Assembly (NCBI GenBank): GCA_016200355.1
Contig: JACQEY010000053.1
Span: forward strand, 425 to 64,424
Length of the DNA stretch: 64,000 nucleotides
Source of the DNA: Nitrospirota bacterium
GTDB lineage: Bacteria > Nitrospirota > Nitrospiria > Nitrospirales > Nitrospiraceae
Reading direction: 5' to 3'
This document shows positions 1 through 64,000 of the stretch, piece by piece. The notes under the pieces were generated by a model. The model worked only from the letters and a program-made list of their open reading frames with translations. It had not been told where the DNA came from and did no database searches. Made by a program: the position numbers and the translations under genes. Within the stretch, counting starts at the first letter, position 1; each line of letters opens with the position of its first letter.

Positions 1-2
1 AT

Positions 3-2141
3 GAAGACGATGCCCGCAAGAAGGGGCTCTCGCCGACGGACTATGCGACCCAGCAAGCCGAGATGTGGAAGAAAGGCTTGGGAGATTGGGGCCAGAGCGG
101 CGAGCGGGTTCAGAAGCTCCGCGATGCAGCAGATGTTGTTGTGTACACGCCTGGCAGCAACGCGGGCATTCCCGTCTCTATCCTCAAGTCCTTTGCAGCG
201 CCGTCGCAAGAAATTCTTGACGATCCCGAGATGCTGCGCGAGCGGATCAATACGACGGTGACGAGTCTGTTGGGTCTCGTCGGCGTCGAGGCTGATCCAA
301 TCAAGAGTCGCGAACACATTCTCTTGTCGACGATTCTCGACCACATCTGGAAGGCGGGACAGGATCTGGATCTGGCCACATTGATCCAGCAGATCCAAAC
401 GCCGCCGATTGCCAAGATTGGCGTGTTGGATCTGGACTCGTTCTATCCCTCAAAGGAACGCTTTACCCTCGCCATGCAGTTGAATAACTTATTAGCTGCG
501 CCGGGATTTTCTGCCTGGTTGGAAGGGGACGCGCTCGATGTCGGCCAGATGCTCCATTCGCCAGGGGGCAAGCCGCGGCTCGCCATTTTCTCGATCGCCC
601 ATCTCAACGATGCCGAGCGCATGTTCTTTGTCACCTTGCTGCTGAGCCAGACGCTCGGCTGGGTGCGGGCACAGTCCGGCACGACCAGTCTCCGCGCTAT
701 CCTCTATATGGATGAAATTTTCGGCTATTTCCCGCCGGTCGCCAATCCGCCGTCGAAGCAACCCTTGCTCACATTGCTGAAGCAGGCCCGCGCGTTCGGT
801 CTGGGTGTCGTGTTGGCAACACAAAACCCCGTCGACCTGGACTACAAAGGCTTGGCGAATACCGGCACCTGGTTCATCGGACGGCTGCAAACCGAACGAG
901 ACAAAGCGCGTGTCTTGGAAGGACTGGAAGGCGCCGCCGCGAGTAGTGGAAAGAAGTTCGATAAGCAGGGGATGGAACAACTTCTCGCCGGCCTAGGCAA
1001 TCGCGTCTTTCTTATGAACAATGTCCACGAAGATGCACCGGAGGTCTTTCAGACAAGATGGACACTGTCCTACCTTCGCGGTCCACTGACGCGCACCCAG
1101 ATCAAGACACTCATGGACCCCGTAAAGGCGGCAAGCTCTAGGACTGCCTCCCAACCCTCAGCACTCAGCACTCAGCACTCAAAACTCAGCACTCGCCCAA
1201 TGCTCCCTCCCGATGTGCCGCAGCAGTTCGTGCCGATTCGTGGCAGCCAGCCAAGTGGGACGACATTGATCTACCAGCCGATGTTGCTCGGTGCCTCGCA
1301 GGTGCGCGTATCAGACAGCAAAACCGGCGTCGATGTGACTCAGGATGTGACTGTGCTGGCGCCGATCTCGGACGGTGCGGTGGCGCTGGACTGGGATCAT
1401 GCCATGGAAGCGGGGTTGGCGCTGGCTGATCTGGAGCCAGCGCCCTCAGACGGTGCGCAGTTTGGCGCAGTTCCCAGTGCGGCAAGCAAAGCGAAAAGCT
1501 ATGAGATTTGGAGCAAGGAATTTTCCGGTTGGTTGTTCCGAAATCAGAAAGTCGATCTGTTGAAGAGCCCTAGTACAAAAGAAGTCTCGACTCCTGGCGA
1601 GTCCGAGCGGGACTTCCGTGTGCGGTTGCAACAATCCGGACGTGAAGCCAGGGACAACCAATCGGACCGTCTGCGTCAAAAGTACGCGCCGAAGATTGCC
1701 GCCTTGCAAGATCGGATCAGGCGTGCAGGACAGATGGTCGAACGGCAGCAAGCGGAGTCTCGGTCGAGTCAAATGCAAGCGGCGATTTCTGTCGGCGCCT
1801 CGATTTTAGGGGCGTTTCTCGGAAGAAAAACCGTTAGCGCGGCGAACATCGGGCGGGCGACAACGGCGATTCGTGGAGCTGGGCGCGCCATCAAGGAATC
1901 GCAAGACGTGGGACAAGCCGAAGAGAACGTCTCGGCATTGCAGCAACAATTGGCCGACCTCGACGCGCAGTTTAAGATGGAAACCGATGCCCTCGCTGCC
2001 GCGACCGATCCCCTCAACGAAAAACTCGAGACCGTCTCTCTCAAACCCACCAAAGCCAACATTGCCGTGAAACTTGTCGCCCTCGCCTGGACACCACACT
2101 GGCGCGATTCAGGCGGAGCAACGACAGCAGCCTGGTCCTAG
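3..2141 (+). CDS. P-loop NTPase, HerA/DUF853(YjgR)-like, 5' end outside window, coiled-coil C-terminal tail
   Basis: Frame 3 is open from base 3 (EDDARKKGLSPTDY precedes the first Met at 63). Walker-B-like LRAILYMDEIFGYFP. VVLATQNPVDLDYKGLANTGTWFIGRLQTERDK resembles HerA/YjgR-type ATPases. The last ~180 aa are heptad-rich. Confidence 0.55.
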   Translation, partial: EDDARKKGLSPTDYATQQAEMWKKGLGDWGQSGERVQKLRDAADVVVYTPGSNAGIPVSILKSFAAPSQEILDDPEMLRERINTTVTSLLGLVGVEADPIKSREHILLSTILDHIWKAGQDLDLATLIQQIQTPPIAKIGVLDLDSFYPSKERFTLAMQLNNLLAAPGFSAWLEGDALDVGQMLHSPGGKPRLAIFSIAHLNDAERMFFVTLLLSQTLGWVRAQSGTTSLRAILYMDEIFGYFPPVANPPSKQPLLTLLKQARAFGLGVVLATQNPVDLDYKGLANTGTWFIGRLQTERDKARVLEGLEGAAASSGKKFDKQGMEQLLAGLGNRVFLMNNVHEDAPEVFQTRWTLSYLRGPLTRTQIKTLMDPVKAASSRTASQPSALSTQHSKLSTRPMLPPDVPQQFVPIRGSQPSGTTLIYQPMLLGASQVRVSDSKTGVDVTQDVTVLAPISDGAVALDWDHAMEAGLALADLEPAPSDGAQFGAVPSAASKAKSYEIWSKEFSGWLFRNQKVDLLKSPSTKEVSTPGESERDFRVRLQQSGREARDNQSDRLRQKYAPKIAALQDRIRRAGQMVERQQAESRSSQMQAAISVGASILGAFLGRKTVSAANIGRATTAIRGAGRAIKESQDVGQAEENVSALQQQLADLDAQFKMETDALAAATDPLNEKLETVSLKPTKANIAVKLVALAWTPHWRDSGGATTAAWS
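1157..1195 (+). repeat. In-frame heptanucleotide tandem repeat (CTCAGCA x ~5.5, 39 nt) inside the ATPase CDS
   Basis: Read directly: ctcagca ctcagca ctcagca ctcaaaa ctcagca ctcg. It encodes the low-complexity linker ALSTQHSKLST. Confidence 0.85.
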
Positions 2142-2238
2142 CCGACGCGTTCGTTAATAGGGTCATTCCTCCCTATAGTATTGTCTCTGCCAAATTGAGT
2201 ACATTGGCCTACTCTCTAACGGAAGGTAGGGACTGAAC

Positions 2239-5200
2239 GTGACACCAAAACCTTCCTGCGAGTCCGCAAGACTCGAAGCACTCTACCGCTACGAGATCCT
2301 CGGCACGGGTCCAGATTCCGCGTTTGACGATCTGGCTCGCCTAGCCTCCTATATCTGCCGTACACCCATCGCAGTGATCTCCTTCGTCGATGCTGAGCGC
2401 CAATGGTTCAAATCCTCCGTGGGGTTGGACCACAAGGAAGCCCGGAGGGAAACGGCTTTTTGCGCCCATACCATTTTAGGGACCGATTGCTTCATTGTGG
2501 AAAAAGCCGATGCGGACGAGCGGTTCAGGGACCACCCTTGGGTGGTCGAGCAGCCAGCGTTGCGATTCTATGCCGGGGTTCCGTTGACGACGCCGGATGG
2601 CTATGCAATCGGGAGCCTTGCCGTCATGGATGTGGCCCCGAGGACCTTGTCCCCTGAGCAGCTGGCCTGTCTGCGCACCATCGCGAATCAAGTCATGGCC
2701 CAGCTGGAACTCCGCCGAGCGTCCCGGTCGGACATTCGCCAGGAACAGGTTCGCCGGAAAGAAACAGAAGACTCGGTGCAGGCGATACTGGATCGGACCG
2801 CCCATCATGCCGGACCAGCGTACTTCTCGGCGCTCGTCCAGGAGCTGGCCACCATAACGGGAGTCGACCATGCCTTCTGCGCGAGGGTACTTCCTGGAGG
2901 GAGCCGGGCACAGACGATGGCGCTATGGAGCGGCGGGTCTGTTCAACCGAACTTCGAATACGATCTGGCAGGAACCCCCTGCGAGCAAGTCAACGGTGGC
3001 ACGCTGTGTCACTATCCGACCGGCGTACAGACGCTCTTTCCCGACGATATATTGCTGCAGCAGATGGGCATCGAGTCCTATATGGGCTTCCCGCTTCTTG
3101 GATCGCAGGGGACGCCGGTTGGGTGGATCTCCATTATGGGAGCCGAGGCGATTCAAGCGCCCGCTCGCGCAGAAGCCATCCTTCGGTTCTGCGGAGGGAA
3201 GGCCGGCAGCGAACTGGAACGGATGGAGGCGGAGGCTGCGCGATGGAATTCCCAACAGCTCCTGGAAAACGTCATCGAGAATATTCCACTGGCCGTCTTC
3301 ATCAAGGATCCCAAAGATGAGTTCCGTGTTCAATTGTGGAACAAGGCAGCGGAATCTATTTTCGGGATTCCGCGTACGGACATGCTTGGGCGCAACGCCC
3401 ATGACCTTTGGCCCAAGCAGCAGGCCGACTCCTACCTGGACGACGACCGGCGGTGTATCGCCGAGGGGCACATTCATGATATTGCCGAAGAGCCCAGCAT
3501 CAGTCACGCACGCGGGGACATCGTGGTTCATACCCGCAAAGTTCCGCTCTTTGATGCGGCAGGGAACGCCATCCATCTTCTCGCCCTCTGCGAGGACATT
3601 ACCGAACAGAGAAAGGCGGAAGAGTTCATTCGAGAGAACGAGCACAAGTTTCGCTCCATTTTCGAGCAGGCTCCGGTCGGAATCGCGACGATCGATTCAG
3701 TCACGGGCCGGTTCAAGAGCGTCAACACCAGCTATTGCAGGATCATCGGATACACGGGCGAGGAAATGCTCAGTCACACGTTCCTCGACATCACGCATCC
3801 CGACGATCGCCAGGCCGATCTCGACCAGATGAAGCGGCTTCTGGACGGCGAAATTGCGACGTTCGAAATGGACAAGCGTTTATTCAGAAAGAATGGAGAC
3901 GCGATCTGGGTTCATCTCACCTGCGTTCCGTTGTGGCAGCGGCCCTCCGATCCGCGTGTGCACTTGGCCATCGTCCAAGATATTACGGAGCGCAAACGGG
4001 CCGAGGAGGAACGGTCAAAGCAGGAATTGCTCATCAGCCTCATGCTAAGCACGGGCCCTGGCTGCATCAAACGCGTCGCAGCCGACGGCACCTTACTGCA
4101 CATGAACCCGGCGGGGCTGACAATGATCGAAGCCTGCCGAGAGGAGGAAGCAATCGGCCTTTTGGTGTTCGATCTTGTTCTCCCCGAGCATCGTACTGCG
4201 TTCATCAACATGCATCAGGACGTGATCAACGGAGCTTCGCGAATCCTCCAGTTCGAAATTCAAGGTCTCAAGGGAAGCCGCAGGTGGATGGAAACCTATG
4301 CCGTGCCCTTCCGGAATCCCGTCACCGGCAGCATGGAACATCTGGCGGTGACCCATGACATCACCGAGCGCAAGCAGGCCGAAGAGGCGCTGCGTGAGAG
4401 CGAGCAGGCGATACGAGCCCTTTACGAAGCGACAGCAGCGGTAGGGCTGTCCTTCAATGAGCGGATGCAGGCGGTCCTGGAGGTCGGTTGTCAGCGGTTC
4501 GGTTTACCGATCGGCATGCTCACTCGGGCCGTGGATGAGAAACTTGAATTCACCCATGTCTGTGCGCCTGGCACCGGTTTCACGGCCGGCATGGATGTGC
4601 CACTTGACGCCACTTACTGCAACACGACTCTTCAGGCGACCGGTCCGGTGTGCTTCGAACATGCAAAAGTCTCAGAATGGCGAAACCATCCTGGCTACAA
4701 GGCGCTGGGCCTCGAATCTTATATCGGAACCAAGCTCATCGGTCGAGAGCGGGTCTACGGCACGATCTGTTTTACGGGCCAGGATCCGCGCCCAGCCTCG
4801 TTCAGTCAATCCGACAAGGATTTCATCCAGCTCATGGCCCGCTGGATCAGCGGGGAGTTAGATCGTCAGAAGGCGGAACAGGCACTGAAGCAAAGCGAAA
4901 AACGGTACCGGGCGCTATACGACGGAACCCCAACCATGTACTTCACTCTCGCGACAGACGGCACGGTCCTCTCCGTCAATCGTTTCGGGGCAGAGCAGTT
5001 AGGATATCGAGTAGATGAATTGGTCGGCCAATCCGTGCTGGGCATTTTTCACGAAGAGGATAAGGAGACCGTTTCCACGAGTCTGTCGGAGTGCCTCGCG
5101 ACACCGGAGATCACGAAACATTGGGAGTTTCGGAAGGTACGGAAAGACGGGAGCATGATGTGGGTGAGAGAAGTGGCCCATGTGGGTCAGTCTTCTACTG

Positions 5201-6768
5201 GGGAGACCGTCGTGCTGGTGACATGCGAGGATGTCACTGAGCACAAGCGGACGGAGCAGGCGCTGACGTTTTTCCGAACCTTGCTCGACCACGTCGATGA
5301 TTCCATCGAGATCATCGATCCCCATACCGGGCAATTCCTGGACGGCAATAAGGGAGCCGCTTCGAACATCGGCTACACGCGCGATGAATTCCTCACTCTG
5401 ACCGTGCCCGACATCGACCCGTTGGTCACAATGCCGGTCTTTGCGGGCTTGATGGAACGGCTGCGTGAGGCACCCAAGACGATGATCCTTGACAGCCTCC
5501 ATCGGCGGAAAGACGGCACGACGTTTCCCGTCGAGGTGAGCGCGCAACTGATCCGGCTGGAGAAAGACTATCTCGTCGCGGTCGTGCGCGACAGCACCGA
5601 GCGGAAGCGGATAGAGGAGGCACTGAGGTCCAGCGAGGAACGGTTCCGGCTTGTGGCCGAAGCGACGCGGGACATTTTGTGGGATTGGGATCTCGTCACC
5701 GATGAGCATTGGTGGAGTCCGAATGCCCGGGAGAGGTTCGGCTATGATCCGAATGCCGAGCCCAGCATCGATGCCTGGACAAACCGGCTGCACCACGACG
5801 ATCGGGACAAGGTTCTTGCGCTCGTGAAACACGCATTGAGCTCGAACCTGCGTGTGTTTAGTGGAGAATACCGGTTCCGTCTCGCAGACGGCTCTTATGG
5901 CCATTTCTACGATCGAGGACAGATCGTTCGCGACCCATCAGGCAAGCCGACCCGCATGATCGGCGCCATGATCGACGTGACAGGCGCCAAGCAAGCCTAT
6001 GCCTCTCTCCAAGAGGCCTATCGTCGTTTGCAGGCGATGGCGAACGAACTGCAGAGGGTTGAATCGAACGAGCGCCGCCGGCTATCGAGGGAACTTCACG
6101 ACGAGGTGGGCCAGCTCCTGACCGCCCTAAAATTCGATCTGGAGTCCATGAGGCGAGGGGGAATCGGCAAGAGGAAGTTGCCGCCGATACAGGTCACGGA
6201 GCGGCTCACCCGCGCGCTGGAGACGACCGACCTCCTCTTTACCCGTCTCCGGCTGATCGTGCGAGCCTTGCGCCCACCGGTGCTCGAAGCACTGGGTTTG
6301 AAAGCGGCGTTGGAATCCTTGGCCGCTGATGTGCAAGCCCACACCGGCCTGGCATGCTCAGTGGTCATTGAGGGAAACGACCGGCAGCCTGGCCTCGCAC
6401 CGACCCGGGAGACGGCGCTCTATCGGATCGCCCAAGAACTGCTGACTAACGTGATACGGCATGCTCAGGCCAAGACCGCATCCATCAGTCTCGCGATAGA
6501 CCCAGATCACTGGATTCTTGTCGTGGAAGATGACGGGATCGGTTTCGATCCTACAGCCCTGCCACTGGCCGGAGGGGTCGGACTCCGTGGGATACGGGAA
6601 CGGGTTGAGATTCTTGGCGGGCGTATCGACTTTACTTCGCAGCACGGACAGGGGACATTGGCCGTCGTCTGGATTCCAGTTGTTGCGGACCCGCCTCCTC
6701 GGACTGCCCGGAAGCTGAAGCGGGCACCATCCGTTCGCCCCCGGCGGCAAAAGCAAGCTCATGACTAA
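2239..6768 (+). CDS. Multi-sensor hybrid-less histidine kinase (GAF-GAF-PAS x ~6-GAF-PAS, HisKA_3 + HATPase_c)
   Basis: 1509-aa ORF with GTG start. Six PAS/PAC boundary motifs (DITEQRKAEE, DITERKRAEE, DITERKQAEE, DVTEHKRTEQ, DSTERKRIEE, DVTGAKQAY). H-box ELHDEVGQLLTALKFDL. ATPase motifs NVIRHA, DDGIGF, GLRGIRERV. Confidence 0.9.
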   Translation: MTPKPSCESARLEALYRYEILGTGPDSAFDDLARLASYICRTPIAVISFVDAERQWFKSSVGLDHKEARRETAFCAHTILGTDCFIVEKADADERFRDHPWVVEQPALRFYAGVPLTTPDGYAIGSLAVMDVAPRTLSPEQLACLRTIANQVMAQLELRRASRSDIRQEQVRRKETEDSVQAILDRTAHHAGPAYFSALVQELATITGVDHAFCARVLPGGSRAQTMALWSGGSVQPNFEYDLAGTPCEQVNGGTLCHYPTGVQTLFPDDILLQQMGIESYMGFPLLGSQGTPVGWISIMGAEAIQAPARAEAILRFCGGKAGSELERMEAEAARWNSQQLLENVIENIPLAVFIKDPKDEFRVQLWNKAAESIFGIPRTDMLGRNAHDLWPKQQADSYLDDDRRCIAEGHIHDIAEEPSISHARGDIVVHTRKVPLFDAAGNAIHLLALCEDITEQRKAEEFIRENEHKFRSIFEQAPVGIATIDSVTGRFKSVNTSYCRIIGYTGEEMLSHTFLDITHPDDRQADLDQMKRLLDGEIATFEMDKRLFRKNGDAIWVHLTCVPLWQRPSDPRVHLAIVQDITERKRAEEERSKQELLISLMLSTGPGCIKRVAADGTLLHMNPAGLTMIEACREEEAIGLLVFDLVLPEHRTAFINMHQDVINGASRILQFEIQGLKGSRRWMETYAVPFRNPVTGSMEHLAVTHDITERKQAEEALRESEQAIRALYEATAAVGLSFNERMQAVLEVGCQRFGLPIGMLTRAVDEKLEFTHVCAPGTGFTAGMDVPLDATYCNTTLQATGPVCFEHAKVSEWRNHPGYKALGLESYIGTKLIGRERVYGTICFTGQDPRPASFSQSDKDFIQLMARWISGELDRQKAEQALKQSEKRYRALYDGTPTMYFTLATDGTVLSVNRFGAEQLGYRVDELVGQSVLGIFHEEDKETVSTSLSECLATPEITKHWEFRKVRKDGSMMWVREVAHVGQSSTGETVVLVTCEDVTEHKRTEQALTFFRTLLDHVDDSIEIIDPHTGQFLDGNKGAASNIGYTRDEFLTLTVPDIDPLVTMPVFAGLMERLREAPKTMILDSLHRRKDGTTFPVEVSAQLIRLEKDYLVAVVRDSTERKRIEEALRSSEERFRLVAEATRDILWDWDLVTDEHWWSPNARERFGYDPNAEPSIDAWTNRLHHDDRDKVLALVKHALSSNLRVFSGEYRFRLADGSYGHFYDRGQIVRDPSGKPTRMIGAMIDVTGAKQAYASLQEAYRRLQAMANELQRVESNERRRLSRELHDEVGQLLTALKFDLESMRRGGIGKRKLPPIQVTERLTRALETTDLLFTRLRLIVRALRPPVLEALGLKAALESLAADVQAHTGLACSVVIEGNDRQPGLAPTRETALYRIAQELLTNVIRHAQAKTASISLAIDPDHWILVVEDDGIGFDPTALPLAGGVGLRGIRERVEILGGRIDFTSQHGQGTLAVVWIPVVADPPPRTARKLKRAPSVRPRRQKQAHD

Positions 6769-7397
6769 GTACCGCTGTTTGCTCGCGGACGATCATCCTG
6801 TCGTGCGGCGCGGCGTCCGGGATCTGCTCGAGGCCGAACAGCTCTGTTCGGATATCCACGAGGTGAGCAGCGGAGAGGCTGCGCTGACGGAGATCCGGCG
6901 TCAATCGTGGGGCCTCTTGATCCTCGACATCGCACTTCCCGACAAGCATGGCCTGGAAGTGTTGAAAGAGGTCAAGCTGCTCCAGCCTCGACTGCCCGTG
7001 CTGATGCTGAGTTTGTATCCCGAGAGAGAGTTCGCCCTGCGCGCGATCAAGGCCGGTGCATCAGGGTATCTCACGAAAGACCGCGCGCCGTCGGAATTGC
7101 TGGCTGCGGTGAAACGGGTGCTGCGAGGCGGCCTACATCACCGAAGATCTGGCCGAGCAGATGGCGGTTATGGTGGAAACGGGGCAGGACGGACCGCTTC
7201 ACGCCACGCTCTCCAACCGCGAAATGCAGGTGTTGCGCCTGCTGGGAAAGGGCAAGACTGTGTCTGCGATTGCCGAAGATCTCTGTCTTTCTGTCAAGAC
7301 GATCAGCACCTACCGTTCACGCATCCTCGATAAGCTCTCCTGCCGGACGACCGGCGAACTTATGCGCTATGCGATCGAACAGCGCTTGATCGACTAA
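6761..7397 (+). pseudogene. NarL/FixJ-type response regulator interrupted by a frameshift (REC domain in frame 2, LuxR-HTH in frame 3)
   Basis: ORF 6761-7333 gives an intact REC domain (LLADDHPVVRRG, LDIALPDKHG, AGASGYLTKD) and then nonsense after VLRGG. ORF ending 7397 (frame open from 7113) gives AYITEDLAEQMAVMVETG...LSNREMQVLRLLGKGKTVSAIAEDLCLSVKTISTYRSRILDKL. The switch must lie in ggcggcc at ~7127-7133. The ATG overlaps the kinase stop by 8 nt. Confidence 0.8.
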
Positions 7398-7419
7398 CCT
7401 CCCTCCCGCTCAGAGAATA

Positions 7420-7490
7420 ACTACTCAGGTGTTCAGGTAGATAGGCTGAAGGTTTCTACTAACAACCTTCAGCCTATCTACCTGAGTAGT
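7420..7490. repeat. Long hairpin of the AGGCTGAAG family (copy S1); probable terminator after the regulator gene
   Basis: actactcagg[tgttcagg]tagataggctgaagg - 13-nt loop - ccttcagcctatctacctgagtagt. This is a 25-bp stem with an 8-nt bulge. Confidence 0.85.
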
Positions 7491-7624
7491 TACGTCTGTG
7501 TAGGCGAAATACTGACAACATATTCAGCGCTTCGCCGATATGCTCATGGAGGCAATGTAATCATACTGTGAAAGACGTGGGGATATCTCATGCCCGAATG
7601 GCCAAATCTTAGGATAAATGATCT

Positions 7625-8308
7625 ATGCCACGCCGGCCTCAGATTCGAGTGCTCTTGGTCGATGACCATGGCTTGGTCAGAATCGGAATCAGGGAACAAC
7701 TGATCAGCTGCCCTGATTTTTCTGTCGTCGGCGAGGCTGCGTCCGTCGAACAAGCAGTCGAACTTGCCCGCTGTCTCACCCCTACGATTGTGCTCCTGGA
7801 TCTGATTCTTCCGGACGGGTCCGGCATTCAGGCCTGTCGCCGAATCCTCGCCGACGCGCCAAACATGCGCGTGCTGATCATGACAATCTGCGACGATTCC
7901 GCGGCGGTGCATGCGGCCATCGCGGCGGGCGCTCATGGATACGTGCTCAAGGACGTCGGGCCGGACATGCTGTTAGAGGCGGTGCGGACGGTCGCGATCG
8001 GGGCCTCGTTCTTTCATCCCCTCTCGATGTTCGCGGCTCTATCCGCTTCCTCTGCGGCTTCCGATCCGGAAGCACTCTACGGACTGGGGAAGCTTTCCCG
8101 GCAAGAACAGCGGATCCTTCCCCTGTTGGGAGAAGGCAGGACCAATAAAGAGATCGGCTTCGTACTGGCCCTCTCTGAGAACACCGTCAAGAACTACCTG
8201 TCCAATATGTTTAGGAAATTGAAGATTACGCGCCGCACGCAAGCCGTAACATTGTATCTGCGACAGCAGCAGCGTCGTAAACTCTCGAATGTCCCACTCT
8301 CAGGGTAA
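7625..8308 (+). CDS. NarL/FixJ-family response regulator (REC + LuxR-type HTH)
   Basis: RVLLVDDHGLVRIG, LLDLILPDGSG, and C-terminal LSRQEQRILPLLGEGRTNKEIGFVLALSENTVKNYLSNMFRKL. Confidence 0.9.
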   Translation: MPRRPQIRVLLVDDHGLVRIGIREQLISCPDFSVVGEAASVEQAVELARCLTPTIVLLDLILPDGSGIQACRRILADAPNMRVLIMTICDDSAAVHAAIAAGAHGYVLKDVGPDMLLEAVRTVAIGASFFHPLSMFAALSASSAASDPEALYGLGKLSRQEQRILPLLGEGRTNKEIGFVLALSENTVKNYLSNMFRKLKITRRTQAVTLYLRQQQRRKLSNVPLSG

Positions 8309-8311
8309 CGC

Positions 8312-8692
8312 ATGAACAGGGATATGCCGTTGATTCTAGTCGTCGATGACGATGTTCAAGCTCGGAAGTGGATGCAGACCGTCCTGGAGGCGGAAGGGTA
8401 CAGGGTTCTCGAGGCGGGAGATGGAAACGAAGCTCTTGCTCAATATGCCCTCCATCAGCCGGATCTAGTTGTGATGGATATTTACATGCCGGGCAAGGAA
8501 GGCCTCGAAACGATCTTGCAGTTGAGTAACCATTACTTAACCGTCAAGGTCCTCGCTGTCTCGGGCAATTTCTACGAGGGCTATGATGTAGGCACACTAG
8601 CGAAATCCTTCGGAGCCAAAGGGATACTGCCGAAACCGTTCAGCGCGAAGGAGTTATTGGACCAAGTGGAAACCCTCCTGAAGACGGGCTGA
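8312..8692 (+). CDS. Single-domain CheY-like response regulator
   Basis: 126 aa with ILVVDDD, VVMDIYMPGKEG, KPF. Starts 3 nt after the preceding stop. Confidence 0.85.
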   Translation: MNRDMPLILVVDDDVQARKWMQTVLEAEGYRVLEAGDGNEALAQYALHQPDLVVMDIYMPGKEGLETILQLSNHYLTVKVLAVSGNFYEGYDVGTLAKSFGAKGILPKPFSAKELLDQVETLLKTG

Positions 8693-8801
8693 TCGTTCGC
8701 CATAGGAGAACGGTCAATGTCGGGCAGGCTCCCAGAGCACATGGCTTCATGAATCGTTCCTTCTTGCCAATAGCGTCGGCTTATGGAGTCGCAACCGGTG
8801 C

Positions 8802-9908
8802 CTATGCCGGCTCATTCCGTTCCCGTGCGGCGATAGCCGGCTTCCCCTCAGTCACCTCGAAATAGCAGAACCCTTCGTGCTCGACAAGCTTCTTTGCGAT
8901 CACCCCTGCGGCTGTTTCAAGCGAGGCGGCAAGTGTCTCGTTCTGGGTACTGAAGACACTTCCGCCGCGAACCGCTTTCCCCACGAGCGATGTCACGGCG
9001 GCTTCCGCGCGCAGAGCGTCACGCGTCACTCGGGCCAAAGCCTCCAATGAAATCATGGGATGATTGGCATCGAATTCAGGGTAGGGCGATTCCTGGGAGC
9101 TCGGTCCCACTCGCAATGCGGTCGCGCCATGTACGGCCGGTACTCGATAGGCCGCGTCGAAGAAGGCTTCCAGGAAAATGCGCGTCAGATCGGCGCTGAC
9201 ACGTTGAGAGTTGACCGTGGTGGCCGAGATGCGAACTGAACTGGCAGGGCTCGCCTCAATGTCCGGCGAGATCCCCGGAAACAGTAAGACATTGCCGCTT
9301 CGATCGACGAATCCCTTCGAGATGACTTTCACCACCCCGCGAAGGCCGGCTCCCGCGTAGTCCGATCTTGCCGTAAAACTGATATCGCCAAAATAGGCTT
9401 TGTTGTACGCCAGCAGCATCCGAGCGAAGCGAGAGGAGTCCTGTTCGAGCTGATCCTCACCTAGCCCAAGATGCCCATGCCATTGTCTGGCTACTTCGAT
9501 GACCTGTTTGAGTTTGTCCAGATCGATACGGGCATTCGCATCGTTGGCCACGTCGTCGAGGACGTGAGCAAGGATAGAGAGGGAGGCTCCCTTGTCGCGA
9601 TGCGGCTGGAGAATCTTATCGATGACGGACGTCAAGGGGCGCACGCTGGTTGCTTGACCCTCCGTGGACTGCTGGAACAGAGGGTCGCGTGAGGTGGCGC
9701 CATCGCGCCGTTCACCCAGCGGTTCGTCGTGGGCCTGCCTGGTGCAGGTCAGGAACTTCGCCGCAAGCTCGTTCTTGTCGGCCAGCTTCTGGCGGAATTC
9801 TCCACGATGGAGATCCAATTGGTCACGTAGTTGCAGGACCGAAGAGCTGCAGCCTGCTTGCAGAAGAAGGATCAGCAAGGCGCACAGGAGATAGGGTACC
9901 CGCTTCAT
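8802..9908 (-). CDS. Hypothetical lipoprotein
   Basis: 368-aa ORF. Signal peptide plus lipobox MKRVPYLLCALLILLLQAGCSS. No family recognised. Confidence 0.6.
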   Translation of the reverse strand: MKRVPYLLCALLILLLQAGCSSSVLQLRDQLDLHRGEFRQKLADKNELAAKFLTCTRQAHDEPLGERRDGATSRDPLFQQSTEGQATSVRPLTSVIDKILQPHRDKGASLSILAHVLDDVANDANARIDLDKLKQVIEVARQWHGHLGLGEDQLEQDSSRFARMLLAYNKAYFGDISFTARSDYAGAGLRGVVKVISKGFVDRSGNVLLFPGISPDIEASPASSVRISATTVNSQRVSADLTRIFLEAFFDAAYRVPAVHGATALRVGPSSQESPYPEFDANHPMISLEALARVTRDALRAEAAVTSLVGKAVRGGSVFSTQNETLAASLETAAGVIAKKLVEHEGFCYFEVTEGKPAIAARERNEPA

Positions 9909-9912
9909 CGCT

Positions 9913-9985
9913 GCCTCTTGTCAGGTAGATAGGCTGAAGATTGTTAGGGGCAGAAACCAACTTCAGCCTTCAGCCTAAACCCCTG
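9913..9985. repeat. AGGCTGAAG-family hairpin (copy S2, degenerate)
   Basis: Shares caggtagataggctgaag with S1. The right arm is cttcagccttcagcctaaacccctg. Confidence 0.7.
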
Positions 9986-10412
9986 AGCATTCGCACATTA
10001 GGTCAGTGTTTGCGATCCTTCTGCATGATTTTATCGGTCCACGCGGATCAATATGGGTCAGCCATTCCGGTCTATCGGCATGCCCCTCTAAATCCAATTT
10101 GCTCACGAAGGTGGCATAGCCGCCGATAATCACCATCGTGAGCAAATTTGCCACCATCGTGACGTCGATCAGTCCCAGGACGCCTAGCATGAAGACAGTC
10201 TCTTGTTGCTGATTGATGTGCCAGATCATCTCCCATAGTTCGACGAGAAATTTATATGCATACAGCAGCTCGGCCACGATGAGGCCGCCATAAAGCGGGG
10301 CTTGAATCCACCGGCTGGCGAACACGACGGTTTCAAATAGATGCTCAACGCGGTTGACAGGAGCGTGGGGGTGCTTCGCTACGGCAGATTCTGAAAGATC
10401 GGAATGACTCAC
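9975..10412 (-). pseudogene. yqhA: YqhA/UPF0114-family membrane protein, C-terminally truncated at repeat S2
   Basis: FASRWIQAPLYGGLIVAELLYAYKFLVELW...LGLIDVTMVANLLTMVIIGGYATFVSKLD aligns with the first ~100 of ~164 residues of E. coli YqhA (from memory). After WLTHID the sequence is unrelated, and the stop lies inside repeat S2. GTG start. Confidence 0.55.
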
Positions 10413-10581
10413 GGCGCGCTATCCTAGTCGGCAAGAGGGGGAACTGTCAATTTCAACGACCCTGTCGTTCGCGAAACGTCCGAACCCCGAAACGAACGAC
10501 GCTTCACGAGATACGCCCTTCGACGGGCTCAGGGCGTCCCGAGCCTGTCGAGGGACGCTTCACGGGTGTCGAGACAGACTC

Positions 10582-11229
10582 CTAGTCGACCAAGTGATTG
10601 TCGAGCGCATAGCGGATCAGTTCCGCGGTGGTCCTAAGTTGTAACTTGTCCAGGAGACGAGCTCGATAGGTACTGACGGTCTTGATGCTGAGGGTGAGAG
10701 ACCGTGCGGTCTGCTTGATGGATTGGCCCTTGGCTAACATGCCAAGGACTTCGAACTCTCGCTCGGACAATGCGTGATGGCCGGGACCGATCGGAGTCTT
10801 GTTCAGGCTACCGGCCATATGCTCTCCGAGGGACGCGGTGACATACATCCGGCCAGACAGGACTTGTTTGACGGCTCTGGCCAGCTCTTCTGGCGCGGTA
10901 TGTTTGGTGAGATAGGCCATAGCCCCGGCTCGGAAGGCACGAACGGCGTATTGTTCCTCAGGGTGCAGGCTCAAGACCATCAGAGGGAGTTGGGGGGCAG
11001 TGTTGTGTAACTCGCACAACAGCGCCAACCCACTCTGATCAGGAAGGTTGATATCCACGATGGCCAGATCCCAGGGCTCCTGCTGCACCGCCGCAATCCC
11101 CTTTTGGCTGGTTTCAGCCTCTCCGACTTCGACGTAAAGGAAGTTCTCCTCAAGAATCTGTTTCACGCCCCGGCGCACAACCTCGTGATCGTCGATGACA
11201 AGAATTTTTACCAGCTGCGTCCCGATCAT
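10582..11229 (-). CDS. NarL/FixJ-family response regulator
   Basis: KILVIDDHEVVRRG, IVDINLPDQSG, and HTH LSEREFEVLGMLAKGQSIKQTARSLTLSIKTVSTYRARLLDKL. The ATG at 11229 overlaps the kinase TGA (ATGA). Confidence 0.9.
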   Translation of the reverse strand: MIGTQLVKILVIDDHEVVRRGVKQILEENFLYVEVGEAETSQKGIAAVQQEPWDLAIVDINLPDQSGLALLCELHNTAPQLPLMVLSLHPEEQYAVRAFRAGAMAYLTKHTAPEELARAVKQVLSGRMYVTASLGEHMAGSLNKTPIGPGHHALSEREFEVLGMLAKGQSIKQTARSLTLSIKTVSTYRARLLDKLQLRTTAELIRYALDNHLVD

Positions 11230-12422
11230 AAGGCAACACACCCCCCAACCGGCACGGATACGATGGCCCTGGTTCCGACACCGGATGTGCCTACGATATG
11301 AACATGGCCGCCTAGGAGAGCGGCTCGCTCCTGCATTCCACGAAGCCCAAAGGAACGAAGCGTAGCCATCCTCTCGCGGGTGATTCCCTTCCCGTTGTCA
11401 GTTACTTCTAACGTCACCCTGGAGCCATCCTGGTACAGCCGCATGTGAACCAGAGAAGCGGCGGCGTGGCGCATCACATTCGTCAGCAATTCCTGCGCGA
11501 TTCGAAACAACGCGGTAGACGCTTCGGATGGCAGCGCGATGGATGCCAAGCCCGGAGCCACGTCTATCGCGCACCGCGCGCCTGTGCAATCCTGGAGCCT
11601 CGTTGCAAGGCATTCCAACGCCGGGACCAATCCGAGATCGTCCAGCATCGCGGGGCGCAGGGCCGCAGCTGTCGCGCGGACGGACTCCAAAAGCGCATCG
11701 ACCGATCCAGACATGGCGTGGACTTTGTTCAGCAGAGCCTCTCCGCCGGTTGGAGCAGGCGATTGCGCGAGTGTCCTGCCGAGCCATGCCAGATCGAATT
11801 TCAAGCCGGTCAAGGCCTGCCCAAACTCGTCGTGCAACTCCCGTGCAATTCTGCGTCGTTCCTCTTCTACAGCTCTCTGCGCCCGAAGAGCCTCGCTGCG
11901 TAATCGAGCATGGGCCAGCCGGAGTTCCTTCTCTGCCTGTGTGCCCGGGATGACGGCAGTACCGATGGCCATAAGGCCGATTAGGCCCCCGTGAGCCCCC
12001 AGCACCCGCGTAATATTCCAGGAGAACATTGTCTCTGAGCCCGTGCGTACCCGGAAAGGGAACTCAAGTCCCTTCACGTCGCTCCCTTCGGTGACTCGCG
12101 CAAGTTCGGTCAGGAACGACTCACGCGCCTCGATCGGAAGGCACAGTTCCACATAGCTGCGACCCAAGGCTTCATCGGCTATCCATCCAGAAACCGTTTC
12201 GGCCGTGCGGCTCCACTCTAGAATGATGGATTCGGGCGAAAGAAGCAGGATCACGCTGCTGGAGACTTCTAAGAGTGTGCGATAGCAATGGTCCTTCGAC
12301 TCTGTTAGGAGGGACCCCGGCTTCGGAGGACATAGTGCCTTTGTCCTATCGCTCTTGCTCATGCCTCGACCGAGCGCGCGAGACGACGAGGCCGTGACAA
12401 GATGGGTGCGCGGGCGTTTCAT
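11226..12422 (-). CDS. PAS-domain sensor histidine kinase (HisKA_3/HATPase_c)
   Basis: H-box ELHDEFGQALTGLKFDL. ATPase motifs NVMRHA, DNGKGI, GLRGMQERA. N-terminal PAS-like segment. Confidence 0.85.
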   Translation of the reverse strand: MKRPRTHLVTASSSRALGRGMSKSDRTKALCPPKPGSLLTESKDHCYRTLLEVSSSVILLLSPESIILEWSRTAETVSGWIADEALGRSYVELCLPIEARESFLTELARVTEGSDVKGLEFPFRVRTGSETMFSWNITRVLGAHGGLIGLMAIGTAVIPGTQAEKELRLAHARLRSEALRAQRAVEEERRRIARELHDEFGQALTGLKFDLAWLGRTLAQSPAPTGGEALLNKVHAMSGSVDALLESVRATAAALRPAMLDDLGLVPALECLATRLQDCTGARCAIDVAPGLASIALPSEASTALFRIAQELLTNVMRHAAASLVHMRLYQDGSRVTLEVTDNGKGITRERMATLRSFGLRGMQERAALLGGHVHIVGTSGVGTRAIVSVPVGGCVAL

Positions 12423-13258
12423 AGCGTCGTGAGTATCGGTTCAAGGTAGACGTGAGCGATGATACATGTGCCTCGACCCACGGTGGACTGAATCTCCAAG
12501 CGGCCACCGATCTTCCGAGCCCGATGTTCCATCTGCGCGAACCCAATGCCCTTCGCCGGTTCGTGTTCGATATCGAAGCCTGATCCATTGTCGTCAATAC
12601 TCAGTCGTACTCGTGAGCCGATGCGCCGAAGAGCAATCTCGATTCGTGTGGCGCGAGCGTAGCGGACGCAATTGCTCAAAGCCTCCCTGGCGATCGTCAC
12701 GAGTTCACGTGCTTCTTCGCCGGTCAGAATCTCCTCTGCCGCCGGTTCGACCTCCACATGAATTTGCAACTCACTCGCCCGCGCAACAGTCTGGGCGAGG
12801 GCTTGTAACTCGGGGACCAGCCTAAACGGATCCACGCGGTCGGATTCCACACTCAGAATCATGCGTCGGATGTCTTGGATAAGACTGTGGAGCTGGTCGG
12901 CAGCCTGATCGCGAGCGCGCGGCCCAGCCTGTGGCACCTCCCTGCGGAATTCATGGGATTGCTCAAGGCTCAAACCAATCGCATAGAGCGCTTGCAGCAC
13001 GGATTCGTGCAATTCTCGTCCGATGCGGCTGCGATCGTGAAGCAGGGCGCTCAATCGTCGCTCGGATGCTGTGAGGGCCGCGGCAAGGCTATGTTCAACC
13101 TCTTCATGTAGCAGGCAAGAAAGCGACTGATCGCTGTCTGGGGATATCCCTGGGGTGAGAGCCTCACGCTGGTATGCCGGCTTGCCAGGAAATTGCCGAA
13201 ACCCGTCGAGGATCCGGAACCTTCGCCGACTTTTCATTCGAGTGCCCTTTCCAATCAT
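12419..13258 (-). CDS. Soluble histidine kinase without recognisable sensor domain (HisKA_3/HATPase_c)
   Basis: H-box ELHESVLQALYAIGLSL. NCVRYA, DDNGSGF, GIGFAQMEHRA. 4-nt overlap with the next kinase gene. Confidence 0.8.
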   Translation of the reverse strand: MIGKGTRMKSRRRFRILDGFRQFPGKPAYQREALTPGISPDSDQSLSCLLHEEVEHSLAAALTASERRLSALLHDRSRIGRELHESVLQALYAIGLSLEQSHEFRREVPQAGPRARDQAADQLHSLIQDIRRMILSVESDRVDPFRLVPELQALAQTVARASELQIHVEVEPAAEEILTGEEARELVTIAREALSNCVRYARATRIEIALRRIGSRVRLSIDDNGSGFDIEHEPAKGIGFAQMEHRARKIGGRLEIQSTVGRGTCIIAHVYLEPILTTL

Positions 13259-13344
13259 GTGACGTGGAATATCTTCGGAATCTTTCTTCGAATGGATTCC
13301 TCAGTTTCCGATCACACCACTATTACGCGACTGCCACGTATCTC

Positions 13345-13370
13345 GTCACCTGGCGGTTCCGCCAGGTGAC
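13345..13370. promoter_or_regulatory. lux-box-like perfect palindrome upstream of the luxI-like gene
   Basis: GTCACCTGGCGG-TT-CCGCCAGGTGAC. The inner 20-mer ACCTG-N10-CAGGT has the same ends and length as the V. fischeri lux box (ACCTGTAGGATCGTACAGGT, from memory). Centre is ~86 nt upstream of ATG 13444, and no gene ends here. Confidence 0.55.
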
Positions 13371-13443
13371 GGGTGAGTCATGAATTTGGAACTATTCGGC
13401 CCGGTCACGGATTGCTGTTGAGTTCAACCTATTGGAGGTACCC

Positions 13444-13989
13444 ATGAACAACGACGTCGTGCAGCAGGAAGCGAGACAGATTGCCTTCTTCGAGGGGGAG
13501 TTTTTGGTTAAGACGCTCCAAAGTGAAGAAGAAATGCGGCAGGCCTATCATCTTCGGCATAGGGTCTTTGCCGAAAAGCTAAAGTGGGTACCGGAGAGGA
13601 CGGACAAGCTCGAGTCTGATATCTATGATGCATGGAGTACCTCTATAGGTCTTTTCTCTACCCAGCAACAACTGTTGGGAATGGTACGGATGACGCCAGC
13701 CCCACTCCCATTTATGCTGGAAAGCGAGTTCAGTGGATGCCTCGCAAATAATATTCGATACACCTATCTGGTCGTTGAGAGCAGGCTTCTGCGTGTGGTG
13801 CAATGGATAGGGTGGCCCTGTCACGCGATCGGTGATCCTGTAGCACTTCCTCCAGCGGATGTGCTCTCGGTTGGGGCGTTGCTCGACCTCGATGAGTTTC
13901 GCTCAGTTGCAGTCTCTAAGCGGCCTGAGATGCTGGAGTGGCTGCATACCATGGAGCCAACCACGACGGAGATTGTGGCAAGAGTGTGA
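13444..13989 (+). CDS. LuxI-family acyl-homoserine-lactone synthase homologue, apparently lacking the central core segment
   Basis: GGAGG sits 5 nt before ATG 13444. The N-terminal LuxI signature is present (RHRVFAEKLKWVPERTDKLESDIYD, i.e. R..VF...L.W...E.D..D), as is the C-terminal ...RVVQWIGWPCHAIGDP (R.GWp...G.P). Only ~5 residues lie where LasI/RhlI have ~45 residues including the W-E-x-S-R motif. Confidence 0.6.
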   Translation: MNNDVVQQEARQIAFFEGEFLVKTLQSEEEMRQAYHLRHRVFAEKLKWVPERTDKLESDIYDAWSTSIGLFSTQQQLLGMVRMTPAPLPFMLESEFSGCLANNIRYTYLVVESRLLRVVQWIGWPCHAIGDPVALPPADVLSVGALLDLDEFRSVAVSKRPEMLEWLHTMEPTTTEIVARV

Positions 13990-14073
13990 GGCGCGCGTTC
14001 GTTAGGGAATTGATGAAGCGGTTTCTCTTCGCCGACATCGGTGAAGGGAACTGTTAACTGTTAGAAGGATGGT

Positions 14074-14889
14074 TCAGTTCGCGCTCGGAAGACCGTGCAG
14101 GACGGGAAGCCCATGTTCCATGGCTGAGGCAACTGCCTGTGAGCGGGAGGTCACATCGAGTTTGGAAAAGATGCTCGCCAGATGGAATCGCACCGTCCGC
14201 TCCGTTACCCCAAGAATCTGGCCGACTTCCCAATTCGTCTTGCCGTTCTTTATCCAATTCAGGATGGTCACTTCGCGCGGAGATAGTTCTTTCACACACT
14301 TTTCCGTTGCGGGAGCATTCTTCCGCGCTGTTCTCATGAGGGCGAGGTGAAGATGGCGTCCAAGGTATTCCACGAGCTGAGCGTACCGTTCAGCATCGGT
14401 CCCTTCCCCTCCTGCAAAAGAACAAAAGGTAGCGAGGCCGCAAGCTGGATCGACTGAACTGGTAGTGATTCCGTCAGCCAGACCAAATCCTCTGGCAGTT
14501 TCGATAAAGTCTAACTCTTCTTTTGATGTCGCTTTTTGGTAGGTCTGTTTCCAGATCTGAATTCCTGGAGATCTGGAGGCCATTCGGAACACGGGGTCAA
14601 CCTCAGCATACCCATTCTTCCAGTAGAGATAGAGCCATTCGTCCGGATAACTCACATTGACAACGTTCGTGAAGCCCTCAAATTTTCCGCTAGGACTGAG
14701 GCGTGCCAGCCCACCAAGCAGACAATTGAACGGGAACAGCTCCTGAAACCGAATCAGCACGTCTCTCACGTCCTCAGAAGTCTCTGCTTGAGCTGCGTAG
14801 TGGAAGACTTCCAGTGCGTGCTGACAATCCTGTTTTGAAAACTTCTCGAACAACTGACCTGGGAGGGGATGCTTGAAGCTTAGTGCCAT
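14074..14889 (-). CDS. LuxR-family transcription regulator with autoinducer-binding domain
   Basis: YPDEWLYLYWKNGYAEVDPVF (W, Y, D, P ligand-pocket positions), downstream W and G. C-terminal HTH LSPREVTILNWIKNGKTNWEVGQILGVTERTVRFHLASIFSKL. ATG at 14889 is preferred over TTG at 14901. Confidence 0.85.
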   Translation of the reverse strand: MALSFKHPLPGQLFEKFSKQDCQHALEVFHYAAQAETSEDVRDVLIRFQELFPFNCLLGGLARLSPSGKFEGFTNVVNVSYPDEWLYLYWKNGYAEVDPVFRMASRSPGIQIWKQTYQKATSKEELDFIETARGFGLADGITTSSVDPACGLATFCSFAGGEGTDAERYAQLVEYLGRHLHLALMRTARKNAPATEKCVKELSPREVTILNWIKNGKTNWEVGQILGVTERTVRFHLASIFSKLDVTSRSQAVASAMEHGLPVLHGLPSAN

Positions 14890-15066
14890 GGCAAATCCCA
14901 ACTGAACATGAAGCTACCCTTTTGGGGAGGTGAGTATACGCCAAAATTTCGAAAAAATGAACAGTCCATTTTTCTGTCTGGATGAAGCTAAATAACCCTG
15001 TCAAAATGCTCTATTAATCGATAATATCGCCCGATATTTTCTGCCCTTAAGGAGAATTGGACGGGC

Positions 15067-16422
15067 ATGAGTTGGATCTTGTGTTCAATGGTGATGGTGG
15101 TGGTTTTCTTGCTCCCATCAAATACTTCTGCTCAGGCTATCCGATTTCAGCCGCAAGGAGCTGCCGCGGCCGGTCAGGGGAATGCGTTCGCCGCTCAGGC
15201 GGACGATGCCTCGGCCATCCACTTTAATCCGGCCGGACTGACTCAAGTCGATGGCGTCCAGAGTATTGCTGGGTCGAATCTTATGGGAGGGTCGATCCAA
15301 TACAAGAACCAGGCGGGTCTTGATACAAGAGGTGATCTCGGCGGGAGTATCTCTTCTCCACCTCCAAGCCATTTCTATCTGAGCGCTAATCTTGGAGCCC
15401 TCGGCGCATCAACGTTCTCCCCCGTCACGCTGGGACTCGGTTTTACCTCGCCATTCGGTTCAAACACGCGCTATCCGGTGGGTGGCCCCTTCAATACCGC
15501 CGTCACCTCTGTAGCGCTTCAGCTGATCGATATCAAGCCGACCGTGGCCTATAAGCTGAACGATCAGTTGGCCATCGGGGTAGGCGCGGACATCTATACC
15601 TTCGCGAGTTTTCTTGGACAGGGGCATGCCGAACAGAAACAAGTAGGCGCCGGGGTCTTTGGCATCCCAGCTGGGGCTTCCGTAGAATTCAACGGGAACG
15701 GGACAGGGGCGGGCGCAAACGTCAGCCTGCTCTATACGCCGCTGAGAAACGGCGACGGCAAGCCCCTCGCTTCTATCGGGCTGGTCTATCGCACCCAGGC
15801 TGTGGTGCCGTTGAGTGGATCGTTGTTGGTCAACGGGGCGAAGGTTGCCGATGCGTCCACCAATCTCGTGCTGCCGCAGATCTATACCGGAGCCATTGCG
15901 ATCTGGCCGGTTCGTACGAGTGAGCAGGAATGGAAGTTGGAAGTCGACGTGGAATATGTCGGATGGAAGTCGAATCGTGACCTCGATGTCCATCTTTCCT
16001 CCGGCGGGGTCATCCCGCAACCACAACAGTGGAAGACGGTGCCGGTTGTGGCGATCGGCACCGAATACAAATGGCTCAATCCTGCGTGGTTGCCTCATTG
16101 GGATGTGGCATTGCGATCGGGGTACACGCGAACTGAGAATCCCGTTCCCGATACGACGTTCAACCCGGGGACGCCCTCTTTATCTTCCAACACGCTGTCC
16201 ATGGGAGCCGGATTCTTGTGCAAGGGCCAGGGCCGGTTTCTGGGAATGGTGCCTTGCGGAGGAGCGTCCGCACTCTCGCCCAAGGGGATTGGCCTGGATG
16301 TGGCGTTTCAGGAATGGTTTTATGAGTCGCGCGCGGTTACCGGAAATCTTAACCCCACCGTCGATGGGACATACCATGCCTATATCCATCTAGGGACGGT
16401 CAGTATCAAATTCATGTTTTAG
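15067..16422 (+). CDS. FadL/OmpP1/TodX-family outer-membrane hydrophobic-compound channel
   Basis: Signal peptide ending SAQA. GQGNAFAAQADDASAIHFNPAGL family motif. C-terminal aromatic residue (IKFMF). Confidence 0.75.
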   Translation: MSWILCSMVMVVVFLLPSNTSAQAIRFQPQGAAAAGQGNAFAAQADDASAIHFNPAGLTQVDGVQSIAGSNLMGGSIQYKNQAGLDTRGDLGGSISSPPPSHFYLSANLGALGASTFSPVTLGLGFTSPFGSNTRYPVGGPFNTAVTSVALQLIDIKPTVAYKLNDQLAIGVGADIYTFASFLGQGHAEQKQVGAGVFGIPAGASVEFNGNGTGAGANVSLLYTPLRNGDGKPLASIGLVYRTQAVVPLSGSLLVNGAKVADASTNLVLPQIYTGAIAIWPVRTSEQEWKLEVDVEYVGWKSNRDLDVHLSSGGVIPQPQQWKTVPVVAIGTEYKWLNPAWLPHWDVALRSGYTRTENPVPDTTFNPGTPSLSSNTLSMGAGFLCKGQGRFLGMVPCGGASALSPKGIGLDVAFQEWFYESRAVTGNLNPTVDGTYHAYIHLGTVSIKFMF

Positions 16423-16426
16423 ATGT

Positions 16427-16450
16427 AAGATGCTGAAAAAGGCCGTCAGC
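16427..16450. mobile_element. Solo terminal fragment of the CAGGATGCTGAAAAAG element family (M1)
   Basis: aagatgctgaaaaaggccgtcagc matches the left end of copies M3 and M5. Confidence 0.5.
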
Positions 16451-16452
16451 CC

Positions 16453-16538
16453 GTCTTGTTCATTTGGTTTGTCTTGTTTATTTGGTTGAACCAGACCAAC
16501 GAAATAAACGAAACAAACCAGATGAACCAGACAGACCT
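16453..16538. repeat. Nonamer-periodic GGTT/AACC hairpin (copy G1) between convergent fadL-like and uvrC genes
   Basis: Left arm gtcttgttc atttggttt gtcttgttt atttggttg. Right arm aaccagacc aacgaaata aacgaaaca aaccagatg aaccagaca. Confidence 0.85.
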
Positions 16539-16553
16539 CGCAGATGACCGCGT

Positions 16554-18374
16554 TCAACTGCAAGACGGAGTCGTGTTCGCGAGGGCTTTTCGCATTTCTG
16601 CGACGGTCTTGGCGTCGAGGCCGAATGCCGTCAATTCGTTGTCCGAAGCGGCTGCGATATTTGCCAGGTTGCCATATTGTTTGAGCAGGCGGGCGCGTGT
16701 GATTTCGCCGATGCCGATTACTTGATCCAGTCGCGAGGCCATCAGGGCTTTGCCACGAAGCTTGCGATGGAATGTGACGGCAAATCGATGGGCCTCGTCA
16801 CGAATGCGTTGCACGAGATGGGTGGCCGGGGAATTCGCGCGTAGCACAATGGGATTTTTTCGGCCTGGCAGGAAAACCCGCTCGTCTTTTTCGCCGCGTG
16901 CTTTCGCTAATCCAATCATGGCCAGATCCTGCTGACCGACCTGTTTCAGCCCTTCCATCGCTGCGGCAAGCTGACCTAATCCTCCATCGATAAGAATGAG
17001 ATCCGGGCGCGCGAGATTCTTGCTCTCTCCATAGCGGCGCGTCACAACTTCCTGCATGCTGGCGAAATCGTTGGCGCCGGTCACGGTTTGAATCTTGAAG
17101 CGGCGATAGTCGGCTTTCTTCATCTGGCCGTCTTCCCATACGACCATGGACGCAACAGACTGGTTGCCCATGGTGTTCGAAATGTCGAATCCTTCGATGC
17201 GCCGAGGCGCGATATCCAGGCGTACAAGCCGCTTGAGTTCTTCAACCGCCTGCCGTCCTATTTCTTCATCTCGCAGGTGATTGGCAGCGGCGGCGGCGGC
17301 GTTCTCTTCCGCCAGGAGAAGCAATTGGTGTTTCACGCCCCGCTCGGGGGCCACGACGCGAACAGTATTCCTGCGTTTGCCTGAGAGCCACTCTTCGATC
17401 ACGGTAACGTCGTCGAGGCCGGTGGGGATAAGTAGCTCTTTGGGCGGCTGACCGTCTTTGTTGTAAAACTGTTCTATCGCGGATCGAACGAGTTCCTCGT
17501 CGCCGGTGTCGGCTGAATGGGGCCAAAAGAAGTCTTTGCGCCCGATCAAGAGTCCGCCGCGCACGAATAGGATTTGGAGATCGACTGCCGAGCCTTGCCG
17601 TGCCAGCCCGATCACGTCTTGGTCAGTCGTCGTCATTTGGGTGATACGCTGTTTCTCGAGCGTGCGTTCGATATTGAAGAGCCGATCCCGCAAGCGCGCC
17701 GCCTCCTCGAAGTCTTCACGCTCCGCCGCCCCTTCCATCTGGGCGCGCAAGTCGTCCAACAGTTCATGGTCGCGCCCTTCCAAAAACTGACGGACCTGCG
17801 CGACAATGTGATGGTAGTCCTCTTTCGATTGATTGCCGGTACAGGGTGCCATGCACCGTTTGATTTCGAATTCGATGCAAGCCCGTTCGGCCTTGCCGTC
17901 TATTTCAATCGTACAGGTAGCGAGGGGAAAAGCTTTTTTAACGACTTTCAACGTCTCCCTCAATGCGCCTGCCGGCGTGTAGGGACCATAGTAGAGTGCG
18001 CCGTCTTGTTGTACACGGCGGACGATGGAGAGGCGCGGGAAGTCTTCTTTAATCGGCAGGCGAAGGTAGGGGTATTGCTTGTCGTCCCGTAAGACCACGT
18101 TAAACCGGGGCCGATGTTGCTTGATCAGATTACTTTCAAGAATAAGCGCTTCAAGTTCTGAGCGGGTCACGATCGTTTCGAGGTCTGCGATGTGGTTGAC
18201 CAGGACAGTATTTTTCGGAGAGTGGTCGGTCCCTTTTTGAAAGTAGGACCGCACACGGCTGGACAGGACTGCGGCCTTCCCGATGTACAATAGTTCGCCG
18301 GCCTGGTCTTTGAAGAGATATACCCCAGGTTGGTCTGGCAGATGAGTGAGTTTGGATTCGAGGTTACTGGTCAT
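16554..18374 (-). CDS. uvrC: Excinuclease ABC subunit C
   Basis: 606 aa. GIY-YIG N-terminus (PGVYLFKDQAGELLYIGKA), UvrBC-interaction region, C-terminal (HhH)2. Confidence 0.95.
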   Translation of the reverse strand: MTSNLESKLTHLPDQPGVYLFKDQAGELLYIGKAAVLSSRVRSYFQKGTDHSPKNTVLVNHIADLETIVTRSELEALILESNLIKQHRPRFNVVLRDDKQYPYLRLPIKEDFPRLSIVRRVQQDGALYYGPYTPAGALRETLKVVKKAFPLATCTIEIDGKAERACIEFEIKRCMAPCTGNQSKEDYHHIVAQVRQFLEGRDHELLDDLRAQMEGAAEREDFEEAARLRDRLFNIERTLEKQRITQMTTTDQDVIGLARQGSAVDLQILFVRGGLLIGRKDFFWPHSADTGDEELVRSAIEQFYNKDGQPPKELLIPTGLDDVTVIEEWLSGKRRNTVRVVAPERGVKHQLLLLAEENAAAAAANHLRDEEIGRQAVEELKRLVRLDIAPRRIEGFDISNTMGNQSVASMVVWEDGQMKKADYRRFKIQTVTGANDFASMQEVVTRRYGESKNLARPDLILIDGGLGQLAAAMEGLKQVGQQDLAMIGLAKARGEKDERVFLPGRKNPIVLRANSPATHLVQRIRDEAHRFAVTFHRKLRGKALMASRLDQVIGIGEITRARLLKQYGNLANIAAASDNELTAFGLDAKTVAEMRKALANTTPSCS

Positions 18375-18470
18375 TGGTCAATGGTCAACAGTGAATAGTC
18401 GTTCGCCCAGACAAAATGTCATTGGCAGCTATCTTACCAATGACTGATGGCCAGTGACTATTGACTATCT
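18366..18470. repeat. ~100-nt TGAC/GTCA-rich heptad element (copy T1), homologous to T3
   Basis: gtcattggtcaatggtcaacagtgaatagtcgttcgcc...ccaatgactgatggccagtgactattgac. About 80% identical by eye to 19818-19914. It contains the uvrC ATG and the stop of the next gene. Confidence 0.8.
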
Positions 18471-18862
18471 TGCTTGCGATTGTCTGTGCCGATGCTGCGA
18501 ATATAACCGTTGAGCAGGCGGATGAAAGTAAGCAGTTCGTGTTGAAGCGACTCGACATGCTCTTGGGCAAAGTACTCAAGATCGTGACAGGTAATCAAGT
18601 GGTCGATGAGTTCGTACGCAGATCCTCGGGAGATACGACAGAATTGAATGTTTTCTTTGAAATGGAATCGGCCGTATCCTTCAGCCACGTTTGCAGTGAG
18701 TGAGACAGCAGCGCGTCGAATTTGAGAAGCCAAATTATAGCGTTCTTGCTGCGGAAGCTTGTCGGCTATCTCATAGCAGCGATTTCGAATGGCTCTGCCG
18801 ACTCGCCAGACTTCCAAGTCTTGGAATGTTCGAATCGTTTTCCCGCTAACCTGCTCCACCAT
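18458..18862 (-). CDS. Four-helix-bundle protein (23S rRNA intervening-sequence protein family, TIGR02436-like)
   Basis: LEVWRVGRAIRNRCYEIADKLPQQERYNLASQIRRAAVSLTANVAEGYGRFHFKENIQFCRISRGSAYELIDHL is the family signature. Confidence 0.75.
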   Translation of the reverse strand: MVEQVSGKTIRTFQDLEVWRVGRAIRNRCYEIADKLPQQERYNLASQIRRAAVSLTANVAEGYGRFHFKENIQFCRISRGSAYELIDHLITCHDLEYFAQEHVESLQHELLTFIRLLNGYIRSIGTDNRKQDSQ

Positions 18863-18919
18863 TGACTATTGACCCATGACCGTTGACGTTTATTTACCGT
18901 TGACTGATGACCAATGACC
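18859..18919. repeat. Tandem heptad array NNTTGAC/NNATGAC x7 (T2)
   Basis: cattgac tattgac ccatgac cgttgac gtttatttac cgttgac tgatgac caatgac. It fills the whole spacer between the four-helix-bundle gene ATG and the dapF stop. Confidence 0.85.
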
Positions 18920-18921
18920 TC

Positions 18922-19791
18922 TTAGCGCAACGATCTTACAAACGACGGACTAAGGCTCCCACGGGCCACTTCCGCAACTGGACCCTTCATGGTGAGGCTG
19001 AAATCTGCGGCAACATCGATGCTGAGCTGACCTCCCGGCATCTTTACTGTGACGGGGCTCTTCACCAGCCCAAGCCGGATAGCCGCACTCGCGGCGGCGC
19101 AGGAGGAGGACCCGGAAGCTTGAGTTTCGCCGGCGCCGCGCTCCCAAATCAAGATAAAGAGTTCCTTCGGGCCGGTCGGTACGGCAAGTTGCACGTTCGT
19201 TCGCTTCGGGAATAGAGAATGGTTCTCTAGGGCCGGTCCTAATTTCAGAAGGTCCTCGCGCGACCAGGACTGCCCGGCTGGTTTGAAGACGACACAGTGG
19301 GGATTCCCCACGCTCACGCCGGTGAAAGTGAGCCACTGGCCTGCAGCTTCGATGGGTTGTTCGATCAGTTCGCCAGCCGTGAGGGTACAGGGGAGTGCCG
19401 CCGGCTGGAACGTGGCCCGGCCCATTTCGACGGTAACCAAGCTCGCATCTCCATGTCGATCCACATGCAGATCGATTGTGACTAGCCCGCCTTTAGTCTC
19501 AACGGTGAAGTGCGTCTTTTTCGTCTTACCAGTCGCGTGAAGATAGCGGGCAAAGATACGCAGGCCGTTGCCGGATTTTTCCGCCTCGCTGCCGTCAGGG
19601 TTGAAGATGCGTAGGCCGAAGTCCGCTTTCTTTGAGGGAGCCAGCGCAAGGACCCCATCGCTGCCCAGGCCCCAATTACGATCACAGATGGCTTTGATCC
19701 TTGACGGGGTCAGCGAGAACGACAGTTCTTTGGGGTCCATTACCACATAGTCATTGCCCAGCCCATGCCCCCGGAAGAATCCATTCTTCAT
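18922..19791 (-). CDS. dapF: Diaminopimelate epimerase homologue with Ser at both catalytic Cys positions
   Basis: GHGLGNDYVV, FNPDGSEAEKSGNGLRIF, VGNPHCVVF, ERGAGETQASGSSSCAA align with E. coli DapF (QCGNGARCF, ETQACGSGACAA). ATG at 19791 has GGAGG 8 nt upstream. Confidence 0.75.
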   Translation of the reverse strand: MKNGFFRGHGLGNDYVVMDPKELSFSLTPSRIKAICDRNWGLGSDGVLALAPSKKADFGLRIFNPDGSEAEKSGNGLRIFARYLHATGKTKKTHFTVETKGGLVTIDLHVDRHGDASLVTVEMGRATFQPAALPCTLTAGELIEQPIEAAGQWLTFTGVSVGNPHCVVFKPAGQSWSREDLLKLGPALENHSLFPKRTNVQLAVPTGPKELFILIWERGAGETQASGSSSCAAASAAIRLGLVKSPVTVKMPGGQLSIDVAADFSLTMKGPVAEVARGSLSPSFVRSLR

Positions 19792-19810
19792 CCTTGCAAC
19801 CTCCAAGATT

Positions 19811-19937
19811 TGCCAATTGTCATTGGTCAATGGTCAGTAGTCAATAGTCGTTCGCGCGGCCAAGATGTCTCGACAGCTATCCTGCCAATGACTGTTGACC
19901 TTTGACTATTGACCTTGTGTTTGACCGTTGACTTTAC
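19811..19937. repeat. TGAC/GTCA heptad element (copy T3) plus extended NNTTGAC array
   Basis: tgccaattgtcattggtcaatggtcagtagtcaatagtcgttcgcg...gccaatgactgttgacctttgactattgaccttgtgtttgaccgttgac. Confidence 0.8.
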
Positions 19938-20336
19938 CTAGACGATCTTCACATTGGGCGGGCGTTCGATGAGTTCGATTTCGTACCCGTCCGGGGCATC
20001 GATGAAAATGAAGCGGCTGCCGGAGGAGGATTGTGTGGGTCCGTCTGTGATCTTGACTCCCTGCGCGTTGAGTGAGGTGATAGTGTCGTCGAGGTTCTCT
20101 ACCTGAAAGGCGAGATGGACAAGGTCTTCTTGCACTGTCACTGGCCCGCTAGGCGGGAAACTGGTCAATTCAATCAACTCCTCGCTGTTGGGCACTTTGA
20201 GGAAAGCCAGATAGGAGCCACGCGGCGAAACCTTCCGTTCCAAAACCTCCAGGCCAAGGATATTGGTATAGAAGTTGATCGTCTGCTCCATGTCACTGAC
20301 CCTCATGCGGGTGTGGAGGAGCTTCTTAACTCGCAT
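19938..20336 (-). CDS. VOC/glyoxalase-family protein (lactoylglutathione lyase or methylmalonyl-CoA epimerase-like)
   Basis: 132 aa with LLHTRMRVSDMEQTINFYTNILGL, HLAFQVENLD, APDGYEIELIE. Confidence 0.65.
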   Translation of the reverse strand: MRVKKLLHTRMRVSDMEQTINFYTNILGLEVLERKVSPRGSYLAFLKVPNSEELIELTSFPPSGPVTVQEDLVHLAFQVENLDDTITSLNAQGVKITDGPTQSSSGSRFIFIDAPDGYEIELIERPPNVKIV

Positions 20337-20820
20337 CGGCTCCTACTTTCGTATCTCTCGCCGGTCCGCTGGTCTTGCGCAGCAGAATTTCGGCACTGCC
20401 TGGAATCAGGAAATTCGGCATGGGGCCGATCTCCTGATAGCCATGCTTCTTGTAAAAGTACCGGGCTTGGTCGTTGAAATCCGATACGCAGGCGAACAGG
20501 TTTTTCTCCCTCGCAAAGACCGCCGATTCAACGCGGGCGAGCAACCGTCCCCCTAGCCCCTTTCCTCTCGTCCAGTCTGCCACTCCAAGCAGTTCTAGAT
20601 AGTCGCCGAGCAGGAATTTTTGACGAACAACCGCAATGCCGGCGACTCTGCCGTTCTGATCCACAACGTAGCAGTCACGTCCCGGTGGGAGCGGTGTGAA
20701 ATAACCGTCCCAGTCGCTGGCTTGGTAGCCTAGCCGTTTCCACGGGTCGGAATCGGCGAGCAATGCAATGACGGCCGCCCGATCATCCGGCATCATGTGT
20801 CGCACTATTGGATCGGTCAT
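20326..20820 (-). CDS. GNAT-family N-acetyltransferase
   Basis: 164 aa. Acetyl-CoA motif LELLGVADWTRGKGLGGRLL...FYKKHGY. Confidence 0.75.
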   Translation of the reverse strand: MTDPIVRHMMPDDRAAVIALLADSDPWKRLGYQASDWDGYFTPLPPGRDCYVVDQNGRVAGIAVVRQKFLLGDYLELLGVADWTRGKGLGGRLLARVESAVFAREKNLFACVSDFNDQARYFYKKHGYQEIGPMPNFLIPGSAEILLRKTSGPARDTKVGADAS

Positions 20821-21527
20821 GGAGCTGCCTGGCTACAGTTTAAGAGATCGCTCACGGTCATGGGGATGAGGTGGCGCTCTGGCAAGAGATGTTGATGGAG
20901 ATCTTGCACCACCTCGTGAGTATGTTGCCCCTTCCCGTTGGCATGCATCACGATGACGCTTCCCTTTCGGACAAACCGCTTCAGCCGGCCCTCGATTTGA
21001 ATCGCCGTGAGCGTTGGGTCGGGATCGCCGGACACGACATTCCAAAGAATAAACTGGAGCCCAAGGGCGCGGGTCACGTTGACGGTGTCATCATTGAACT
21101 CCCCATAGGGAGGACGAAACAGCGTCGCGTCATGATGGTACTTGGTTTTGAGCAGACGAACCGGTCCAAGAATCTCTTGCTCCTGCTCCCCCGCCGATTG
21201 GAACGGCATATGGGCATGGACTTCCCCGTGGGTGCCGACTTCAAAGAATGGAACCTGAAGGAGGGCCTTCACTTGCCGATCGTGTTTCGTGATCCATTTC
21301 CCTGACATGAAGAAGGTGGCGGGAATCTTCTGTGCAATCAAATAGTCGATGAGCTCCTGATCGTAGCCCCCTCCGTTACGCACCGGGCAGAGGTCAAACG
21401 TCAACGCGACTCCGGGACAAGAGGGAGGGCCAGACTTGACCACCTGGGCCTGCGTAAAGACAGGCGCCGCTGGGACAAGCAGCACTGCGAGGATAAGGCA
21501 CAGCATGTGTGGGAAGTAACGCGGCAT
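20817..21527 (-). CDS. Secreted polysaccharide deacetylase (NodB-homology) family protein
   Basis: Start moved to ATG 21527 (MPRYFPHMLCLILAVLLVPAAPVFTQAQ signal peptide). The longer ORF reads through repeat M2. LTFDLCP and VGTHGEVHAH motifs. Confidence 0.6.
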   Translation of the reverse strand: MPRYFPHMLCLILAVLLVPAAPVFTQAQVVKSGPPSCPGVALTFDLCPVRNGGGYDQELIDYLIAQKIPATFFMSGKWITKHDRQVKALLQVPFFEVGTHGEVHAHMPFQSAGEQEQEILGPVRLLKTKYHHDATLFRPPYGEFNDDTVNVTRALGLQFILWNVVSGDPDPTLTAIQIEGRLKRFVRKGSVIVMHANGKGQHTHEVVQDLHQHLLPERHLIPMTVSDLLNCSQAAP

Positions 21528-21550
21528 GGTGGCCAGTATACCTGATCCCG

Positions 21551-21674
21551 CAGGCTGCTCAAAATGGCCGTCCAGCAAGGCCGCAGCGAGTGAAGACCGG
21601 AGGCGGACCCTCAGGGGTACGTTGAGGATCTGAACGATGCGAGAACGATGCTGGCGGACTTTTTCAGCAGCCTG
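21551..21674. mobile_element. MITE-like palindromic element, internally deleted copy (M2)
   Basis: Ends caggctgctcaaaatggcc ... ggactttttcagcagcctg. Core gtgaagaccggaggcggaccctcaggggtacgttgaggatctgaacgatgcgagaac is shared with M5. It occupies 124 of the 186 nt between divergent genes. Confidence 0.7.
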
Positions 21675-21713
21675 CCGTTGACGCTCCAATTCCCGCACTG
21701 TTACGGTGATCGC

Positions 21714-22865
21714 ATGGCTTTGCCTAATTGGAGAATCGGCCGGGCGCTGGGCATCCCGATTCACGTGCATGCCTCCTGGTTTGCAGTGTTCTTCTTTGTG
21801 ACCTGGTCATTAGCAACGGGCTATTTGCCCGATACGTTGCCTGGTCTGTCGGCTCCACGCTATTGGGGGATGGGTGGCATTGCCGCCCTCTTGTTATTCC
21901 TCTCCGTCCTTCTGCATGAGCTGGGACATTCCTATGTGGCGCTGCGCTACCAGATCCCTATCAAGCAGATTACCTTGTTCATTTTTGGGGGAATGGCGCA
22001 CATGGGAAAGGAGCCACCCAGTCCGCGGGCCGAGTTCTTAATCGCAATGGCAGGACCGCTTGTGAGCTTGATCCTGGGGGCCAGTTGTCTCGGCGGAACC
22101 ATGGCTGTGGAATCATTGTTCGGGCAATCAGGGGTTCACGGACTCATCGTCCTTGGGAGCTTGCTCGGCATGGTGAACGTGCAGCTCGGACTCTTTAACC
22201 TGATCCCAGGATTCCCGTTAGACGGAGGACGCGTCTTACGGGCTGGACTATGGGCCCGGAACAAGGATTTCAATCGAGCAACTATTCAGGCTGCACTCGC
22301 GGGAATAGGATTCGGTGTCGCGCTTGGGTTGATCGGCGCGATCTTGATGGCGGGAGCCTGGTCCGGCATTCTGGGACAGTCCATCGCCTCGAACGGGGTC
22401 TGGCTCCTTTTTATCGGCGCATTCCTCTTTTCAGCGGCATTGGCAAGCAAACGGCAAGCAGCCCCGCGGATGTTGCTGACCTCAGTGACTGTTCGTCAGG
22501 TTATGGTCCAACGCGTCGTGACCCTACTGCCGGACATGACAGTGCAGGACGCAGTCGATCAATACTTCATTGCGCAGGGATGTGGTGAATTTCCTGTGTG
22601 CGAGGCGAGGCAGCTTCTCGGTATGGTGACAGTGCGAGACGTGCACGCCCTTCCCACAGCACTCTGGCCATGGCGCCGCGTTCGCGAGATTATGCGTCCG
22701 ACATCGACAGCCTTCTGCATTCCTCCAGATTGGTCCATCATGCAGGCAATGGACCGCATGGCCCAAGGTGGGTGGGATTGTCTTGTAGTGATGGAGAACG
22801 GAGAGATTGTGGGACTCGTTACCCAATCGGCCATCGCGCATTACATACAGTTGCACAAAGCATGA
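21714..22865 (+). CDS. M50 site-2 protease family zinc metalloprotease with C-terminal CBS pair
   Basis: Start at ATG 21714 (MALPNWRIGRALGIPIHVH). HELGH motif. NLIPGFPLDGGRV. Two CBS-like segments at the C-terminus. Confidence 0.8.
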   Translation: MALPNWRIGRALGIPIHVHASWFAVFFFVTWSLATGYLPDTLPGLSAPRYWGMGGIAALLLFLSVLLHELGHSYVALRYQIPIKQITLFIFGGMAHMGKEPPSPRAEFLIAMAGPLVSLILGASCLGGTMAVESLFGQSGVHGLIVLGSLLGMVNVQLGLFNLIPGFPLDGGRVLRAGLWARNKDFNRATIQAALAGIGFGVALGLIGAILMAGAWSGILGQSIASNGVWLLFIGAFLFSAALASKRQAAPRMLLTSVTVRQVMVQRVVTLLPDMTVQDAVDQYFIAQGCGEFPVCEARQLLGMVTVRDVHALPTALWPWRRVREIMRPTSTAFCIPPDWSIMQAMDRMAQGGWDCLVVMENGEIVGLVTQSAIAHYIQLHKA

Positions 22866-22913
22866 GAGGTACAGCGTCAAGAGATTGAGCTGTGCCCTTT
22901 TACCCGCTTACGC

Positions 22914-24281
22914 TCAGTTGTCGGCGCGGGCGATGGAAATGTTCTGCGCGATGGAAATACGCACGAGGTGAACGACCAGCAGGAATCCATACACAACGCA
23001 AAAGAACTTGAAGGTGGCGCGGTAAAAGTCTGTCAAGAGAATGGGAAGACAGAGCGCGAAGAGCAGACTTGCGATCAGCGTCACGAAGGTCAACCGCTTG
23101 CAGAATTCATGGGAGGCTTCCCGTCCGATCTGTTTCAGTGCGCGGGCGTAGCGATCGGCTCGTTGAAGTTTGGCTGCCTGCAAGGCGGCCTCGCCTGTGC
23201 CCCAGTAGCGCAAGTAAAAATAGCCGCCCAGAATTAGCAGCCAAGGCAATCCCCACAAAGGCCAGTAGGTTGCGCCGCCGTAGGTTTCACTATTGAGCAA
23301 GGCGGCAAAGGAGGGGGCGTAGAGCAACCCCATCACCAACGGTAGGACGCGCTCATCATTCGGGCGCTCGCCCTCCGGTCCGCCATGAATCAACTCCCGT
23401 TCAAAGAGGGGATAGCCGTACTTGAGGACCACGAGCGCGATCGCCGCGCTCATGGTTTTGTCCGGAATATAGCGGATCCAGTTCTGGAACCAATTCACGA
23501 TCCACCAACTCAAGCTGTCCCCCCAAGTAATTCCGAGTAAGGATTCGAGGTAGAGATGCGCCATCTGCTCCCATTTGAGTACCCGCTGGCTCACCGACTC
23601 GGCGACATCGGGATTCAAGGCAAAGATCGTTTGCTCATGCAATGCCGCTTGCACAAAAGTCCCCGGCAGGCTCATGACGATCGCGCCGCCGAACCCAAAG
23701 ATATAGAGAAACCAGGCATGGGATAGGGCGGAATTGCGTCCTGTTCGGAGATATTTTTGAAAGCCTATTTGCCTGGCCATCCAACCCCAATAAAACGCAC
23801 CGGCGATGTTCACCAGCGACCAGGGGAAAATCACCACATCCGCCCCGGTTTCCGGATACAACAGCCAGTTGACGACGGAATTCGAGAGAAGGGCCACGAT
23901 GGCTCCCCACCAGGGGCCCAAGAGAAACGCAACCAGCGCCGTTCCCGTCATGTCGAGAAACAGAATGCTCTCCAGATGGCGGCTCAACGTGAGCCCAATG
24001 TAGTTGAGTAGCAGGCCCGCTGCGACGATGACGCCGGTTTCGTACAAGAAGAGATAGGAGACCCCGCGGAGGGGCTTCGACGAGAACAGACTGAACGTGG
24101 AAGGCGAGTCAGAGACCGGGCGCTCGGGTGGAGCCGGCGACTTTCGTTCCTTTTTCGATGTCAGCGAGGTCAGCCGGTTCTTAACATCCAGCAGCTTCTC
24201 CAAGAGAGTCAACAGCGCCGCGATGAAGCCAATCACGGTGCCGCCGAGCATAAGCATGTCTTTGCCGAAATCTTCAGGCAT
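22914..24281 (-). CDS. Hypothetical polytopic membrane protein
   Basis: 455-aa ORF with many hydrophobic segments. No family recognised. Confidence 0.5.
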   Translation of the reverse strand: MPEDFGKDMLMLGGTVIGFIAALLTLLEKLLDVKNRLTSLTSKKERKSPAPPERPVSDSPSTFSLFSSKPLRGVSYLFLYETGVIVAAGLLLNYIGLTLSRHLESILFLDMTGTALVAFLLGPWWGAIVALLSNSVVNWLLYPETGADVVIFPWSLVNIAGAFYWGWMARQIGFQKYLRTGRNSALSHAWFLYIFGFGGAIVMSLPGTFVQAALHEQTIFALNPDVAESVSQRVLKWEQMAHLYLESLLGITWGDSLSWWIVNWFQNWIRYIPDKTMSAAIALVVLKYGYPLFERELIHGGPEGERPNDERVLPLVMGLLYAPSFAALLNSETYGGATYWPLWGLPWLLILGGYFYLRYWGTGEAALQAAKLQRADRYARALKQIGREASHEFCKRLTFVTLIASLLFALCLPILLTDFYRATFKFFCVVYGFLLVVHLVRISIAQNISIARADN

Positions 24282-24363
24282 GAGGCGGTTCCCTTATAGA
24301 TAGCGCAGTAGCCATTCTATCCACGAAGGGATGTCCCCGCCAGCAAAAGTCCAGAAGCCGACA

Positions 24364-24450
24364 GGCTAATTTGGTTCATTTGGTTGATCTGGTTTATTTG
24401 GTTAGCCTGGTTCAACCAAATAGACGAGACAGACCAGATCAACCAGCCCA
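24364..24450. repeat. Nonamer-periodic GGTT/AACC hairpin (copy G2)
   Basis: atttggttc atttggttg atctggttt atttggtta gcctggttc | aaccaaata gacgagaca gaccagatc aaccagccc. Confidence 0.85.
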
Positions 24451-24540
24451 TCCTCCCAGTTTGGCGGGATGCGAGAAAACTATTTTTGTACGCCAAACCT
24501 TCATTAGGCCGCGCGTCTTGGGCAACAGGAGTACACCTTG

Positions 24541-24711
24541 CAGGATGCTCAAAAAGGCCGTCCAGCAAGGCCGCAGCCGATGAAAGCACCGGAGGCGTAG
24601 CCTCCGGGCTACGTTGAGGATGCTTTCGAGGTGAGGACGCCGCATGGGAAAATGCGCGTCTCGGCGCGCCGGGGTCGGGCGGGTGAGAAAAGCGACTTTT
24701 TCAGCATCCTG
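24541..24711. mobile_element. MITE-like palindromic element (M3)
   Basis: Terminal inverted repeats caggatgctcaaaaagg / ctttttcagcatcctg. Internal modules are shared with M2 and M5. Confidence 0.75.
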
Positions 24712-24722
24712 TCACGGTCTTC

Positions 24723-25607
24723 TTATGTTGGCGGATTATTCGGCATAGCCGGGTCTGACTGAGCGACCCTTGTGGCAACGGCTGACTGAACCTGCGCCTG
24801 TTGCTGGAGGCGGTGGGCGACCTCGGCACCGATCAGCAAGAGGGCCGCGGAGTAGTAGAACCATAAGAGCGTCAGAATGACTTCCAAAAGGGATCCATAG
24901 AGGTCGCCATATACGGTTGCGTAGGTGCTATAGATCACGAACAAGAGTTTGGCAGCGACCCAGAGAAGACTAAACGTCAGCGCCCCGATCATCGCCTCAC
25001 GCCACTGCGGCCGCCGCCGTGGGACGAGCCGATATAATCCCGTGACCGTGAAAAAGGCCAGCGAAAAGGGAAGCGTATAGGTGAGAAACAGATCATGGGC
25101 TGCGAGGGCTAGGAGGTCGAGCCCCCAGAGTCTTGGCGCGTATGCCGTTAAGAAATTGACAGCTTGAGTCGCGACGTAGGAGAGAATCAGTACGAGTCCG
25201 GTCACGCCGAGTGAGGCCACTGCGATAGCAGTTGAAATGAGGGGGTGTCGTCGCCAGGTGCTCTCGAACACGACGTTCAGCGCATAGTCGAGTTCGTAGA
25301 ACACCAACGCGCCGAACCAGACGAACGCCAGAAACACGGCCCATCGGACTGTTTCCAATGCGCTCACCCGATGCAATTCCGTTACAACATGTTCTCCCAT
25401 CGATGGGAGGAAGCCCTTGAGAACACTGAGAAGGCCCTGTGCCCCGATCACATCCTGACTCACCACGAAACTCAGTCCGTAGAGCAAGAGAAAGACGAGT
25501 GGGAAGAGGGAGAGCAAAGAGAAAAATGCAAGAGAGGCCGCCAGACTGGCACACCCATGTCGCAGAAACGATTTTGCAAGGTCTAGGAGAAAGCGAATGG
25601 GTTGCAT
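24723..25607 (-). CDS. YihY/BrkB-family inner-membrane protein
   Basis: ASLAFFSLLSLFPLVFLL and a polytopic profile. ATG at 25607 is preferred; GTG at 25664 is possible. Confidence 0.6.
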   Translation of the reverse strand: MQPIRFLLDLAKSFLRHGCASLAASLAFFSLLSLFPLVFLLLYGLSFVVSQDVIGAQGLLSVLKGFLPSMGEHVVTELHRVSALETVRWAVFLAFVWFGALVFYELDYALNVVFESTWRRHPLISTAIAVASLGVTGLVLILSYVATQAVNFLTAYAPRLWGLDLLALAAHDLFLTYTLPFSLAFFTVTGLYRLVPRRRPQWREAMIGALTFSLLWVAAKLLFVIYSTYATVYGDLYGSLLEVILTLLWFYYSAALLLIGAEVAHRLQQQAQVQSAVATRVAQSDPAMPNNPPT

Positions 25608-25706
25608 CTGGGCGATGGGAAATGGACTTACCACCAACGTAGCACGAGTTTCTCTCTCGTGCACCTGTTTGGGATATCGTTTCGGGTGTCGCCCGTCGAG
25701 AAAATA

Positions 25707-27194
25707 TTATTTGAGAGTCAGGACTGATTGGAGCGCGAAGCTGACGAGAGGGTTGGGATAGAGGCCGAACAGAATCACGCCCGCGACAGCACAGGCCAAC
25801 ACGAAGGACAAAGCCGGTGAGGTCACGAGGCGTGGCGGCGCGACGGAAGAAGGGATCGGATCGCGCATATACATCACCATCACCACCCGCATGTAGTAGT
25901 AGGCCGATACGACGGCAAAGAGCAGGGCAATGGCGGCGAGCCAAGCCAACCCTGCTTCGACTGCCGCCATGAACACATAGAATTTACCGATGAAGCCCGC
26001 GGTCGGCGGAATGCCCGCAAGTGAGCCCATGAAGATCAGCATGAGAAAAGCCGCGAGCGGCTGGCGCTTTGCGAGGCCTGTGAAATCCTCGATCTCTTCT
26101 CCCTCGATCCCGCCTTTCCTCAGCATGCCGATGACGGCGAAGGCGCCGAGCGTCATGAACGAATAGAGGATGAGGTAGATCATGATACTCGCGAGGCCTG
26201 GCGTTCCACCGGACGCGCCGACCCCACGACCTGCCGCCACAAAGCCGATCAACGCGTAACCGGCATGCGCGATGCTGGAGTAGGCCAGCATCCGTTTGAT
26301 GTTGGTCTGCACAATGGCGACGACATTGCCCAGCACCAGGGTGACAACGGCGATGAGCAGAAACAGGAACGACCAATCCGCCTTGAGCCCGCCGAGCCCT
26401 TCGACAAAGACGCGCATGAATGCAGCGAAGCTGGCAGCTTTTGCGGCGACCGCCATGAAGGCCGTGACGGAGGTCGGGGCGCCCTGATAGACATCGGGCG
26501 TCCACATATGGAACGGCACCGCGGCAAGCTTAAAGCAGAAGCCGACGGCAATCAGAATCGTGGCGATCAGCACGAGGGGATCGTCCGCTCCGCGAGTCCC
26601 GATGGCGCCCGCGATCGATGCCAGCTTGGTGCTGCCGGCCACACCGTAGAGCAGCGAGATGCCGTACAGCAGAATCCCCGAGGAGAAGGCGCCCAGGACG
26701 AAATATTTGGCTGCAGCCTCCAGCGAACGAGGCTTAGACCGGTTGAGCCCTGCCATGACATAGAGCGAGAGGGACATGAGCTCCGTGCCAAGATAAAGCG
26801 TCAGCAAGTCGGCGCTGGAGACCATGACCATCATGCCGGAGAGGGCGAGGAGGATGAATCCATAATACTCACCGAGCTGTATGCGCTCCGCTTTCAGATA
26901 GGGCATCGACATCAAAATGGTCAGGCCGGCGACGCCATAGAGGAGGATTTTCCAGAATCTCGCATAGGCATCGATCACCACCAGATCGCTAAATGCGGAC
27001 ACCCGGATGTTCAGTGCGTTGATCTGCCAGCCGGTAAGCCCAAGACAGAGGGCGAGGGCGCCCACGCTCAGCCAAGCCAGGAGGTCTTGTCGTGAAGCAG
27101 GGGTGATGGGGTCTAATGAGATGACGAGACAGGCAGCGACCACGACAATAAGTTCGGGAAGCAGGGCTAAGAGGTCAGCGCCGTACAGACTCAT
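25707..27194 (-). CDS. nuoN: NADH-quinone oxidoreductase subunit N
   Basis: 495 aa, antiporter-like subunit, last gene of the operon, 4-nt overlap with nuoM. Confidence 0.9.
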   Translation of the reverse strand: MSLYGADLLALLPELIVVVAACLVISLDPITPASRQDLLAWLSVGALALCLGLTGWQINALNIRVSAFSDLVVIDAYARFWKILLYGVAGLTILMSMPYLKAERIQLGEYYGFILLALSGMMVMVSSADLLTLYLGTELMSLSLYVMAGLNRSKPRSLEAAAKYFVLGAFSSGILLYGISLLYGVAGSTKLASIAGAIGTRGADDPLVLIATILIAVGFCFKLAAVPFHMWTPDVYQGAPTSVTAFMAVAAKAASFAAFMRVFVEGLGGLKADWSFLFLLIAVVTLVLGNVVAIVQTNIKRMLAYSSIAHAGYALIGFVAAGRGVGASGGTPGLASIMIYLILYSFMTLGAFAVIGMLRKGGIEGEEIEDFTGLAKRQPLAAFLMLIFMGSLAGIPPTAGFIGKFYVFMAAVEAGLAWLAAIALLFAVVSAYYYMRVVMVMYMRDPIPSSVAPPRLVTSPALSFVLACAVAGVILFGLYPNPLVSFALQSVLTLK

Positions 27195-28750
27195 CGCGAC
27201 GGGCCTTGAGTCATCTGTTGCTCTCCGCTGTCCACCAGCAATGGCGCGGTCCCTCCGGCAGAAAGGTGTGTGGTCGGTGCACCCTTCTCGCGGGACATGG
27301 AGGCAATTGTGTTAGTCACGCTCTGGTGCATTCGACTCACGAACGGATTGGGATAGAGTCCGATCCAAAATATCAATAGAACCAGCGGTACCAGCATGGC
27401 GAGTTCCCGTTGGTCGAGGTCCCTGAGTTTCGGGAGATGGTGCGGGGATGGAGCCCCGAAGACCACTCGCTGGATCATCCAGAGGATATATGCGGCGGCG
27501 AGAATGACGCCCAACGACGCGAAGGCGGTCGCGACCTTGCTCCAGAGAAACGTGCCGACGAGCACGAGGAATTCTCCGACAAAACTATTGGTGCCAGGGA
27601 GACCGAGCGAGGACAAGGCAAAAATCATCAACAGGACCGCATACTGCGGCATCGGCGCAGCCAATCCGGTATTGTCGGCAATCAACCGGCTATGGGTGCG
27701 CTCATAGATGATGCCGACGCAGAGGAACAGTCCGCCAGTCGTAATTCCATGGTTGACCATTTGAAGGACGGCTCCTTCGATGCCCTGTTGGTTTAAGACA
27801 AACAGGCCAAGGGTCACGAACCCCATGTGGCTCACGCTTGAATAGGCGATCAGTTTTTTGAGATCGACTTGGGCCAGCGCCATATAGGCGCCGTAAATGA
27901 TCGCAATGATGGAGAGCGCGACTATCATGGGCGTAAAGATGCGGCTGGCATCAGGCAGCATCGGTAAACTGAATCGCAGGAATCCATAGGTGCCCATTTT
28001 CAGAAGGATGCTGGCGAGGATGACGCTGCCGGCGGTCGGGGCCTCGACGTGGGCGTCCGGGAGCCACGTGTGAAACGGAAACATGGGAACCTTCACCGCA
28101 AAGGCGGCGAAGAATGCCAGGAAGAGCCATGTTTGCAGCGATGCAGGGTAGGTGCCCTGGCTTAAGGCGAGGATGTCGAAGGTGTGCCCTCCGTAAAAGT
28201 AGAGGACAAAAATAGCCACAAGCAGGAGCACACTCCCTGCGAGGGTGTAGAGAAAGAACTTGATCGCCGCATAGAGCAGGTTGGGCCCTCCCCAGACGCC
28301 GATGAGGAGGTACATCGAAATCAGCATGGCCTCCCAAAACACATAGAACAGTATGAAATCCAAGGCGACAAATACCCCCACCATGGCGGTTTCCATCACC
28401 AGCAACACGGCCATGAAGCCCCGGATACTTGTGGTGATCGCATTCCAGGATACCAAGACGCAGAGGGGCATGATCCCGGCGGTCATCAGAACCAGCGGTA
28501 AGCTAATTCCGTCGAGACCCAGACTGTAGTAAATGGGAGGGGACGTGATCCAGGCAACATGTTCGGTGAACTGCATCTGACTGGCCTGTGGATCGAAGAG
28601 CCACCAGAGCGGGAGGGCCACAAACAGGTCGGCCAAGGTTGCGGCCAGCGCAATCCATCGAGCGGCCGACTCTGTCACGAAATACATCGCGACTGCACCC
28701 GCAAGGGGCAGCACGAGAAGAAGTGAGAGCCAGGGAAATGAACTAGTCAT
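27191..28750 (-). CDS. nuoM: NADH-quinone oxidoreductase subunit M
   Basis: Start set at ATG 28750 (MTSSFPWLSLLLVLPL). The 109-aa Arg-rich extension of the raw ORF reads through a hairpin and into the 3' end of nuoL in another frame. Confidence 0.9.
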   Translation of the reverse strand: MTSSFPWLSLLLVLPLAGAVAMYFVTESAARWIALAATLADLFVALPLWWLFDPQASQMQFTEHVAWITSPPIYYSLGLDGISLPLVLMTAGIMPLCVLVSWNAITTSIRGFMAVLLVMETAMVGVFVALDFILFYVFWEAMLISMYLLIGVWGGPNLLYAAIKFFLYTLAGSVLLLVAIFVLYFYGGHTFDILALSQGTYPASLQTWLFLAFFAAFAVKVPMFPFHTWLPDAHVEAPTAGSVILASILLKMGTYGFLRFSLPMLPDASRIFTPMIVALSIIAIIYGAYMALAQVDLKKLIAYSSVSHMGFVTLGLFVLNQQGIEGAVLQMVNHGITTGGLFLCVGIIYERTHSRLIADNTGLAAPMPQYAVLLMIFALSSLGLPGTNSFVGEFLVLVGTFLWSKVATAFASLGVILAAAYILWMIQRVVFGAPSPHHLPKLRDLDQRELAMLVPLVLLIFWIGLYPNPFVSRMHQSVTNTIASMSREKGAPTTHLSAGGTAPLLVDSGEQQMTQGPSR

Positions 28751-28836
28751 CGGTCGATAGTCAACGGGCAATCGGCTTTGGCATGAGAACGGCTGTTCAT
28801 TGTTCCCCTTGACCAGTGACCGTTGACCATTGACGC
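28744..28836. repeat. Heptad-arm hairpin in the nuoL-nuoM spacer
   Basis: Left arm tagtcat cggtcga tagtcaa cgggcaa. Right arm ccttgac cagtgac cgttgac cattgac. The nuoM ATG lies in the first unit. Confidence 0.8.
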
Positions 28837-28839
28837 TCC

Positions 28840-30738
28840 TTATAAGAACAAGAACATCGTAATAAGGACCACGGCCCCAAGCGCCATGCCGAGCGCATAA
28901 TGTTGCGCCTGCCCGCTTTGCGTAAGCCTCAAGAGCCAGCCTCCCCAGGCGATCGCGCGGGCCACGCCGTTCACTGCGCCGTCGACCACGCTCACATCCA
29001 CGCGCTTCCACAGCTCGGTTGCGGCAAAAAAGGTGGGGCGGACGATCGTTCGATCGTAGGCCTCGTCGACATACCATTTATTCAGCGAGGCCCGATACAG
29101 CGACTGCCACTGCTGCGCGAACCGATCCGGCAGCGACGGATTGAGCACATAGACATAATAGGCGCCGGCGATCCCGAGCAATCCCATGCCCGTGGCCACG
29201 ACCATGATGCCGACAGCGGCTCCTCCCTCGTGAGCTGCGCCGCCCGCGTGTGTCTCGAACATCGGTCCAAGAAACTCCGGAATGCCCAGATAGCCTGTGA
29301 CAATGCTGAGCACGGCTAGGATCATCAGCGGGATGGTCATGGCTTTCGACGGTTCATGTATATGGCCTGTGTGATGAGGATCGACATGCGAGGGGCCCCA
29401 AAACGTGACGAAGACCAGCCGGAAACTATAGAACGCCGTCATCAAGGCCGTCACGAGGCCAAGCACGGTGAGAACCTGACCGAGGGGTCCAGCCGACCAG
29501 GCCGAGATCAGCAGATCGTCCTTGCTGAAGAATCCAGACGTCAGGGGGAACCCTGCAAGCGCGAGCGAACCCACCACGAACGTCCAATAGGTAACCGGTA
29601 ATTTGTCCTTCAACCCGCCCATGCGGCGCATGTCCTGCTCGTGATGCAGGGCGATGATGACGGATCCGCAACCGAGAAATAGGAGGGCTTTGAACGCGCC
29701 GTGGGTCAAGAGATGGTACATGCCTGCGGCATAGGCGCCGAGACCGCAAGCCATGATCATGTAGCCGAGCTGGCTGACTGTCGAATAGGCCACAACTCGC
29801 TTGATGTCGGTCTGGGTCAAGGCGATGGTCGCCCCCACAACCATCGTGATCCCACCGGTGATCGCCACGACGGTCATGGCGGTGGGAGACAGGTTGTAGA
29901 GCGGAGCCAATCGCGCGACCATGAACACGCCCGCCGTGACCATCGTCGCAGCATGAATGAGCGCCGAGATGGGGGTGGGGCCTTCCATCGCATCCGGCAA
30001 CCAGACGTGGAGCGGCACTTGGGCCGATTTGCCGATGGCGCCGGTAAACAATAAGACACAGATGAGCGTAAGCACCGAGACGTCCCAGGTTCCTCCGAAC
30101 GGACCGAGGACATTCATGACGTCGCCAGCGGACTCGTGCGCACGGGGGAAAATTTCCTGATAGTCGAGTGATCCGAAGCTATACCAGACCAACAGGAGTC
30201 CAAGCATGAAGCCGAAGTCGCCGACGCGGTTGACGATGAAGGCCTTCGTGGCAGCGGCGCATGCGGTCGGACGGTCGTACCAGTGGCCAATGAGAAAATA
30301 GGAACAGAGGCCGACGGCTTCCCAGAAGACGAAGAGTTGAAGCAGGTTGTCGGCCATGACCAGCATCAGCATCGAGAAGGTAAAGAGCGCGATGTAGCTG
30401 AAGAAGCGGGCATAGCCAGGATCTCCGCGCATGTATCCGATGGTATAGATGTGGACGAGCGAACTCACAGTCGTGACGAGCATCAGCATGACGGCGGTGA
30501 GCCGGTCGACGGAGAAGCCGATGTGAATGTCGAGGGTGTCCGAGGTCAGCCAAGTGTAGAGGGGAAAGCTTGTCTGGTGGCCGCCTGCTACATCGAAGAA
30601 GACTAACAGCGAGAGCAGCCACGACACGAGGACGGCCGGAACGGCGACGAGATGGGCGTTCTCCTTGATCCAATGACCGAAAAGCCCGAGGATCAGGAAT
30701 GAAACCAGCGGAAGGAGTGGAATGAATTCGTAGGTCAT
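28840..30738 (-). CDS. nuoL: NADH-quinone oxidoreductase subunit L
   Basis: ATG at 30738 (MTYEFIPLLPLVSF). The TTG at 30759 lies in the repeat. Typical NuoL length with a C-terminal lateral helix region. Confidence 0.9.
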   Translation of the reverse strand: MTYEFIPLLPLVSFLILGLFGHWIKENAHLVAVPAVLVSWLLSLLVFFDVAGGHQTSFPLYTWLTSDTLDIHIGFSVDRLTAVMLMLVTTVSSLVHIYTIGYMRGDPGYARFFSYIALFTFSMLMLVMADNLLQLFVFWEAVGLCSYFLIGHWYDRPTACAAATKAFIVNRVGDFGFMLGLLLVWYSFGSLDYQEIFPRAHESAGDVMNVLGPFGGTWDVSVLTLICVLLFTGAIGKSAQVPLHVWLPDAMEGPTPISALIHAATMVTAGVFMVARLAPLYNLSPTAMTVVAITGGITMVVGATIALTQTDIKRVVAYSTVSQLGYMIMACGLGAYAAGMYHLLTHGAFKALLFLGCGSVIIALHHEQDMRRMGGLKDKLPVTYWTFVVGSLALAGFPLTSGFFSKDDLLISAWSAGPLGQVLTVLGLVTALMTAFYSFRLVFVTFWGPSHVDPHHTGHIHEPSKAMTIPLMILAVLSIVTGYLGIPEFLGPMFETHAGGAAHEGGAAVGIMVVATGMGLLGIAGAYYVYVLNPSLPDRFAQQWQSLYRASLNKWYVDEAYDRTIVRPTFFAATELWKRVDVSVVDGAVNGVARAIAWGGWLLRLTQSGQAQHYALGMALGAVVLITMFLFL

Positions 30739-30748
30739 CGGAAGTCCA

Positions 30749-30838
30749 GCAATGGTCAATGGTCAATGGTCAATGGTTGAAGCAACAAGCAGTTGTCATT
30801 TCTCTTTACTATTGACCGATGACTATTGACTGTTGACA
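30749..30838. repeat. Heptad-arm hairpin in the nuoK-nuoL spacer
   Basis: Four perfect tandem CAATGGT units (30750-30777). Opposite arm tattgac cgatgac tattgac tgttgac (30810-30837). Confidence 0.9.
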
Positions 30839-30844
30839 TCTGCC

Positions 30845-31150
30845 TCACCATTTCAGCATCTGAAATTCGTCGATGTTGATCGCGGACTTGGCGCGATACA
30901 ACGCAATGATGATAGCCAACCCGACCGCAACCTCTGCTGCGGCGACCGTGAGGGCAAAGAAGACGAAGACTTGCCCTGCGACATCGTGGAAGTACTGCGA
31001 GAAGGCGACGAAGTTGATATTCGTCGCGTTCAACATCAATTCGACCGACAGCAAGATGATGATGATATTCCGACGAAGGAGGACGCCAACGACTCCGGTC
31101 AGGAATACGATGCCGCTCAGCACGAGATAGTAGGACAACGGGACCGTCAT
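30845..31150 (-). CDS. nuoK: NADH-quinone oxidoreductase subunit K
   Basis: 101 aa, three TM helices, position in operon. Confidence 0.9.
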
Positions 31151-31256
31151 GAAACCCTCGTGAAACGTGAAACGTCAAACATCAAACGTGAAACGTCAAA
31201 CGTCAAAAACAGAAGCCGGTCCAAGGCGTTTAACGAATAACGATTCACGCTTCACG
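31151..31256. repeat. Heptad-arm hairpin in the nuoJ-nuoK spacer
   Basis: gtgaaac gtgaaac gtcaaac atcaaac gtgaaac gtcaaac gtcaaaa (31160-31208). Opposite arm gtttaac gaataac gattcac gcttcac (31228-31255), which overlaps the last nuoJ codons. Confidence 0.9.
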
Positions 31257-31760
31257 CTCTCCAACGTCCTTTTTAGCCAGGACGATCGCACCGATCATCG
31301 CCACGAGTAGAATCAAGGACGCCACCTCGAAGGGGAATAAATAGGTGGAATAGAGTACGTCACCGATCGCCCCGGTATTACTGATTCCCCCGACGGTAGT
31401 CTCTGTGCCGGTTGCCACGACAGGAGCTGTCCAGCCCTTCATCACCGTAAGGATGACGGCCTCGATGGCCAGCGTCATCCCCACCGCTGCAGCCGTAGGC
31501 CATTGCCGATGGTACCGGTCATCCTGTCTCAGATTCAGCAACATCACAACGAAGAGGTACAGGACCAAGATGGCGCCGGCATAGACGATGATCTGAACGG
31601 CTGCCAGGAATTCTGCGTGGAGCGTGACATAGAGCCCCGCCACGTGAAAAAACATGACCAGCAGCGCCAATGCGCTGTAGATGGGTTTGCGCACCACGAC
31701 GACGAGCACTGCTGCAGCGGCGATCACGAATGCAAAATAGAAAAAGAACACCTGTTCCAT
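31245..31760 (-). CDS. nuoJ: NADH-quinone oxidoreductase subunit J
   Basis: ATG at 31760 (MEQVFFFYFAFVIAAAAV). Position in operon. Confidence 0.85.
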   Translation of the reverse strand: MEQVFFFYFAFVIAAAAVLVVVVRKPIYSALALLVMFFHVAGLYVTLHAEFLAAVQIIVYAGAILVLYLFVVMLLNLRQDDRYHRQWPTAAAVGMTLAIEAVILTVMKGWTAPVVATGTETTVGGISNTGAIGDVLYSTYLFPFEVASLILLVAMIGAIVLAKKDVGEREA

Positions 31761-31871
31761 CACACGTCTTCCTCTATCGCCTTGATACAAACGGCAAGGT
31801 CGGACAAGCTCCTACCAGGATGCCGCACAGTCTGCCGGCCCACAGACCATCGCATGTGCAACGCGGGCGAT

Positions 31872-32411
31872 TCAGCTGGGTTTTTGCGGCAGGTGCTTAA
31901 ACGCAACGTTGAAGAACGCAACATTCGGGTGTTGGAGCTCCAACTGCTTCTCACGAACCGGGAACGACCGGTCGCCGATGGCGAGCAATTGTTCCTTGTT
32001 GAGATCCAGCTGCCGCTTGTCGTACACCGACCACTCGAATTCGCGCGTCATGCCGAGGGCATCCACCGGACAGGCATCGACACACAACCCACAAAACAGG
32101 CAGCGGGTCATGTCCATGTAATACTCTTTCGCGTAGCGCTTCGTCGGCTCGCCCGGCACTTCCGCGCTGACCACGCGAATTACCCGCGAAGGGCAGGCGG
32201 CTTCGCACAGATCGCAACCGACACACTTTTCTGTCCCGTCGTCATACCGCAACAAGGACAGCATCCCGCGATAGTTGTCCGGCAGCGTCCGCTTTTCGTG
32301 TGGATACTGCAGCGTGACCGACTTGTAGTGCAACATATGTGACATCGTCGCTTTCATCCCGACAAGGATGTCGTAAAAGGTGACGGTCTTGATCCAAGCG
32401 TTGAAAGTCAT
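31872..32411 (-). CDS. nuoI: NADH-quinone oxidoreductase subunit I (2x[4Fe-4S])
   Basis: CVGCDLCEAACP and CLFCGLCVDACP motifs. Confidence 0.95.
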   Translation of the reverse strand: MTFNAWIKTVTFYDILVGMKATMSHMLHYKSVTLQYPHEKRTLPDNYRGMLSLLRYDDGTEKCVGCDLCEAACPSRVIRVVSAEVPGEPTKRYAKEYYMDMTRCLFCGLCVDACPVDALGMTREFEWSVYDKRQLDLNKEQLLAIGDRSFPVREKQLELQHPNVAFFNVAFKHLPQKPS

Positions 32412-32497
32412 GTTGATCTAGTCTGTCTTGTCTATCTGGTTTGTCTAGTTGATTCGATATCTGTGCCTTTTGCCGAAGAAACAAACCAATAACCCGT
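32412..32497. repeat. GGTT/AACC-family hairpin (copy G3) filling the nuoH-nuoI spacer
   Basis: gttgatctagtctgtcttgtctatctggtttgtctagttgattcg ... cgaagaaacaaaccaataacccgttcagac. Confidence 0.8.
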
Positions 32498-33592
32498 TCA
32501 GACCCTCGGAAAGAAATACAGGGTAATGGACGTGATGATGATGTTGGCCAGCGCGATCGGCAACATAACCTTCCATCCGAACCGCATCAGTTGGTCGTAG
32601 CGCAGTCGGGGCAACGTTGCGCGTATCCAGATAAACAGGAAGAGGAAAAAATAGACTTTCGCCGCAAACCAGACGATGTGTTCCACCCAGGCCAGCTGTT
32701 CGAGACCGGCATACTCCAAGATCGTACCAGGATAGGGGGCGTTCCAGCCGCCCAAGAACAGCGCGGCGGCAACGCAAGACACAAGAGTCATGTTGGCGTA
32801 TTCCGCGCTGACGAAAAAGGCGAACCGCATGCCGCTATATTCCGTAAAGAATCCAGCCACGAGTTCGCTTTCAGCCTCCGGCAGATCGAAGGGGATACGA
32901 TTGGTCTCAGCCACGGCAGAAATGATGAAGACCACAAAGGCGAAGATTTGGGTATGAATAGGAAAGAATCCGTCGGGGCGTCCTCCCCAGATGAACCAAT
33001 GCCAGAAGCCACCTGACTGGGCTTCCGTGATCTCCACGAGGCTCAGGGTTCCTGCCAACAGCAGCACGCCGACGATGGCCAGACCGACGTTCAATTCGTA
33101 GCTGATGACCTGGGCCGCGGCGCGCAGGCCTCCCAGCAGTGAGTATTTGCTGTTGGATGCCCAGCCTCCCAGGATAATGCCGTAGGCGCCGATTGAGGCA
33201 ATCGCCAGGATGTACAAGATCCCGATATTGATGTCGGCGACGACGAAGGGTTTGATCCTCATCCCAAAGATGTCCCAGGTCATGTTCGGGCCGAAGGGGA
33301 TGACGGCGAACCCGATCATGGAGACGACCATGGTCAACATCGGCGCCAGGGCGAACATCGCCTTGTTCGCGCCGGCCGGCACGATATCCTCTTTGAAGAA
33401 CAATTTGATGCCATCGGCGACCGGTTGAAGGAGTCCATAGGGGCCGACTTCCATCGGACCCATGCGATCCTGCATCCAGCCGAGCACCTTCCGCTCGAAA
33501 TAGGTCATGGTCGCGACCGTGATCATCACGATGCTCATCTCCGCCAATATCTGGGCAAACGAAACCGCAAGTCGCAAGCTTAGCTCAGTCAC
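32498..33592 (-). CDS. nuoH: NADH-quinone oxidoreductase subunit H
   Basis: 364 aa with YFERKVLGWMQDRMGPMEVGPYGLLQPVADGIKLF. Confidence 0.95.
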   Translation of the reverse strand: MTELSLRLAVSFAQILAEMSIVMITVATMTYFERKVLGWMQDRMGPMEVGPYGLLQPVADGIKLFFKEDIVPAGANKAMFALAPMLTMVVSMIGFAVIPFGPNMTWDIFGMRIKPFVVADINIGILYILAIASIGAYGIILGGWASNSKYSLLGGLRAAAQVISYELNVGLAIVGVLLLAGTLSLVEITEAQSGGFWHWFIWGGRPDGFFPIHTQIFAFVVFIISAVAETNRIPFDLPEAESELVAGFFTEYSGMRFAFFVSAEYANMTLVSCVAAALFLGGWNAPYPGTILEYAGLEQLAWVEHIVWFAAKVYFFLFLFIWIRATLPRLRYDQLMRFGWKVMLPIALANIIITSITLYFFPRV

Positions 33593-33641
33593 AACGACAC
33601 TCCCGGATCACAGGTGAAACACACCATTGGTTCTCGTCCAC

Positions 33642-34079
33642 TCACGTCGTTTTCATCACCGACACGGACGCCGTCCGATAGGATGGGACCTTTGTGTCCT
33701 GATCGATGACACAGTCAAAGAGTTGCAGAGCCTCCTGCGCGAAATGATCGGGGAGCCAAGCCAAGCCCTCGGGCACGCGATCGAATACTTTCGCCGTGGT
33801 CGTAAACTCGCCTCGGCTGTTCGAGAGACGGACTTGATCCCCGGCACTGAGGCCGTATCGGGCTGCATCCAGAGGATTCATCTGCACGGACCCGCTCGGT
33901 TCGATCTGCAATAGTCCCTTCGAATAGGTCGACAGCTTCCCTGAATGGAACAGGCTCTGGACCAGCCCCAGCTGGACCGTTCCCTCCGGACGCACGGCTC
34001 GCGCGGGCAGAGTATACCGAGTTGCAATGTCATGGCGATATCCCTCATGCACGTATCGGTCGACGGCGGCAGGATTCAC
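33642..34079 (-). CDS. nuoG: NuoG C-terminal fragment (molybdopterin-dinucleotide-binding-like domain), separate ORF
   Basis: LVQSLFHSGKLSTYSKGL...VQMNPLDAARYGLSAGDQVRLSNSRGEFTTTAKV is the beta-barrel domain that normally ends NuoG. GTG start overlaps the upstream TGA (GTGA). This frame stays open for at least 40 codons upstream. Confidence 0.7.
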   Translation of the reverse strand: MNPAAVDRYVHEGYRHDIATRYTLPARAVRPEGTVQLGLVQSLFHSGKLSTYSKGLLQIEPSGSVQMNPLDAARYGLSAGDQVRLSNSRGEFTTTAKVFDRVPEGLAWLPDHFAQEALQLFDCVIDQDTKVPSYRTASVSVMKTT

Positions 34080-36187
34080 TGCGGGAGGGATCGGCGATGG
34101 GCCGAGCGACCCACCGGATTGATCGCGGGCCGAACGGCCTGGACGTGGCCCTCGGTATTGGTAAAGGTCCCGGCTTTCTCCATGGCGGAAGCGGCCGGGA
34201 GCACCACATGGGCGAGCGCAGCCGTTTCAGTGAGAAACAGTTCCTGGCACACAAGGAGATCGAGTTTACCCAGCGCCTCTTTGACTCCGGTCTGGGGCGG
34301 AAGACTCCCGACAGGATTTTCTCCGACGACGAAGAGACCTTTGATGATCCCAGCTTGCGCTCGGTCAATCATTTCGATGAGCGTGGCCCCTTCCGCCAAC
34401 GGGAGATCCTCTTTCCAGACACGAGTGATCTGCGCGCGCGCATCCTGATCGGTGAGGTCGAGCGCGCCAGGCAACAGTGCCGCGACCGCCCCCATTTCCA
34501 CCGCCCCTTGATCGTTATTCTCTTCCGCCAAGGGAGCAAAGCCGCATCCCTGTGCAGTCAACCTCCCGGTCAAGAGGAGCAGGTCCATGAGATTGAGACA
34601 GATACCGTAGCCGCCTTGGCTGCGCAATAGAGTCTGGCCTGCAAGCGCGACGACACGACGGCCTCCGGCCAGGGAGGCAGCCATCTGGACGAACGATTCG
34701 CGCGACACCCCGGTGCTCAGAGCCAGATCGTCCCACGTCAGTCGCTCGACTGCTTGGGAGACAGCCGAAACATAGTCCGGCATCCGTTGCCGAATAGTAC
34801 TGTCGACATGGTTGTCCTCGACTATCGCCTTCAACAGGCCCAGAACTGCGGCGCCGAACTGAGACGGCGCCACACAGACATGTTGCTGCGACAGGTTGGA
34901 AATGTTGCTGATCGTGCCGACTGCGGGTTGGATCGCCTCAATCGTCAACAATGTCGCGTCGTATTTCTTGACGGCTTCTTTTACTTTAAGTCCGGTAATC
35001 GGATTGGTCTCGGTGATATTGGTGCCAACCAGGAGGAGCACGTCCGCTTGCACGATGTCCTCGAACGTCACGGTCCAGCGATGCGTGCCTTGCACGGATC
35101 GCATGGCCTGCACCCCGTTGATATGGCCGTACCGCGCGCTGCTGTCGAGATTATTGGTCCCGATCGTGAGGCGCATGAACTTCTGGAACAGATAGAGCTC
35201 TTCGTTGGTACAGCGGCCGGAGATCAGTCCGCCGAAGGCCTGTGGGCCATGCGCTAACTTGAGCCGGTTGGTCTGTTCGGCTACAAACACCAATGCCTCT
35301 TCCCACGTGGCTTGCACCAGCACGCCGTTCCGCCTGATCAGCGGATGGGTCACTCGGCTTGGATGGCTCGCCGCGCGAAATCCAAAAAACCCTCGTGCGC
35401 AAAGATCCCCGCTGTTCCGACCGGCGCCCTGGGCACTGTTCACTTCGATCAACTCCTGGTCCTTGGTTTGGACCGTGATCTGGCAGCCGTCCCCGCAAAA
35501 CATGCAGACGGTATCGGCTCGTTTAAGCATCCAGGGACGGTATTCGTACATCGAGAGGCGGCTGGTGATGGCGCCGACCGGGCAAATCTGTACGCAACCG
35601 CCGCAGAATTCACAGTCCAGGGGATGGGCGCCGAAGGACTTGATCTCGGTCATTGTGCCTCGTCCAATTGGGGCGAGAGCCTTGACGTCCATGACCTCGT
35701 CGCAGTAGCGGACGCAGCGCAAACATTGCACGCAACGGTTCATCTGCGTTTCGATCAGGGGACTGAAATACTCTTTCTGGAAAATGCGCTTGGTTTCCTC
35801 AAACCGGCTGGTCGCGGTGTATTGATGAGAAAAATCCTGGAGGTCGCACTTGCCGCCCTGATCGCAAACCGGACAGTCCAGCGGATGGTTGGCCAGAATG
35901 AATTCGAGCACCGACTTGTGAGCATTGTGAACGACCGTCGTGGCAGTTCGAACAGCCATGCCTTCGGTCGCCACGGTGCTGCAAGAGGTCTGGAGTTTCG
36001 GCATCCTTTCGACCTCAACCAAGCACATACGGCAGTTCGCATCCGGCTTGAGTTTCGGATGGTAGCAGAAGTGCGGAACCATCACGCCGACCAGGCGAGC
36101 GGCTTCGATCACCAGCGTGCCTTTCGGCACCGAGATGGAAATACCATCGATCGTCAAGCGGACGGTCTCTGTGGTGGTCTTACGCAT
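34076..36187 (-). CDS. nuoG: NADH-quinone oxidoreductase subunit G, N-terminal 703 aa (2Fe-2S, 4Fe-4S and molybdopterin-like domains)
   Basis: RLTIDGISISVPKGTLVIEAA, CYHPKL...CRMCLVEV, and FeS Cys clusters. Ends 10 residues after the conserved TFTNTEGHVQAVRPAINPVG. Confidence 0.9.
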   Translation of the reverse strand: MRKTTTETVRLTIDGISISVPKGTLVIEAARLVGVMVPHFCYHPKLKPDANCRMCLVEVERMPKLQTSCSTVATEGMAVRTATTVVHNAHKSVLEFILANHPLDCPVCDQGGKCDLQDFSHQYTATSRFEETKRIFQKEYFSPLIETQMNRCVQCLRCVRYCDEVMDVKALAPIGRGTMTEIKSFGAHPLDCEFCGGCVQICPVGAITSRLSMYEYRPWMLKRADTVCMFCGDGCQITVQTKDQELIEVNSAQGAGRNSGDLCARGFFGFRAASHPSRVTHPLIRRNGVLVQATWEEALVFVAEQTNRLKLAHGPQAFGGLISGRCTNEELYLFQKFMRLTIGTNNLDSSARYGHINGVQAMRSVQGTHRWTVTFEDIVQADVLLLVGTNITETNPITGLKVKEAVKKYDATLLTIEAIQPAVGTISNISNLSQQHVCVAPSQFGAAVLGLLKAIVEDNHVDSTIRQRMPDYVSAVSQAVERLTWDDLALSTGVSRESFVQMAASLAGGRRVVALAGQTLLRSQGGYGICLNLMDLLLLTGRLTAQGCGFAPLAEENNDQGAVEMGAVAALLPGALDLTDQDARAQITRVWKEDLPLAEGATLIEMIDRAQAGIIKGLFVVGENPVGSLPPQTGVKEALGKLDLLVCQELFLTETAALAHVVLPAASAMEKAGTFTNTEGHVQAVRPAINPVGRSAHRRSLPQ

Positions 36188-36199
36188 GGTTCTGTTGAC

Positions 36200-37504
36200 T
36201 CAATGTCTTACCGCCGGCTCCAGCTTGATCAGGTTCGCTGCCTCCGCTTCCTGAATCAATGTGACGTATTCAGACCGCCAATGTTTGAGCGTGCTCATAA
36301 TCGGCGCCACTTCTGCCTCGCCGAAGGCGCAAACCGTTCGACCCTCGATGTTCTTGCATAGATCGACCAAGGTTTCAAGATCTTCCATCCGCCCCCGCTT
36401 CGCGACAATTCGGCGCATGGTTTGTACCAGCCAGGAGCTTCCCTCTCGACAGGGGCTGCACTTGCCGCAGGACTCATGATAGAAAAACTCCATGAGGCGA
36501 AGCGCGGCCCACACGATGTCCGTACCCTCTTCCATCACCGTCACCCCGCCGGAGCCGAGCATGGAGCCGGCGGCGGCAACAGATTCAAAATCGAGCTTGA
36601 CGTCGAGGTGGTTCGGCGTGAGGAATGGCGCGGACGCCCCTCCTGGGATGAAGGCCTTGAGCGATTTGTCGGAGCGCATGCCTCCGGCATGCTCGTAAAT
36701 CAATTCGCGGAAGGTGACCCCCATCGGCACTTCGTAGTTCCCCGGCTGCTTCACATGGCCGCTGACGCAGAACACTCTGGTGCCGGTGCTCTTCGGTGGG
36801 GAACCGATCGACGCGAACCATTCGGGGCCCCGGACCACGATGTGAGGAAGGTTGGCCAGGGTCTCGATGTTGTTCACCACGGTCGGTTTGTTGTAGAGAC
36901 CGTTTGTCGCCGGGAAGGGGGGCTTGAAGCGCGGCAGGCCGCGTTTGCCTTCGAGCGACTCCAATAATGCCGTTTCTTCTCCGCAGATATAGGCTCCGGC
37001 GCCTCGGTGCACCCACACATTGACGGTGATGCCTGCGCCCAGGATATTCGAGCCGATATAGCCGGCGGTCCGCGCTTCGGCAATCGCCTGTTCCAAAATC
37101 TTGGCTCCGAGGACGAATTCGCCCCGTATATAAATGTAGGCGGTTTCTGATCCGATCGCGTAGCAGGCGAGCAAGATGCCTTCCAAGATCTGATGGGGAT
37201 CTCGCTCAATGAGCTGGCGGTCCTTGAACGTGCCTGGCTCACTTTCGTCGGCATTACAACAGAGGTACTTCGGACCTATATAGTCCTTCGGGAGAAAATT
37301 CCACTTCAAGCCGGTCGGGAAGCCTGCGCCGCCCCGCCCCCGAAGCCCTGACTTCATCACCATGCCGGTGACCCCGGCCGGCGGCACCTTCCCCACGACC
37401 TTGCGGAGCGCCTGATAGCCGCCTGCGCGCTCGTAATCGTGGAGCGAGCCGGTATAGCCTGGCTCCATCATATTCTTGAGCAATATCAGTTCGTGCTTGG
37501 GCAT
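36200..37504 (-). CDS. nuoF: NADH-quinone oxidoreductase subunit F
   Basis: GLRGRGGAGFPTGLKW, CNADESEPGTFKDR, ESCGKCSPCREG. Confidence 0.95.
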   Translation of the reverse strand: MPKHELILLKNMMEPGYTGSLHDYERAGGYQALRKVVGKVPPAGVTGMVMKSGLRGRGGAGFPTGLKWNFLPKDYIGPKYLCCNADESEPGTFKDRQLIERDPHQILEGILLACYAIGSETAYIYIRGEFVLGAKILEQAIAEARTAGYIGSNILGAGITVNVWVHRGAGAYICGEETALLESLEGKRGLPRFKPPFPATNGLYNKPTVVNNIETLANLPHIVVRGPEWFASIGSPPKSTGTRVFCVSGHVKQPGNYEVPMGVTFRELIYEHAGGMRSDKSLKAFIPGGASAPFLTPNHLDVKLDFESVAAAGSMLGSGGVTVMEEGTDIVWAALRLMEFFYHESCGKCSPCREGSSWLVQTMRRIVAKRGRMEDLETLVDLCKNIEGRTVCAFGEAEVAPIMSTLKHWRSEYVTLIQEAEAANLIKLEPAVRH

Positions 37505-37513
37505 GACGTTCCG

Positions 37514-37585
37514 AATTAAAAAAGTGAAATTAAAAATGCAAAATGGCCGGCCAAATATTTCATTTTACATTTCTCATTTTTCATT
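37514..37585. repeat. AT-rich heptad-arm hairpin in the nuoE-nuoF spacer
   Basis: aaaagtg aaattaa aaatgca aaatggc | tttcatt ttacatt tctcatt tttcatt. The right arm overlaps the nuoE stop. Confidence 0.85.
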
Positions 37586-38107
37586 GCGCATCGGCGCCTC
37601 CGGCCACATAAACGGGCCGGTCTTGAGCGAACAGGTCCCGTGTTGTTTGAGATCGGCCAGGATTCGGTCGAACGTTTGCTCTGTGAGCCGTTCGTAATAG
37701 TCGTCATTGACCTGCATCATCGGCGCGGTACCACAGGCGGCGAGGCATTCGACCGCGTTGAGGGTAAAGAGTCCGTCGGTCGTTGTCTCGCCCAGTCCGA
37801 TTCCGAGTTTCGTTTTGACCCACTCGACGACCGTATCCGACCCGGCCAGCGCGCACATCAGGGACTTACAAACTTGAAGATGAAACTTCCCCACGCGTTT
37901 GAGATTGATCATCGTATAGAACGTGGCCGTCTCATAAACTTGGGGCGGGGTCAGACGCAAGAGCCCCGCGATCTCCTTCATCGCCGCTTCGGACACGAAG
38001 CCCTCGTCCCGTTGCGCCAGGTAGAGCAAGGGAATCAGCGCCGAGCGCCTCACCGGATAGCGTGAGATGATCTCGTCAATTTCTTTCTGGTATTTCTCTT
38101 TCAACAT
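37574..38107 (-). CDS. nuoE: NADH-quinone oxidoreductase subunit E
   Basis: 177 aa, thioredoxin-like 2Fe-2S: LQVCKSLMCAL...ECLAACGTAPMMQVN. Confidence 0.95.
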   Translation of the reverse strand: MLKEKYQKEIDEIISRYPVRRSALIPLLYLAQRDEGFVSEAAMKEIAGLLRLTPPQVYETATFYTMINLKRVGKFHLQVCKSLMCALAGSDTVVEWVKTKLGIGLGETTTDGLFTLNAVECLAACGTAPMMQVNDDYYERLTEQTFDRILADLKQHGTCSLKTGPFMWPEAPMRNEK

Positions 38108-38180
38108 TCCACTTCCTCAACGGTGAGGCGACGGGGTGATGGAGCCCACTGCGCGCGAGCACGAGGGCATCCTCCTTCCC

Positions 38181-39932
38181 TCACCTATCACATTCTCCCA
38201 TCACGACGTCGTACGTTCCGAAGATCGTGATGATGTCGGAAATCAGATAGCCCCGCGCCATGTGGTCGAAGGCGCCCATGTGTACGAATGACGGCGCGCG
38301 AATCTTCAGCCTGTAAGGGCGGGGGCTGCCGTCGCTGACGATAAAAAATCCCAACTCGCCCTTTGGGGCCTCAGTCGCGCAATAGGTCTCGGCCTTCGGC
38401 GGCTTGATGCCCTGGGTGTAAATGATGAAATGATGGATCAAGCTTTCCATGTCCCGCATGACCAATTCCTTGGGCGGCGGGATATATTGAGGCGCCTCGG
38501 CCATGATCGGCCCAGCAGGCAGTTGATCGAGACATTGTGCGATGATCCTGGCGCTCTGCCGCATTTCTTCCATGCGGATCCAGTATCGGTCGTAGGTATC
38601 GCCGTTTCTGCCAATCGGCACGTCCCATTCGACTTTGTCGTACACGCCGTAAGGCTCGGCCTTGCGGACATCGTAGGCGACACCCGACCCTCGCAAGACC
38701 GGCCCGGTGCAGCCGAAGCTGATCGCATCTTCGGCTGAGAGCAGGGCCACATTCTTCGTGCGGCCGAGCCAGATGCGGTTCGATGCGATGAGCGAATCGT
38801 ATTCCTTGACCTTCTCGGGAAAGATATCGAGGAACGCCTTCATCCGTTGGACCAACTCGGGGGTGAAGTCGCTATCGACACCGCCGATACGATAGTAGTT
38901 CAGGGTCAGGCGGGCTCCACAGAGTTTTTCGAACATGTCTAACAGTATTTCGCGCTCCCGGAAGGTCCAGAAGAACACGGTCATGGCGCCGATATCGAGA
39001 GCTTGCGTACCGAGCCAAAAGAGATGCCCGATGATGCGTTGCATCTCAGCCACGATGGTCCGGATATATTCGGCCCGGATCGGCACCTCGATCTCGAGGA
39101 GTTTTTCTACGGCACGCACGTATGCGTAGTTGTTGGACATGGCACAGACATAGTCGAGCCGGTCCGTGTGCGGGATGATCTGCATATAGGTCAGACCCTC
39201 GGACAATTTCTCGACACCTCGATGCAGGTAACCGAGGTCCGGCGTGGCTTTCACAATCCGTTCGCCGTCCAATAAAAGCACGACACGCAACACGCCGTGG
39301 GTGCTCGGATGCTGCGGCCCCATGTTCAGCAGCAATTCCTCTTTCCGTTGAGAAGCAGGTACGCCGGTCTCGACGCGATAGAAAACTTTCTGCTCCTCAG
39401 GAATTTCGCTCTCGATGACGTCGACCGAGGCCTCATCGAATCTCGGAATAAAGTCGAACTGGCTGCGCCAGCCACGCCCCTCGGTCGGAAAGTCCTTTCT
39501 CAACGGGTATCCCTCGGTATAATCCTCCGGCATCAGAATACGCCGGAGATCAGGATGACCGGAAAAATGAATGCCCATCATGTCGTACACTTCTCGTTCC
39601 AGGAAGTCGGCTCCCTTCCAGACTCCAGTAACTGAAGCAATCGTCGGGTCATCCTCGGTGATACGCGCCTTGAGGCGAAGACGCTGTTGAAGGGGGAGTG
39701 AGTGCAAGTGATAGACGACTTCGAATCGCCGCTGATCTTCGGGATAGTCGACCGAACAGATATCGGTGAGATGGTCGAAGCCTGCCTCCGGCGCATCGTG
39801 CAAGTAGCGAGCAATCTCCAGCAGACGCGTAGCGGTCACGGAGACAGAGGTCTCGGCACGTGCGGCATCAACGCGGGTCGCGAGGATCGCGTCCGGGAAT
39901 TTCGTCTTCAGGTTATCGAGCAGTGCTTTCAT
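38181..39932 (-). CDS. nuoCD: Fused NADH-quinone oxidoreductase subunits C and D
   Basis: 583 aa. N-terminal 30-kDa (NuoC) region (DICSVDYPE...RFEVVYHL) is continuous with the 49-kDa (NuoD) region (NMGPQHPSTHGVLR ... ends VMGECDR). Confidence 0.9.
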   Translation of the reverse strand: MKALLDNLKTKFPDAILATRVDAARAETSVSVTATRLLEIARYLHDAPEAGFDHLTDICSVDYPEDQRRFEVVYHLHSLPLQQRLRLKARITEDDPTIASVTGVWKGADFLEREVYDMMGIHFSGHPDLRRILMPEDYTEGYPLRKDFPTEGRGWRSQFDFIPRFDEASVDVIESEIPEEQKVFYRVETGVPASQRKEELLLNMGPQHPSTHGVLRVVLLLDGERIVKATPDLGYLHRGVEKLSEGLTYMQIIPHTDRLDYVCAMSNNYAYVRAVEKLLEIEVPIRAEYIRTIVAEMQRIIGHLFWLGTQALDIGAMTVFFWTFREREILLDMFEKLCGARLTLNYYRIGGVDSDFTPELVQRMKAFLDIFPEKVKEYDSLIASNRIWLGRTKNVALLSAEDAISFGCTGPVLRGSGVAYDVRKAEPYGVYDKVEWDVPIGRNGDTYDRYWIRMEEMRQSARIIAQCLDQLPAGPIMAEAPQYIPPPKELVMRDMESLIHHFIIYTQGIKPPKAETYCATEAPKGELGFFIVSDGSPRPYRLKIRAPSFVHMGAFDHMARGYLISDIITIFGTYDVVMGECDR

Positions 39933-40002
39933 AATTCCAGTTCGCGAGACGGGCGCAACTTGCGGGACTTGCCTGTCCCGCCTCTCTCGCTCATCTCGCG
40001 GT

Positions 40003-40482
40003 TCATCTCACAAACACCTTTTCCCGCTGAATCTTTTCCTGTAATTTCAGTAATCCATCGAGCAATGCTTCCGGACGGGGCGGACAGCCCGGCACATAGA
40101 CATCGACTGGAATAATCTGATCGACGCCTTGAACCACCGCGTAACTATTGTAGTGGTTGCCTGAAGTGGCGCAGGAGCCCATAGAAATGACATATCGCGG
40201 TTCCGGCATCTGGTCATAGATGCGGCGGATCACCGGCGCCATCTTACGCGTCACAGTGCCGGCAATGATCATGAGGTCGGCTTGCCGCGGTGAGGCTCGA
40301 AAGACACCGGCGCCGAAACGATCCAAGTCGTACCGCGACGACACAGTCGCAATCATTTCGATGGCGCAGCAGGCCAGGCCGAACGTCATCGGCCACAAAG
40401 CCGATTTTCTGGACCAATTCACGACTGCATCCAGATTGGTCGTCAGAATGTTCGCCTCAAACTGTCTCTCCAGAAAACTCAT
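40003..40482 (-). CDS. nuoB: NADH-quinone oxidoreductase subunit B
   Basis: [25 protein letters not shown]. Confidence 0.95.
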
Positions 40483-40520
40483 CTGTTCTTATTTTCCTCT
40501 CTCTCACCACGCATCGATTG

Positions 40521-40616
40521 GGACGGGTGGCCTGGTCGGCTCCCATTGCGCGCATCGAGCGAGCACATTCTGATCGTGCGCGCTCTGCGAGCACAGGAGT
40601 CGACCAGGCTTCCCGT
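40521..40616. repeat. ~95-nt dyad-symmetric element N1 in the nuoA-nuoB spacer
   Basis: Outer stem ggacgggtggcctggtcg / cgaccaggcttcccgtcc. Apical hairpin gagcgagcac-attctgatc-gtgcgcgctc. The 20-mer cgagcacattctgatcgtgc (40560-40579) recurs inverted at 42499-42518. Confidence 0.8.
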
Positions 40617-40621
40617 CCATC

Positions 40622-40993
40622 CTAGTCCCATTCGAGCGCCCCCTTCTTCCAGGCGTACCAGAATCCGGCCAGCAGGATGCCGATAAATACGAGCATCTCG
40701 ATGAGGCCCAACAGGCCGAGCGACTGAAACCGGATGGCCCAGGGGATCATAAAAATGACCTCGATATCGAAAACGACGAACAGCATTGCGATGATATAGT
40801 ACCGCATCGGAAACTGGATGCGCGCATCGGAAAACAGCGGGCTTCCGCTTTCATAGGGGGCCCGCTTGGCTCGATAGGGACGACTCGGCCGGATGAACGA
40901 GCCGACGAGCAGCGCGCCGCCGATGGCGACAACGGCGATGCCGATAAACACCAAGATCGGCAGATAATTCAGCGGAACCGATTCGCCACCCAT
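40622..40993 (-). CDS. nuoA: NADH-quinone oxidoreductase subunit A
   Basis: 123 aa with YESG...F..RYYIIAMLFVVFDIEVIF. Confidence 0.9.
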   Translation of the reverse strand: MGGESVPLNYLPILVFIGIAVVAIGGALLVGSFIRPSRPYRAKRAPYESGSPLFSDARIQFPMRYYIIAMLFVVFDIEVIFMIPWAIRFQSLGLLGLIEMLVFIGILLAGFWYAWKKGALEWD

Positions 40994-41002
40994 CAGTAAC
41001 CC

Positions 41003-41091
41003 CTATGGTTGATGGTTAATGGTAGATGGTGCATGGCAGGGCCGTGCTCATAAATTTTCATCAGCCATTTTCCATCAACCATTATCCATTC
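41003..41091. repeat. Heptad-arm hairpin between midA-like gene and nuoA
   Basis: ctatggt tgatggt taatggt agatggt gcatggc | gccattt tccatca accatta tccattc. The right arm overlaps the midA-like stop. Confidence 0.85.
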
Positions 41092-42260
41092 GCACCCACT
41101 GCCAGCGCCGAACCGAAGAAGGGTTTGAATTTCAAGCCGTCAAGTTCCGGACGACTGATGCCCTTGTGTTGAACGAGCACCTTGAATGTGCTGCCCATGC
41201 CGTCCGGCTTCAGGAGTTGAATCGCGGCGTAAAACTCCGGGCTCTCCGGCTCCAACTCCCCGATCATCTCTTCAGCGCCGAGCCCCATCAGAAAACTCAT
41301 TTGGTTCGTGAACCCCGTGACATGGAGTCCTTGCGTCTCACCGACAGCAGCTAGGCTCGAAAAATCTACATGAGCGGTCATATCCTGCTCGCCGACACGA
41401 ATAAGTGGATCCTCGTTCGTCCGCTGCTGGGAATAGCAGAGGAACGTGCCGTCCTTCCGTTCAGGCCCATAGAGATCCTGCGCCGTATGGCCATAATCAA
41501 TCGTCAAAACAAATCCACAATCCATCCGCCGAGCGACCTGCGCCATCCAGTCCATCGCGAGGAGATTCACCTCAGTTCGGTAGCCTTCAGGCCACACAGC
41601 ATTCAGGTGCTCCAGATACTGAGCGAGTGCATCCGTCGACAGAGGCTTGAGACAGTCCACAAAATGTCCGTCTCGATAATCTACATAGAGTTCTTCGGTT
41701 CGTCCGTCCTTGACTTGAATTCGGTGCACCGGAAAGGCATCGATCAGTTCATTGCTCAAGAACAGACCGGTCACACTCTCCGGCGCCAGCCCTTCGAGGC
41801 CTTCCAACCAAGTGATGAGGCCGGGCTTGCTGAGCCAGGGAGCCAGGTTCTGCCCCTGCAAGCTCCGCATGGCAGGGCTCCGTTCGATCAGGACATAGCG
41901 GACACGCGATGCAAAGTCATCCTGCTCGGCATAAATTGCCGCCAAGCAATCTCGTGCTAAAAGTCCTTTGCCTGCGCCCATTTCAACGATCGTAAAGGGA
42001 GTGGGGCAGCCCACTAAATGATCCATTTGCCTGGCCTGCGCGGCAAGTGCCCGTCCGAGAATCGGGTCCACATCGGAGCTGGTGTAGAAATCGCCGGACC
42101 AGCCGATTCGTTCATGCTCCGCACTGTCCGGTTGGCGCATGTAATAGCCGAATTGAGGGTGATAGAGCGCCCGTTCCATAAAACGGACGAAGGGAATTGG
42201 CCCATTTTGGACGATCTCGGACGAAATGGCAGATATAAGCTCAGGATGCCCGGTCGTCAC
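41082..42260 (-). CDS. MidA/NDUFAF7-family (DUF185) SAM-dependent methyltransferase
   Basis: 392 aa with PIPFVRFMERALYHPQFGYY, GDFYTSSDV, IVEMGAGKGLLARD, NELIDAFPVH, DYG. Confidence 0.7.
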   Translation of the reverse strand: MTTGHPELISAISSEIVQNGPIPFVRFMERALYHPQFGYYMRQPDSAEHERIGWSGDFYTSSDVDPILGRALAAQARQMDHLVGCPTPFTIVEMGAGKGLLARDCLAAIYAEQDDFASRVRYVLIERSPAMRSLQGQNLAPWLSKPGLITWLEGLEGLAPESVTGLFLSNELIDAFPVHRIQVKDGRTEELYVDYRDGHFVDCLKPLSTDALAQYLEHLNAVWPEGYRTEVNLLAMDWMAQVARRMDCGFVLTIDYGHTAQDLYGPERKDGTFLCYSQQRTNEDPLIRVGEQDMTAHVDFSSLAAVGETQGLHVTGFTNQMSFLMGLGAEEMIGELEPESPEFYAAIQLLKPDGMGSTFKVLVQHKGISRPELDGLKFKPFFGSALAVGANG

Positions 42261-42462
42261 AAGGAACTCCTCTTATCCCATCGACAACACAAGAAAAGTG
42301 ACAGCACGAGCCGAGGATAGACCCCACCCCTCCCCCTTGAAGGGCCAAAAGAGAGGAAAAAGTGGCCTAGGTTAGTTTTGATATTAGCCTTGATTTTGCA
42401 GCTAAGTCAAGGCGAAGAGTATTGGAAACTCAGGCAAATCTCCCGATTCGAGAGGGACGGGG

Positions 42463-42557
42463 AATGACACCCGTGCCGATCCCTTGCTCCCGGAACACGC
42501 ACGATCAGAATGTGCTCGTTCGACGGCCGCAGTGGGACCAGCACGGGTGCCATTCCT
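42463..42557. repeat. Dyad element N2 (inverted copy of N1) upstream of midA-like gene
   Basis: Outer stem ggaatgacacccgtgc / gcacgggtgccattcc. Apical region gaacacgcac-gatcagaat-gtgctcgttc. The central ~60 nt are homologous to N1 in reverse complement. Confidence 0.8.
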
Positions 42558-42651
42558 GGAGAGAAAAACAAGCGAGCTTGGAAGGATCATTTTGCATATC
42601 GATTGACCGATTTTCGATCAGGCGGTAACGTAGCCTACCGAAGGAGAGATT

Positions 42652-43329
42652 ATGCTGAAGCGCATTTTGATTCTGTTGGTCCTCGCTCTGGCCCAAGCTG
42701 GGTGTACCACTGACGAAGGTGGAACTATCTTCGAACCCGTCACCCTCACGCCGGAGAGCCGGGAAAGCATTGAACGGCTGAAGCGAGAGTTCCTGAAGCT
42801 TGAGGACCTCAAGGTCGGAGATGGCCCCGTTGCTGCCTGGGGACGCAAGATCTCGGCTGATATTGAAGTTCGATACACCGATGGCACTGTCGCCTATCGC
42901 GGACCTGCCTACGCTTATGCTGGCATGACGGGCGGTGTCATGATTCACAATAATCTGCGAAAAAGTGGGGCTCTCGCCTTCCCCGAGCAACGCGGACTCA
43001 TACTGGGTCTTAATGGCATGGCCGTCGGAGGTAAGCGACGGATTACTATAGCTCCTAAGTTGGTCTGTGAATCCTACGGCACCGAGGAGGCCGACCCCAA
43101 GATCGCCTGTGGTCTCGTGGGTGGCAACCGCAAGGAAGACAGAGGGATGGCTGTCCGTAAAGAAACGTTGGTTGTCGACGCTACCCTCACTGAATCCTGC
43201 ATCCCTGTCTTCCTGTTCATTCCGGTCATTTACCACGGTGAGTTCCGCTGTCGTAGTTCCGAAAGCCCCCGACGGGACCCCAGTGCTCCCATCTGGCATC
43301 TCTACGATGCCGAGCCATCCCGATCATGA
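42652..43329 (+). CDS. Lipoprotein with degenerate FKBP-type peptidyl-prolyl isomerase-like domain
   Basis: AAGGAG RBS. Lipobox LALAQAGC. LEDLKVGDGPVAAWGRKISADIEVRYTDGTV...GLNGMAVGGKRRITIAP follows the FKBP fold pattern. Confidence 0.5.
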   Translation: MLKRILILLVLALAQAGCTTDEGGTIFEPVTLTPESRESIERLKREFLKLEDLKVGDGPVAAWGRKISADIEVRYTDGTVAYRGPAYAYAGMTGGVMIHNNLRKSGALAFPEQRGLILGLNGMAVGGKRRITIAPKLVCESYGTEEADPKIACGLVGGNRKEDRGMAVRKETLVVDATLTESCIPVFLFIPVIYHGEFRCRSSESPRRDPSAPIWHLYDAEPSRS

Positions 43330-43624
43330 GGCCTCTTCCCCTTCCACTTCATCAGCCAGCTCGTTGATCATGGTTACGCGAACAGCTGCAATCTTCTCTT
43401 CCCCCCCTCTCTCTTCGGCTCGGCTGGAAGGGATGTGACTGAGGTGTTCGACATGGCGTCTGCCATATTTCAATAGGTGGTGACGGCCACGCACGACGGC
43501 ATTGCGACGCTTCGGCGCAGTTTTAGAGTCGTGCGTGATGAGGTGTGATGCGGGTCGGTAGCAATGGAGGCCTATCGCATCATGGCGACGCCGAAGGTCC
43601 GCGCCCTTCGTCAGCCGAGCCTCT

Positions 43625-46345
43625 CTACGTTCCGTGGCACTTCTTGTATTTTTTCCCGCTGCCGCAGGGGCAGGGATCGTTGCGACCGACTTTGTCGTCG
43701 CTTCGCTGAACTGTCTGAGGAGCGACTGGTTCTTCTCCTCGATTGAGGATGAGCGAGGGAAGGGGGCGTGAGATGACGGGGGGCGATGGTGGGGCAGTGG
43801 GTTGCTCTTCGTTCCGAACCGCCTGTACATGAAAGAGTCGGTCGAGTGTGTCGGACTTGATCCGTTCCATCAGGCCTGAAAAAAGATCGTAGCCTTCGCG
43901 CTTGTACTCAATGAGCGGATCCTTTTGACCGTAGCCGCGCAAGCCGATCCCGTCGCGCAGGTGATCCATTCCAAGCAGGTGATCTTTCCAGTGATGGTCG
44001 ATGATCTGGAGCATGAAGGTCTTCTCCAGAAAACGCATCAATTCCGGACTCAGATCCCGCTCTCTCCGATCATAGGCCTCCCGTACCTGTGTACGGAGGT
44101 CTTCGAGCAACGCGTCGCGCCCTATCGCTCGGAGCGCCTCGCCGCCGTCGTTCTTGCCCTGGGCGATGTCGAAACCGAACTGGCTATGCATGAGTTCGGC
44201 AAGCCCTTTGATGTCCCATTCTTCGGGGTATTGTTCAGCCGGACAATAGATGTTCAGCGCGGATTCCACCAGGCCGTCTATCATGCTGCGAAGATCGTCT
44301 TTCAGATTCGTCCCGCCCAGGACAGCTCGCCGGTGTTGATAAATCACTTCGCGCTGCTTGTTCATGACGTCGTCATACTCCAGCAGCTGTTTCCGGATTT
44401 CGAAGTGGTGGGCCTCAACCTTTTTCTGGGCATTGGCGATGGCCCGGGTGACCATGCCATGCTCGATCGGGACGCCTTCTTCCATGCCGAGCTTGAGCAT
44501 CAGCTGAGAGACCCGCTCGGAGGCGAAGATGCGCATCAGATCGTCTTCCAACGATAAATAGAAGCGTGACGAACCAGGGTCGCCCTGGCGGCCGGCCCGG
44601 CCTCGGAGTTGGTTGTCGATCCGGCGGCTTTCGTGACGCTCGGTCCCGAGAATATGGAGTCCTCCCGCCGCAATGACCTCTTGTTTGTCCTTCTCGCAGT
44701 CGGCCCGAATCTGTTCGAAGATTTTCAACTTGTCCGCATCCGTCAGATTTTCTTCCCGGTACAGGATCTGTTTGAACATGAAGTCGGGATTGCCGCCCAG
44801 GAGAATGTCAGTGCCACGGCCCGCCATATTTGTGGCAATGGTGACGGCACCCTTGTGGCCGGCTTGGGCGATGATCTCGGCTTCCCGCTCATGCTGTTTG
44901 GCATTGAGAACGTTGTGCTTGACGCCGGTCCGGCTCAAGTAGCCGGCGAGCCGTTCCGATTTTTCGATGGAAATCGTGCCGACTAAGACGGGCTGGCCCC
45001 GCTCGTGGCATTCCTTGATATCTTCGACGATCGCGTTAAACTTTTCTTTCTCGGTTCGGTAGACGACATCGGCGTAATCCAGGCGGATCATTTTGCGATT
45101 GGTCGGCACCACATTGACGTCGAGATTGTAGATCTTGGCAAACTCCGCCGCTTCCGTGTCCGCCGTGCCGGTCATGCCACTAAGCTTCTTGTACATCCTG
45201 AAATAGTTCTGGAAGGTGACCGAGGCCAGCGTTTGATTCTCGTTCGCAATCTTCACGCCTTCTTTAGCTTCGACGGCCTGGTGTAGCCCGTCGCTCCAGC
45301 GGCGTCCCGGCATGAGCCGTCCGGTAAATTCATCGACGATGATGACTTCGCCCTCTTTCACGACGTAGTCCACATCCCGCTTGTAGAGGGCATAGGCCTG
45401 GAGCCCCTTGACGACGTGATGGACGAGATCCATATGGTTGGGATCGTAGAGATTGTCCACGCCGAGTAATTTCTCGACCCGGACGTTGCCCTCTTCGGTC
45501 AACGACGCGGTCTTCGTTTTTTCTTCGACCGTGTAGTCGTGCTCCGGTTTCAGCTGCGGGATAATCGCGTTGATGCGGTAGTAGAGATCGGTCGTTTCAT
45601 CCGTCGGACCGGAAATAATCAAGGGCGTGCGGGCCTCGTCGATGAGGATACTGTCGACTTCGTCCACAATGGCGTAGTTCAACTCGCGCTGTACGCATTG
45701 GGCCAAGTCGGTGACGACCAGGTTGTCACGGAGGTAATCGAACCCGTACTCGTTATTGGTGCCGTAAGTGATATCGGCGCGATAGGCTTCAGGCCTTGTG
45801 CAGGGGCGGAGAGACTGGAGCCGCTTGTCGGAGGCGTCATAGGCCGGATCGAAGAAAAATGAGGCGTCATGCTGAATGATGCCCACCGAAAGTCCCAGCG
45901 CGTGGTACAGAACGCCCATCCACTGCGCATCGCGCTTGGCAAGGTAGTCGTTCACAGTAATGAGGTGCACGCCTTTCCCTTCGAGCGCATTCAGATACAC
46001 CGGCAGCGTGGCCATCAGGGTTTTTCCTTCGCCGGTCTTCATTTCAGCGATACGGCCTCTATGGAGAATCATGCCGCCGATCAACTGCACATCGAAATGG
46101 CGCATGTTCAGCTTGCGGCGGGACATCTCACGACAGACCGCGAAGGCCTCGGGCAGGATATCGTCCAGAGTCTCCCCAGCCCCAATGCGCTTCTTGAAAT
46201 CCTGGGTCTTGTCCGCAAGAGCGTGATCGGAGAGCGGCGTCAGGCCTGATTCCAGGCTACTGATCCGCTCCACAATCGGGAAAATTGCCTTGATTTCACG
46301 ATCGTTTTTGCTGCCGAAGATCTGATTGAGTAGTTGCGTGACCAT
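43625..46345 (-). CDS. secA: Preprotein translocase ATPase SecA
   Basis: Start at ATG 46345 ([19 protein letters not shown]). DEAD-like motor motifs. C-terminal zinc finger [14 protein letters not shown]. Confidence 0.95.
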
Positions 46346-46441
46346 GATACTGTCGATCGGAACGAACGCCGATGTCCCCAAAAGTAGTTGGCGCAGTATA
46401 CAACATCCTTTCTCTGAATCCTATAACAAGCAGGGCTCAGC

Positions 46442-46545
46442 CAGGATGCTCAAAAGTCCGCCGGCAATCGGAAGGTTTAGGCTCAGGTCAAGGCTAAGGA
46501 GGAACAGCGTCTGATCTTGCACTCAACCTTAACCTCAGCCTTCCT
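46442..46545. repeat. Composite: left end of MITE family (M4 fragment) followed by AGGCT-family hairpin (S3)
   Basis: caggatgctcaaaagtccg, then ggaaggtttaggctcaggtcaaggctaaggagg ... caaccttaacctcagccttcc. Confidence 0.6.
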
Positions 46546-46639
46546 TTTTGTTTCCGGCATCGAGTCACCGACAGTCTGTCTTGACAGGCCTCGCGGGTGT
46601 CCATTAAAATTCAGGAAGGTCATACGGAATCGTCTTCTG

Positions 46640-46945
46640 ATGAATCAAGTCGTCCTTAAATTTCTGTCGATCCTCCTGGTGCTCTGTGTCCTTTCCGTCG
46701 GCGGATTGGCTCAGGCGCAGTCGGTCGAGCATGCCGGACACCATGCCCAGCATCAGGCTGCTACGCATGGCACCCTGCTCTGTTCCTGGATGTGTGCTGC
46801 CGGAACGGTTATCGATACTGCAGTGGTCACGTTTCAGGCCGAATTCAGTCCTATAGCACTCGTCACGCTCCCCCATTCGACGCAGCCCTTAGTCGAGGCC
46901 CGCCGGATTTCTCCCAGCCGCGCCCCTCCGTCTTTCTCTCTATAG
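46640..46945 (+). CDS. Small secreted His/Cys-rich protein (possible metal-binding, DUF2946-like)
   Basis: ATG at 46640. Signal peptide ...SVGGLAQAQS. Then VEHAGHHAQHQAATHGTLLCSWMCAAG. Confidence 0.4.
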   Translation: MNQVVLKFLSILLVLCVLSVGGLAQAQSVEHAGHHAQHQAATHGTLLCSWMCAAGTVIDTAVVTFQAEFSPIALVTLPHSTQPLVEARRISPSRAPPSFSL

Positions 46946-47058
46946 TCTTTGTTGTTCATCGGCTCCCAGCAGAGCCACGTCCGTCTCTCATACGATCCAC
47001 TGAGTGGGTTGTAGGGTGAGGCGGATGGGAACGATTCTTCTAGAGAGAAAGGGCCAGC

Positions 47059-48177
47059 GTGATCATGGCAGGGAAATGGTTCATACTCGGATTCATTCTC
47101 AGTCTTGCACTCGTTGTCTTCTCGTGGCCCGTCGTCCAGCAGGCACAAGCATCCTGCGGCGCCGTGACCTGTTTCGTCGTCATCGGGTCTCAGCAGCAAG
47201 TTCCGGTGGCGGGCCTTCTCACGGTCAATACGATTTACAATTACACGCCGATGCGAGCACTGGATGGAACCAATGGAGTCATCCCAGCGGTGGATCAGGC
47301 GGACCGGCAGATGATTCTGGATCATCATCAGGAGACTCGAACCATTACGCAGCAGGCGACGCTCGACCTCAATTATGGTCTCACCGATCGGTTCGGGCTC
47401 CAACTCACGCTCCCCTATATGTGGCGCACGCACAAGCACATCGATGGCCTAGGAGAGGATGGAACAAACGGCTCAGGCGAGTCGACTAATTTCTCCGCCA
47501 ACGGGATGGCAGACCTGCGTGTGGGCCTCAAGTACAATGTGCTGCCTACCATTCGAAGTTTGGTGGTGTTGGGGCTTGGTGTCTACCTCCCGACCGGCAA
47601 TACACATGCGCATGACAGCGCTAATCTTGTGATGGAATCGCCGGCGCAACTCGGTCGGGGGCAAGTCGGGTTGAATCCGACAATTTATCAGACCTATGAA
47701 TTGATCCCGCATCGGCTCAATCAATTTGCGTCAGCCAGTTACCGCCACACCTTCCGAAACAACGATGGCTATCAGTTTGGCGACGAATACTTGCTCAATG
47801 CCGGACTGAATCTCGTGACGACTCCCTGGCTGGTTCTCACCGGCCAGGTTAATTACCGCTATCTCGTGCACGACAATTTCAGCTCGTCGCTGTTGCAATC
47901 AGCTCCGGTCGGTACGCCTGGCGGTGCGGGGCCGACAATTATCGATCCTCTGATCCAGAGCCGCGCGGTACCAACCACCGGCTCGACCTACTATGCCTTT
48001 TCGCCAGGTTTCCAAGTCGGCCTGGGGCAGCTCATCGAATCAAATTTGACGAACATGACGTCGCTCTACTTTTACGCGCAGATCCCGTTTGAGCGGGATT
48101 CCAACAACAGTCTGGCGCAGGGAACCAGTTACATCTTTGGGCTTACACGTTCGTTCCAAGTAGCGAACCCTTCGTAA
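47059..48177 (+). CDS. Outer-membrane beta-barrel transporter-family protein
   Basis: Signal peptide ending QAQA. Alternating beta-strand pattern. Aromatic-rich C-terminus (GLTRSFQV). GTG at 47059 or ATG at 47065. Confidence 0.5.
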   Translation: MIMAGKWFILGFILSLALVVFSWPVVQQAQASCGAVTCFVVIGSQQQVPVAGLLTVNTIYNYTPMRALDGTNGVIPAVDQADRQMILDHHQETRTITQQATLDLNYGLTDRFGLQLTLPYMWRTHKHIDGLGEDGTNGSGESTNFSANGMADLRVGLKYNVLPTIRSLVVLGLGVYLPTGNTHAHDSANLVMESPAQLGRGQVGLNPTIYQTYELIPHRLNQFASASYRHTFRNNDGYQFGDEYLLNAGLNLVTTPWLVLTGQVNYRYLVHDNFSSSLLQSAPVGTPGGAGPTIIDPLIQSRAVPTTGSTYYAFSPGFQVGLGQLIESNLTNMTSLYFYAQIPFERDSNNSLAQGTSYIFGLTRSFQVANPS

Positions 48178-48206
48178 CCGAAATGTTTGAAGCAAAGGGG
48201 GCTGAC

Positions 48207-48761
48207 ATGCAATCAAGAAGAATCACCGCAGTGCTTATGGGGGGGGTGCTGCTAGCTGCCTTGACGGCACTGCCGGCCCTCGATGGCTGGAGCATGGGCT
48301 CGCGAGTCCCGGCAGTCGGGATGCAGGCCGAGGATTTTCGCTTGACCGATCTGGCGGGCAAGGAACAGAGCCTCAGCCAATATCGCGGAAAGATCGTGCT
48401 CCTGAACTTCTGGGCCACCTGGTGCAAACCCTGCACGACCGAAATGCCGGCGATGCAAGCCAGCTTCGACAAGCTGCGCGACAAGGGCTTTGTGGTTCTC
48501 GCCATCAACGAGTTGGAAGACGATGCCAGGGTGCGCGAACACATCAAGCAGTACGGCCACACGTTTCCGGTCGTCATGGATCGCGACAATAAAGTCGCCA
48601 ATCAATTCGGCGTGTTCGGATTGCCCGTGAGCGTGTTCATCGACCAAGAGGGGCGCGTACAGGAATACCTCAAGGGTGGCCTGCTGACCGAACAGAAGAT
48701 CGAAGAAATTGTCGCGCAGATTCAGAAAAAAGAACCGGTAAAGGCAGCGACTCTTCGATGA
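48207..48761 (+). CDS. TlpA/ResA-like periplasmic thiol:disulfide oxidoreductase
   Basis: AAGGGGG RBS before ATG 48207. VLLNFWATWCKPC active site. Confidence 0.8.
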   Translation: MQSRRITAVLMGGVLLAALTALPALDGWSMGSRVPAVGMQAEDFRLTDLAGKEQSLSQYRGKIVLLNFWATWCKPCTTEMPAMQASFDKLRDKGFVVLAINELEDDARVREHIKQYGHTFPVVMDRDNKVANQFGVFGLPVSVFIDQEGRVQEYLKGGLLTEQKIEEIVAQIQKKEPVKAATLR

Positions 48762-48877
48762 ATCTCCTCGTAGCAAGCTGTGGGGAGCTTCATCAGTTGG
48801 ACATCGGCCCCTACCCGGTGTAATTCTCTACCGAGCAGGGATCCGCCTTGTCTCGTTTCCCTTTCACTGGATTGCCT

Positions 48878-49594
48878 TCATCGGTTTCGTTTCAGCAGTG
48901 GTTCAAGCATTGGGAGAATCTTCTCGACGATTATGCGATAGCCTTCTCCGGTCGGATGAATGCCATCGGCCTGGTTGAGCGAAGACGAGACTGCCACCCC
49001 ATCGAGAAAAAATGGAATCAGTGTCAGGCGATATTGCTTCGCTAAGGCCTGGTAGAGCGTCTCAAACCCTGCGGTATAGTCCTGTCCATAATTCGGGGGG
49101 AGTTTCATTCCCGCTAACACGACGGTGACCGAGGCTTGTTGGAGTTGTTGAATGATTCGTTCGAGGTTGGCTTTCGTCTCCTGCAGGCTGAGGCCACGGA
49201 GCCCATCGTTGCCACCAAGTTCCAGAATGACGATTGTCGGCTTGTTCTTCAGGACCCAAGAGACCCTTCTGGTTCCGCCGGCTGTTGTCTCACCGCTGAC
49301 TCCCGCATTCACGACTCGATAACCATAGCCTGCTGCGTCCAGCATCCGCTGCAGGTGCGCGGGATAGGATTGATCCGGTCGCACACCTAAGCCTGCGGTC
49401 AGGCTATTGCCGAAGGCGACGATGCTGGGGCGTTCAGCGGAGATAGGCCTTGGTCCCGCACCCTCGCGCGGGGGAGCCGACGACGGGGACGGAGCGGCGG
49501 TCGCATTGGTGCGGTCATACCCACAGAGGAGGATCAAGGAAAGGCAGAGACAAGAAAATAGTTTTGTGAGAATCCATGAGCGTCGCATCGTCAT
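48878..49594 (-). CDS. SGNH/GDSL hydrolase (TesA/arylesterase-like)
   Basis: IVAFGNSLTAG, LELGGNDGLRG, ADGIHPT blocks. Signal peptide. Confidence 0.8.
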   Translation of the reverse strand: MTMRRSWILTKLFSCLCLSLILLCGYDRTNATAAPSPSSAPPREGAGPRPISAERPSIVAFGNSLTAGLGVRPDQSYPAHLQRMLDAAGYGYRVVNAGVSGETTAGGTRRVSWVLKNKPTIVILELGGNDGLRGLSLQETKANLERIIQQLQQASVTVVLAGMKLPPNYGQDYTAGFETLYQALAKQYRLTLIPFFLDGVAVSSSLNQADGIHPTGEGYRIIVEKILPMLEPLLKRNR

Positions 49595-49647
49595 CCAGTA
49601 TAATATACCCTTCTCATGGTTAGTATTGCGGGAGCCTGACCGACAAC

Positions 49648-50352
49648 ATGATTGCCCTCTCTCACCTGACGATGCGCTTGGCTGGCGGCGGTCATCAGAT
49701 CACGATCCTCGATGATGTCACGCTTGAGATTCCTGATAAGCAGCGCGTGGCCATCGTCGGTCCTTCCGGAAGCGGGAAGTCTACCTTACTAGGCCTCATC
49801 GCGGGACTGGATCGGCCCACGTCCGGCTCCATCATGTTGAACGGTGTGGAGATCTCGACGATGCGCGAGAGCGCCTTGGCGAGGTATCGTCGCGATCACA
49901 TCGGCTACATCTTTCAATCCTTCCATCTCATTCCTACCCTCACCGCCCTTGAAAACGTTCTGGTGCCGCTGGAGTTGGCAGGGATACGCGGGGCGCAGGA
50001 TCGCGCAACGGATCTGTTGCAGACCGTCGGCCTGGGAGAGCGGTTGCATCATTATCCCGTCCAGTTGTCAGGCGGCGAACAGCAGCGGGTGGCGGTGGCT
50101 AGAGCCTTCGCCTGTCACCCACCGATTTTGTTGGCTGACGAGCCGACCGGCAACTTGGATTCGACCACAGGTCAGCATGTGATGCAGCTGCTCCATGCGC
50201 TCCATCGTGACTACGGCACCACCTTAGTCCTCGTCACACATGATCACTCCATGGCCTCCTCAATGGAGCGTGTGATTGCCTTGCGCGACGGTCGCATCGA
50301 ATCAGACAGCCTCACCGACCCAGACCATCGGGTCACAGAGTCATCCCCGTGA
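49648..50352 (+). CDS. ABC transporter ATP-binding protein (YbbA/LolD-like)
   Basis: GPSGSGKST, LSGGEQQRVAVARA, ILLADEPTGNLD. Confidence 0.9.
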   Translation: MIALSHLTMRLAGGGHQITILDDVTLEIPDKQRVAIVGPSGSGKSTLLGLIAGLDRPTSGSIMLNGVEISTMRESALARYRRDHIGYIFQSFHLIPTLTALENVLVPLELAGIRGAQDRATDLLQTVGLGERLHHYPVQLSGGEQQRVAVARAFACHPPILLADEPTGNLDSTTGQHVMQLLHALHRDYGTTLVLVTHDHSMASSMERVIALRDGRIESDSLTDPDHRVTESSP

Positions 50353-53015
50353 ATCGCTTCATCTTCAGGATGGCCTGGCGTGAAACCAGGGGAGCCTGGC
50401 GGCACTTTCTCTATTTCTTCGCCTGCATCGCGATCGGCGTCGGAGCCTTGGTCGGAGTGTCGCTGTTTGGCACGAATATGGAACAGGCCGTCACAAGAGA
50501 AGCCCGTGGACTGTTAGGCGGCGATCTCGAAATTCGCCTCACTCGCCCCCTGAGTATCCCAGGGCAGGCGGTGCTGAACTCGCTGGGTGAACGGGACATG
50601 GTCTTAACCCATGTGAGCGAGCTTGTCGCCATGGCCGCGCGCGCGACTCCCGGGTCCTTGATGACTCAATCGACCCAGATCATTGAACTGAAAGCGGTGG
50701 AATCGGCCTATCCTCTGTACGGAGCGATCCGACTCGACCCAGCCCAATCACTTGATGTCCTGCTCCATCCGGATAAAAATCGCTGCGGCGGACATTCTTG
50801 TTTTGGCGCGGTGGTACAGGAGTCGCTGCTGATTCGGATGGGCCTCTCGGTCGGGGATCGATTGAAGATCGGGCAAGCGATGTTTCTGATCACAGGAGTC
50901 GTCAGAACCGAGCCGGATCGAATGGCCAACGCCTTCACCTTGGGTCCACGGGTGATGATTGCGCAGGAAGGATTACGGGCGGCTGAACTGATTAAGCCCG
51001 GAAGCCGGGTACGGGAACGGTATCTGGTGAAGATCGCCGCCGATATTCCGCTGGAGCCGCTGCGCACCGAGCTGCGAGATCGGCTGGAGGCAGATTCGGC
51101 GCGCGTCTCCAGCTATCGCACGTCCCAGTCACAGTTGAAGCAATTTCTCGAACAACTCTCCCGCTATCTCGGGCTGGTCGGCCTCACCGCGCTGTTCATC
51201 GGTGGACTGGGGGTCGGAACCTCGATTCATGCGTTCTTGCGGGACAAGTTGCGGACGATTGCCATCTTGAAAGCGGTCGGTGCTGATTCGGCCACGGTCG
51301 TCTCGACCTATGTGGTGCAAGCGATCTTCCTGGGATGTATCGGGAGCCTCGCCGGCATCTTGTTGGTAATTGCGCTTCAACGAGGGCTGCCCCCCCTTGC
51401 GGCTGCTCTCTTTGCGTCAGACATTCTCGATCAGTTAGGCGTTTCCTCGGAATTGTCATGGTACTCGGTTTGGCCTTTGCTAAAAGGGGCAGCGCTGGGA
51501 CTGTTGTCGACATTGCTGTTTACCCTGTGGCCCCTATTGAAGATTCGAGAGGTTCATCCAGGTGCGATCTTTCGGCGCGATGCAGAACAGGCGACGGTCG
51601 AGCAGGGGACTCCTCGGTCACGATGGTGGGTGAAATGGGGGCTGACTGATCCCTGGAATGTCGGCACGGCAGGAGGGATCATCCTCGGGCTCTGCGCGCT
51701 CTCGGTGTGGCAAGCCGGTTCGTGGTCGATCGGCTTCTTATTTATCGGGGCGATGTTCCTCGCCATCACGGTCCTCTTTGTCTGTGCGCGGGTGTTTGTG
51801 CAAGGGCTGGCCTGGGCACCGCTGCCTCGCGTCTTGAGCCTTCGCTATGCCTTGGGTAATGTCGTACGGCCAGGGAGTCAGGCGACAGGGATCATGGTCG
51901 CCATCGGCATCGGTGTGATGGCGATTGTCTCGGTGTCGCTGGTGGAACAGGCGTTGCTCCAACAGATACAGGAGAATCGGCCGGCAGATGCCCCGACCTT
52001 TTTCTTTATCGACATTCAGCCCGATCAAGCGAAGACGTTCGTGTCGTTGGTCGATCGACAGACTGGCCGAGTGCGTCCAGAACTCACACCGCTGGTGCGT
52101 TCGCGGCTCCATGCGATCAACGGACATATCGTCACGGTAGAAGAGGGGGCGGAGAAGGACGACAAGCGCACGGAGGGAAAAGAGGCGCGAGGGAAACAGT
52201 GGTATTTCACCCGGGAGTATGTCCTGACCTTTCTCGATCAGCTACCGAAGGACAATACGTTAGTCAAAGGGGAATGGTGGGAGCCCGGGCAGGTTTTCTC
52301 GACTCCACAGGTTTCTGTGGAAGAAGACGCGGCCATGCATTTAGGCCTCACGATCGGCTCGATCGTGGAGTTCGATATTCAAGGGGCCACGGTGTCGGCG
52401 GAGGTGCGCAGTATTCGCAAAGTCGAGTGGGGAAATTTCTCGACGAATTTCTACATGATCTTATCCCCGGGCTCGATTGAAGGGGTGCCCTTTACCTATG
52501 TGGCCACGGTACGGGTCTCGCCACAGGAAGAGGTGCCGTTGCAGCAGGCAGTCGTCGCCTCATTTCCGAATATCAGCGCGATCCATATCGGCGACGTGCT
52601 CGATGGGTTTGCGCGGGTGCTCGATCGTCTCTCGCTGGCAATCAGGGCAGTGGCGCTCTTTTGTGTTGTGGCCGGAGGGCTGGTCATGGCGGCGGCACTC
52701 GCAGCGACACGCTACCGGCGTCTCTACGAGTCGGTCATTCTGAAATCGCTCGGCGCGACCCGCAGCTTGATTGCGCGCGCCTTTGCCATGGAGTATGTCC
52801 TGCTGGGCGCCGTCGCCGGGTTGATCGGACTGACTCTCGGGACTGTCTTGTCATGGGTCCTAGTGCGGTATGTGTTCGACCTTCCCTGGATCATACATCC
52901 ACGAGTGCTCGGCATCGGCCTCCTCCTCACGATGTTGCTGACTCTGATCGTGGGGTTTGCCAGCACCTACCGGATTCTTGGCCAACGGCCGCTGGCCGTG
53001 CTCCGGCACGAGTAG
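50349..53015 (+). CDS. FtsX-family ABC permease, duplicated (YbbP-like)
   Basis: 888 aa. GTGA overlap with the ATPase gene. Two FtsX-type 4-TM modules separated by large periplasmic loops. Confidence 0.75.
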   Translation: MNRFIFRMAWRETRGAWRHFLYFFACIAIGVGALVGVSLFGTNMEQAVTREARGLLGGDLEIRLTRPLSIPGQAVLNSLGERDMVLTHVSELVAMAARATPGSLMTQSTQIIELKAVESAYPLYGAIRLDPAQSLDVLLHPDKNRCGGHSCFGAVVQESLLIRMGLSVGDRLKIGQAMFLITGVVRTEPDRMANAFTLGPRVMIAQEGLRAAELIKPGSRVRERYLVKIAADIPLEPLRTELRDRLEADSARVSSYRTSQSQLKQFLEQLSRYLGLVGLTALFIGGLGVGTSIHAFLRDKLRTIAILKAVGADSATVVSTYVVQAIFLGCIGSLAGILLVIALQRGLPPLAAALFASDILDQLGVSSELSWYSVWPLLKGAALGLLSTLLFTLWPLLKIREVHPGAIFRRDAEQATVEQGTPRSRWWVKWGLTDPWNVGTAGGIILGLCALSVWQAGSWSIGFLFIGAMFLAITVLFVCARVFVQGLAWAPLPRVLSLRYALGNVVRPGSQATGIMVAIGIGVMAIVSVSLVEQALLQQIQENRPADAPTFFFIDIQPDQAKTFVSLVDRQTGRVRPELTPLVRSRLHAINGHIVTVEEGAEKDDKRTEGKEARGKQWYFTREYVLTFLDQLPKDNTLVKGEWWEPGQVFSTPQVSVEEDAAMHLGLTIGSIVEFDIQGATVSAEVRSIRKVEWGNFSTNFYMILSPGSIEGVPFTYVATVRVSPQEEVPLQQAVVASFPNISAIHIGDVLDGFARVLDRLSLAIRAVALFCVVAGGLVMAAALAATRYRRLYESVILKSLGATRSLIARAFAMEYVLLGAVAGLIGLTLGTVLSWVLVRYVFDLPWIIHPRVLGIGLLLTMLLTLIVGFASTYRILGQRPLAVLRHE

Positions 53016-53120
53016 AATGGGCGAGGGGCGAACAATCATATTAGCAGACGGCAGAAAAACTCGGATAGACACAGAACACCGTTGGAATCTTCCAGAATGG
53101 CGCCGATGCCTCAACAGCTT

Positions 53121-53334
53121 CAGGATGCTCAAAAAGGCCAAACTTCGCACCCACCCAACCCTGGCGCGCCGAGACGCGCCGTGTCCCAAGCAAGGCCGCA
53201 GCGCGTGAAGACCGGAAGCGTACCCTCAGGGGTACGTTGAGGATCTGAACGATGCGAGAACGCCGCATGGGAAAGGGCGCGTCTCTGCGCGCCGGGGACG
53301 GGCGGGTGAGAAGAACGACGTTTTCAGCATCCTG
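53121..53334. mobile_element. MITE-like palindromic element, longest copy (M5)
   Basis: Terminal repeats caggatgctcaaaaagg / cgttttcagcatcctg. The left arm ...cgcacccacccaaccctggcgcgccgagacgcgccgtgtccca is the near-complement of the right arm tgggaaagggcgcgtctctgcgcgccggggacgggcgggtgag. Central mini-palindrome cgtaccctcaggggtacg. Confidence 0.8.
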
Positions 53335-53829
53335 TTAGATGGCGTGATCGGGAAGGCGCAGGTCGAGGATGCGGCGGAGGCGTCGTTCCTCTGATCGGAG
53401 GAGACTGGAAAAGCGAAGCCCGATTCCTTCAGCACAATGGGAGCGCACAATGGCGCCGTCAACCATGATGGGATCATCGTACTCGGCAGGATGAAATTCC
53501 AGCATTACTTGGCATCCCATCGGAATGCGCTGGCTTGTGCGCACACGGCACCCCCGGAGAGACAAATTCAACAGTGTCCCTTCGACAACGACGCGCTGGC
53601 TGGGATCATGGATGGGGCGAACCTGTGCCGGGTACTGGACTGAGACTCGGTCATAGTTACGGCGAGGATTGGTCTTGAGCTTGCCGAGGAAAGTGGTAAA
53701 CCGATGGGTACAGAGCTGACAACGAAGGGGATAGATGGTCAACGCCCCGAGTAGCCGATCGGCGACTCCCAAGCGAGGCGCTAATTTTGTTTTCGCAGTC
53801 CCGCACTTTGGACAGCGTGGGGTATGCAT
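53335..53829 (-). CDS. PilZ-domain protein with N-terminal zinc-ribbon
   Basis: CPKCG...CQLC. RRNYDR ... LLNLSLRGCRV (RxxxR / D-S-x-x-G-type PilZ pattern). Confidence 0.6.
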   Translation of the reverse strand: MHTPRCPKCGTAKTKLAPRLGVADRLLGALTIYPLRCQLCTHRFTTFLGKLKTNPRRNYDRVSVQYPAQVRPIHDPSQRVVVEGTLLNLSLRGCRVRTSQRIPMGCQVMLEFHPAEYDDPIMVDGAIVRSHCAEGIGLRFSSLLRSEERRLRRILDLRLPDHAI

Positions 53830-53921
53830 GGTCGGACGTCACTCCCGTGAATTGGCTTTGAGCGACAACTACAGCCTGGTCAATGTAGAGGATAGTGTAG
53901 CGACATCTCCGGCAAGACGAC

Positions 53922-53946
53922 AAGCCCCCCTCTGGAGGGGGGGCTT
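53922..53946 (-). terminator. GC hairpin downstream of pepN
   Basis: aagcccccc-tctgga-gggggggctt, 63 nt after the pepN stop. No clear U-tract. Confidence 0.4.
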
Positions 53947-54008
53947 AAGGCGAATGGGTCACAGTCGTACCAGCTTCTCCCTACTCTAAATATCTCTTTC
54001 ACGACCAT

Positions 54009-56732
54009 TTACCGGAAAGGCCGGAGATACTGACGCAGCACGATTCCGTCCCGTTCCCGCACATTTACCCCAATCCGTAGCTGCTCTAAATACTGTTCCA
54101 CTGTTTTCCCACCGAGATCAATCTTGCGTGTGGTGAAAAAGTCCCGCACGTCTCGTTCGAGTTCAGGTGTGGCGAGGCTGACGATCCCACCACACATGCG
54201 GCGCAGCCCTTGTTTGGGAAACATTTGGTCCATCTTCTCCCAGTTCGTTTTCATGAACGCCCAGGCCGATTCCCTTCCGTACACATTGCTCAGGATGGCA
54301 CTGATGAGAAACGGCGCGTCTTGTGTGCGGATTTCTCCACTGATGGTGCTGGCGAGGGTGCGTTCGAGCAATGCCGTGGGTTGGAACGATGCGAGCGAGA
54401 AAAGATAGCGCCGTTCTTCTTGCGGTGTGGCGGCGGTGCGGAACCGTTCGTTAAATTCATCGTACCTGGTTGTGTCGCCCGTATGCGCAAGGATCGCGAC
54501 AAGCGAGGGAACGATATTGGGGTCAACGGCTGCCGAGTCATTGCAGTACGCCCGATACAGCTCGGCTGCGCGTCGTTGGATGGCCGGATCGTTGCCGAGT
54601 TTACCCTGTGAGCCGATCAGTTCACCTCGCAGTTGTCTCGTCAGCTCGCTCTCGCCGTTTCGAGGATCCCAACCCAAGTCTGCTACGGCCGAACCGACCC
54701 GACCTCGTACGAACGCTTCGAGCGCAGGCCGATCCTCCTCGATGATGATCCGGTTCAGGAAGGAGAAGGATTCCAGCAACACGGCCCAGACATTTTTGTC
54801 CCGCTCCTCGGTGAAGCGGGCTGTCAGGTCAAGATAGTCCGTGAGGGGCATGAGGCCTGCGACGGTGATGGCCCAGGCGTCGTTGATAAGGTTAAACCGT
54901 TCGGTGGCGGCGAGTCGGTCGATGCCGCGGTTCAATATCCGGTTGAGCAGATCCGGCGCATAGCGCACACGGTAGAAGCCATGGCCGTCCTCGTTGACCA
55001 ATATTGACTCCCAATCATGAGGGAGCTGGACTCTCGTGTCCTTCTCTTTCAGCAACATGGGTAAGGTACTGGTCTTGCCGCCTGAAGTGACTCGCATCTT
55101 GAGTGGGATCTGCCAGGTGGCGGGGGAGGGGTTAGGCAGATAGGTGAATCGCTGTTGAGTGAGCACGAGTTCTACGCCTTCCCGCAGTTCAGCAGTAATC
55201 AACGGATACCCTGCTTGAAAAATCCAGCCGTCCATGAGTTCAGGCACCGGCTGTTTGGCGATCTTCCCCAACGAAACCCAGAGATCGTTCGTGTCTGCGT
55301 TCCCATACGCATGTGCGCGCAAGTAGTCGCGGACCCCGTCGCGGAATACTGTGGGACCGATGTGCTGTTCTAACATCCGGAGCACCGATGCGCCCTTTTC
55401 ATAGGTCAAAACGTCGAACATCGCGTCGGCATCCTTGGGAGCCTGCACCGGATATTCGATCGGTCTGGTGCTATGCAGTCCGTCAACAGAAAAAGCTGCG
55501 GCGCGCGAGACGCCGAAACTGTCCCATCGTTTCCATTCCGGCTTCCAGGCATCGACGGCCAGCATTTCCATGAAGGTGGCGAAGGCTTCGTTCAGCCAGA
55601 GCCCGTTCCACCAAGACATGGTCACCAAATCGCCGAACCACATGTGCGCGTTTTCATGCGCGACCACATCGGCCACTCGCTCCAGTTCTCCATGCGTGGC
55701 GCTCTGCTGATCGACTAGCAGAGCCGTTTCACGGTAGGTAATGGCACCCAGATTTTCCATGGCCCCGGAGGCAAAGTCTGGAATAGCAAGCAGGTCGAGC
55801 TTGTCGCCTGGGTAGGGAATCCCATAATAGTGTTCAAAAAATGAAAGTGACGCCGCCGCAATGTCTTGGCCAAACTTGGCCAGATGTTTTTTCCCAGGTA
55901 TGGCCCACAGGCGAAGCGGCGTGTTGCCGATCATTACCGGTTCGGTCGGCTCGATCCGGCCTACAACGAACGCAACCAGATAGGTGGACATCTTTATCGT
56001 ATCGGCGAAACGCACCACCTTCTTCCCCCCAGCAAGCGTTTCGGATGTGATCCTGCTGTTGGAAACTGCGGTGAGCGTTGGATCGACAACCAGCGTCGTG
56101 GCAAAGACAGCTTTGAAATCCGGTTCATCCCAGCAGGGAAATGCCCGGCGGGCATCGGTGGCTTCGAACTGTGTTGCGGCTAGACTGTGAATCACCCCAC
56201 CCTCGTCTTTGTAGGTGCTCCGATAAAACCCACGGAGCTTGCTGTTGAGTGTTCCGCTGAATGCCATCGTCAGCTTCCAAGTGCCAGGCGAAAGCAGCTC
56301 GGTGAATGTGAGATGGCAGCGCTGGAGTGCTGCTTCCAGTATCATCGTAGCCTGTCTCCCCGGGCCCGAGTCTCCCTCGATCTTCGCTGAGGTGATGTCG
56401 AGTTCAATGGCATTGAGGACGATTTTAGAGGTTGGCTGATGGATCGTGAGGGTGATGGTTTCTTCACCAGCAAAACGTGCAGTAGTCAGGTCCGGTTCCA
56501 ATCGCAGATCGTAGCGAATCGGAACCACATGTCTTGGAAGCCGGTATGGATCGAGTGTGCCTGGGGAAGCGTCCTGGTTCATATCTTCACCTTTCGGTCG
56601 TATAGTTGCCGCTTGCACGAAGGAACTATCGAGACGCGCGCTAAGGAGCGATGTGAGCGGAATGGTCAGGAGAAATCGGACATGCTGACTGATGGCCTGT
56701 AGAGTCTGTCTCCTGCTGATCGGCTCAGTCAT
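54009..56732 (-). CDS. pepN: Aminopeptidase N (M1 family)
   Basis: GAMENLGAITYRE, HENAHMWFGDLVTMSWWNGLWLNEAF. ATG at 56732 overlaps the rpiA stop (ATGA). Alternative ATG at 56582. Confidence 0.9.
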   Translation of the reverse strand: MTEPISRRQTLQAISQHVRFLLTIPLTSLLSARLDSSFVQAATIRPKGEDMNQDASPGTLDPYRLPRHVVPIRYDLRLEPDLTTARFAGEETITLTIHQPTSKIVLNAIELDITSAKIEGDSGPGRQATMILEAALQRCHLTFTELLSPGTWKLTMAFSGTLNSKLRGFYRSTYKDEGGVIHSLAATQFEATDARRAFPCWDEPDFKAVFATTLVVDPTLTAVSNSRITSETLAGGKKVVRFADTIKMSTYLVAFVVGRIEPTEPVMIGNTPLRLWAIPGKKHLAKFGQDIAAASLSFFEHYYGIPYPGDKLDLLAIPDFASGAMENLGAITYRETALLVDQQSATHGELERVADVVAHENAHMWFGDLVTMSWWNGLWLNEAFATFMEMLAVDAWKPEWKRWDSFGVSRAAAFSVDGLHSTRPIEYPVQAPKDADAMFDVLTYEKGASVLRMLEQHIGPTVFRDGVRDYLRAHAYGNADTNDLWVSLGKIAKQPVPELMDGWIFQAGYPLITAELREGVELVLTQQRFTYLPNPSPATWQIPLKMRVTSGGKTSTLPMLLKEKDTRVQLPHDWESILVNEDGHGFYRVRYAPDLLNRILNRGIDRLAATERFNLINDAWAITVAGLMPLTDYLDLTARFTEERDKNVWAVLLESFSFLNRIIIEEDRPALEAFVRGRVGSAVADLGWDPRNGESELTRQLRGELIGSQGKLGNDPAIQRRAAELYRAYCNDSAAVDPNIVPSLVAILAHTGDTTRYDEFNERFRTAATPQEERRYLFSLASFQPTALLERTLASTISGEIRTQDAPFLISAILSNVYGRESAWAFMKTNWEKMDQMFPKQGLRRMCGGIVSLATPELERDVRDFFTTRKIDLGGKTVEQYLEQLRIGVNVRERDGIVLRQYLRPFR

Positions 56733-57430
56733 GTCCTTGTCGCGGGGTGCGATTCAACTCCGTTGGCGGTGCCTACGATGAGTAGATCTGTACGTCCGAC
56801 AAAAAGGCCGGTTTCGACAATGCCGGGAATTTGGTTCAAGGCGATTTCAAGGTTCCGCGGCTGATCGATTCGCGCGATGTGCACATCCACGATCATGTTG
56901 CCGGCTTCGGTTGTGAACGGAACTCCGTTCCGCTCCCTGAGCACCACGCGGCTCTGCGTAAGGGCCTCAATTTCTCGCGCCGTACTTCCCCAGCCGAAGG
57001 GAATCACCTCGATGGGGAGCGGGAACGATCCCCCCAGCACCGAGACGCATTTGGTATGGTCGACCACGACGATGAACTGCTTCGCCGAGGCCGCGACAAT
57101 CTTTTCCTTCAGCAGCGCGCCTCCTCCGCCCTTAATGAGATTGAGGCCTGGATCGACCTGATCTGCCCCATCGATCGCGACATCGATCACCAAAGCATTA
57201 TCGGCGTCGATGAGGACGATTCCTTGTTGCTGGGCGAGCACGGCCGTTTCCTTCGACGTGGGCACTCCGCGAAGTCTCATGCCCGAACGGATTTTTTCAC
57301 CCAGCGCGATGACCATGTGCTTGGCCGTTGAGCCAGTCCCGAGACCAACGACCATCCCATCGCGGACGAATTCGACGGCTTTTAGAGCCGCGGCTTTCTT
57401 CGGACTGTCGAGATCCTGGGTGCTCATCAT
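56729..57430 (-). CDS. rpiA: Ribose-5-phosphate isomerase A
   Basis: VGLGTGSTA, DGADQVD, KGGGGALLKEK. Confidence 0.85.
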   Translation of the reverse strand: MMSTQDLDSPKKAAALKAVEFVRDGMVVGLGTGSTAKHMVIALGEKIRSGMRLRGVPTSKETAVLAQQQGIVLIDADNALVIDVAIDGADQVDPGLNLIKGGGGALLKEKIVAASAKQFIVVVDHTKCVSVLGGSFPLPIEVIPFGWGSTAREIEALTQSRVVLRERNGVPFTTEAGNMIVDVHIARIDQPRNLEIALNQIPGIVETGLFVGRTDLLIVGTANGVESHPATRT

Positions 57431-58497
57431 AACGTGGGGGGATGGGAGAGGGACGCGGCGATGGATGCGGCGCCAAGTAAGGCAGTCTGCTGATTCATGA
57501 CCACTTTGACTGGAATCGAACTCATCAAGCGTTTGTAGCGACCCTTGTTTGTGAACGACTTCATAAAGGTTCCGTCTTTCAGTTTGGCCAGTAGCTTCGG
57601 AGCAATACCGCCGCCCAGATACACGCCGTTGAGTGTCATCGCCTTTAGGGCAAGATTTCCGGCTTCGGCACCATAGATAGAAGCGAACAGGTCGAGTGCC
57701 TGCTTGGCGACGTCTGCCTGCCCCTTAAGCCCGGCTTCTGCGATCACCGCGGCGGGATCGCCAGCTTTGATTTGCTCTGAGAGCCACGTCGGCTCATTCT
57801 TTTTACTGTCGCGGACATAGTCATAGATCGCATGCAGGCCGGGACCGGACAATACACGTTCGTAGCTCACGTGCAGATAATTGCTGCGCAGATGGCGCAG
57901 CAATTCAATTTCGTTATCATTGTTCGGCGCGAAGTCCGCATGCCCCCCTTCCGACTGCATCGGCTGATAGCGTGAACCGTTCCAGAAGAGGATGGACTCG
58001 CCTAGTCCAGTTCCCGCTGCGATCAGTGCGAGCGCCTGATTATACGCCGGTGGAGTTCCGGCGTTGAGGATTTCGACTTCATCCGGTCGGAGCAAGAGAA
58101 TCCCGTGTGCCATGGCTTCGAGATCGTTGAGCAGCTTCACTTGCGGTATGTCGAACTGTTTCGCCAAAGTTGCGCCATCGACCACCCACGGCAGGTTAGT
58201 CGTCTGGCAACGGTTCTGAATGACAGGGCCGGCGATGCCGAAGCAGGCCGCGTCGATTTTCTGTGGTTTTTCCGCTAGACACTCTGGCTCCGGCTCGGCG
58301 TCGCCCTTTTCGGTTGCGAATTCGTCCATGGACATTGGGGGCTTCGGCGGGACGAGAAATTCAACGAGCATGTCCTCCAGTGAGGTGTAATCGGCACTGT
58401 GGAATGACTCTAACCGGATGGGGTCGACGCGGTCCTTCTTCCAGTCGAATAGGGCCAAGTGAGTTTTCGTGCCCCCGATATCACCGGCAATAATCAT
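57427..58497 (-). CDS. glk: Glucokinase
   Basis: Start at ATG 58497 (MIIAGDIGGTKTHLALF). The 60-aa upstream extension overlaps pgl in another frame. Confidence 0.8.
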   Translation of the reverse strand: MIIAGDIGGTKTHLALFDWKKDRVDPIRLESFHSADYTSLEDMLVEFLVPPKPPMSMDEFATEKGDAEPEPECLAEKPQKIDAACFGIAGPVIQNRCQTTNLPWVVDGATLAKQFDIPQVKLLNDLEAMAHGILLLRPDEVEILNAGTPPAYNQALALIAAGTGLGESILFWNGSRYQPMQSEGGHADFAPNNDNEIELLRHLRSNYLHVSYERVLSGPGLHAIYDYVRDSKKNEPTWLSEQIKAGDPAAVIAEAGLKGQADVAKQALDLFASIYGAEAGNLALKAMTLNGVYLGGGIAPKLLAKLKDGTFMKSFTNKGRYKRLMSSIPVKVVMNQQTALLGAASIAASLSHPPTL

Positions 58498-58504
58498 TTC
58501 GACC

Positions 58505-59278
58505 TCATGCGCTCGTCCCCTGTCGATGTATCGGAAGCTCGGCTGCTGCTGCTCGATCGAGGAACCAGATGAGTCGGCCTTTCTCTGGTGTGACCAACGA
58601 TGCCGGAAGCCGTCGTTCTGCTTCGGTCTTCGGATCGAGTATAGCTCTGACGACTCCTGCTTTGCCGGCCCCAGCAACGAGAAACAGTATCACACTCGCC
58701 CTGTTGATCGCAGCTAGGGTCATGGTCAGTCTGTTAGGTGGATCTTTCGGAGATTGTGTTGCAGCGATGACGCGTTGATGGTCCCGTAAAATTGATGCCC
58801 CAGGAAACAGAGATGCCGTATGCCCGTCTTCGCCTAGCCCTAAGAGGACGAGGTCAAGGGACGGCTGGGCCGATGGTAAGGTTTTCGTCGCAAGACGCAG
58901 CTGCTGTTCATACTCAGAAGCCGCCGCCTGTGGATCACTGAGTTCCCCTGCCATACGATAGACCTGCGAGGGCATAATGTTCAGTGGGTTGAACAGGACT
59001 GTCTTGGCTAAGGCATAGTTACTCCGAGGGTCGTCCGAAGCAACGCAGCGCTCATCGCTGAAAAAAAAGGTGGCCCGGGCCCAATCGAAGCGATCGGCAA
59101 AAGCGGGAGAGGCCAGCACTCTATAGAGGGTTTCAGGCGTCGTGCCTCCGGAAAGAGCGATGAGGAATCGACCATTCGCTCGAACCGCCTCGTTACCCAC
59201 TTCCAGTACAAATACAGCTGCCGCTTCAGCCTCTGATTGGCTGTCGCTGTGGATGCGGATGTCAGGAACTGCGGGCAT
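58505..59278 (-). CDS. pgl: 6-phosphogluconolactonase
   Basis: Start at ATG 59278. IALSGGTTPE, FFSDERCV, LLGLGEDGHTASLFP. Confidence 0.8.
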   Translation of the reverse strand: MPAVPDIRIHSDSQSEAEAAAVFVLEVGNEAVRANGRFLIALSGGTTPETLYRVLASPAFADRFDWARATFFFSDERCVASDDPRSNYALAKTVLFNPLNIMPSQVYRMAGELSDPQAAASEYEQQLRLATKTLPSAQPSLDLVLLGLGEDGHTASLFPGASILRDHQRVIAATQSPKDPPNRLTMTLAAINRASVILFLVAGAGKAGVVRAILDPKTEAERRLPASLVTPEKGRLIWFLDRAAAAELPIHRQGTSA

Positions 59279-59279
59279 C

Positions 59280-60980
59280 CTACTTCTTGCGGATACGCCC
59301 GCTCTTGGTGCGCCGCATAGTTGGGCGCCGAACCGGCATGCGTGGGGACAGGGATTTCGTGAGTGCCTGAATCGTCGCGATGGGGTTCTTGCCCAGAGGC
59401 AAGACGATGGCCTGTTGTTCATGAGCGTGGAGCGCCTGGATGTCGCCCGCGGCTTGGGCCTGCGCCAGGGTGCGAAAAGTGAACGGTTTTCCAGGAATGC
59501 TGAGATCGGGAATCATCTGATCGACAAGTTGAAGAAATAGCCCGCTCCTCGGACCCCCCTTGTGGAGCTGGCCTGTCGAATGGAGATAGCGCGGGCCATA
59601 GCCGGATGTCGTGGTCACATGGTGATGAGAGACGAGCGCTTTTCGCAGCATGCGAATGCCTTGTTCCATCTTGGAAGATGGTGTCGTATAGGCCAAGACG
59701 GCGACATAGGCGCCGGGGCGACACTGCCGCTTAAGCTGTGACGCAGCCTGCGCAGCCGTCGAGGTCACCTGTTTCGGCAATCGACCGGTGGACTGGATAG
59801 TTGCCAGTACGCGGGCGGTGTTGTCTTTGCTTTCTTGGACGTTCGGCTGATCGAACGGGTGAATCCCCAAGATATGGCCAGCCAAGGCCGTGGCGACTTC
59901 CCATCGGAAAAATTCTCCTGCGAGATCGTACCGATCTTGGAGGATGAGCGTCAGTATGGGATGGCCCTCTCGCGCAAGCTTGGCGACCTGTCGGTCGAGT
60001 GGTCTATTCTGATCCCCCTTCACCCTCAAATAGATAAAGAGCCGGTCCGGGCCATAGGCGGTCGGTGAGACAATCGGTTCGTTTGCCACAGGGATGAGGC
60101 CGGTTCCTTCCTTCCCAGTGCTTTCCGCGAGGAGCTGTTCCGCCCATAGACCAAATGCGGTAATCTGCGGTGATGCGATCAAGGTGACCTTGTTGCGTCC
60201 TGCTTGCGCCAGTGAGGCCATCGTTGCGCCAAGGTCGGCCCCGGGGTTCTGTTCGAGCGGGGACTGAATTCGACAGGCCTGGGCCATGGCTGTGGCGCGA
60301 GCGAGCAATCGCGCGATATCGACTCCCATAAGGGCGGCAGGGACTAATCCAAAATAGGAGAGGACTGAGTACCGTCCACCGATATCGGGAGGATTCGTAA
60401 AGATACGCCAGAACCGATGCTCTGTTGCCAACTTTTCCAACCCGGTTCCGGGATCGGTAATGGCGACGAATTGTGCGCCGCCTTGGTGGCCCGGAGTCTG
60501 GTGAACAAGTTCCCAAAAGTGGGCAAAGAGGGACATGACTTCAATGGTTCCGCCGGATTTGCTGGCGAGGATGAAGAGGCTTCGAGCAGGGTCGATCGCC
60601 TGTGTGACCTGTTGAACCCAGCCAGGAACGGTAGAATCGAGAACCCATACACGTGGGAACCCGCGTGATGATCCGAATGTCGTGCGAAATACTTCCGGTC
60701 CCAAGCTGCTGCCACCCATCCCGAGTAGGACCACATCGCGGATGCCACGCTTTTTAGCCGAAGAGGTAAAGGTCCGCAACTCCTCGATCCGATCTTTCAT
60801 ATCCTCGATGACGGTCAGCCAACCGAGGCGGTTGGTGATGTCGGTGGGATCTTGCTTCCAGAGTCGATGGTCCCGGGCCCACAATCGCTCGACCGCATCG
60901 GATGCGGAGAGCCGTGCATGTGCCGTAACAACCAGGGATTGAAGCTCCGGGGGAAATGATCGATCAGATTCGAGTTTCAT
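59280..60980 (-). CDS. pgi: Glucose-6-phosphate isomerase
   Basis: Start at ATG 60980 with a GAGGAAGG RBS. VVLLGMGGSSLGPEV, GGRYSVLS. Confidence 0.8.
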   Translation of the reverse strand: MKLESDRSFPPELQSLVVTAHARLSASDAVERLWARDHRLWKQDPTDITNRLGWLTVIEDMKDRIEELRTFTSSAKKRGIRDVVLLGMGGSSLGPEVFRTTFGSSRGFPRVWVLDSTVPGWVQQVTQAIDPARSLFILASKSGGTIEVMSLFAHFWELVHQTPGHQGGAQFVAITDPGTGLEKLATEHRFWRIFTNPPDIGGRYSVLSYFGLVPAALMGVDIARLLARATAMAQACRIQSPLEQNPGADLGATMASLAQAGRNKVTLIASPQITAFGLWAEQLLAESTGKEGTGLIPVANEPIVSPTAYGPDRLFIYLRVKGDQNRPLDRQVAKLAREGHPILTLILQDRYDLAGEFFRWEVATALAGHILGIHPFDQPNVQESKDNTARVLATIQSTGRLPKQVTSTAAQAASQLKRQCRPGAYVAVLAYTTPSSKMEQGIRMLRKALVSHHHVTTTSGYGPRYLHSTGQLHKGGPRSGLFLQLVDQMIPDLSIPGKPFTFRTLAQAQAAGDIQALHAHEQQAIVLPLGKNPIATIQALTKSLSPRMPVRRPTMRRTKSGRIRKK

Positions 60981-61042
60981 GGCAAGCCTTCCTCGTATTG
61001 TAAATATCGGAGGAGAGAAACACAAACATGAGATATCGCCTA

Positions 61043-61108
61043 ACCCGGTCTATCTGGTTCATCTGGTTAGTCTCATGCAACCAACAAACGAGACAAACCA
61101 ATGGTCTT
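61043..61108. repeat. GGTT/AACC-family hairpin (copy G4)
   Basis: ccggtctatctggttcatctggttagtctc ... caaccaacaaacgagacaaaccaatggtc. Confidence 0.75.
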
Positions 61109-61150
61109 CCTATGGGCAAGAGGACCGTTTCTGGATGGATAGCGCGTAGT

Positions 61151-61180
61151 TTGACAGGGCGCTGGCCCAGTCCCTATAAT
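61151..61180 (+). promoter_or_regulatory. Consensus sigma-70 promoter for rpmH
   Basis: TTGACA (61151-61156), 18-nt spacer, TATAAT (61175-61180), ~42 nt upstream of the rpmH ATG. Confidence 0.7.
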
Positions 61181-61221
61181 GCCCCTGTTATTCTGAGTCG
61201 TCTTAGGTAAGGAGTGATCGT

Positions 61222-61359
61222 ATGTCGTTTACATCTCAGCAGCCATCAAACCTCAAGAAAAAACGCGAGCATGGATTCCGCAAGCGGATGAGTACGAAGA
61301 ATGGTCGGAAGGTCTTGGCTCGTCGTCGCGCCAAGGGGCGAGCTCGCTTAACGGTATAG
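61222..61359 (+). CDS. rpmH: 50S ribosomal protein L34
   Basis: Not in the ORF track (45 aa). [54 protein letters not shown]. Confidence 0.9.
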
Positions 61360-61520
61360 ATTGAGCGACGCTGACTAGGGCTGCACGAAGGAATCTTTGC
61401 CCTCCGTTATGTGCCCCAGACAAGGTAGTTCCCATCACAGGATGTCAGCGTGTGGTCATGGCCGAGTCCGGAGATCCGGGCTCGAAGAGAAAGTCCTGTG
61501 CAAGCTGGCCTTCTCCCAGG

Positions 61521-61886
61521 ATGATGGCGATGTCGCAGGGTGGAGGTGACAGGGATCTGTTCCTGAAACGTAGCTGCGACATCGAGTATGCCAAGCAGCA
61601 TGGTCATCGTATCTCGACCGCCCTCTTTAATGTAGTAATTTGCCGGACTGACATGAATGGCAGCCGGATCGGTATTGTGGTGGGGAAGCGATTCGGTGGA
61701 GCCGTCAGCCGAAATCGGGTAAAGCGTCTGTTTCGGGAGCTCACACGTCAACTACGCGGTCAATTGCTCCCTGGACATGCCTTGGTTGTCTTCCCCAAAC
61801 GGGATTCGATTTCGCAACCCTTTGCCGTCTTGAAAGAGGTATGGTTATCGATGCTTCGGCGCCAACGGCTGCTTCATACTATATGA
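61521..61886 (+). CDS. rnpA: Ribonuclease P protein component
   Basis: LKRSCDIEYAKQHGHRIST...IGIVVGKRFGGAVSRNRVKRLFRE. ATG at 61521 gives ~121 aa; upstream GTG 61452 is possible. Confidence 0.8.
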   Translation: MMAMSQGGGDRDLFLKRSCDIEYAKQHGHRISTALFNVVICRTDMNGSRIGIVVGKRFGGAVSRNRVKRLFRELTRQLRGQLLPGHALVVFPKRDSISQPFAVLKEVWLSMLRRQRLLHTI

Positions 61887-62009
61887 GGACTAGTGTGTGC
61901 CAGACGTGTGATTTACCGTCTGTTGAAAAATTACTCATTTCTGCCCGGGGGAAATGGATTCTCTGTGTGGTAGGAGTACAATTGTTCACTTCGTGGTAGC
62001 GATTTATTT

Positions 62010-63710
62010 ATGGACAAACGCGTCATCGCATTTCTCGTTCTGTCGTTAGCAATCATCCTGGGATTTGACTTGCTCCTCAGGGAGATGGGGTGGATGCCTG
62101 AGCCGCCGCCTGCTCAGGATGGTTCCGTCCAAGTCCCTCCCTCCCCAGAGCGAGAGCCAACTCCCGCACTCCAGACAGGTAAGGATGGTGCTTCGACCGG
62201 TCTGAGCGTTCCAACCCAATCGGGCACAAAGTCTGGCGCTCCTGCGTCGGGCACTTCCTTGCCAACATTGGAACAGGTAGTGACGGTTGAGACAGGTCTA
62301 GTTCGGGTCGAGCTGTCGAATCGTGGCGGGGTGATTCGAAGTTGGGAGCTGAAGCGATACCATACAGAGCCTCCCGCGGAGAAACCGGTACAACTTGTCT
62401 ATCAAGGGGGAAAATTCAAAGGCCCCCTCTCAATGACGGTCGCAAATGCCGACATCGACAAGACGATTCGAGAAGGCCTCTATAATATCGAGAAAGATTT
62501 TTCGAAGCTCGATGCCGCCCATCCTGTCGGGCATGTCACAATGCGGTTTCATGATCCAGCCACCCATCTCGGTGTAGAGAAACAGCTGACATTTCATCAT
62601 GATAGTTATGTGATGGATGTCTTGTTCGCGATTGATGGATTGACCGAGTCCTATGATATTGGGTTAGGGACGAATTTCGGTATCGTGGAATGGGGTGATG
62701 GGTTCATCGGTCTAATCGGATCGGCCTCGCAGGTCGACAACAAAATAGAAAAAGAGACACCGGAGAAAGAACTTGAGCGGAAGGGGACGGTTCAGTGGGT
62801 TGCCTTGCAGGATAAGTATTTTTTATCGGTGTTGATACCGAAAGAAAGTGCTGCCGCTCTCGCCAAGACGGAAGACCCCAAAATTGTGTCGGCTGGGGTG
62901 CGGATGGCCGCGTCAGGAGGGGCTTCCTCGGTTGCGCTTCAGCTATATGCAGGCCCAAAGGAATACGACACGCTCCGCTCGATGAATGTAGGCCTGGAAG
63001 ATATGATCGATTTTGGATGGTTCATCTACGGCAGTTGGACGGTTGTGAAGTCAGTCGCCAAGCCGATTTTTTACATCCTGCGATTCATCCATGAATATAT
63101 CAATAACTATGGAGTCTGCATCATCTTATTGACAATGGGGATCAAGCTGTTATTTGTGCCGTTGCAATACAAGAGCTACAAGTCGATGAAAATGATGCGA
63201 TTGATCCAACCGAAGATCAAAGAAGTTCAGGAGAAATACAAGGGTGACCGCGATCGGCTGAACAAAGAGTTAATGAAACTGTATCGGGAGCAGAAAGTAA
63301 ATCCGCTGGGCGGCTTTCTCCCGATGTTCTTGCAGATGCCGGTCTTCATATCCCTGTTCAATGTCCTCTACATGACGATCGATTTGCGCCAGGCCCCTTT
63401 CATGCTCTGGGTTACCGACTTATCGTTGCAGGATCCCTACTATGTGCTACCGGTGCTCATGGGGGCGACCATGTTTATTCAACAGAAGATCACGCCTACC
63501 ACGATGGATCCGGCACAGGCGAAGATGATGTTGATCCTCCCGATCGGCTTGACATTCCTGTTCGTAAATTTTCCTGCGGGCCTGGTGCTGTATTGGCTGA
63601 CGAACAATGTCCTGACCATCACCCAACAATTGGTCACGGATCGTTTTCTGTTGACTGACAAGTCACTGCTCGCGGCAGGGGCTGAGCAGAGCGGCAGCAC
63701 GAGCGCATAG
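62010..63710 (+). CDS. yidC: Membrane protein insertase YidC
   Basis: 566 aa with large periplasmic P1 domain. C-terminal GFLPMFLQMPVFISLF...NFPAGLVLYWLTNNVLTI. Confidence 0.9.
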   Translation: MDKRVIAFLVLSLAIILGFDLLLREMGWMPEPPPAQDGSVQVPPSPEREPTPALQTGKDGASTGLSVPTQSGTKSGAPASGTSLPTLEQVVTVETGLVRVELSNRGGVIRSWELKRYHTEPPAEKPVQLVYQGGKFKGPLSMTVANADIDKTIREGLYNIEKDFSKLDAAHPVGHVTMRFHDPATHLGVEKQLTFHHDSYVMDVLFAIDGLTESYDIGLGTNFGIVEWGDGFIGLIGSASQVDNKIEKETPEKELERKGTVQWVALQDKYFLSVLIPKESAAALAKTEDPKIVSAGVRMAASGGASSVALQLYAGPKEYDTLRSMNVGLEDMIDFGWFIYGSWTVVKSVAKPIFYILRFIHEYINNYGVCIILLTMGIKLLFVPLQYKSYKSMKMMRLIQPKIKEVQEKYKGDRDRLNKELMKLYREQKVNPLGGFLPMFLQMPVFISLFNVLYMTIDLRQAPFMLWVTDLSLQDPYYVLPVLMGATMFIQQKITPTTMDPAQAKMMLILPIGLTFLFVNFPAGLVLYWLTNNVLTITQQLVTDRFLLTDKSLLAAGAEQSGSTSA

Positions 63711-63834
63711 TGCTTCTCGATTACCCTGCCCGCTACATACTTCCCGCTGGTCATGGGAGCGCCACAAGCTAGGGAGCGAGAAAGGCGCATCAGTCGAAAC
63801 TAAGGCTTGCGTGTTGCGCCTGCCTCGCTCGGCA

Positions 63835-63880
63835 TGCTCGTTTCGCGATTGAGAAGCTGGCGGACTTTTTCTGCATCCTG
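63835..63880. mobile_element. Right-end fragment of MITE family (M6)
   Basis: gagaagctggcggactttttctgcatcctg matches the right end of M2 (gagaacgatgctggcggactttttcagcagcctg). Confidence 0.5.
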
Positions 63881-63897
63881 CTAGTGAAAGAGGCGTC

Positions 63898-64000
63898 ATG
63901 CATGGAGGACTCGACGACACGATCTGTGCTATTGCCACCCCTACGGGGGAGGGCGGCATTGGAATTGTTCGCCTGAGTGGCCCTCAATCGCTTGTTGTCG
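63898..64000 (+). CDS. mnmE: tRNA modification GTPase MnmE, 5' end only
   Basis: [34 protein letters not shown] matches the MnmE N-terminus. Runs off the window. Confidence 0.8.

Follow-up and report, generated by a model that had tools for sequence, protein, structure and literature searches.

Background

Tandem 7-bp STRR repeats that form hairpins are "not unusual" in cyanobacteria, e.g. between hupS and hupL, and transcript stability or translational coupling have been proposed as their roles (PMC2670836). A preliminary description of the DNA studied here had drawn the analogy to STRR, which is apt, and had regarded paired complementary heptad arrays as undescribed, which is wrong for cyanobacteria in view of the hupS/hupL case. 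The window, i.e. the whole analysed stretch of 64 kb, contains nuoA-N on its minus strand, preceded upstream by a gene for a midA-like methyltransferase. Its elements consist of 60-160 nt of intergenic DNA in which an array of a 7-nt, sometimes 9-nt, unit faces an array of the complementary unit, each unit having a core of 4-5 nt and 2-3 variable bases. The data comprise the 64-kb window and one operon neighbourhood in relatives, i.e. about 30 related Nitrospira nuo operons with 55 non-redundant spacer fillers.

Repeat hairpins in the nuo operon

The following elements are present in the nuo spacers:

28744..28839, minus strand: nuoL-nuoM filler (spacer 28751-28839)
30739..30844, minus strand: nuoK-nuoL filler, with a perfect (CAATGGT)x4 at 30750-30777
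31151..31259, minus strand: nuoJ-nuoK filler, its 3' arm composed of seven GTTTCAC/GTTTGAC units at 31157-31209
32412..32497, minus strand: nuoH-nuoI filler, a decayed 9-mer-family hairpin (TTTGGTTTN / NAAACCAGA)
37505..37585, minus strand: nuoE-nuoF filler, AATGAAA-type units that extend into the nuoE 3' end, opposite CATTTTT-type units
39933..40002, minus strand: nuoB-nuoCD hairpin, a short member of the GCGAGNN / TCTCGCN family
40994..41090, minus strand: midA-like-nuoA filler, NNATGGT arrays (41005-41036) against CCATNNN arrays (41054-41090)

In mRNA sense, the 5' arm of the nuoL-nuoM filler reads GTCAATG/GTCAACG/GTCACTG/GTCAAGG (28806-28836) and the 3' arm is of TTGAC type (28744-28772), its final unit containing the nuoM ATG (28750-28748). 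The (CAATGGT)x4 array of nuoK-nuoL represents the start-proximal 3' arm in the same sense and lies opposite four variant TTGAC/ATGAC units (30808-30837). The GTGAAGC/GTGAATC arm of nuoJ-nuoK (31230-31259) includes the final four nuoJ codons with their TGA stop, and the midA stop falls inside the CCATNNN arrays. The nuoE-nuoF units are genuine A/T-rich heptads with a weak fold, and their ortholog in relative L090 is 14 nt shorter. The nuoH-nuoI filler forms one family with the elements at 16453-16532 and 24369-24445; its period is 9 (best 42-nt lag-9 identity 0.67), and the 9-mer hairpin is intact at this site in relative L104. The family at nuoB-nuoCD grows to 3-4 units in relatives, with unit indels of 9 nt.

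Units of 7 nt, and once of 9 nt, had been proposed from inspection, and Tandem Repeats Finder recovers the 7-nt period in arrays at 28809-28834, 30808-30837, 31240-31258, 37558-37585, 41005-41030 and 41065-41090, besides 4.0 copies of CAATGGT at 30750-30777 (100% match) and 7.0 copies at 31159-31207 (88%). Self-match of at least 80% over 28 nt occurs in seven runs at period 7 and in none at periods 5, 6, 8, 10 and 11. Period-7 arrays number 15 in the 64-kb window versus 30 in 1.15 Mb of unrelated nuo loci, and are borne by 27 of 117 intergenic regions versus 2 of 514 coding tiles. An assembly artefact as their source is ruled out, as independent assemblies carry the nuoJ-nuoK and nuoK-nuoL sequences at 99.9% identity.

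Hairpins had been claimed for six spacers, the listed ones except nuoB-nuoCD. Folding in mRNA sense, with z calculated against shuffles, supports four of the six statistically, because only nuoL-nuoM (dG -35.4 kcal/mol, z -2.9), nuoK-nuoL (-32.0 kcal/mol, z -2.4), nuoJ-nuoK (-42.8 kcal/mol, z -3.7) and midA-nuoA (-33.3 kcal/mol, z -2.3) fold better than their shuffles. The folds of nuoH-nuoI (z -1.25, 23 of 200 shuffles as good) and nuoE-nuoF (z -0.68, 50 of 200) are not significant. Strong hairpins missing from the preliminary description are found in nuoB-nuoCD (dG -37.4, z -5.4), nuoA-nuoB (z -5.5) and nuoCD-nuoE. The four significant stems are built of 4-7 bp helices separated by symmetric internal loops of 1-3 nt, a pattern that repeats every 7 nt. 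Among heptad fillers the median fold z is -2.21, with 24 of 45 below -2. The predicted outermost helix covers roughly the whole spacer, a modest gain over shuffles (span fraction 0.84 vs 0.70).

Elements outside nuo

Elements of the same kind occur elsewhere in the window:

16453..16532, strand not assigned: near-perfect hairpin of the 9/18-mer family in the convergent spacer between a FadL-like gene and uvrC (dG -45.9, z -8.2)
18361..18466, minus strand: hairpin between the IVP gene and uvrC, of the same GTCAA/TTGAC family as nuoL-nuoM (z -1.9)
18858..18925, minus strand: direct GTCAA arrays (mRNA sense) upstream of the IVP gene, without a complementary arm
19814..19916, minus strand: paralogous hairpin between a glyoxalase gene (glx) and dapF (dG -41.8, z -5.9)
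24369..24445, minus strand: second 9-mer-family hairpin, downstream of a brkB-like gene (z -3.9)

The glx-dapF and IVP-uvrC copies share 83% identity across 96 nt that include the loop. The arrays at 18858-18925 are the outer portion of a hairpin 5' arm, separated by insertion of the IVP gene. Relatives possess such elements in a convergent gene pair as well. The elements thus belong to intergenic DNA generally, and the earlier view that they punctuate a respiratory operon in particular does not hold, with copies among glx, dapF, IVP and uvrC and in the convergent pair of relatives.

Turnover and drift among relatives

The 55 fillers have self-matches of 0.366, 0.354 and 0.295 at lags 7, 14 and 21, versus 0.24-0.27 at all other lags, and 30 of them match themselves best at lag 7. 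At each nuo spacer some strains have a filler and others, with flanking proteins 90-97% identical, have none. Depending on the strain, nuoK-nuoL measures 106, 115, 154 or 157 nt versus 10, 4 or 2 nt, nuoJ-nuoK 94 or 77 nt versus a 4-nt ATGA overlap, nuoL-nuoM 89 versus 6 nt, and nuoF-nuoG 92 versus 12 or 2 nt. The nuoL-nuoM filler has orthologous copies in L089-92 and L106-109, and L083-88, L095-105 and L001 have none at this site (6 nt). At nuoK-nuoL the strains without a filler are L095-100, L001 and L006 (2-10 nt), and different unit families occupy the site elsewhere. For nuoJ-nuoK, an ATGA overlap takes the place of the filler in L106-110, the closest relatives, as well as in L084, L095 and L101. 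The same spacer may hold different unit families in different strains.

Indels between close orthologous fillers, counted as distinct events, cluster at unit lengths: seven of 7 nt, three of 14 nt, one of 21 nt and two of 28 nt, and at 9-mer lengths six of 9 nt and two of 18 nt. Off-period indels are limited to one of 6 nt and one of 8 nt, with none of 5, 10, 12 or 13 nt. Local slippage, suggested earlier, is supported by these lengths. Presence or absence of a filler in close strains and gain or loss of whole units show that the elements arise and are reshaped as DNA.

Orthologous spacers also bear out the expectation that the unit drifts and the architecture is kept. For the right arm of nuoK-nuoL, the window has (CATTGAC)4 and its closest relatives, L106-110, have (CATTGAG)2-3, with three CATTGAG units in L106 and two in L109. 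At nuoJ-nuoK the unit is GTGAAAC-type or GTGATGN-type by strain and the arms switch together; both sides are changed in 6 of 23 pairs, with a GTGA/TCAC core invariant every 7 nt. Variants of the unit are homogenised within an arm.

At least eight unit families are found in total, in agreement with the earlier argument against a single REP/MITE sequence. The further argument that different units exclude spread is half right, as the same families and the same order of unit variants recur across spacers and genomes (e.g. nuoCD-nuoE of L103 vs nuoK-nuoL of L085, 72% over 81 nt). Families recur at many sites and loops are mostly site-specific. A second, GC-rich palindrome family in nuoA-nuoB and nuoCD-nuoE, present as a nested copy in L108, is clearly mobile.

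Gene ends and strand polarity

As had been noticed, the ATGs of nuoM and uvrC fall within a (C)AATGAC unit, for uvrC the terminal CAATGAC of the IVP-uvrC hairpin, and the stops of nuoJ, nuoE and midA lie in an arm. An ATGAC start in the terminal unit is common to uvrC, nuoM and dapF; in the GTCAA family the final unit of the second arm provides the downstream ATG and first codons. The upstream ORF often stops within the first arm, so that the last 3-6 residues of its protein are altered. NuoJ ends in GEREA or AVNSEG if the spacer is filled and in GEPAKS if empty, NuoE tails are VRRET, VKREA or RNEK, and NuoM begins with MTSS if filled and MHSGG if empty. No obvious Shine-Dalgarno sequence lies directly upstream of nuoL, nuoM and uvrC, as described before.

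In the transcript, the leading arm is rich in G and purines, and the arm adjoining the start codon is C-rich and more regular. The more regular arm is 3' in 24 vs 5 cases (p=2e-4) and the more purine-rich arm 5' in 27 vs 4 (p=2e-5). Fillers at one site may be orthologs, which brings the effective n of the polarity tests nearer to 15 than to 32. From the 5' to the 3' half, G-C skew changes from +0.086 to -0.074 (p=3e-5) and the mean number of sense-strand stop triplets falls from 2.72 to 1.88. Mismatch positions contain G·G 32 times vs C·C 6 times. Four independent hairpins from other phyla have the same orientation. The polarity and the excess of G·G over C·C reveal a strand-specific action on the elements, and therefore a purely neutral DNA-level account is incomplete.

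Discussion

The six hairpins are probably part of a lineage-wide set of STRR-like tandem-repeat palindromes that arise and change by DNA-level processes and whose folding is the reason why they are tolerated. They may originate by unit-length replication slippage, with arrays occasionally copied from arm to arm or from site to site. Within the polycistronic mRNA, a filler is predicted to fold into one long interrupted stem, which would bring the upstream stop and the downstream start to the base of one helix and so make insertions tolerable in operons with tight coupling. The consistent orientation could reflect a selective filter on surviving insertions, which may favour those that end the upstream ORF promptly, those that leave no C-rich RNA transiently unpaired, or both.

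Non-autonomous MITE- or REPIN-like elements, whole hairpins copied by a RAYT or transposase from another locus of the genome and with heptad arms as the enzyme's repeated binding or recognition sites, would explain the filled and empty spacers, the unit families and variant order common to different spacers and genomes (e.g. nuoCD-nuoE of L103 and nuoK-nuoL of L085), the two similar window copies with their common loop, and the nested GC-rich palindrome in L108. We consider this unlikely, however: at least eight unit families would demand equally many recognition specificities, loops are site-specific, and unit-length indels indicate growth in place. Junctions of filled and empty sites exhibit neither target-site duplication nor conserved termini, and their flanking codons differ. 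A scan of metagenome data with the loop common to both window paralogs returned only orthologous sites and one chance match, and no transposase or Y1 domain was detected among the scanned window ORFs. Selected mRNA punctuation of the complex I operon, with subunit stoichiometry set by processing or stability signals or by translational gates, was part of the preliminary description and appears very unlikely. It agrees with strong stems in most nuo spacers, stop and start codons within or adjoining arms, orientation consistent relative to transcription, and heptad hairpins in nuo spacers of unrelated bacteria (L042, L052, L055, L071), although the latter are uninformative on nuo specificity because the sample was built around nuoH. 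The filler is dispensable at every spacer, as some close relative always lacks it, for nuoJ-nuoK even the nearest ones, which argues against a conserved role in subunit stoichiometry, and the elements are equally present outside nuo, including a convergent spacer. Moreover, the fillers show no tuning to the sense transcript, in that mismatch positions lack a sense-strand G·U excess (G·U 29 vs A·C 38) and folding lacks a sense advantage (mean dG(sense) minus dG(antisense) +0.10; sense better in 22, antisense in 23), and the fillers have no match in Rfam. No terminator tail is found at the elements.

Translational coupling might instead be relayed by a small ORF running from just past the upstream stop, through the hairpin, to the downstream start (ATGA). 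Such frames (start within 25 nt of the stop, at least 80% of the spacer) exist in 32 of 82 fillers, where dinucleotide shuffles predict 7.0, and in 21 of the 45 heptad fillers, where they predict 3.9. At nuoL-nuoM an ATG follows AAGGAG, and in three diverged versions the nuoM ATGA closes the frame. The antisense strand is equally open, with a frame of at least 85% in 41 of 59 fillers vs 43 in sense and 4.08 vs 4.39 stops per 100 nt, so that the palindromic, periodic architecture itself accounts for the excess over shuffles. The search criterion also favours the -4 overlap class, since downstream genes natively begin with ATGA, and a coupling ORF is highly improbable. Scarcely credible are arrays that bind a protein reading single-stranded nucleic acid in 7-nt steps, of cold-shock or S1-domain type, as they comprise many unrelated unit sequences, are mostly predicted to be base-paired, conserve no unit at any given site, and have no candidate protein. 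Strict 7-nt phasing, the greater regularity of the start-proximal arm and some unpaired arrays (dapF-IVP in the window, midA-nuoA in L083) would fit such binding, which has been proposed for TAACTGA direct repeats; heptamer binding by CspB is cited in PMC4679880.

The fillers may act incidentally as intercistronic stem-loops, i.e. as exonuclease barriers or coupling modulators, and in this they are likened to REP elements. The searched literature holds no description of STRR-like hairpins for Nitrospira, within which their occurrence in this lineage is new; the kind itself is already known from cyanobacteria, whose STRR repeat hairpins the heptad hairpins of Nitrospira closely resemble.

Host and nuo operon

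NuoH of the window shares at most 77% identity with any species-representative genome, the top matches being MAGs of Nitrospira, Nitrospiraceae and Nitrospirota, and NuoK has many relatives at 92-97% identity, labelled Nitrospira or Nitrospirota. The source of the window is a Nitrospira-type bacterium. Its complex I genes, NuoEFG included, are arranged as follows.

Complex I operon and preceding gene
nuoA 40622-40993 to nuoN 25707-27194, minus strand: 14-subunit nuo operon
41082-42260: MidA-like methyltransferase gene, precedes the nuo operon

The spacers of this operon, named here after their flanking genes, are unusually long: midA-A 88 nt, A-B 139 nt, B-CD 70 nt, CD-E 73 nt, E-F 69 nt, H-I 86 nt, I-J 111 nt, J-K 94 nt, K-L 106 nt and L-M 89 nt. 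The window nuoG (33642-36187) is split into ORFs of 703 and 145 aa in different frames, and relatives possess a single ORF of 888-889 aa. Around 34076-34100 some 40 residues present in NuoG of the comparison locus L106 (DSRPDWEILSALS...IPGYG) are absent, and the length of the deletion is not a multiple of 3. The split nuoG could be a real pseudogene, a split gene or an assembly error.

Heptad arrays and predicted folds

The preliminary description placed heptad-arm hairpins, i.e. an array of a 7-nt unit facing an array of the complementary unit, in six nuo spacers. Its array positions are borne out, as Tandem Repeats Finder gives period-7 arrays in all but one of the six spacers; in the window it reports a perfect (CAATGGT)x4 at 30750-30777 and a seven-unit period-7 array at 31159-31207. 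Long self-matching runs in the window number seven at period 7 and none at periods 5, 6, 8, 10 and 11. The 64-kb window contains 15 period-7 arrays, versus 30 in 1.15 Mb of unrelated nuo loci.

The hairpins themselves are statistically supported in four of the six spacers. Folds of L-M, K-L, J-K and midA-A in mRNA sense are predicted to form long, interrupted stems with energies of -32 to -43 kcal/mol that beat shuffled sequences (z of the folding energy -2.3 to -3.7), with helices of 4-7 bp and symmetric internal loops of 1-3 nt every 7 nt, while H-I (z -1.25) and E-F (z -0.68) do not surpass the shuffles. The DNA occupying H-I (its filler) has period 9 and is a decayed form of a 9-mer hairpin that is intact in the relative L104; the E-F filler has genuine A/T-rich heptads. 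J-K and K-L occur at 99.9% identity in independent assemblies and are therefore not assembly artefacts.

A terminator scan of positions 25000-43000 includes no spacer hairpin among its terminators; the hairpins lack a terminator tail, and the next start codon follows the stems. Promoter-like matches are absent at the hairpins, and Rfam 15 yields no match at gathering score on either strand of the 64-kb window.

Occurrence outside the nuo operon

The elements had been described as punctuation of a respiratory operon; however, they are not nuo-specific. Besides the other strong hairpins that occupy B-CD, A-B and CD-E, the window contains the following.

Hairpins of the window outside the nuo operon
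16453-16532: 9-mer hairpin in a convergent spacer, z -8.2
18361-18466: GTCAA/TTGAC-family hairpin between a 23S-rRNA-intervening-sequence-protein (IVP) family gene and uvrC
19814-19916: GTCAA/TTGAC-family hairpin between a glyoxalase gene and dapF, z -5.9
24369-24445: 9-mer hairpin, z -3.9

In relatives, heptad hairpins also separate a 452-aa gene from a convergent M50 peptidase gene. The window possesses 8-10 sites per 64 kb, with about eight unit families recurring across sites. Arrays are present in 27 of 117 intergenic regions versus 2 of 514 coding tiles. All heptad sites of the window are co-directional; over all loci, array-positive spacers amount to 15 of 69 co-directional versus 12 of 48 convergent or divergent ones (p=0.82; genes were modelled crudely from ORFs, which places some nuo spacers in the wrong class). 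Specificity for the interior of operons is unsupported, and true convergent-spacer cases exist.

Turnover among relatives

About 30 orthologous nuo operons were fetched via NuoK homologs (NuoL identity 89-97%). Each nuo spacer is filled in some of these strains and empty in others: K-L measures 106-159 nt or 2-10 nt, J-K measures 77-94 nt or is reduced to an ATGA overlap, the state of the closest relatives (L106-110), L-M measures 89 or 6 nt and F-G 92 or 2 nt. Where a spacer is occupied, the filler is almost always a hairpin. The self-match of 55 non-redundant fillers reaches 0.366, 0.354 and 0.295 at lags 7, 14 and 21, versus 0.24-0.27 at all other lags, and heptad fillers have a median folding z of -2.2.

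A given spacer harbors different unit families in different strains, and a given family occurs in different spacers. Recurrent families are GTGAAAC, GTCAANN, GATGAAC, a TATGGC/TATAGC 14-mer, CTCAGCA, TTAACGN, TCTCGCA and the 9-mer TTTGGTTTC. The order of unit variants is sometimes common to different sites; the loops are mostly site-specific.

Indels between close orthologs comprise 7 nt (seven times), 14 nt (three times), 21 nt and 28 nt, and in the 9-nt families 9 nt (six times) and 18 nt; indels of 5, 6, 8, 10, 12 and 13 nt are nearly lacking. The start-proximal arm of K-L is (CATTGAC)4 in the window versus (CATTGAG)2-3 in L106-110, i.e. one base change is homogenised in all units. Both J-K arms differ from lineage to lineage in step, while the GTGA/TCAC core stays invariant, and two-sided changes occur in 6 of 23 pairs. 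Unit indels, homogenisation and joint change of the arms are the marks of in-place slippage and concerted evolution.

Merging with gene ends

The arrays extend into the upstream ORF and fix its final residues. NuoJ ends in ...GEREA or ...AVNSEG where the spacer is filled versus ...GEPAKS where it is empty, and NuoE ends in VRRET, VKREA or RNEK. In the related loci L084 and L101 the MidA reading frame continues through the entire midA-A hairpin (GGCAAGG/CCTCTAG), which lengthens the C-terminus (416 aa versus 392 aa). Downstream, the start codon in the GTCAA family comes from the last CAATGAC unit: nuoM starts with ATGAC(T/C)AGT (MTSS) where the spacer is filled, versus ATGCATAGC (MHSGG) where it is empty, and the starts of uvrC and dapF likewise lie within a CAATGAC unit. 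The outermost predicted helix encloses approximately the whole spacer, so that stop and start would stand at the base of one stem.

Several JGI NuoK entries (P0052, P0075, P0083 and others) are called at 128-136 aa versus 101 aa; these over-long calls presumably represent read-through of the J-K array.

Polarity and distribution in other phyla

In 24 versus 5 cases the arm next to the start codon is the more regular of the two (p=2e-4), and the first arm is purine/G-rich and the second C-rich in 27 versus 4 cases (p=2e-5), both tests having a smaller effective sample to the extent that same-site fillers are orthologous, as they may be. Stop triplets of the sense strand are concentrated in the first arm, and unpaired positions comprise 32 G·G versus 6 C·C. 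The GC skew of the window is weak and does not separate transcription from replication as the reference of this polarity.

Paired heptad arrays with strong hairpins (-23 to -62 kcal/mol) are present in 4 of about 70 unrelated nuo loci, with the G-rich arm first in all four.

Heptad hairpins in unrelated nuo loci
L042, 8094-8178: I-J spacer, Methylophilaceae MAG
L052, 2041-2130: upstream of nuoA, Burkholderiales MAG
L055, 11530-11576: I-J spacer, another deltaproteobacterial MAG
L071, 11589-11738: I-J spacer, Desulfobacteraceae MAG

The architecture thus extends beyond Nitrospira and cyanobacteria. A Methylomirabilis locus (L008) possesses heptad arrays as well, with a stem that is not convincing. 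Heptad-arm hairpins were found here in Nitrospirota, Betaproteobacteria, Deltaproteobacteria and possibly NC10, the cyanobacterial cases being already known. A broader reading, which we regard as rather unlikely, is that heptad-arm hairpins form a widespread unnamed class of self-renewing bacterial intergenic structure, made by an intrinsic 7-nt replication slippage with strand switching and retained in a single orientation, G-rich stop-bearing arm first and regular C-rich arm at the start codon, which would preserve termination-reinitiation and avoid Rho loading in operons. Under that reading the polarity would be a readable signature of bacterial tolerance to insertions between coupled genes.

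Other repeats and genes in the window

A CTCAGCA x5.4 array (1157-1194) forms an in-frame low-complexity stretch (…SALSTQHSKLSTR…) inside a 692-aa ORF without Pfam match (63-2141); the same unit also builds the A-B hairpin in L083, L085, L086 and L091. Two hairpins with the common arm TCAGGTAGATAGGCTGAAG, located at 7433-7485 (22 nt of perfect complementarity, 9-nt loop) and 9921-9986, adjoin response-regulator genes and represent a further small palindromic repeat family. A convergent pair consists of a LuxI-type autoinducer synthase gene (13432-13989, plus strand) and an autoinducer-binding LuxR-type regulator gene (14074-14901, minus strand), adjoined by several two-component system genes, including one for a 1509-aa multi-PAS/GAF histidine kinase. 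A G+C-rich repeat (…GGGTCGGGCGGGTGAGAA.AGCGAC…) is present in an inverted repeat with 60-nt arms (53132-53324), near 24650 (24640-24700) and in the I-J spacer of L095.

The IVP gene (134 aa, PF05635; 18458-18862, minus strand) is an insertion within the 5' arm of the dapF-uvrC heptad hairpin, with junctions at about 18862-18875 and 18445-18460. It is present in the window, L114 and L115, flanked on either side by a duplicated GTCAATAGTCA (11-nt flanking duplication), and its ATG is created at the junction (GTCA/ATGG). The relative L113 lacks the gene, and its array is continuous.

A second, GC-rich and non-periodic palindrome family (…GTGCTCGCGCAACGCGCG…CGCGCGCAGT…) occupies A-B (40483-40621) and CD-E (38108-38180) of the window and fills the same spacers in many strains (L084, L095, L101-L108), its copies in A-B and CD-E being 79% identical over 108 nt. 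In L108 one copy sits inside another copy's loop, by which this GC-rich family looks truly mobile.

Origin and maintenance of the hairpins

Best supported is an origin of the hairpins as STRR-like tandem-repeat palindromes in intergenic DNA, whose formation and turnover take place at the DNA level. Tuning as RNA was considered and rejected, as mismatch positions have no excess of G·U over A·C (29 versus 38) and the sense strand has no folding advantage, the antisense strand folding equally well. Small ORFs bridge the spacer in 32 of 82 fillers versus 7.0 in shuffles, but the antisense control (43 versus 41 of 59) removes this excess, and they were rejected as evidence of selection. With no G·U excess, equal strands and the ORF excess lost, the complementarity seems to reflect the way in which the DNA is generated and not fine tuning of a transcript.

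Spread of whole elements was considered for the GTCAA subfamily and rejected, as a single metagenome scan with the loop common to two window paralogs retrieved orthologous sites and one chance match only. The conserved palindrome of 20-40 nt that all copies of a REP or REPIN family possess is not found here, only the short unit being common, and loops and unit order are mostly unlike between sites. Terminal inverted repeats with target-site duplication, as in MITEs, are likewise lacking at the filled/empty junctions, which show no duplication and have flanking codons replaced. The window ORFs scanned include neither a RAYT (Y1 transposase) nor any other transposase.

Turnover of the STRR-like palindromes would proceed by unit slippage, plus occasional copying between arms and sites. 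Inside operons a filler may be tolerated where it collapses to one stem and keeps stop and start together, and survival would tend toward one orientation, as the polarity suggests. The orientation bias might arise because the upstream ORF then terminates promptly, and because C-rich RNA that is single-stranded for a time, and would load Rho, is avoided. Effects on mRNA stability or coupling, such as REP elements have and STRR hairpins are proposed to have, are likely incidental.

If this reading is true, Nitrospira, which are key nitrifiers, carry dynamic tandem-repeat palindromes that remodel operon spacers and also the terminal codons of essential genes (NuoJ, NuoE, NuoM, MidA). This is relevant to gene calling, to the interpretation of operon expression and to strain typing (cf. 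STRR-PCR in cyanobacteria). No new system regulating complex I is revealed; the comparative set shows with unusual clarity unit-length slippage, concerted change in both arms and an orientation rule relative to transcription, and makes it a testable question what renders an insertion between translationally coupled genes tolerable.

Comparison with known systems

REP elements reportedly act incidentally on attenuation, on the stability of mRNA and on upstream-gene translation (Newbury 1987; Espeli 2001; Liang, Rudd & Deutscher 2015). The REP/BIME elements and REPINs of proteobacteria (PMC3116915) resemble the hairpins described here as short intergenic palindromes in and between operons that form hairpins as DNA or RNA. 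However, REP families have a conserved sequence, a cognate RAYT and arms that are not tandem arrays, and here neither a RAYT, among the window ORFs scanned, nor a conserved sequence was found. The Salmonella mgtC-mgtB spacer, as described in PMC8092293, is likewise long and lies between cistrons, its structure sequesters the start region of the next gene, and its intergenic small ORF opens a stem-loop and allows translation of that gene; a translated small ORF is unsupported here, as the apparent excess is lost against the antisense strand.

Direct heptamer repeats upstream of start codons, TAACTGA and others, are known from Beggiatoaceae, cyanobacteria and Bacteroidetes (MacGregor 2015, PMC4679880), with one indirect repeat only among about 170 repeat sets. 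As here, those arrays reach to within a few nucleotides of start codons, carry stops in every reading frame and precede genes that often lack a canonical ribosome-binding site; the start-proximal array is the more regular one here too. They are single direct arrays of one unit, whereas here most arrays face a complementary partner and many units occur. A survey in the summary given by PMC4679880 lists heptanucleotides as the most abundant class among long simple sequence repeats of 5-11 nt in prokaryotes; the 7-nt preference and growth by slippage agree with the 7, 14, 21 and 28-nt indels found here, while the survey as quoted there concerns direct arrays, and paired complementary hairpin arrays lie outside that description. 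The start-proximal arrays here end 0-25 nt before the ATG, and their units differ from TAACTGA. Unpaired arrays are few (window 18858-18925 and midA-A in L083), most having a complementary partner.

The STRR heptamer sequences of heterocystous cyanobacteria are the subject of Jackman & Mulligan (1995, doi 10.1099/13500872-141-9-2235), and STRR hairpins lie between hupS and hupL and in nif clusters (PMC2670836). The window unit TGGTCAA is one base from TTGGTCA, the STRR unit named in the preliminary description. Like STRR, the sites here consist of tandem heptanucleotide units, with hairpin-capable arrays between cistrons of one operon, comparable to those of hupS-hupL, and with spacers that vary in close strains yet stay structured; in the loci analysed, the unit families recur at dispersed intergenic sites, which would fit the few dispersed families of STRR. 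Hairpins of 7-bp STRR repeats are not unusual in filamentous cyanobacteria, e.g. in the hupS-hupL spacer, and roles in transcript stability or translational coupling have been proposed for them, according to PMC2670836. The preliminary description named no precedent for paired complementary heptad arrays punctuating a respiratory operon. STRR hairpins (PMC2670836) and direct heptamer arrays are published, and the architecture is therefore known. No paper joining Nitrospira with heptamer or STRR repeats was found in the literature searched. The host here belongs to Nitrospirota and not to heterocystous cyanobacteria, and paired complementary arrays are the rule; the merging with stop and start codons, the unit-length indel spectrum and the G-arm-first polarity set the elements apart from STRR as far as the available description of the latter extends. 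As the closest genomes are Nitrospira, Nitrospiraceae and Nitrospirota MAGs and NuoEFG are present, the elements are filed as STRR-like, not as STRR. The feature is real, well delimited and ordinary in kind, belonging with STRR/REP-like intergenic repeats, and it is new for this lineage; what is added to these systems is a new host phylum, data on turnover across the clade, the way the elements merge with gene ends, and a rule on their orientation.
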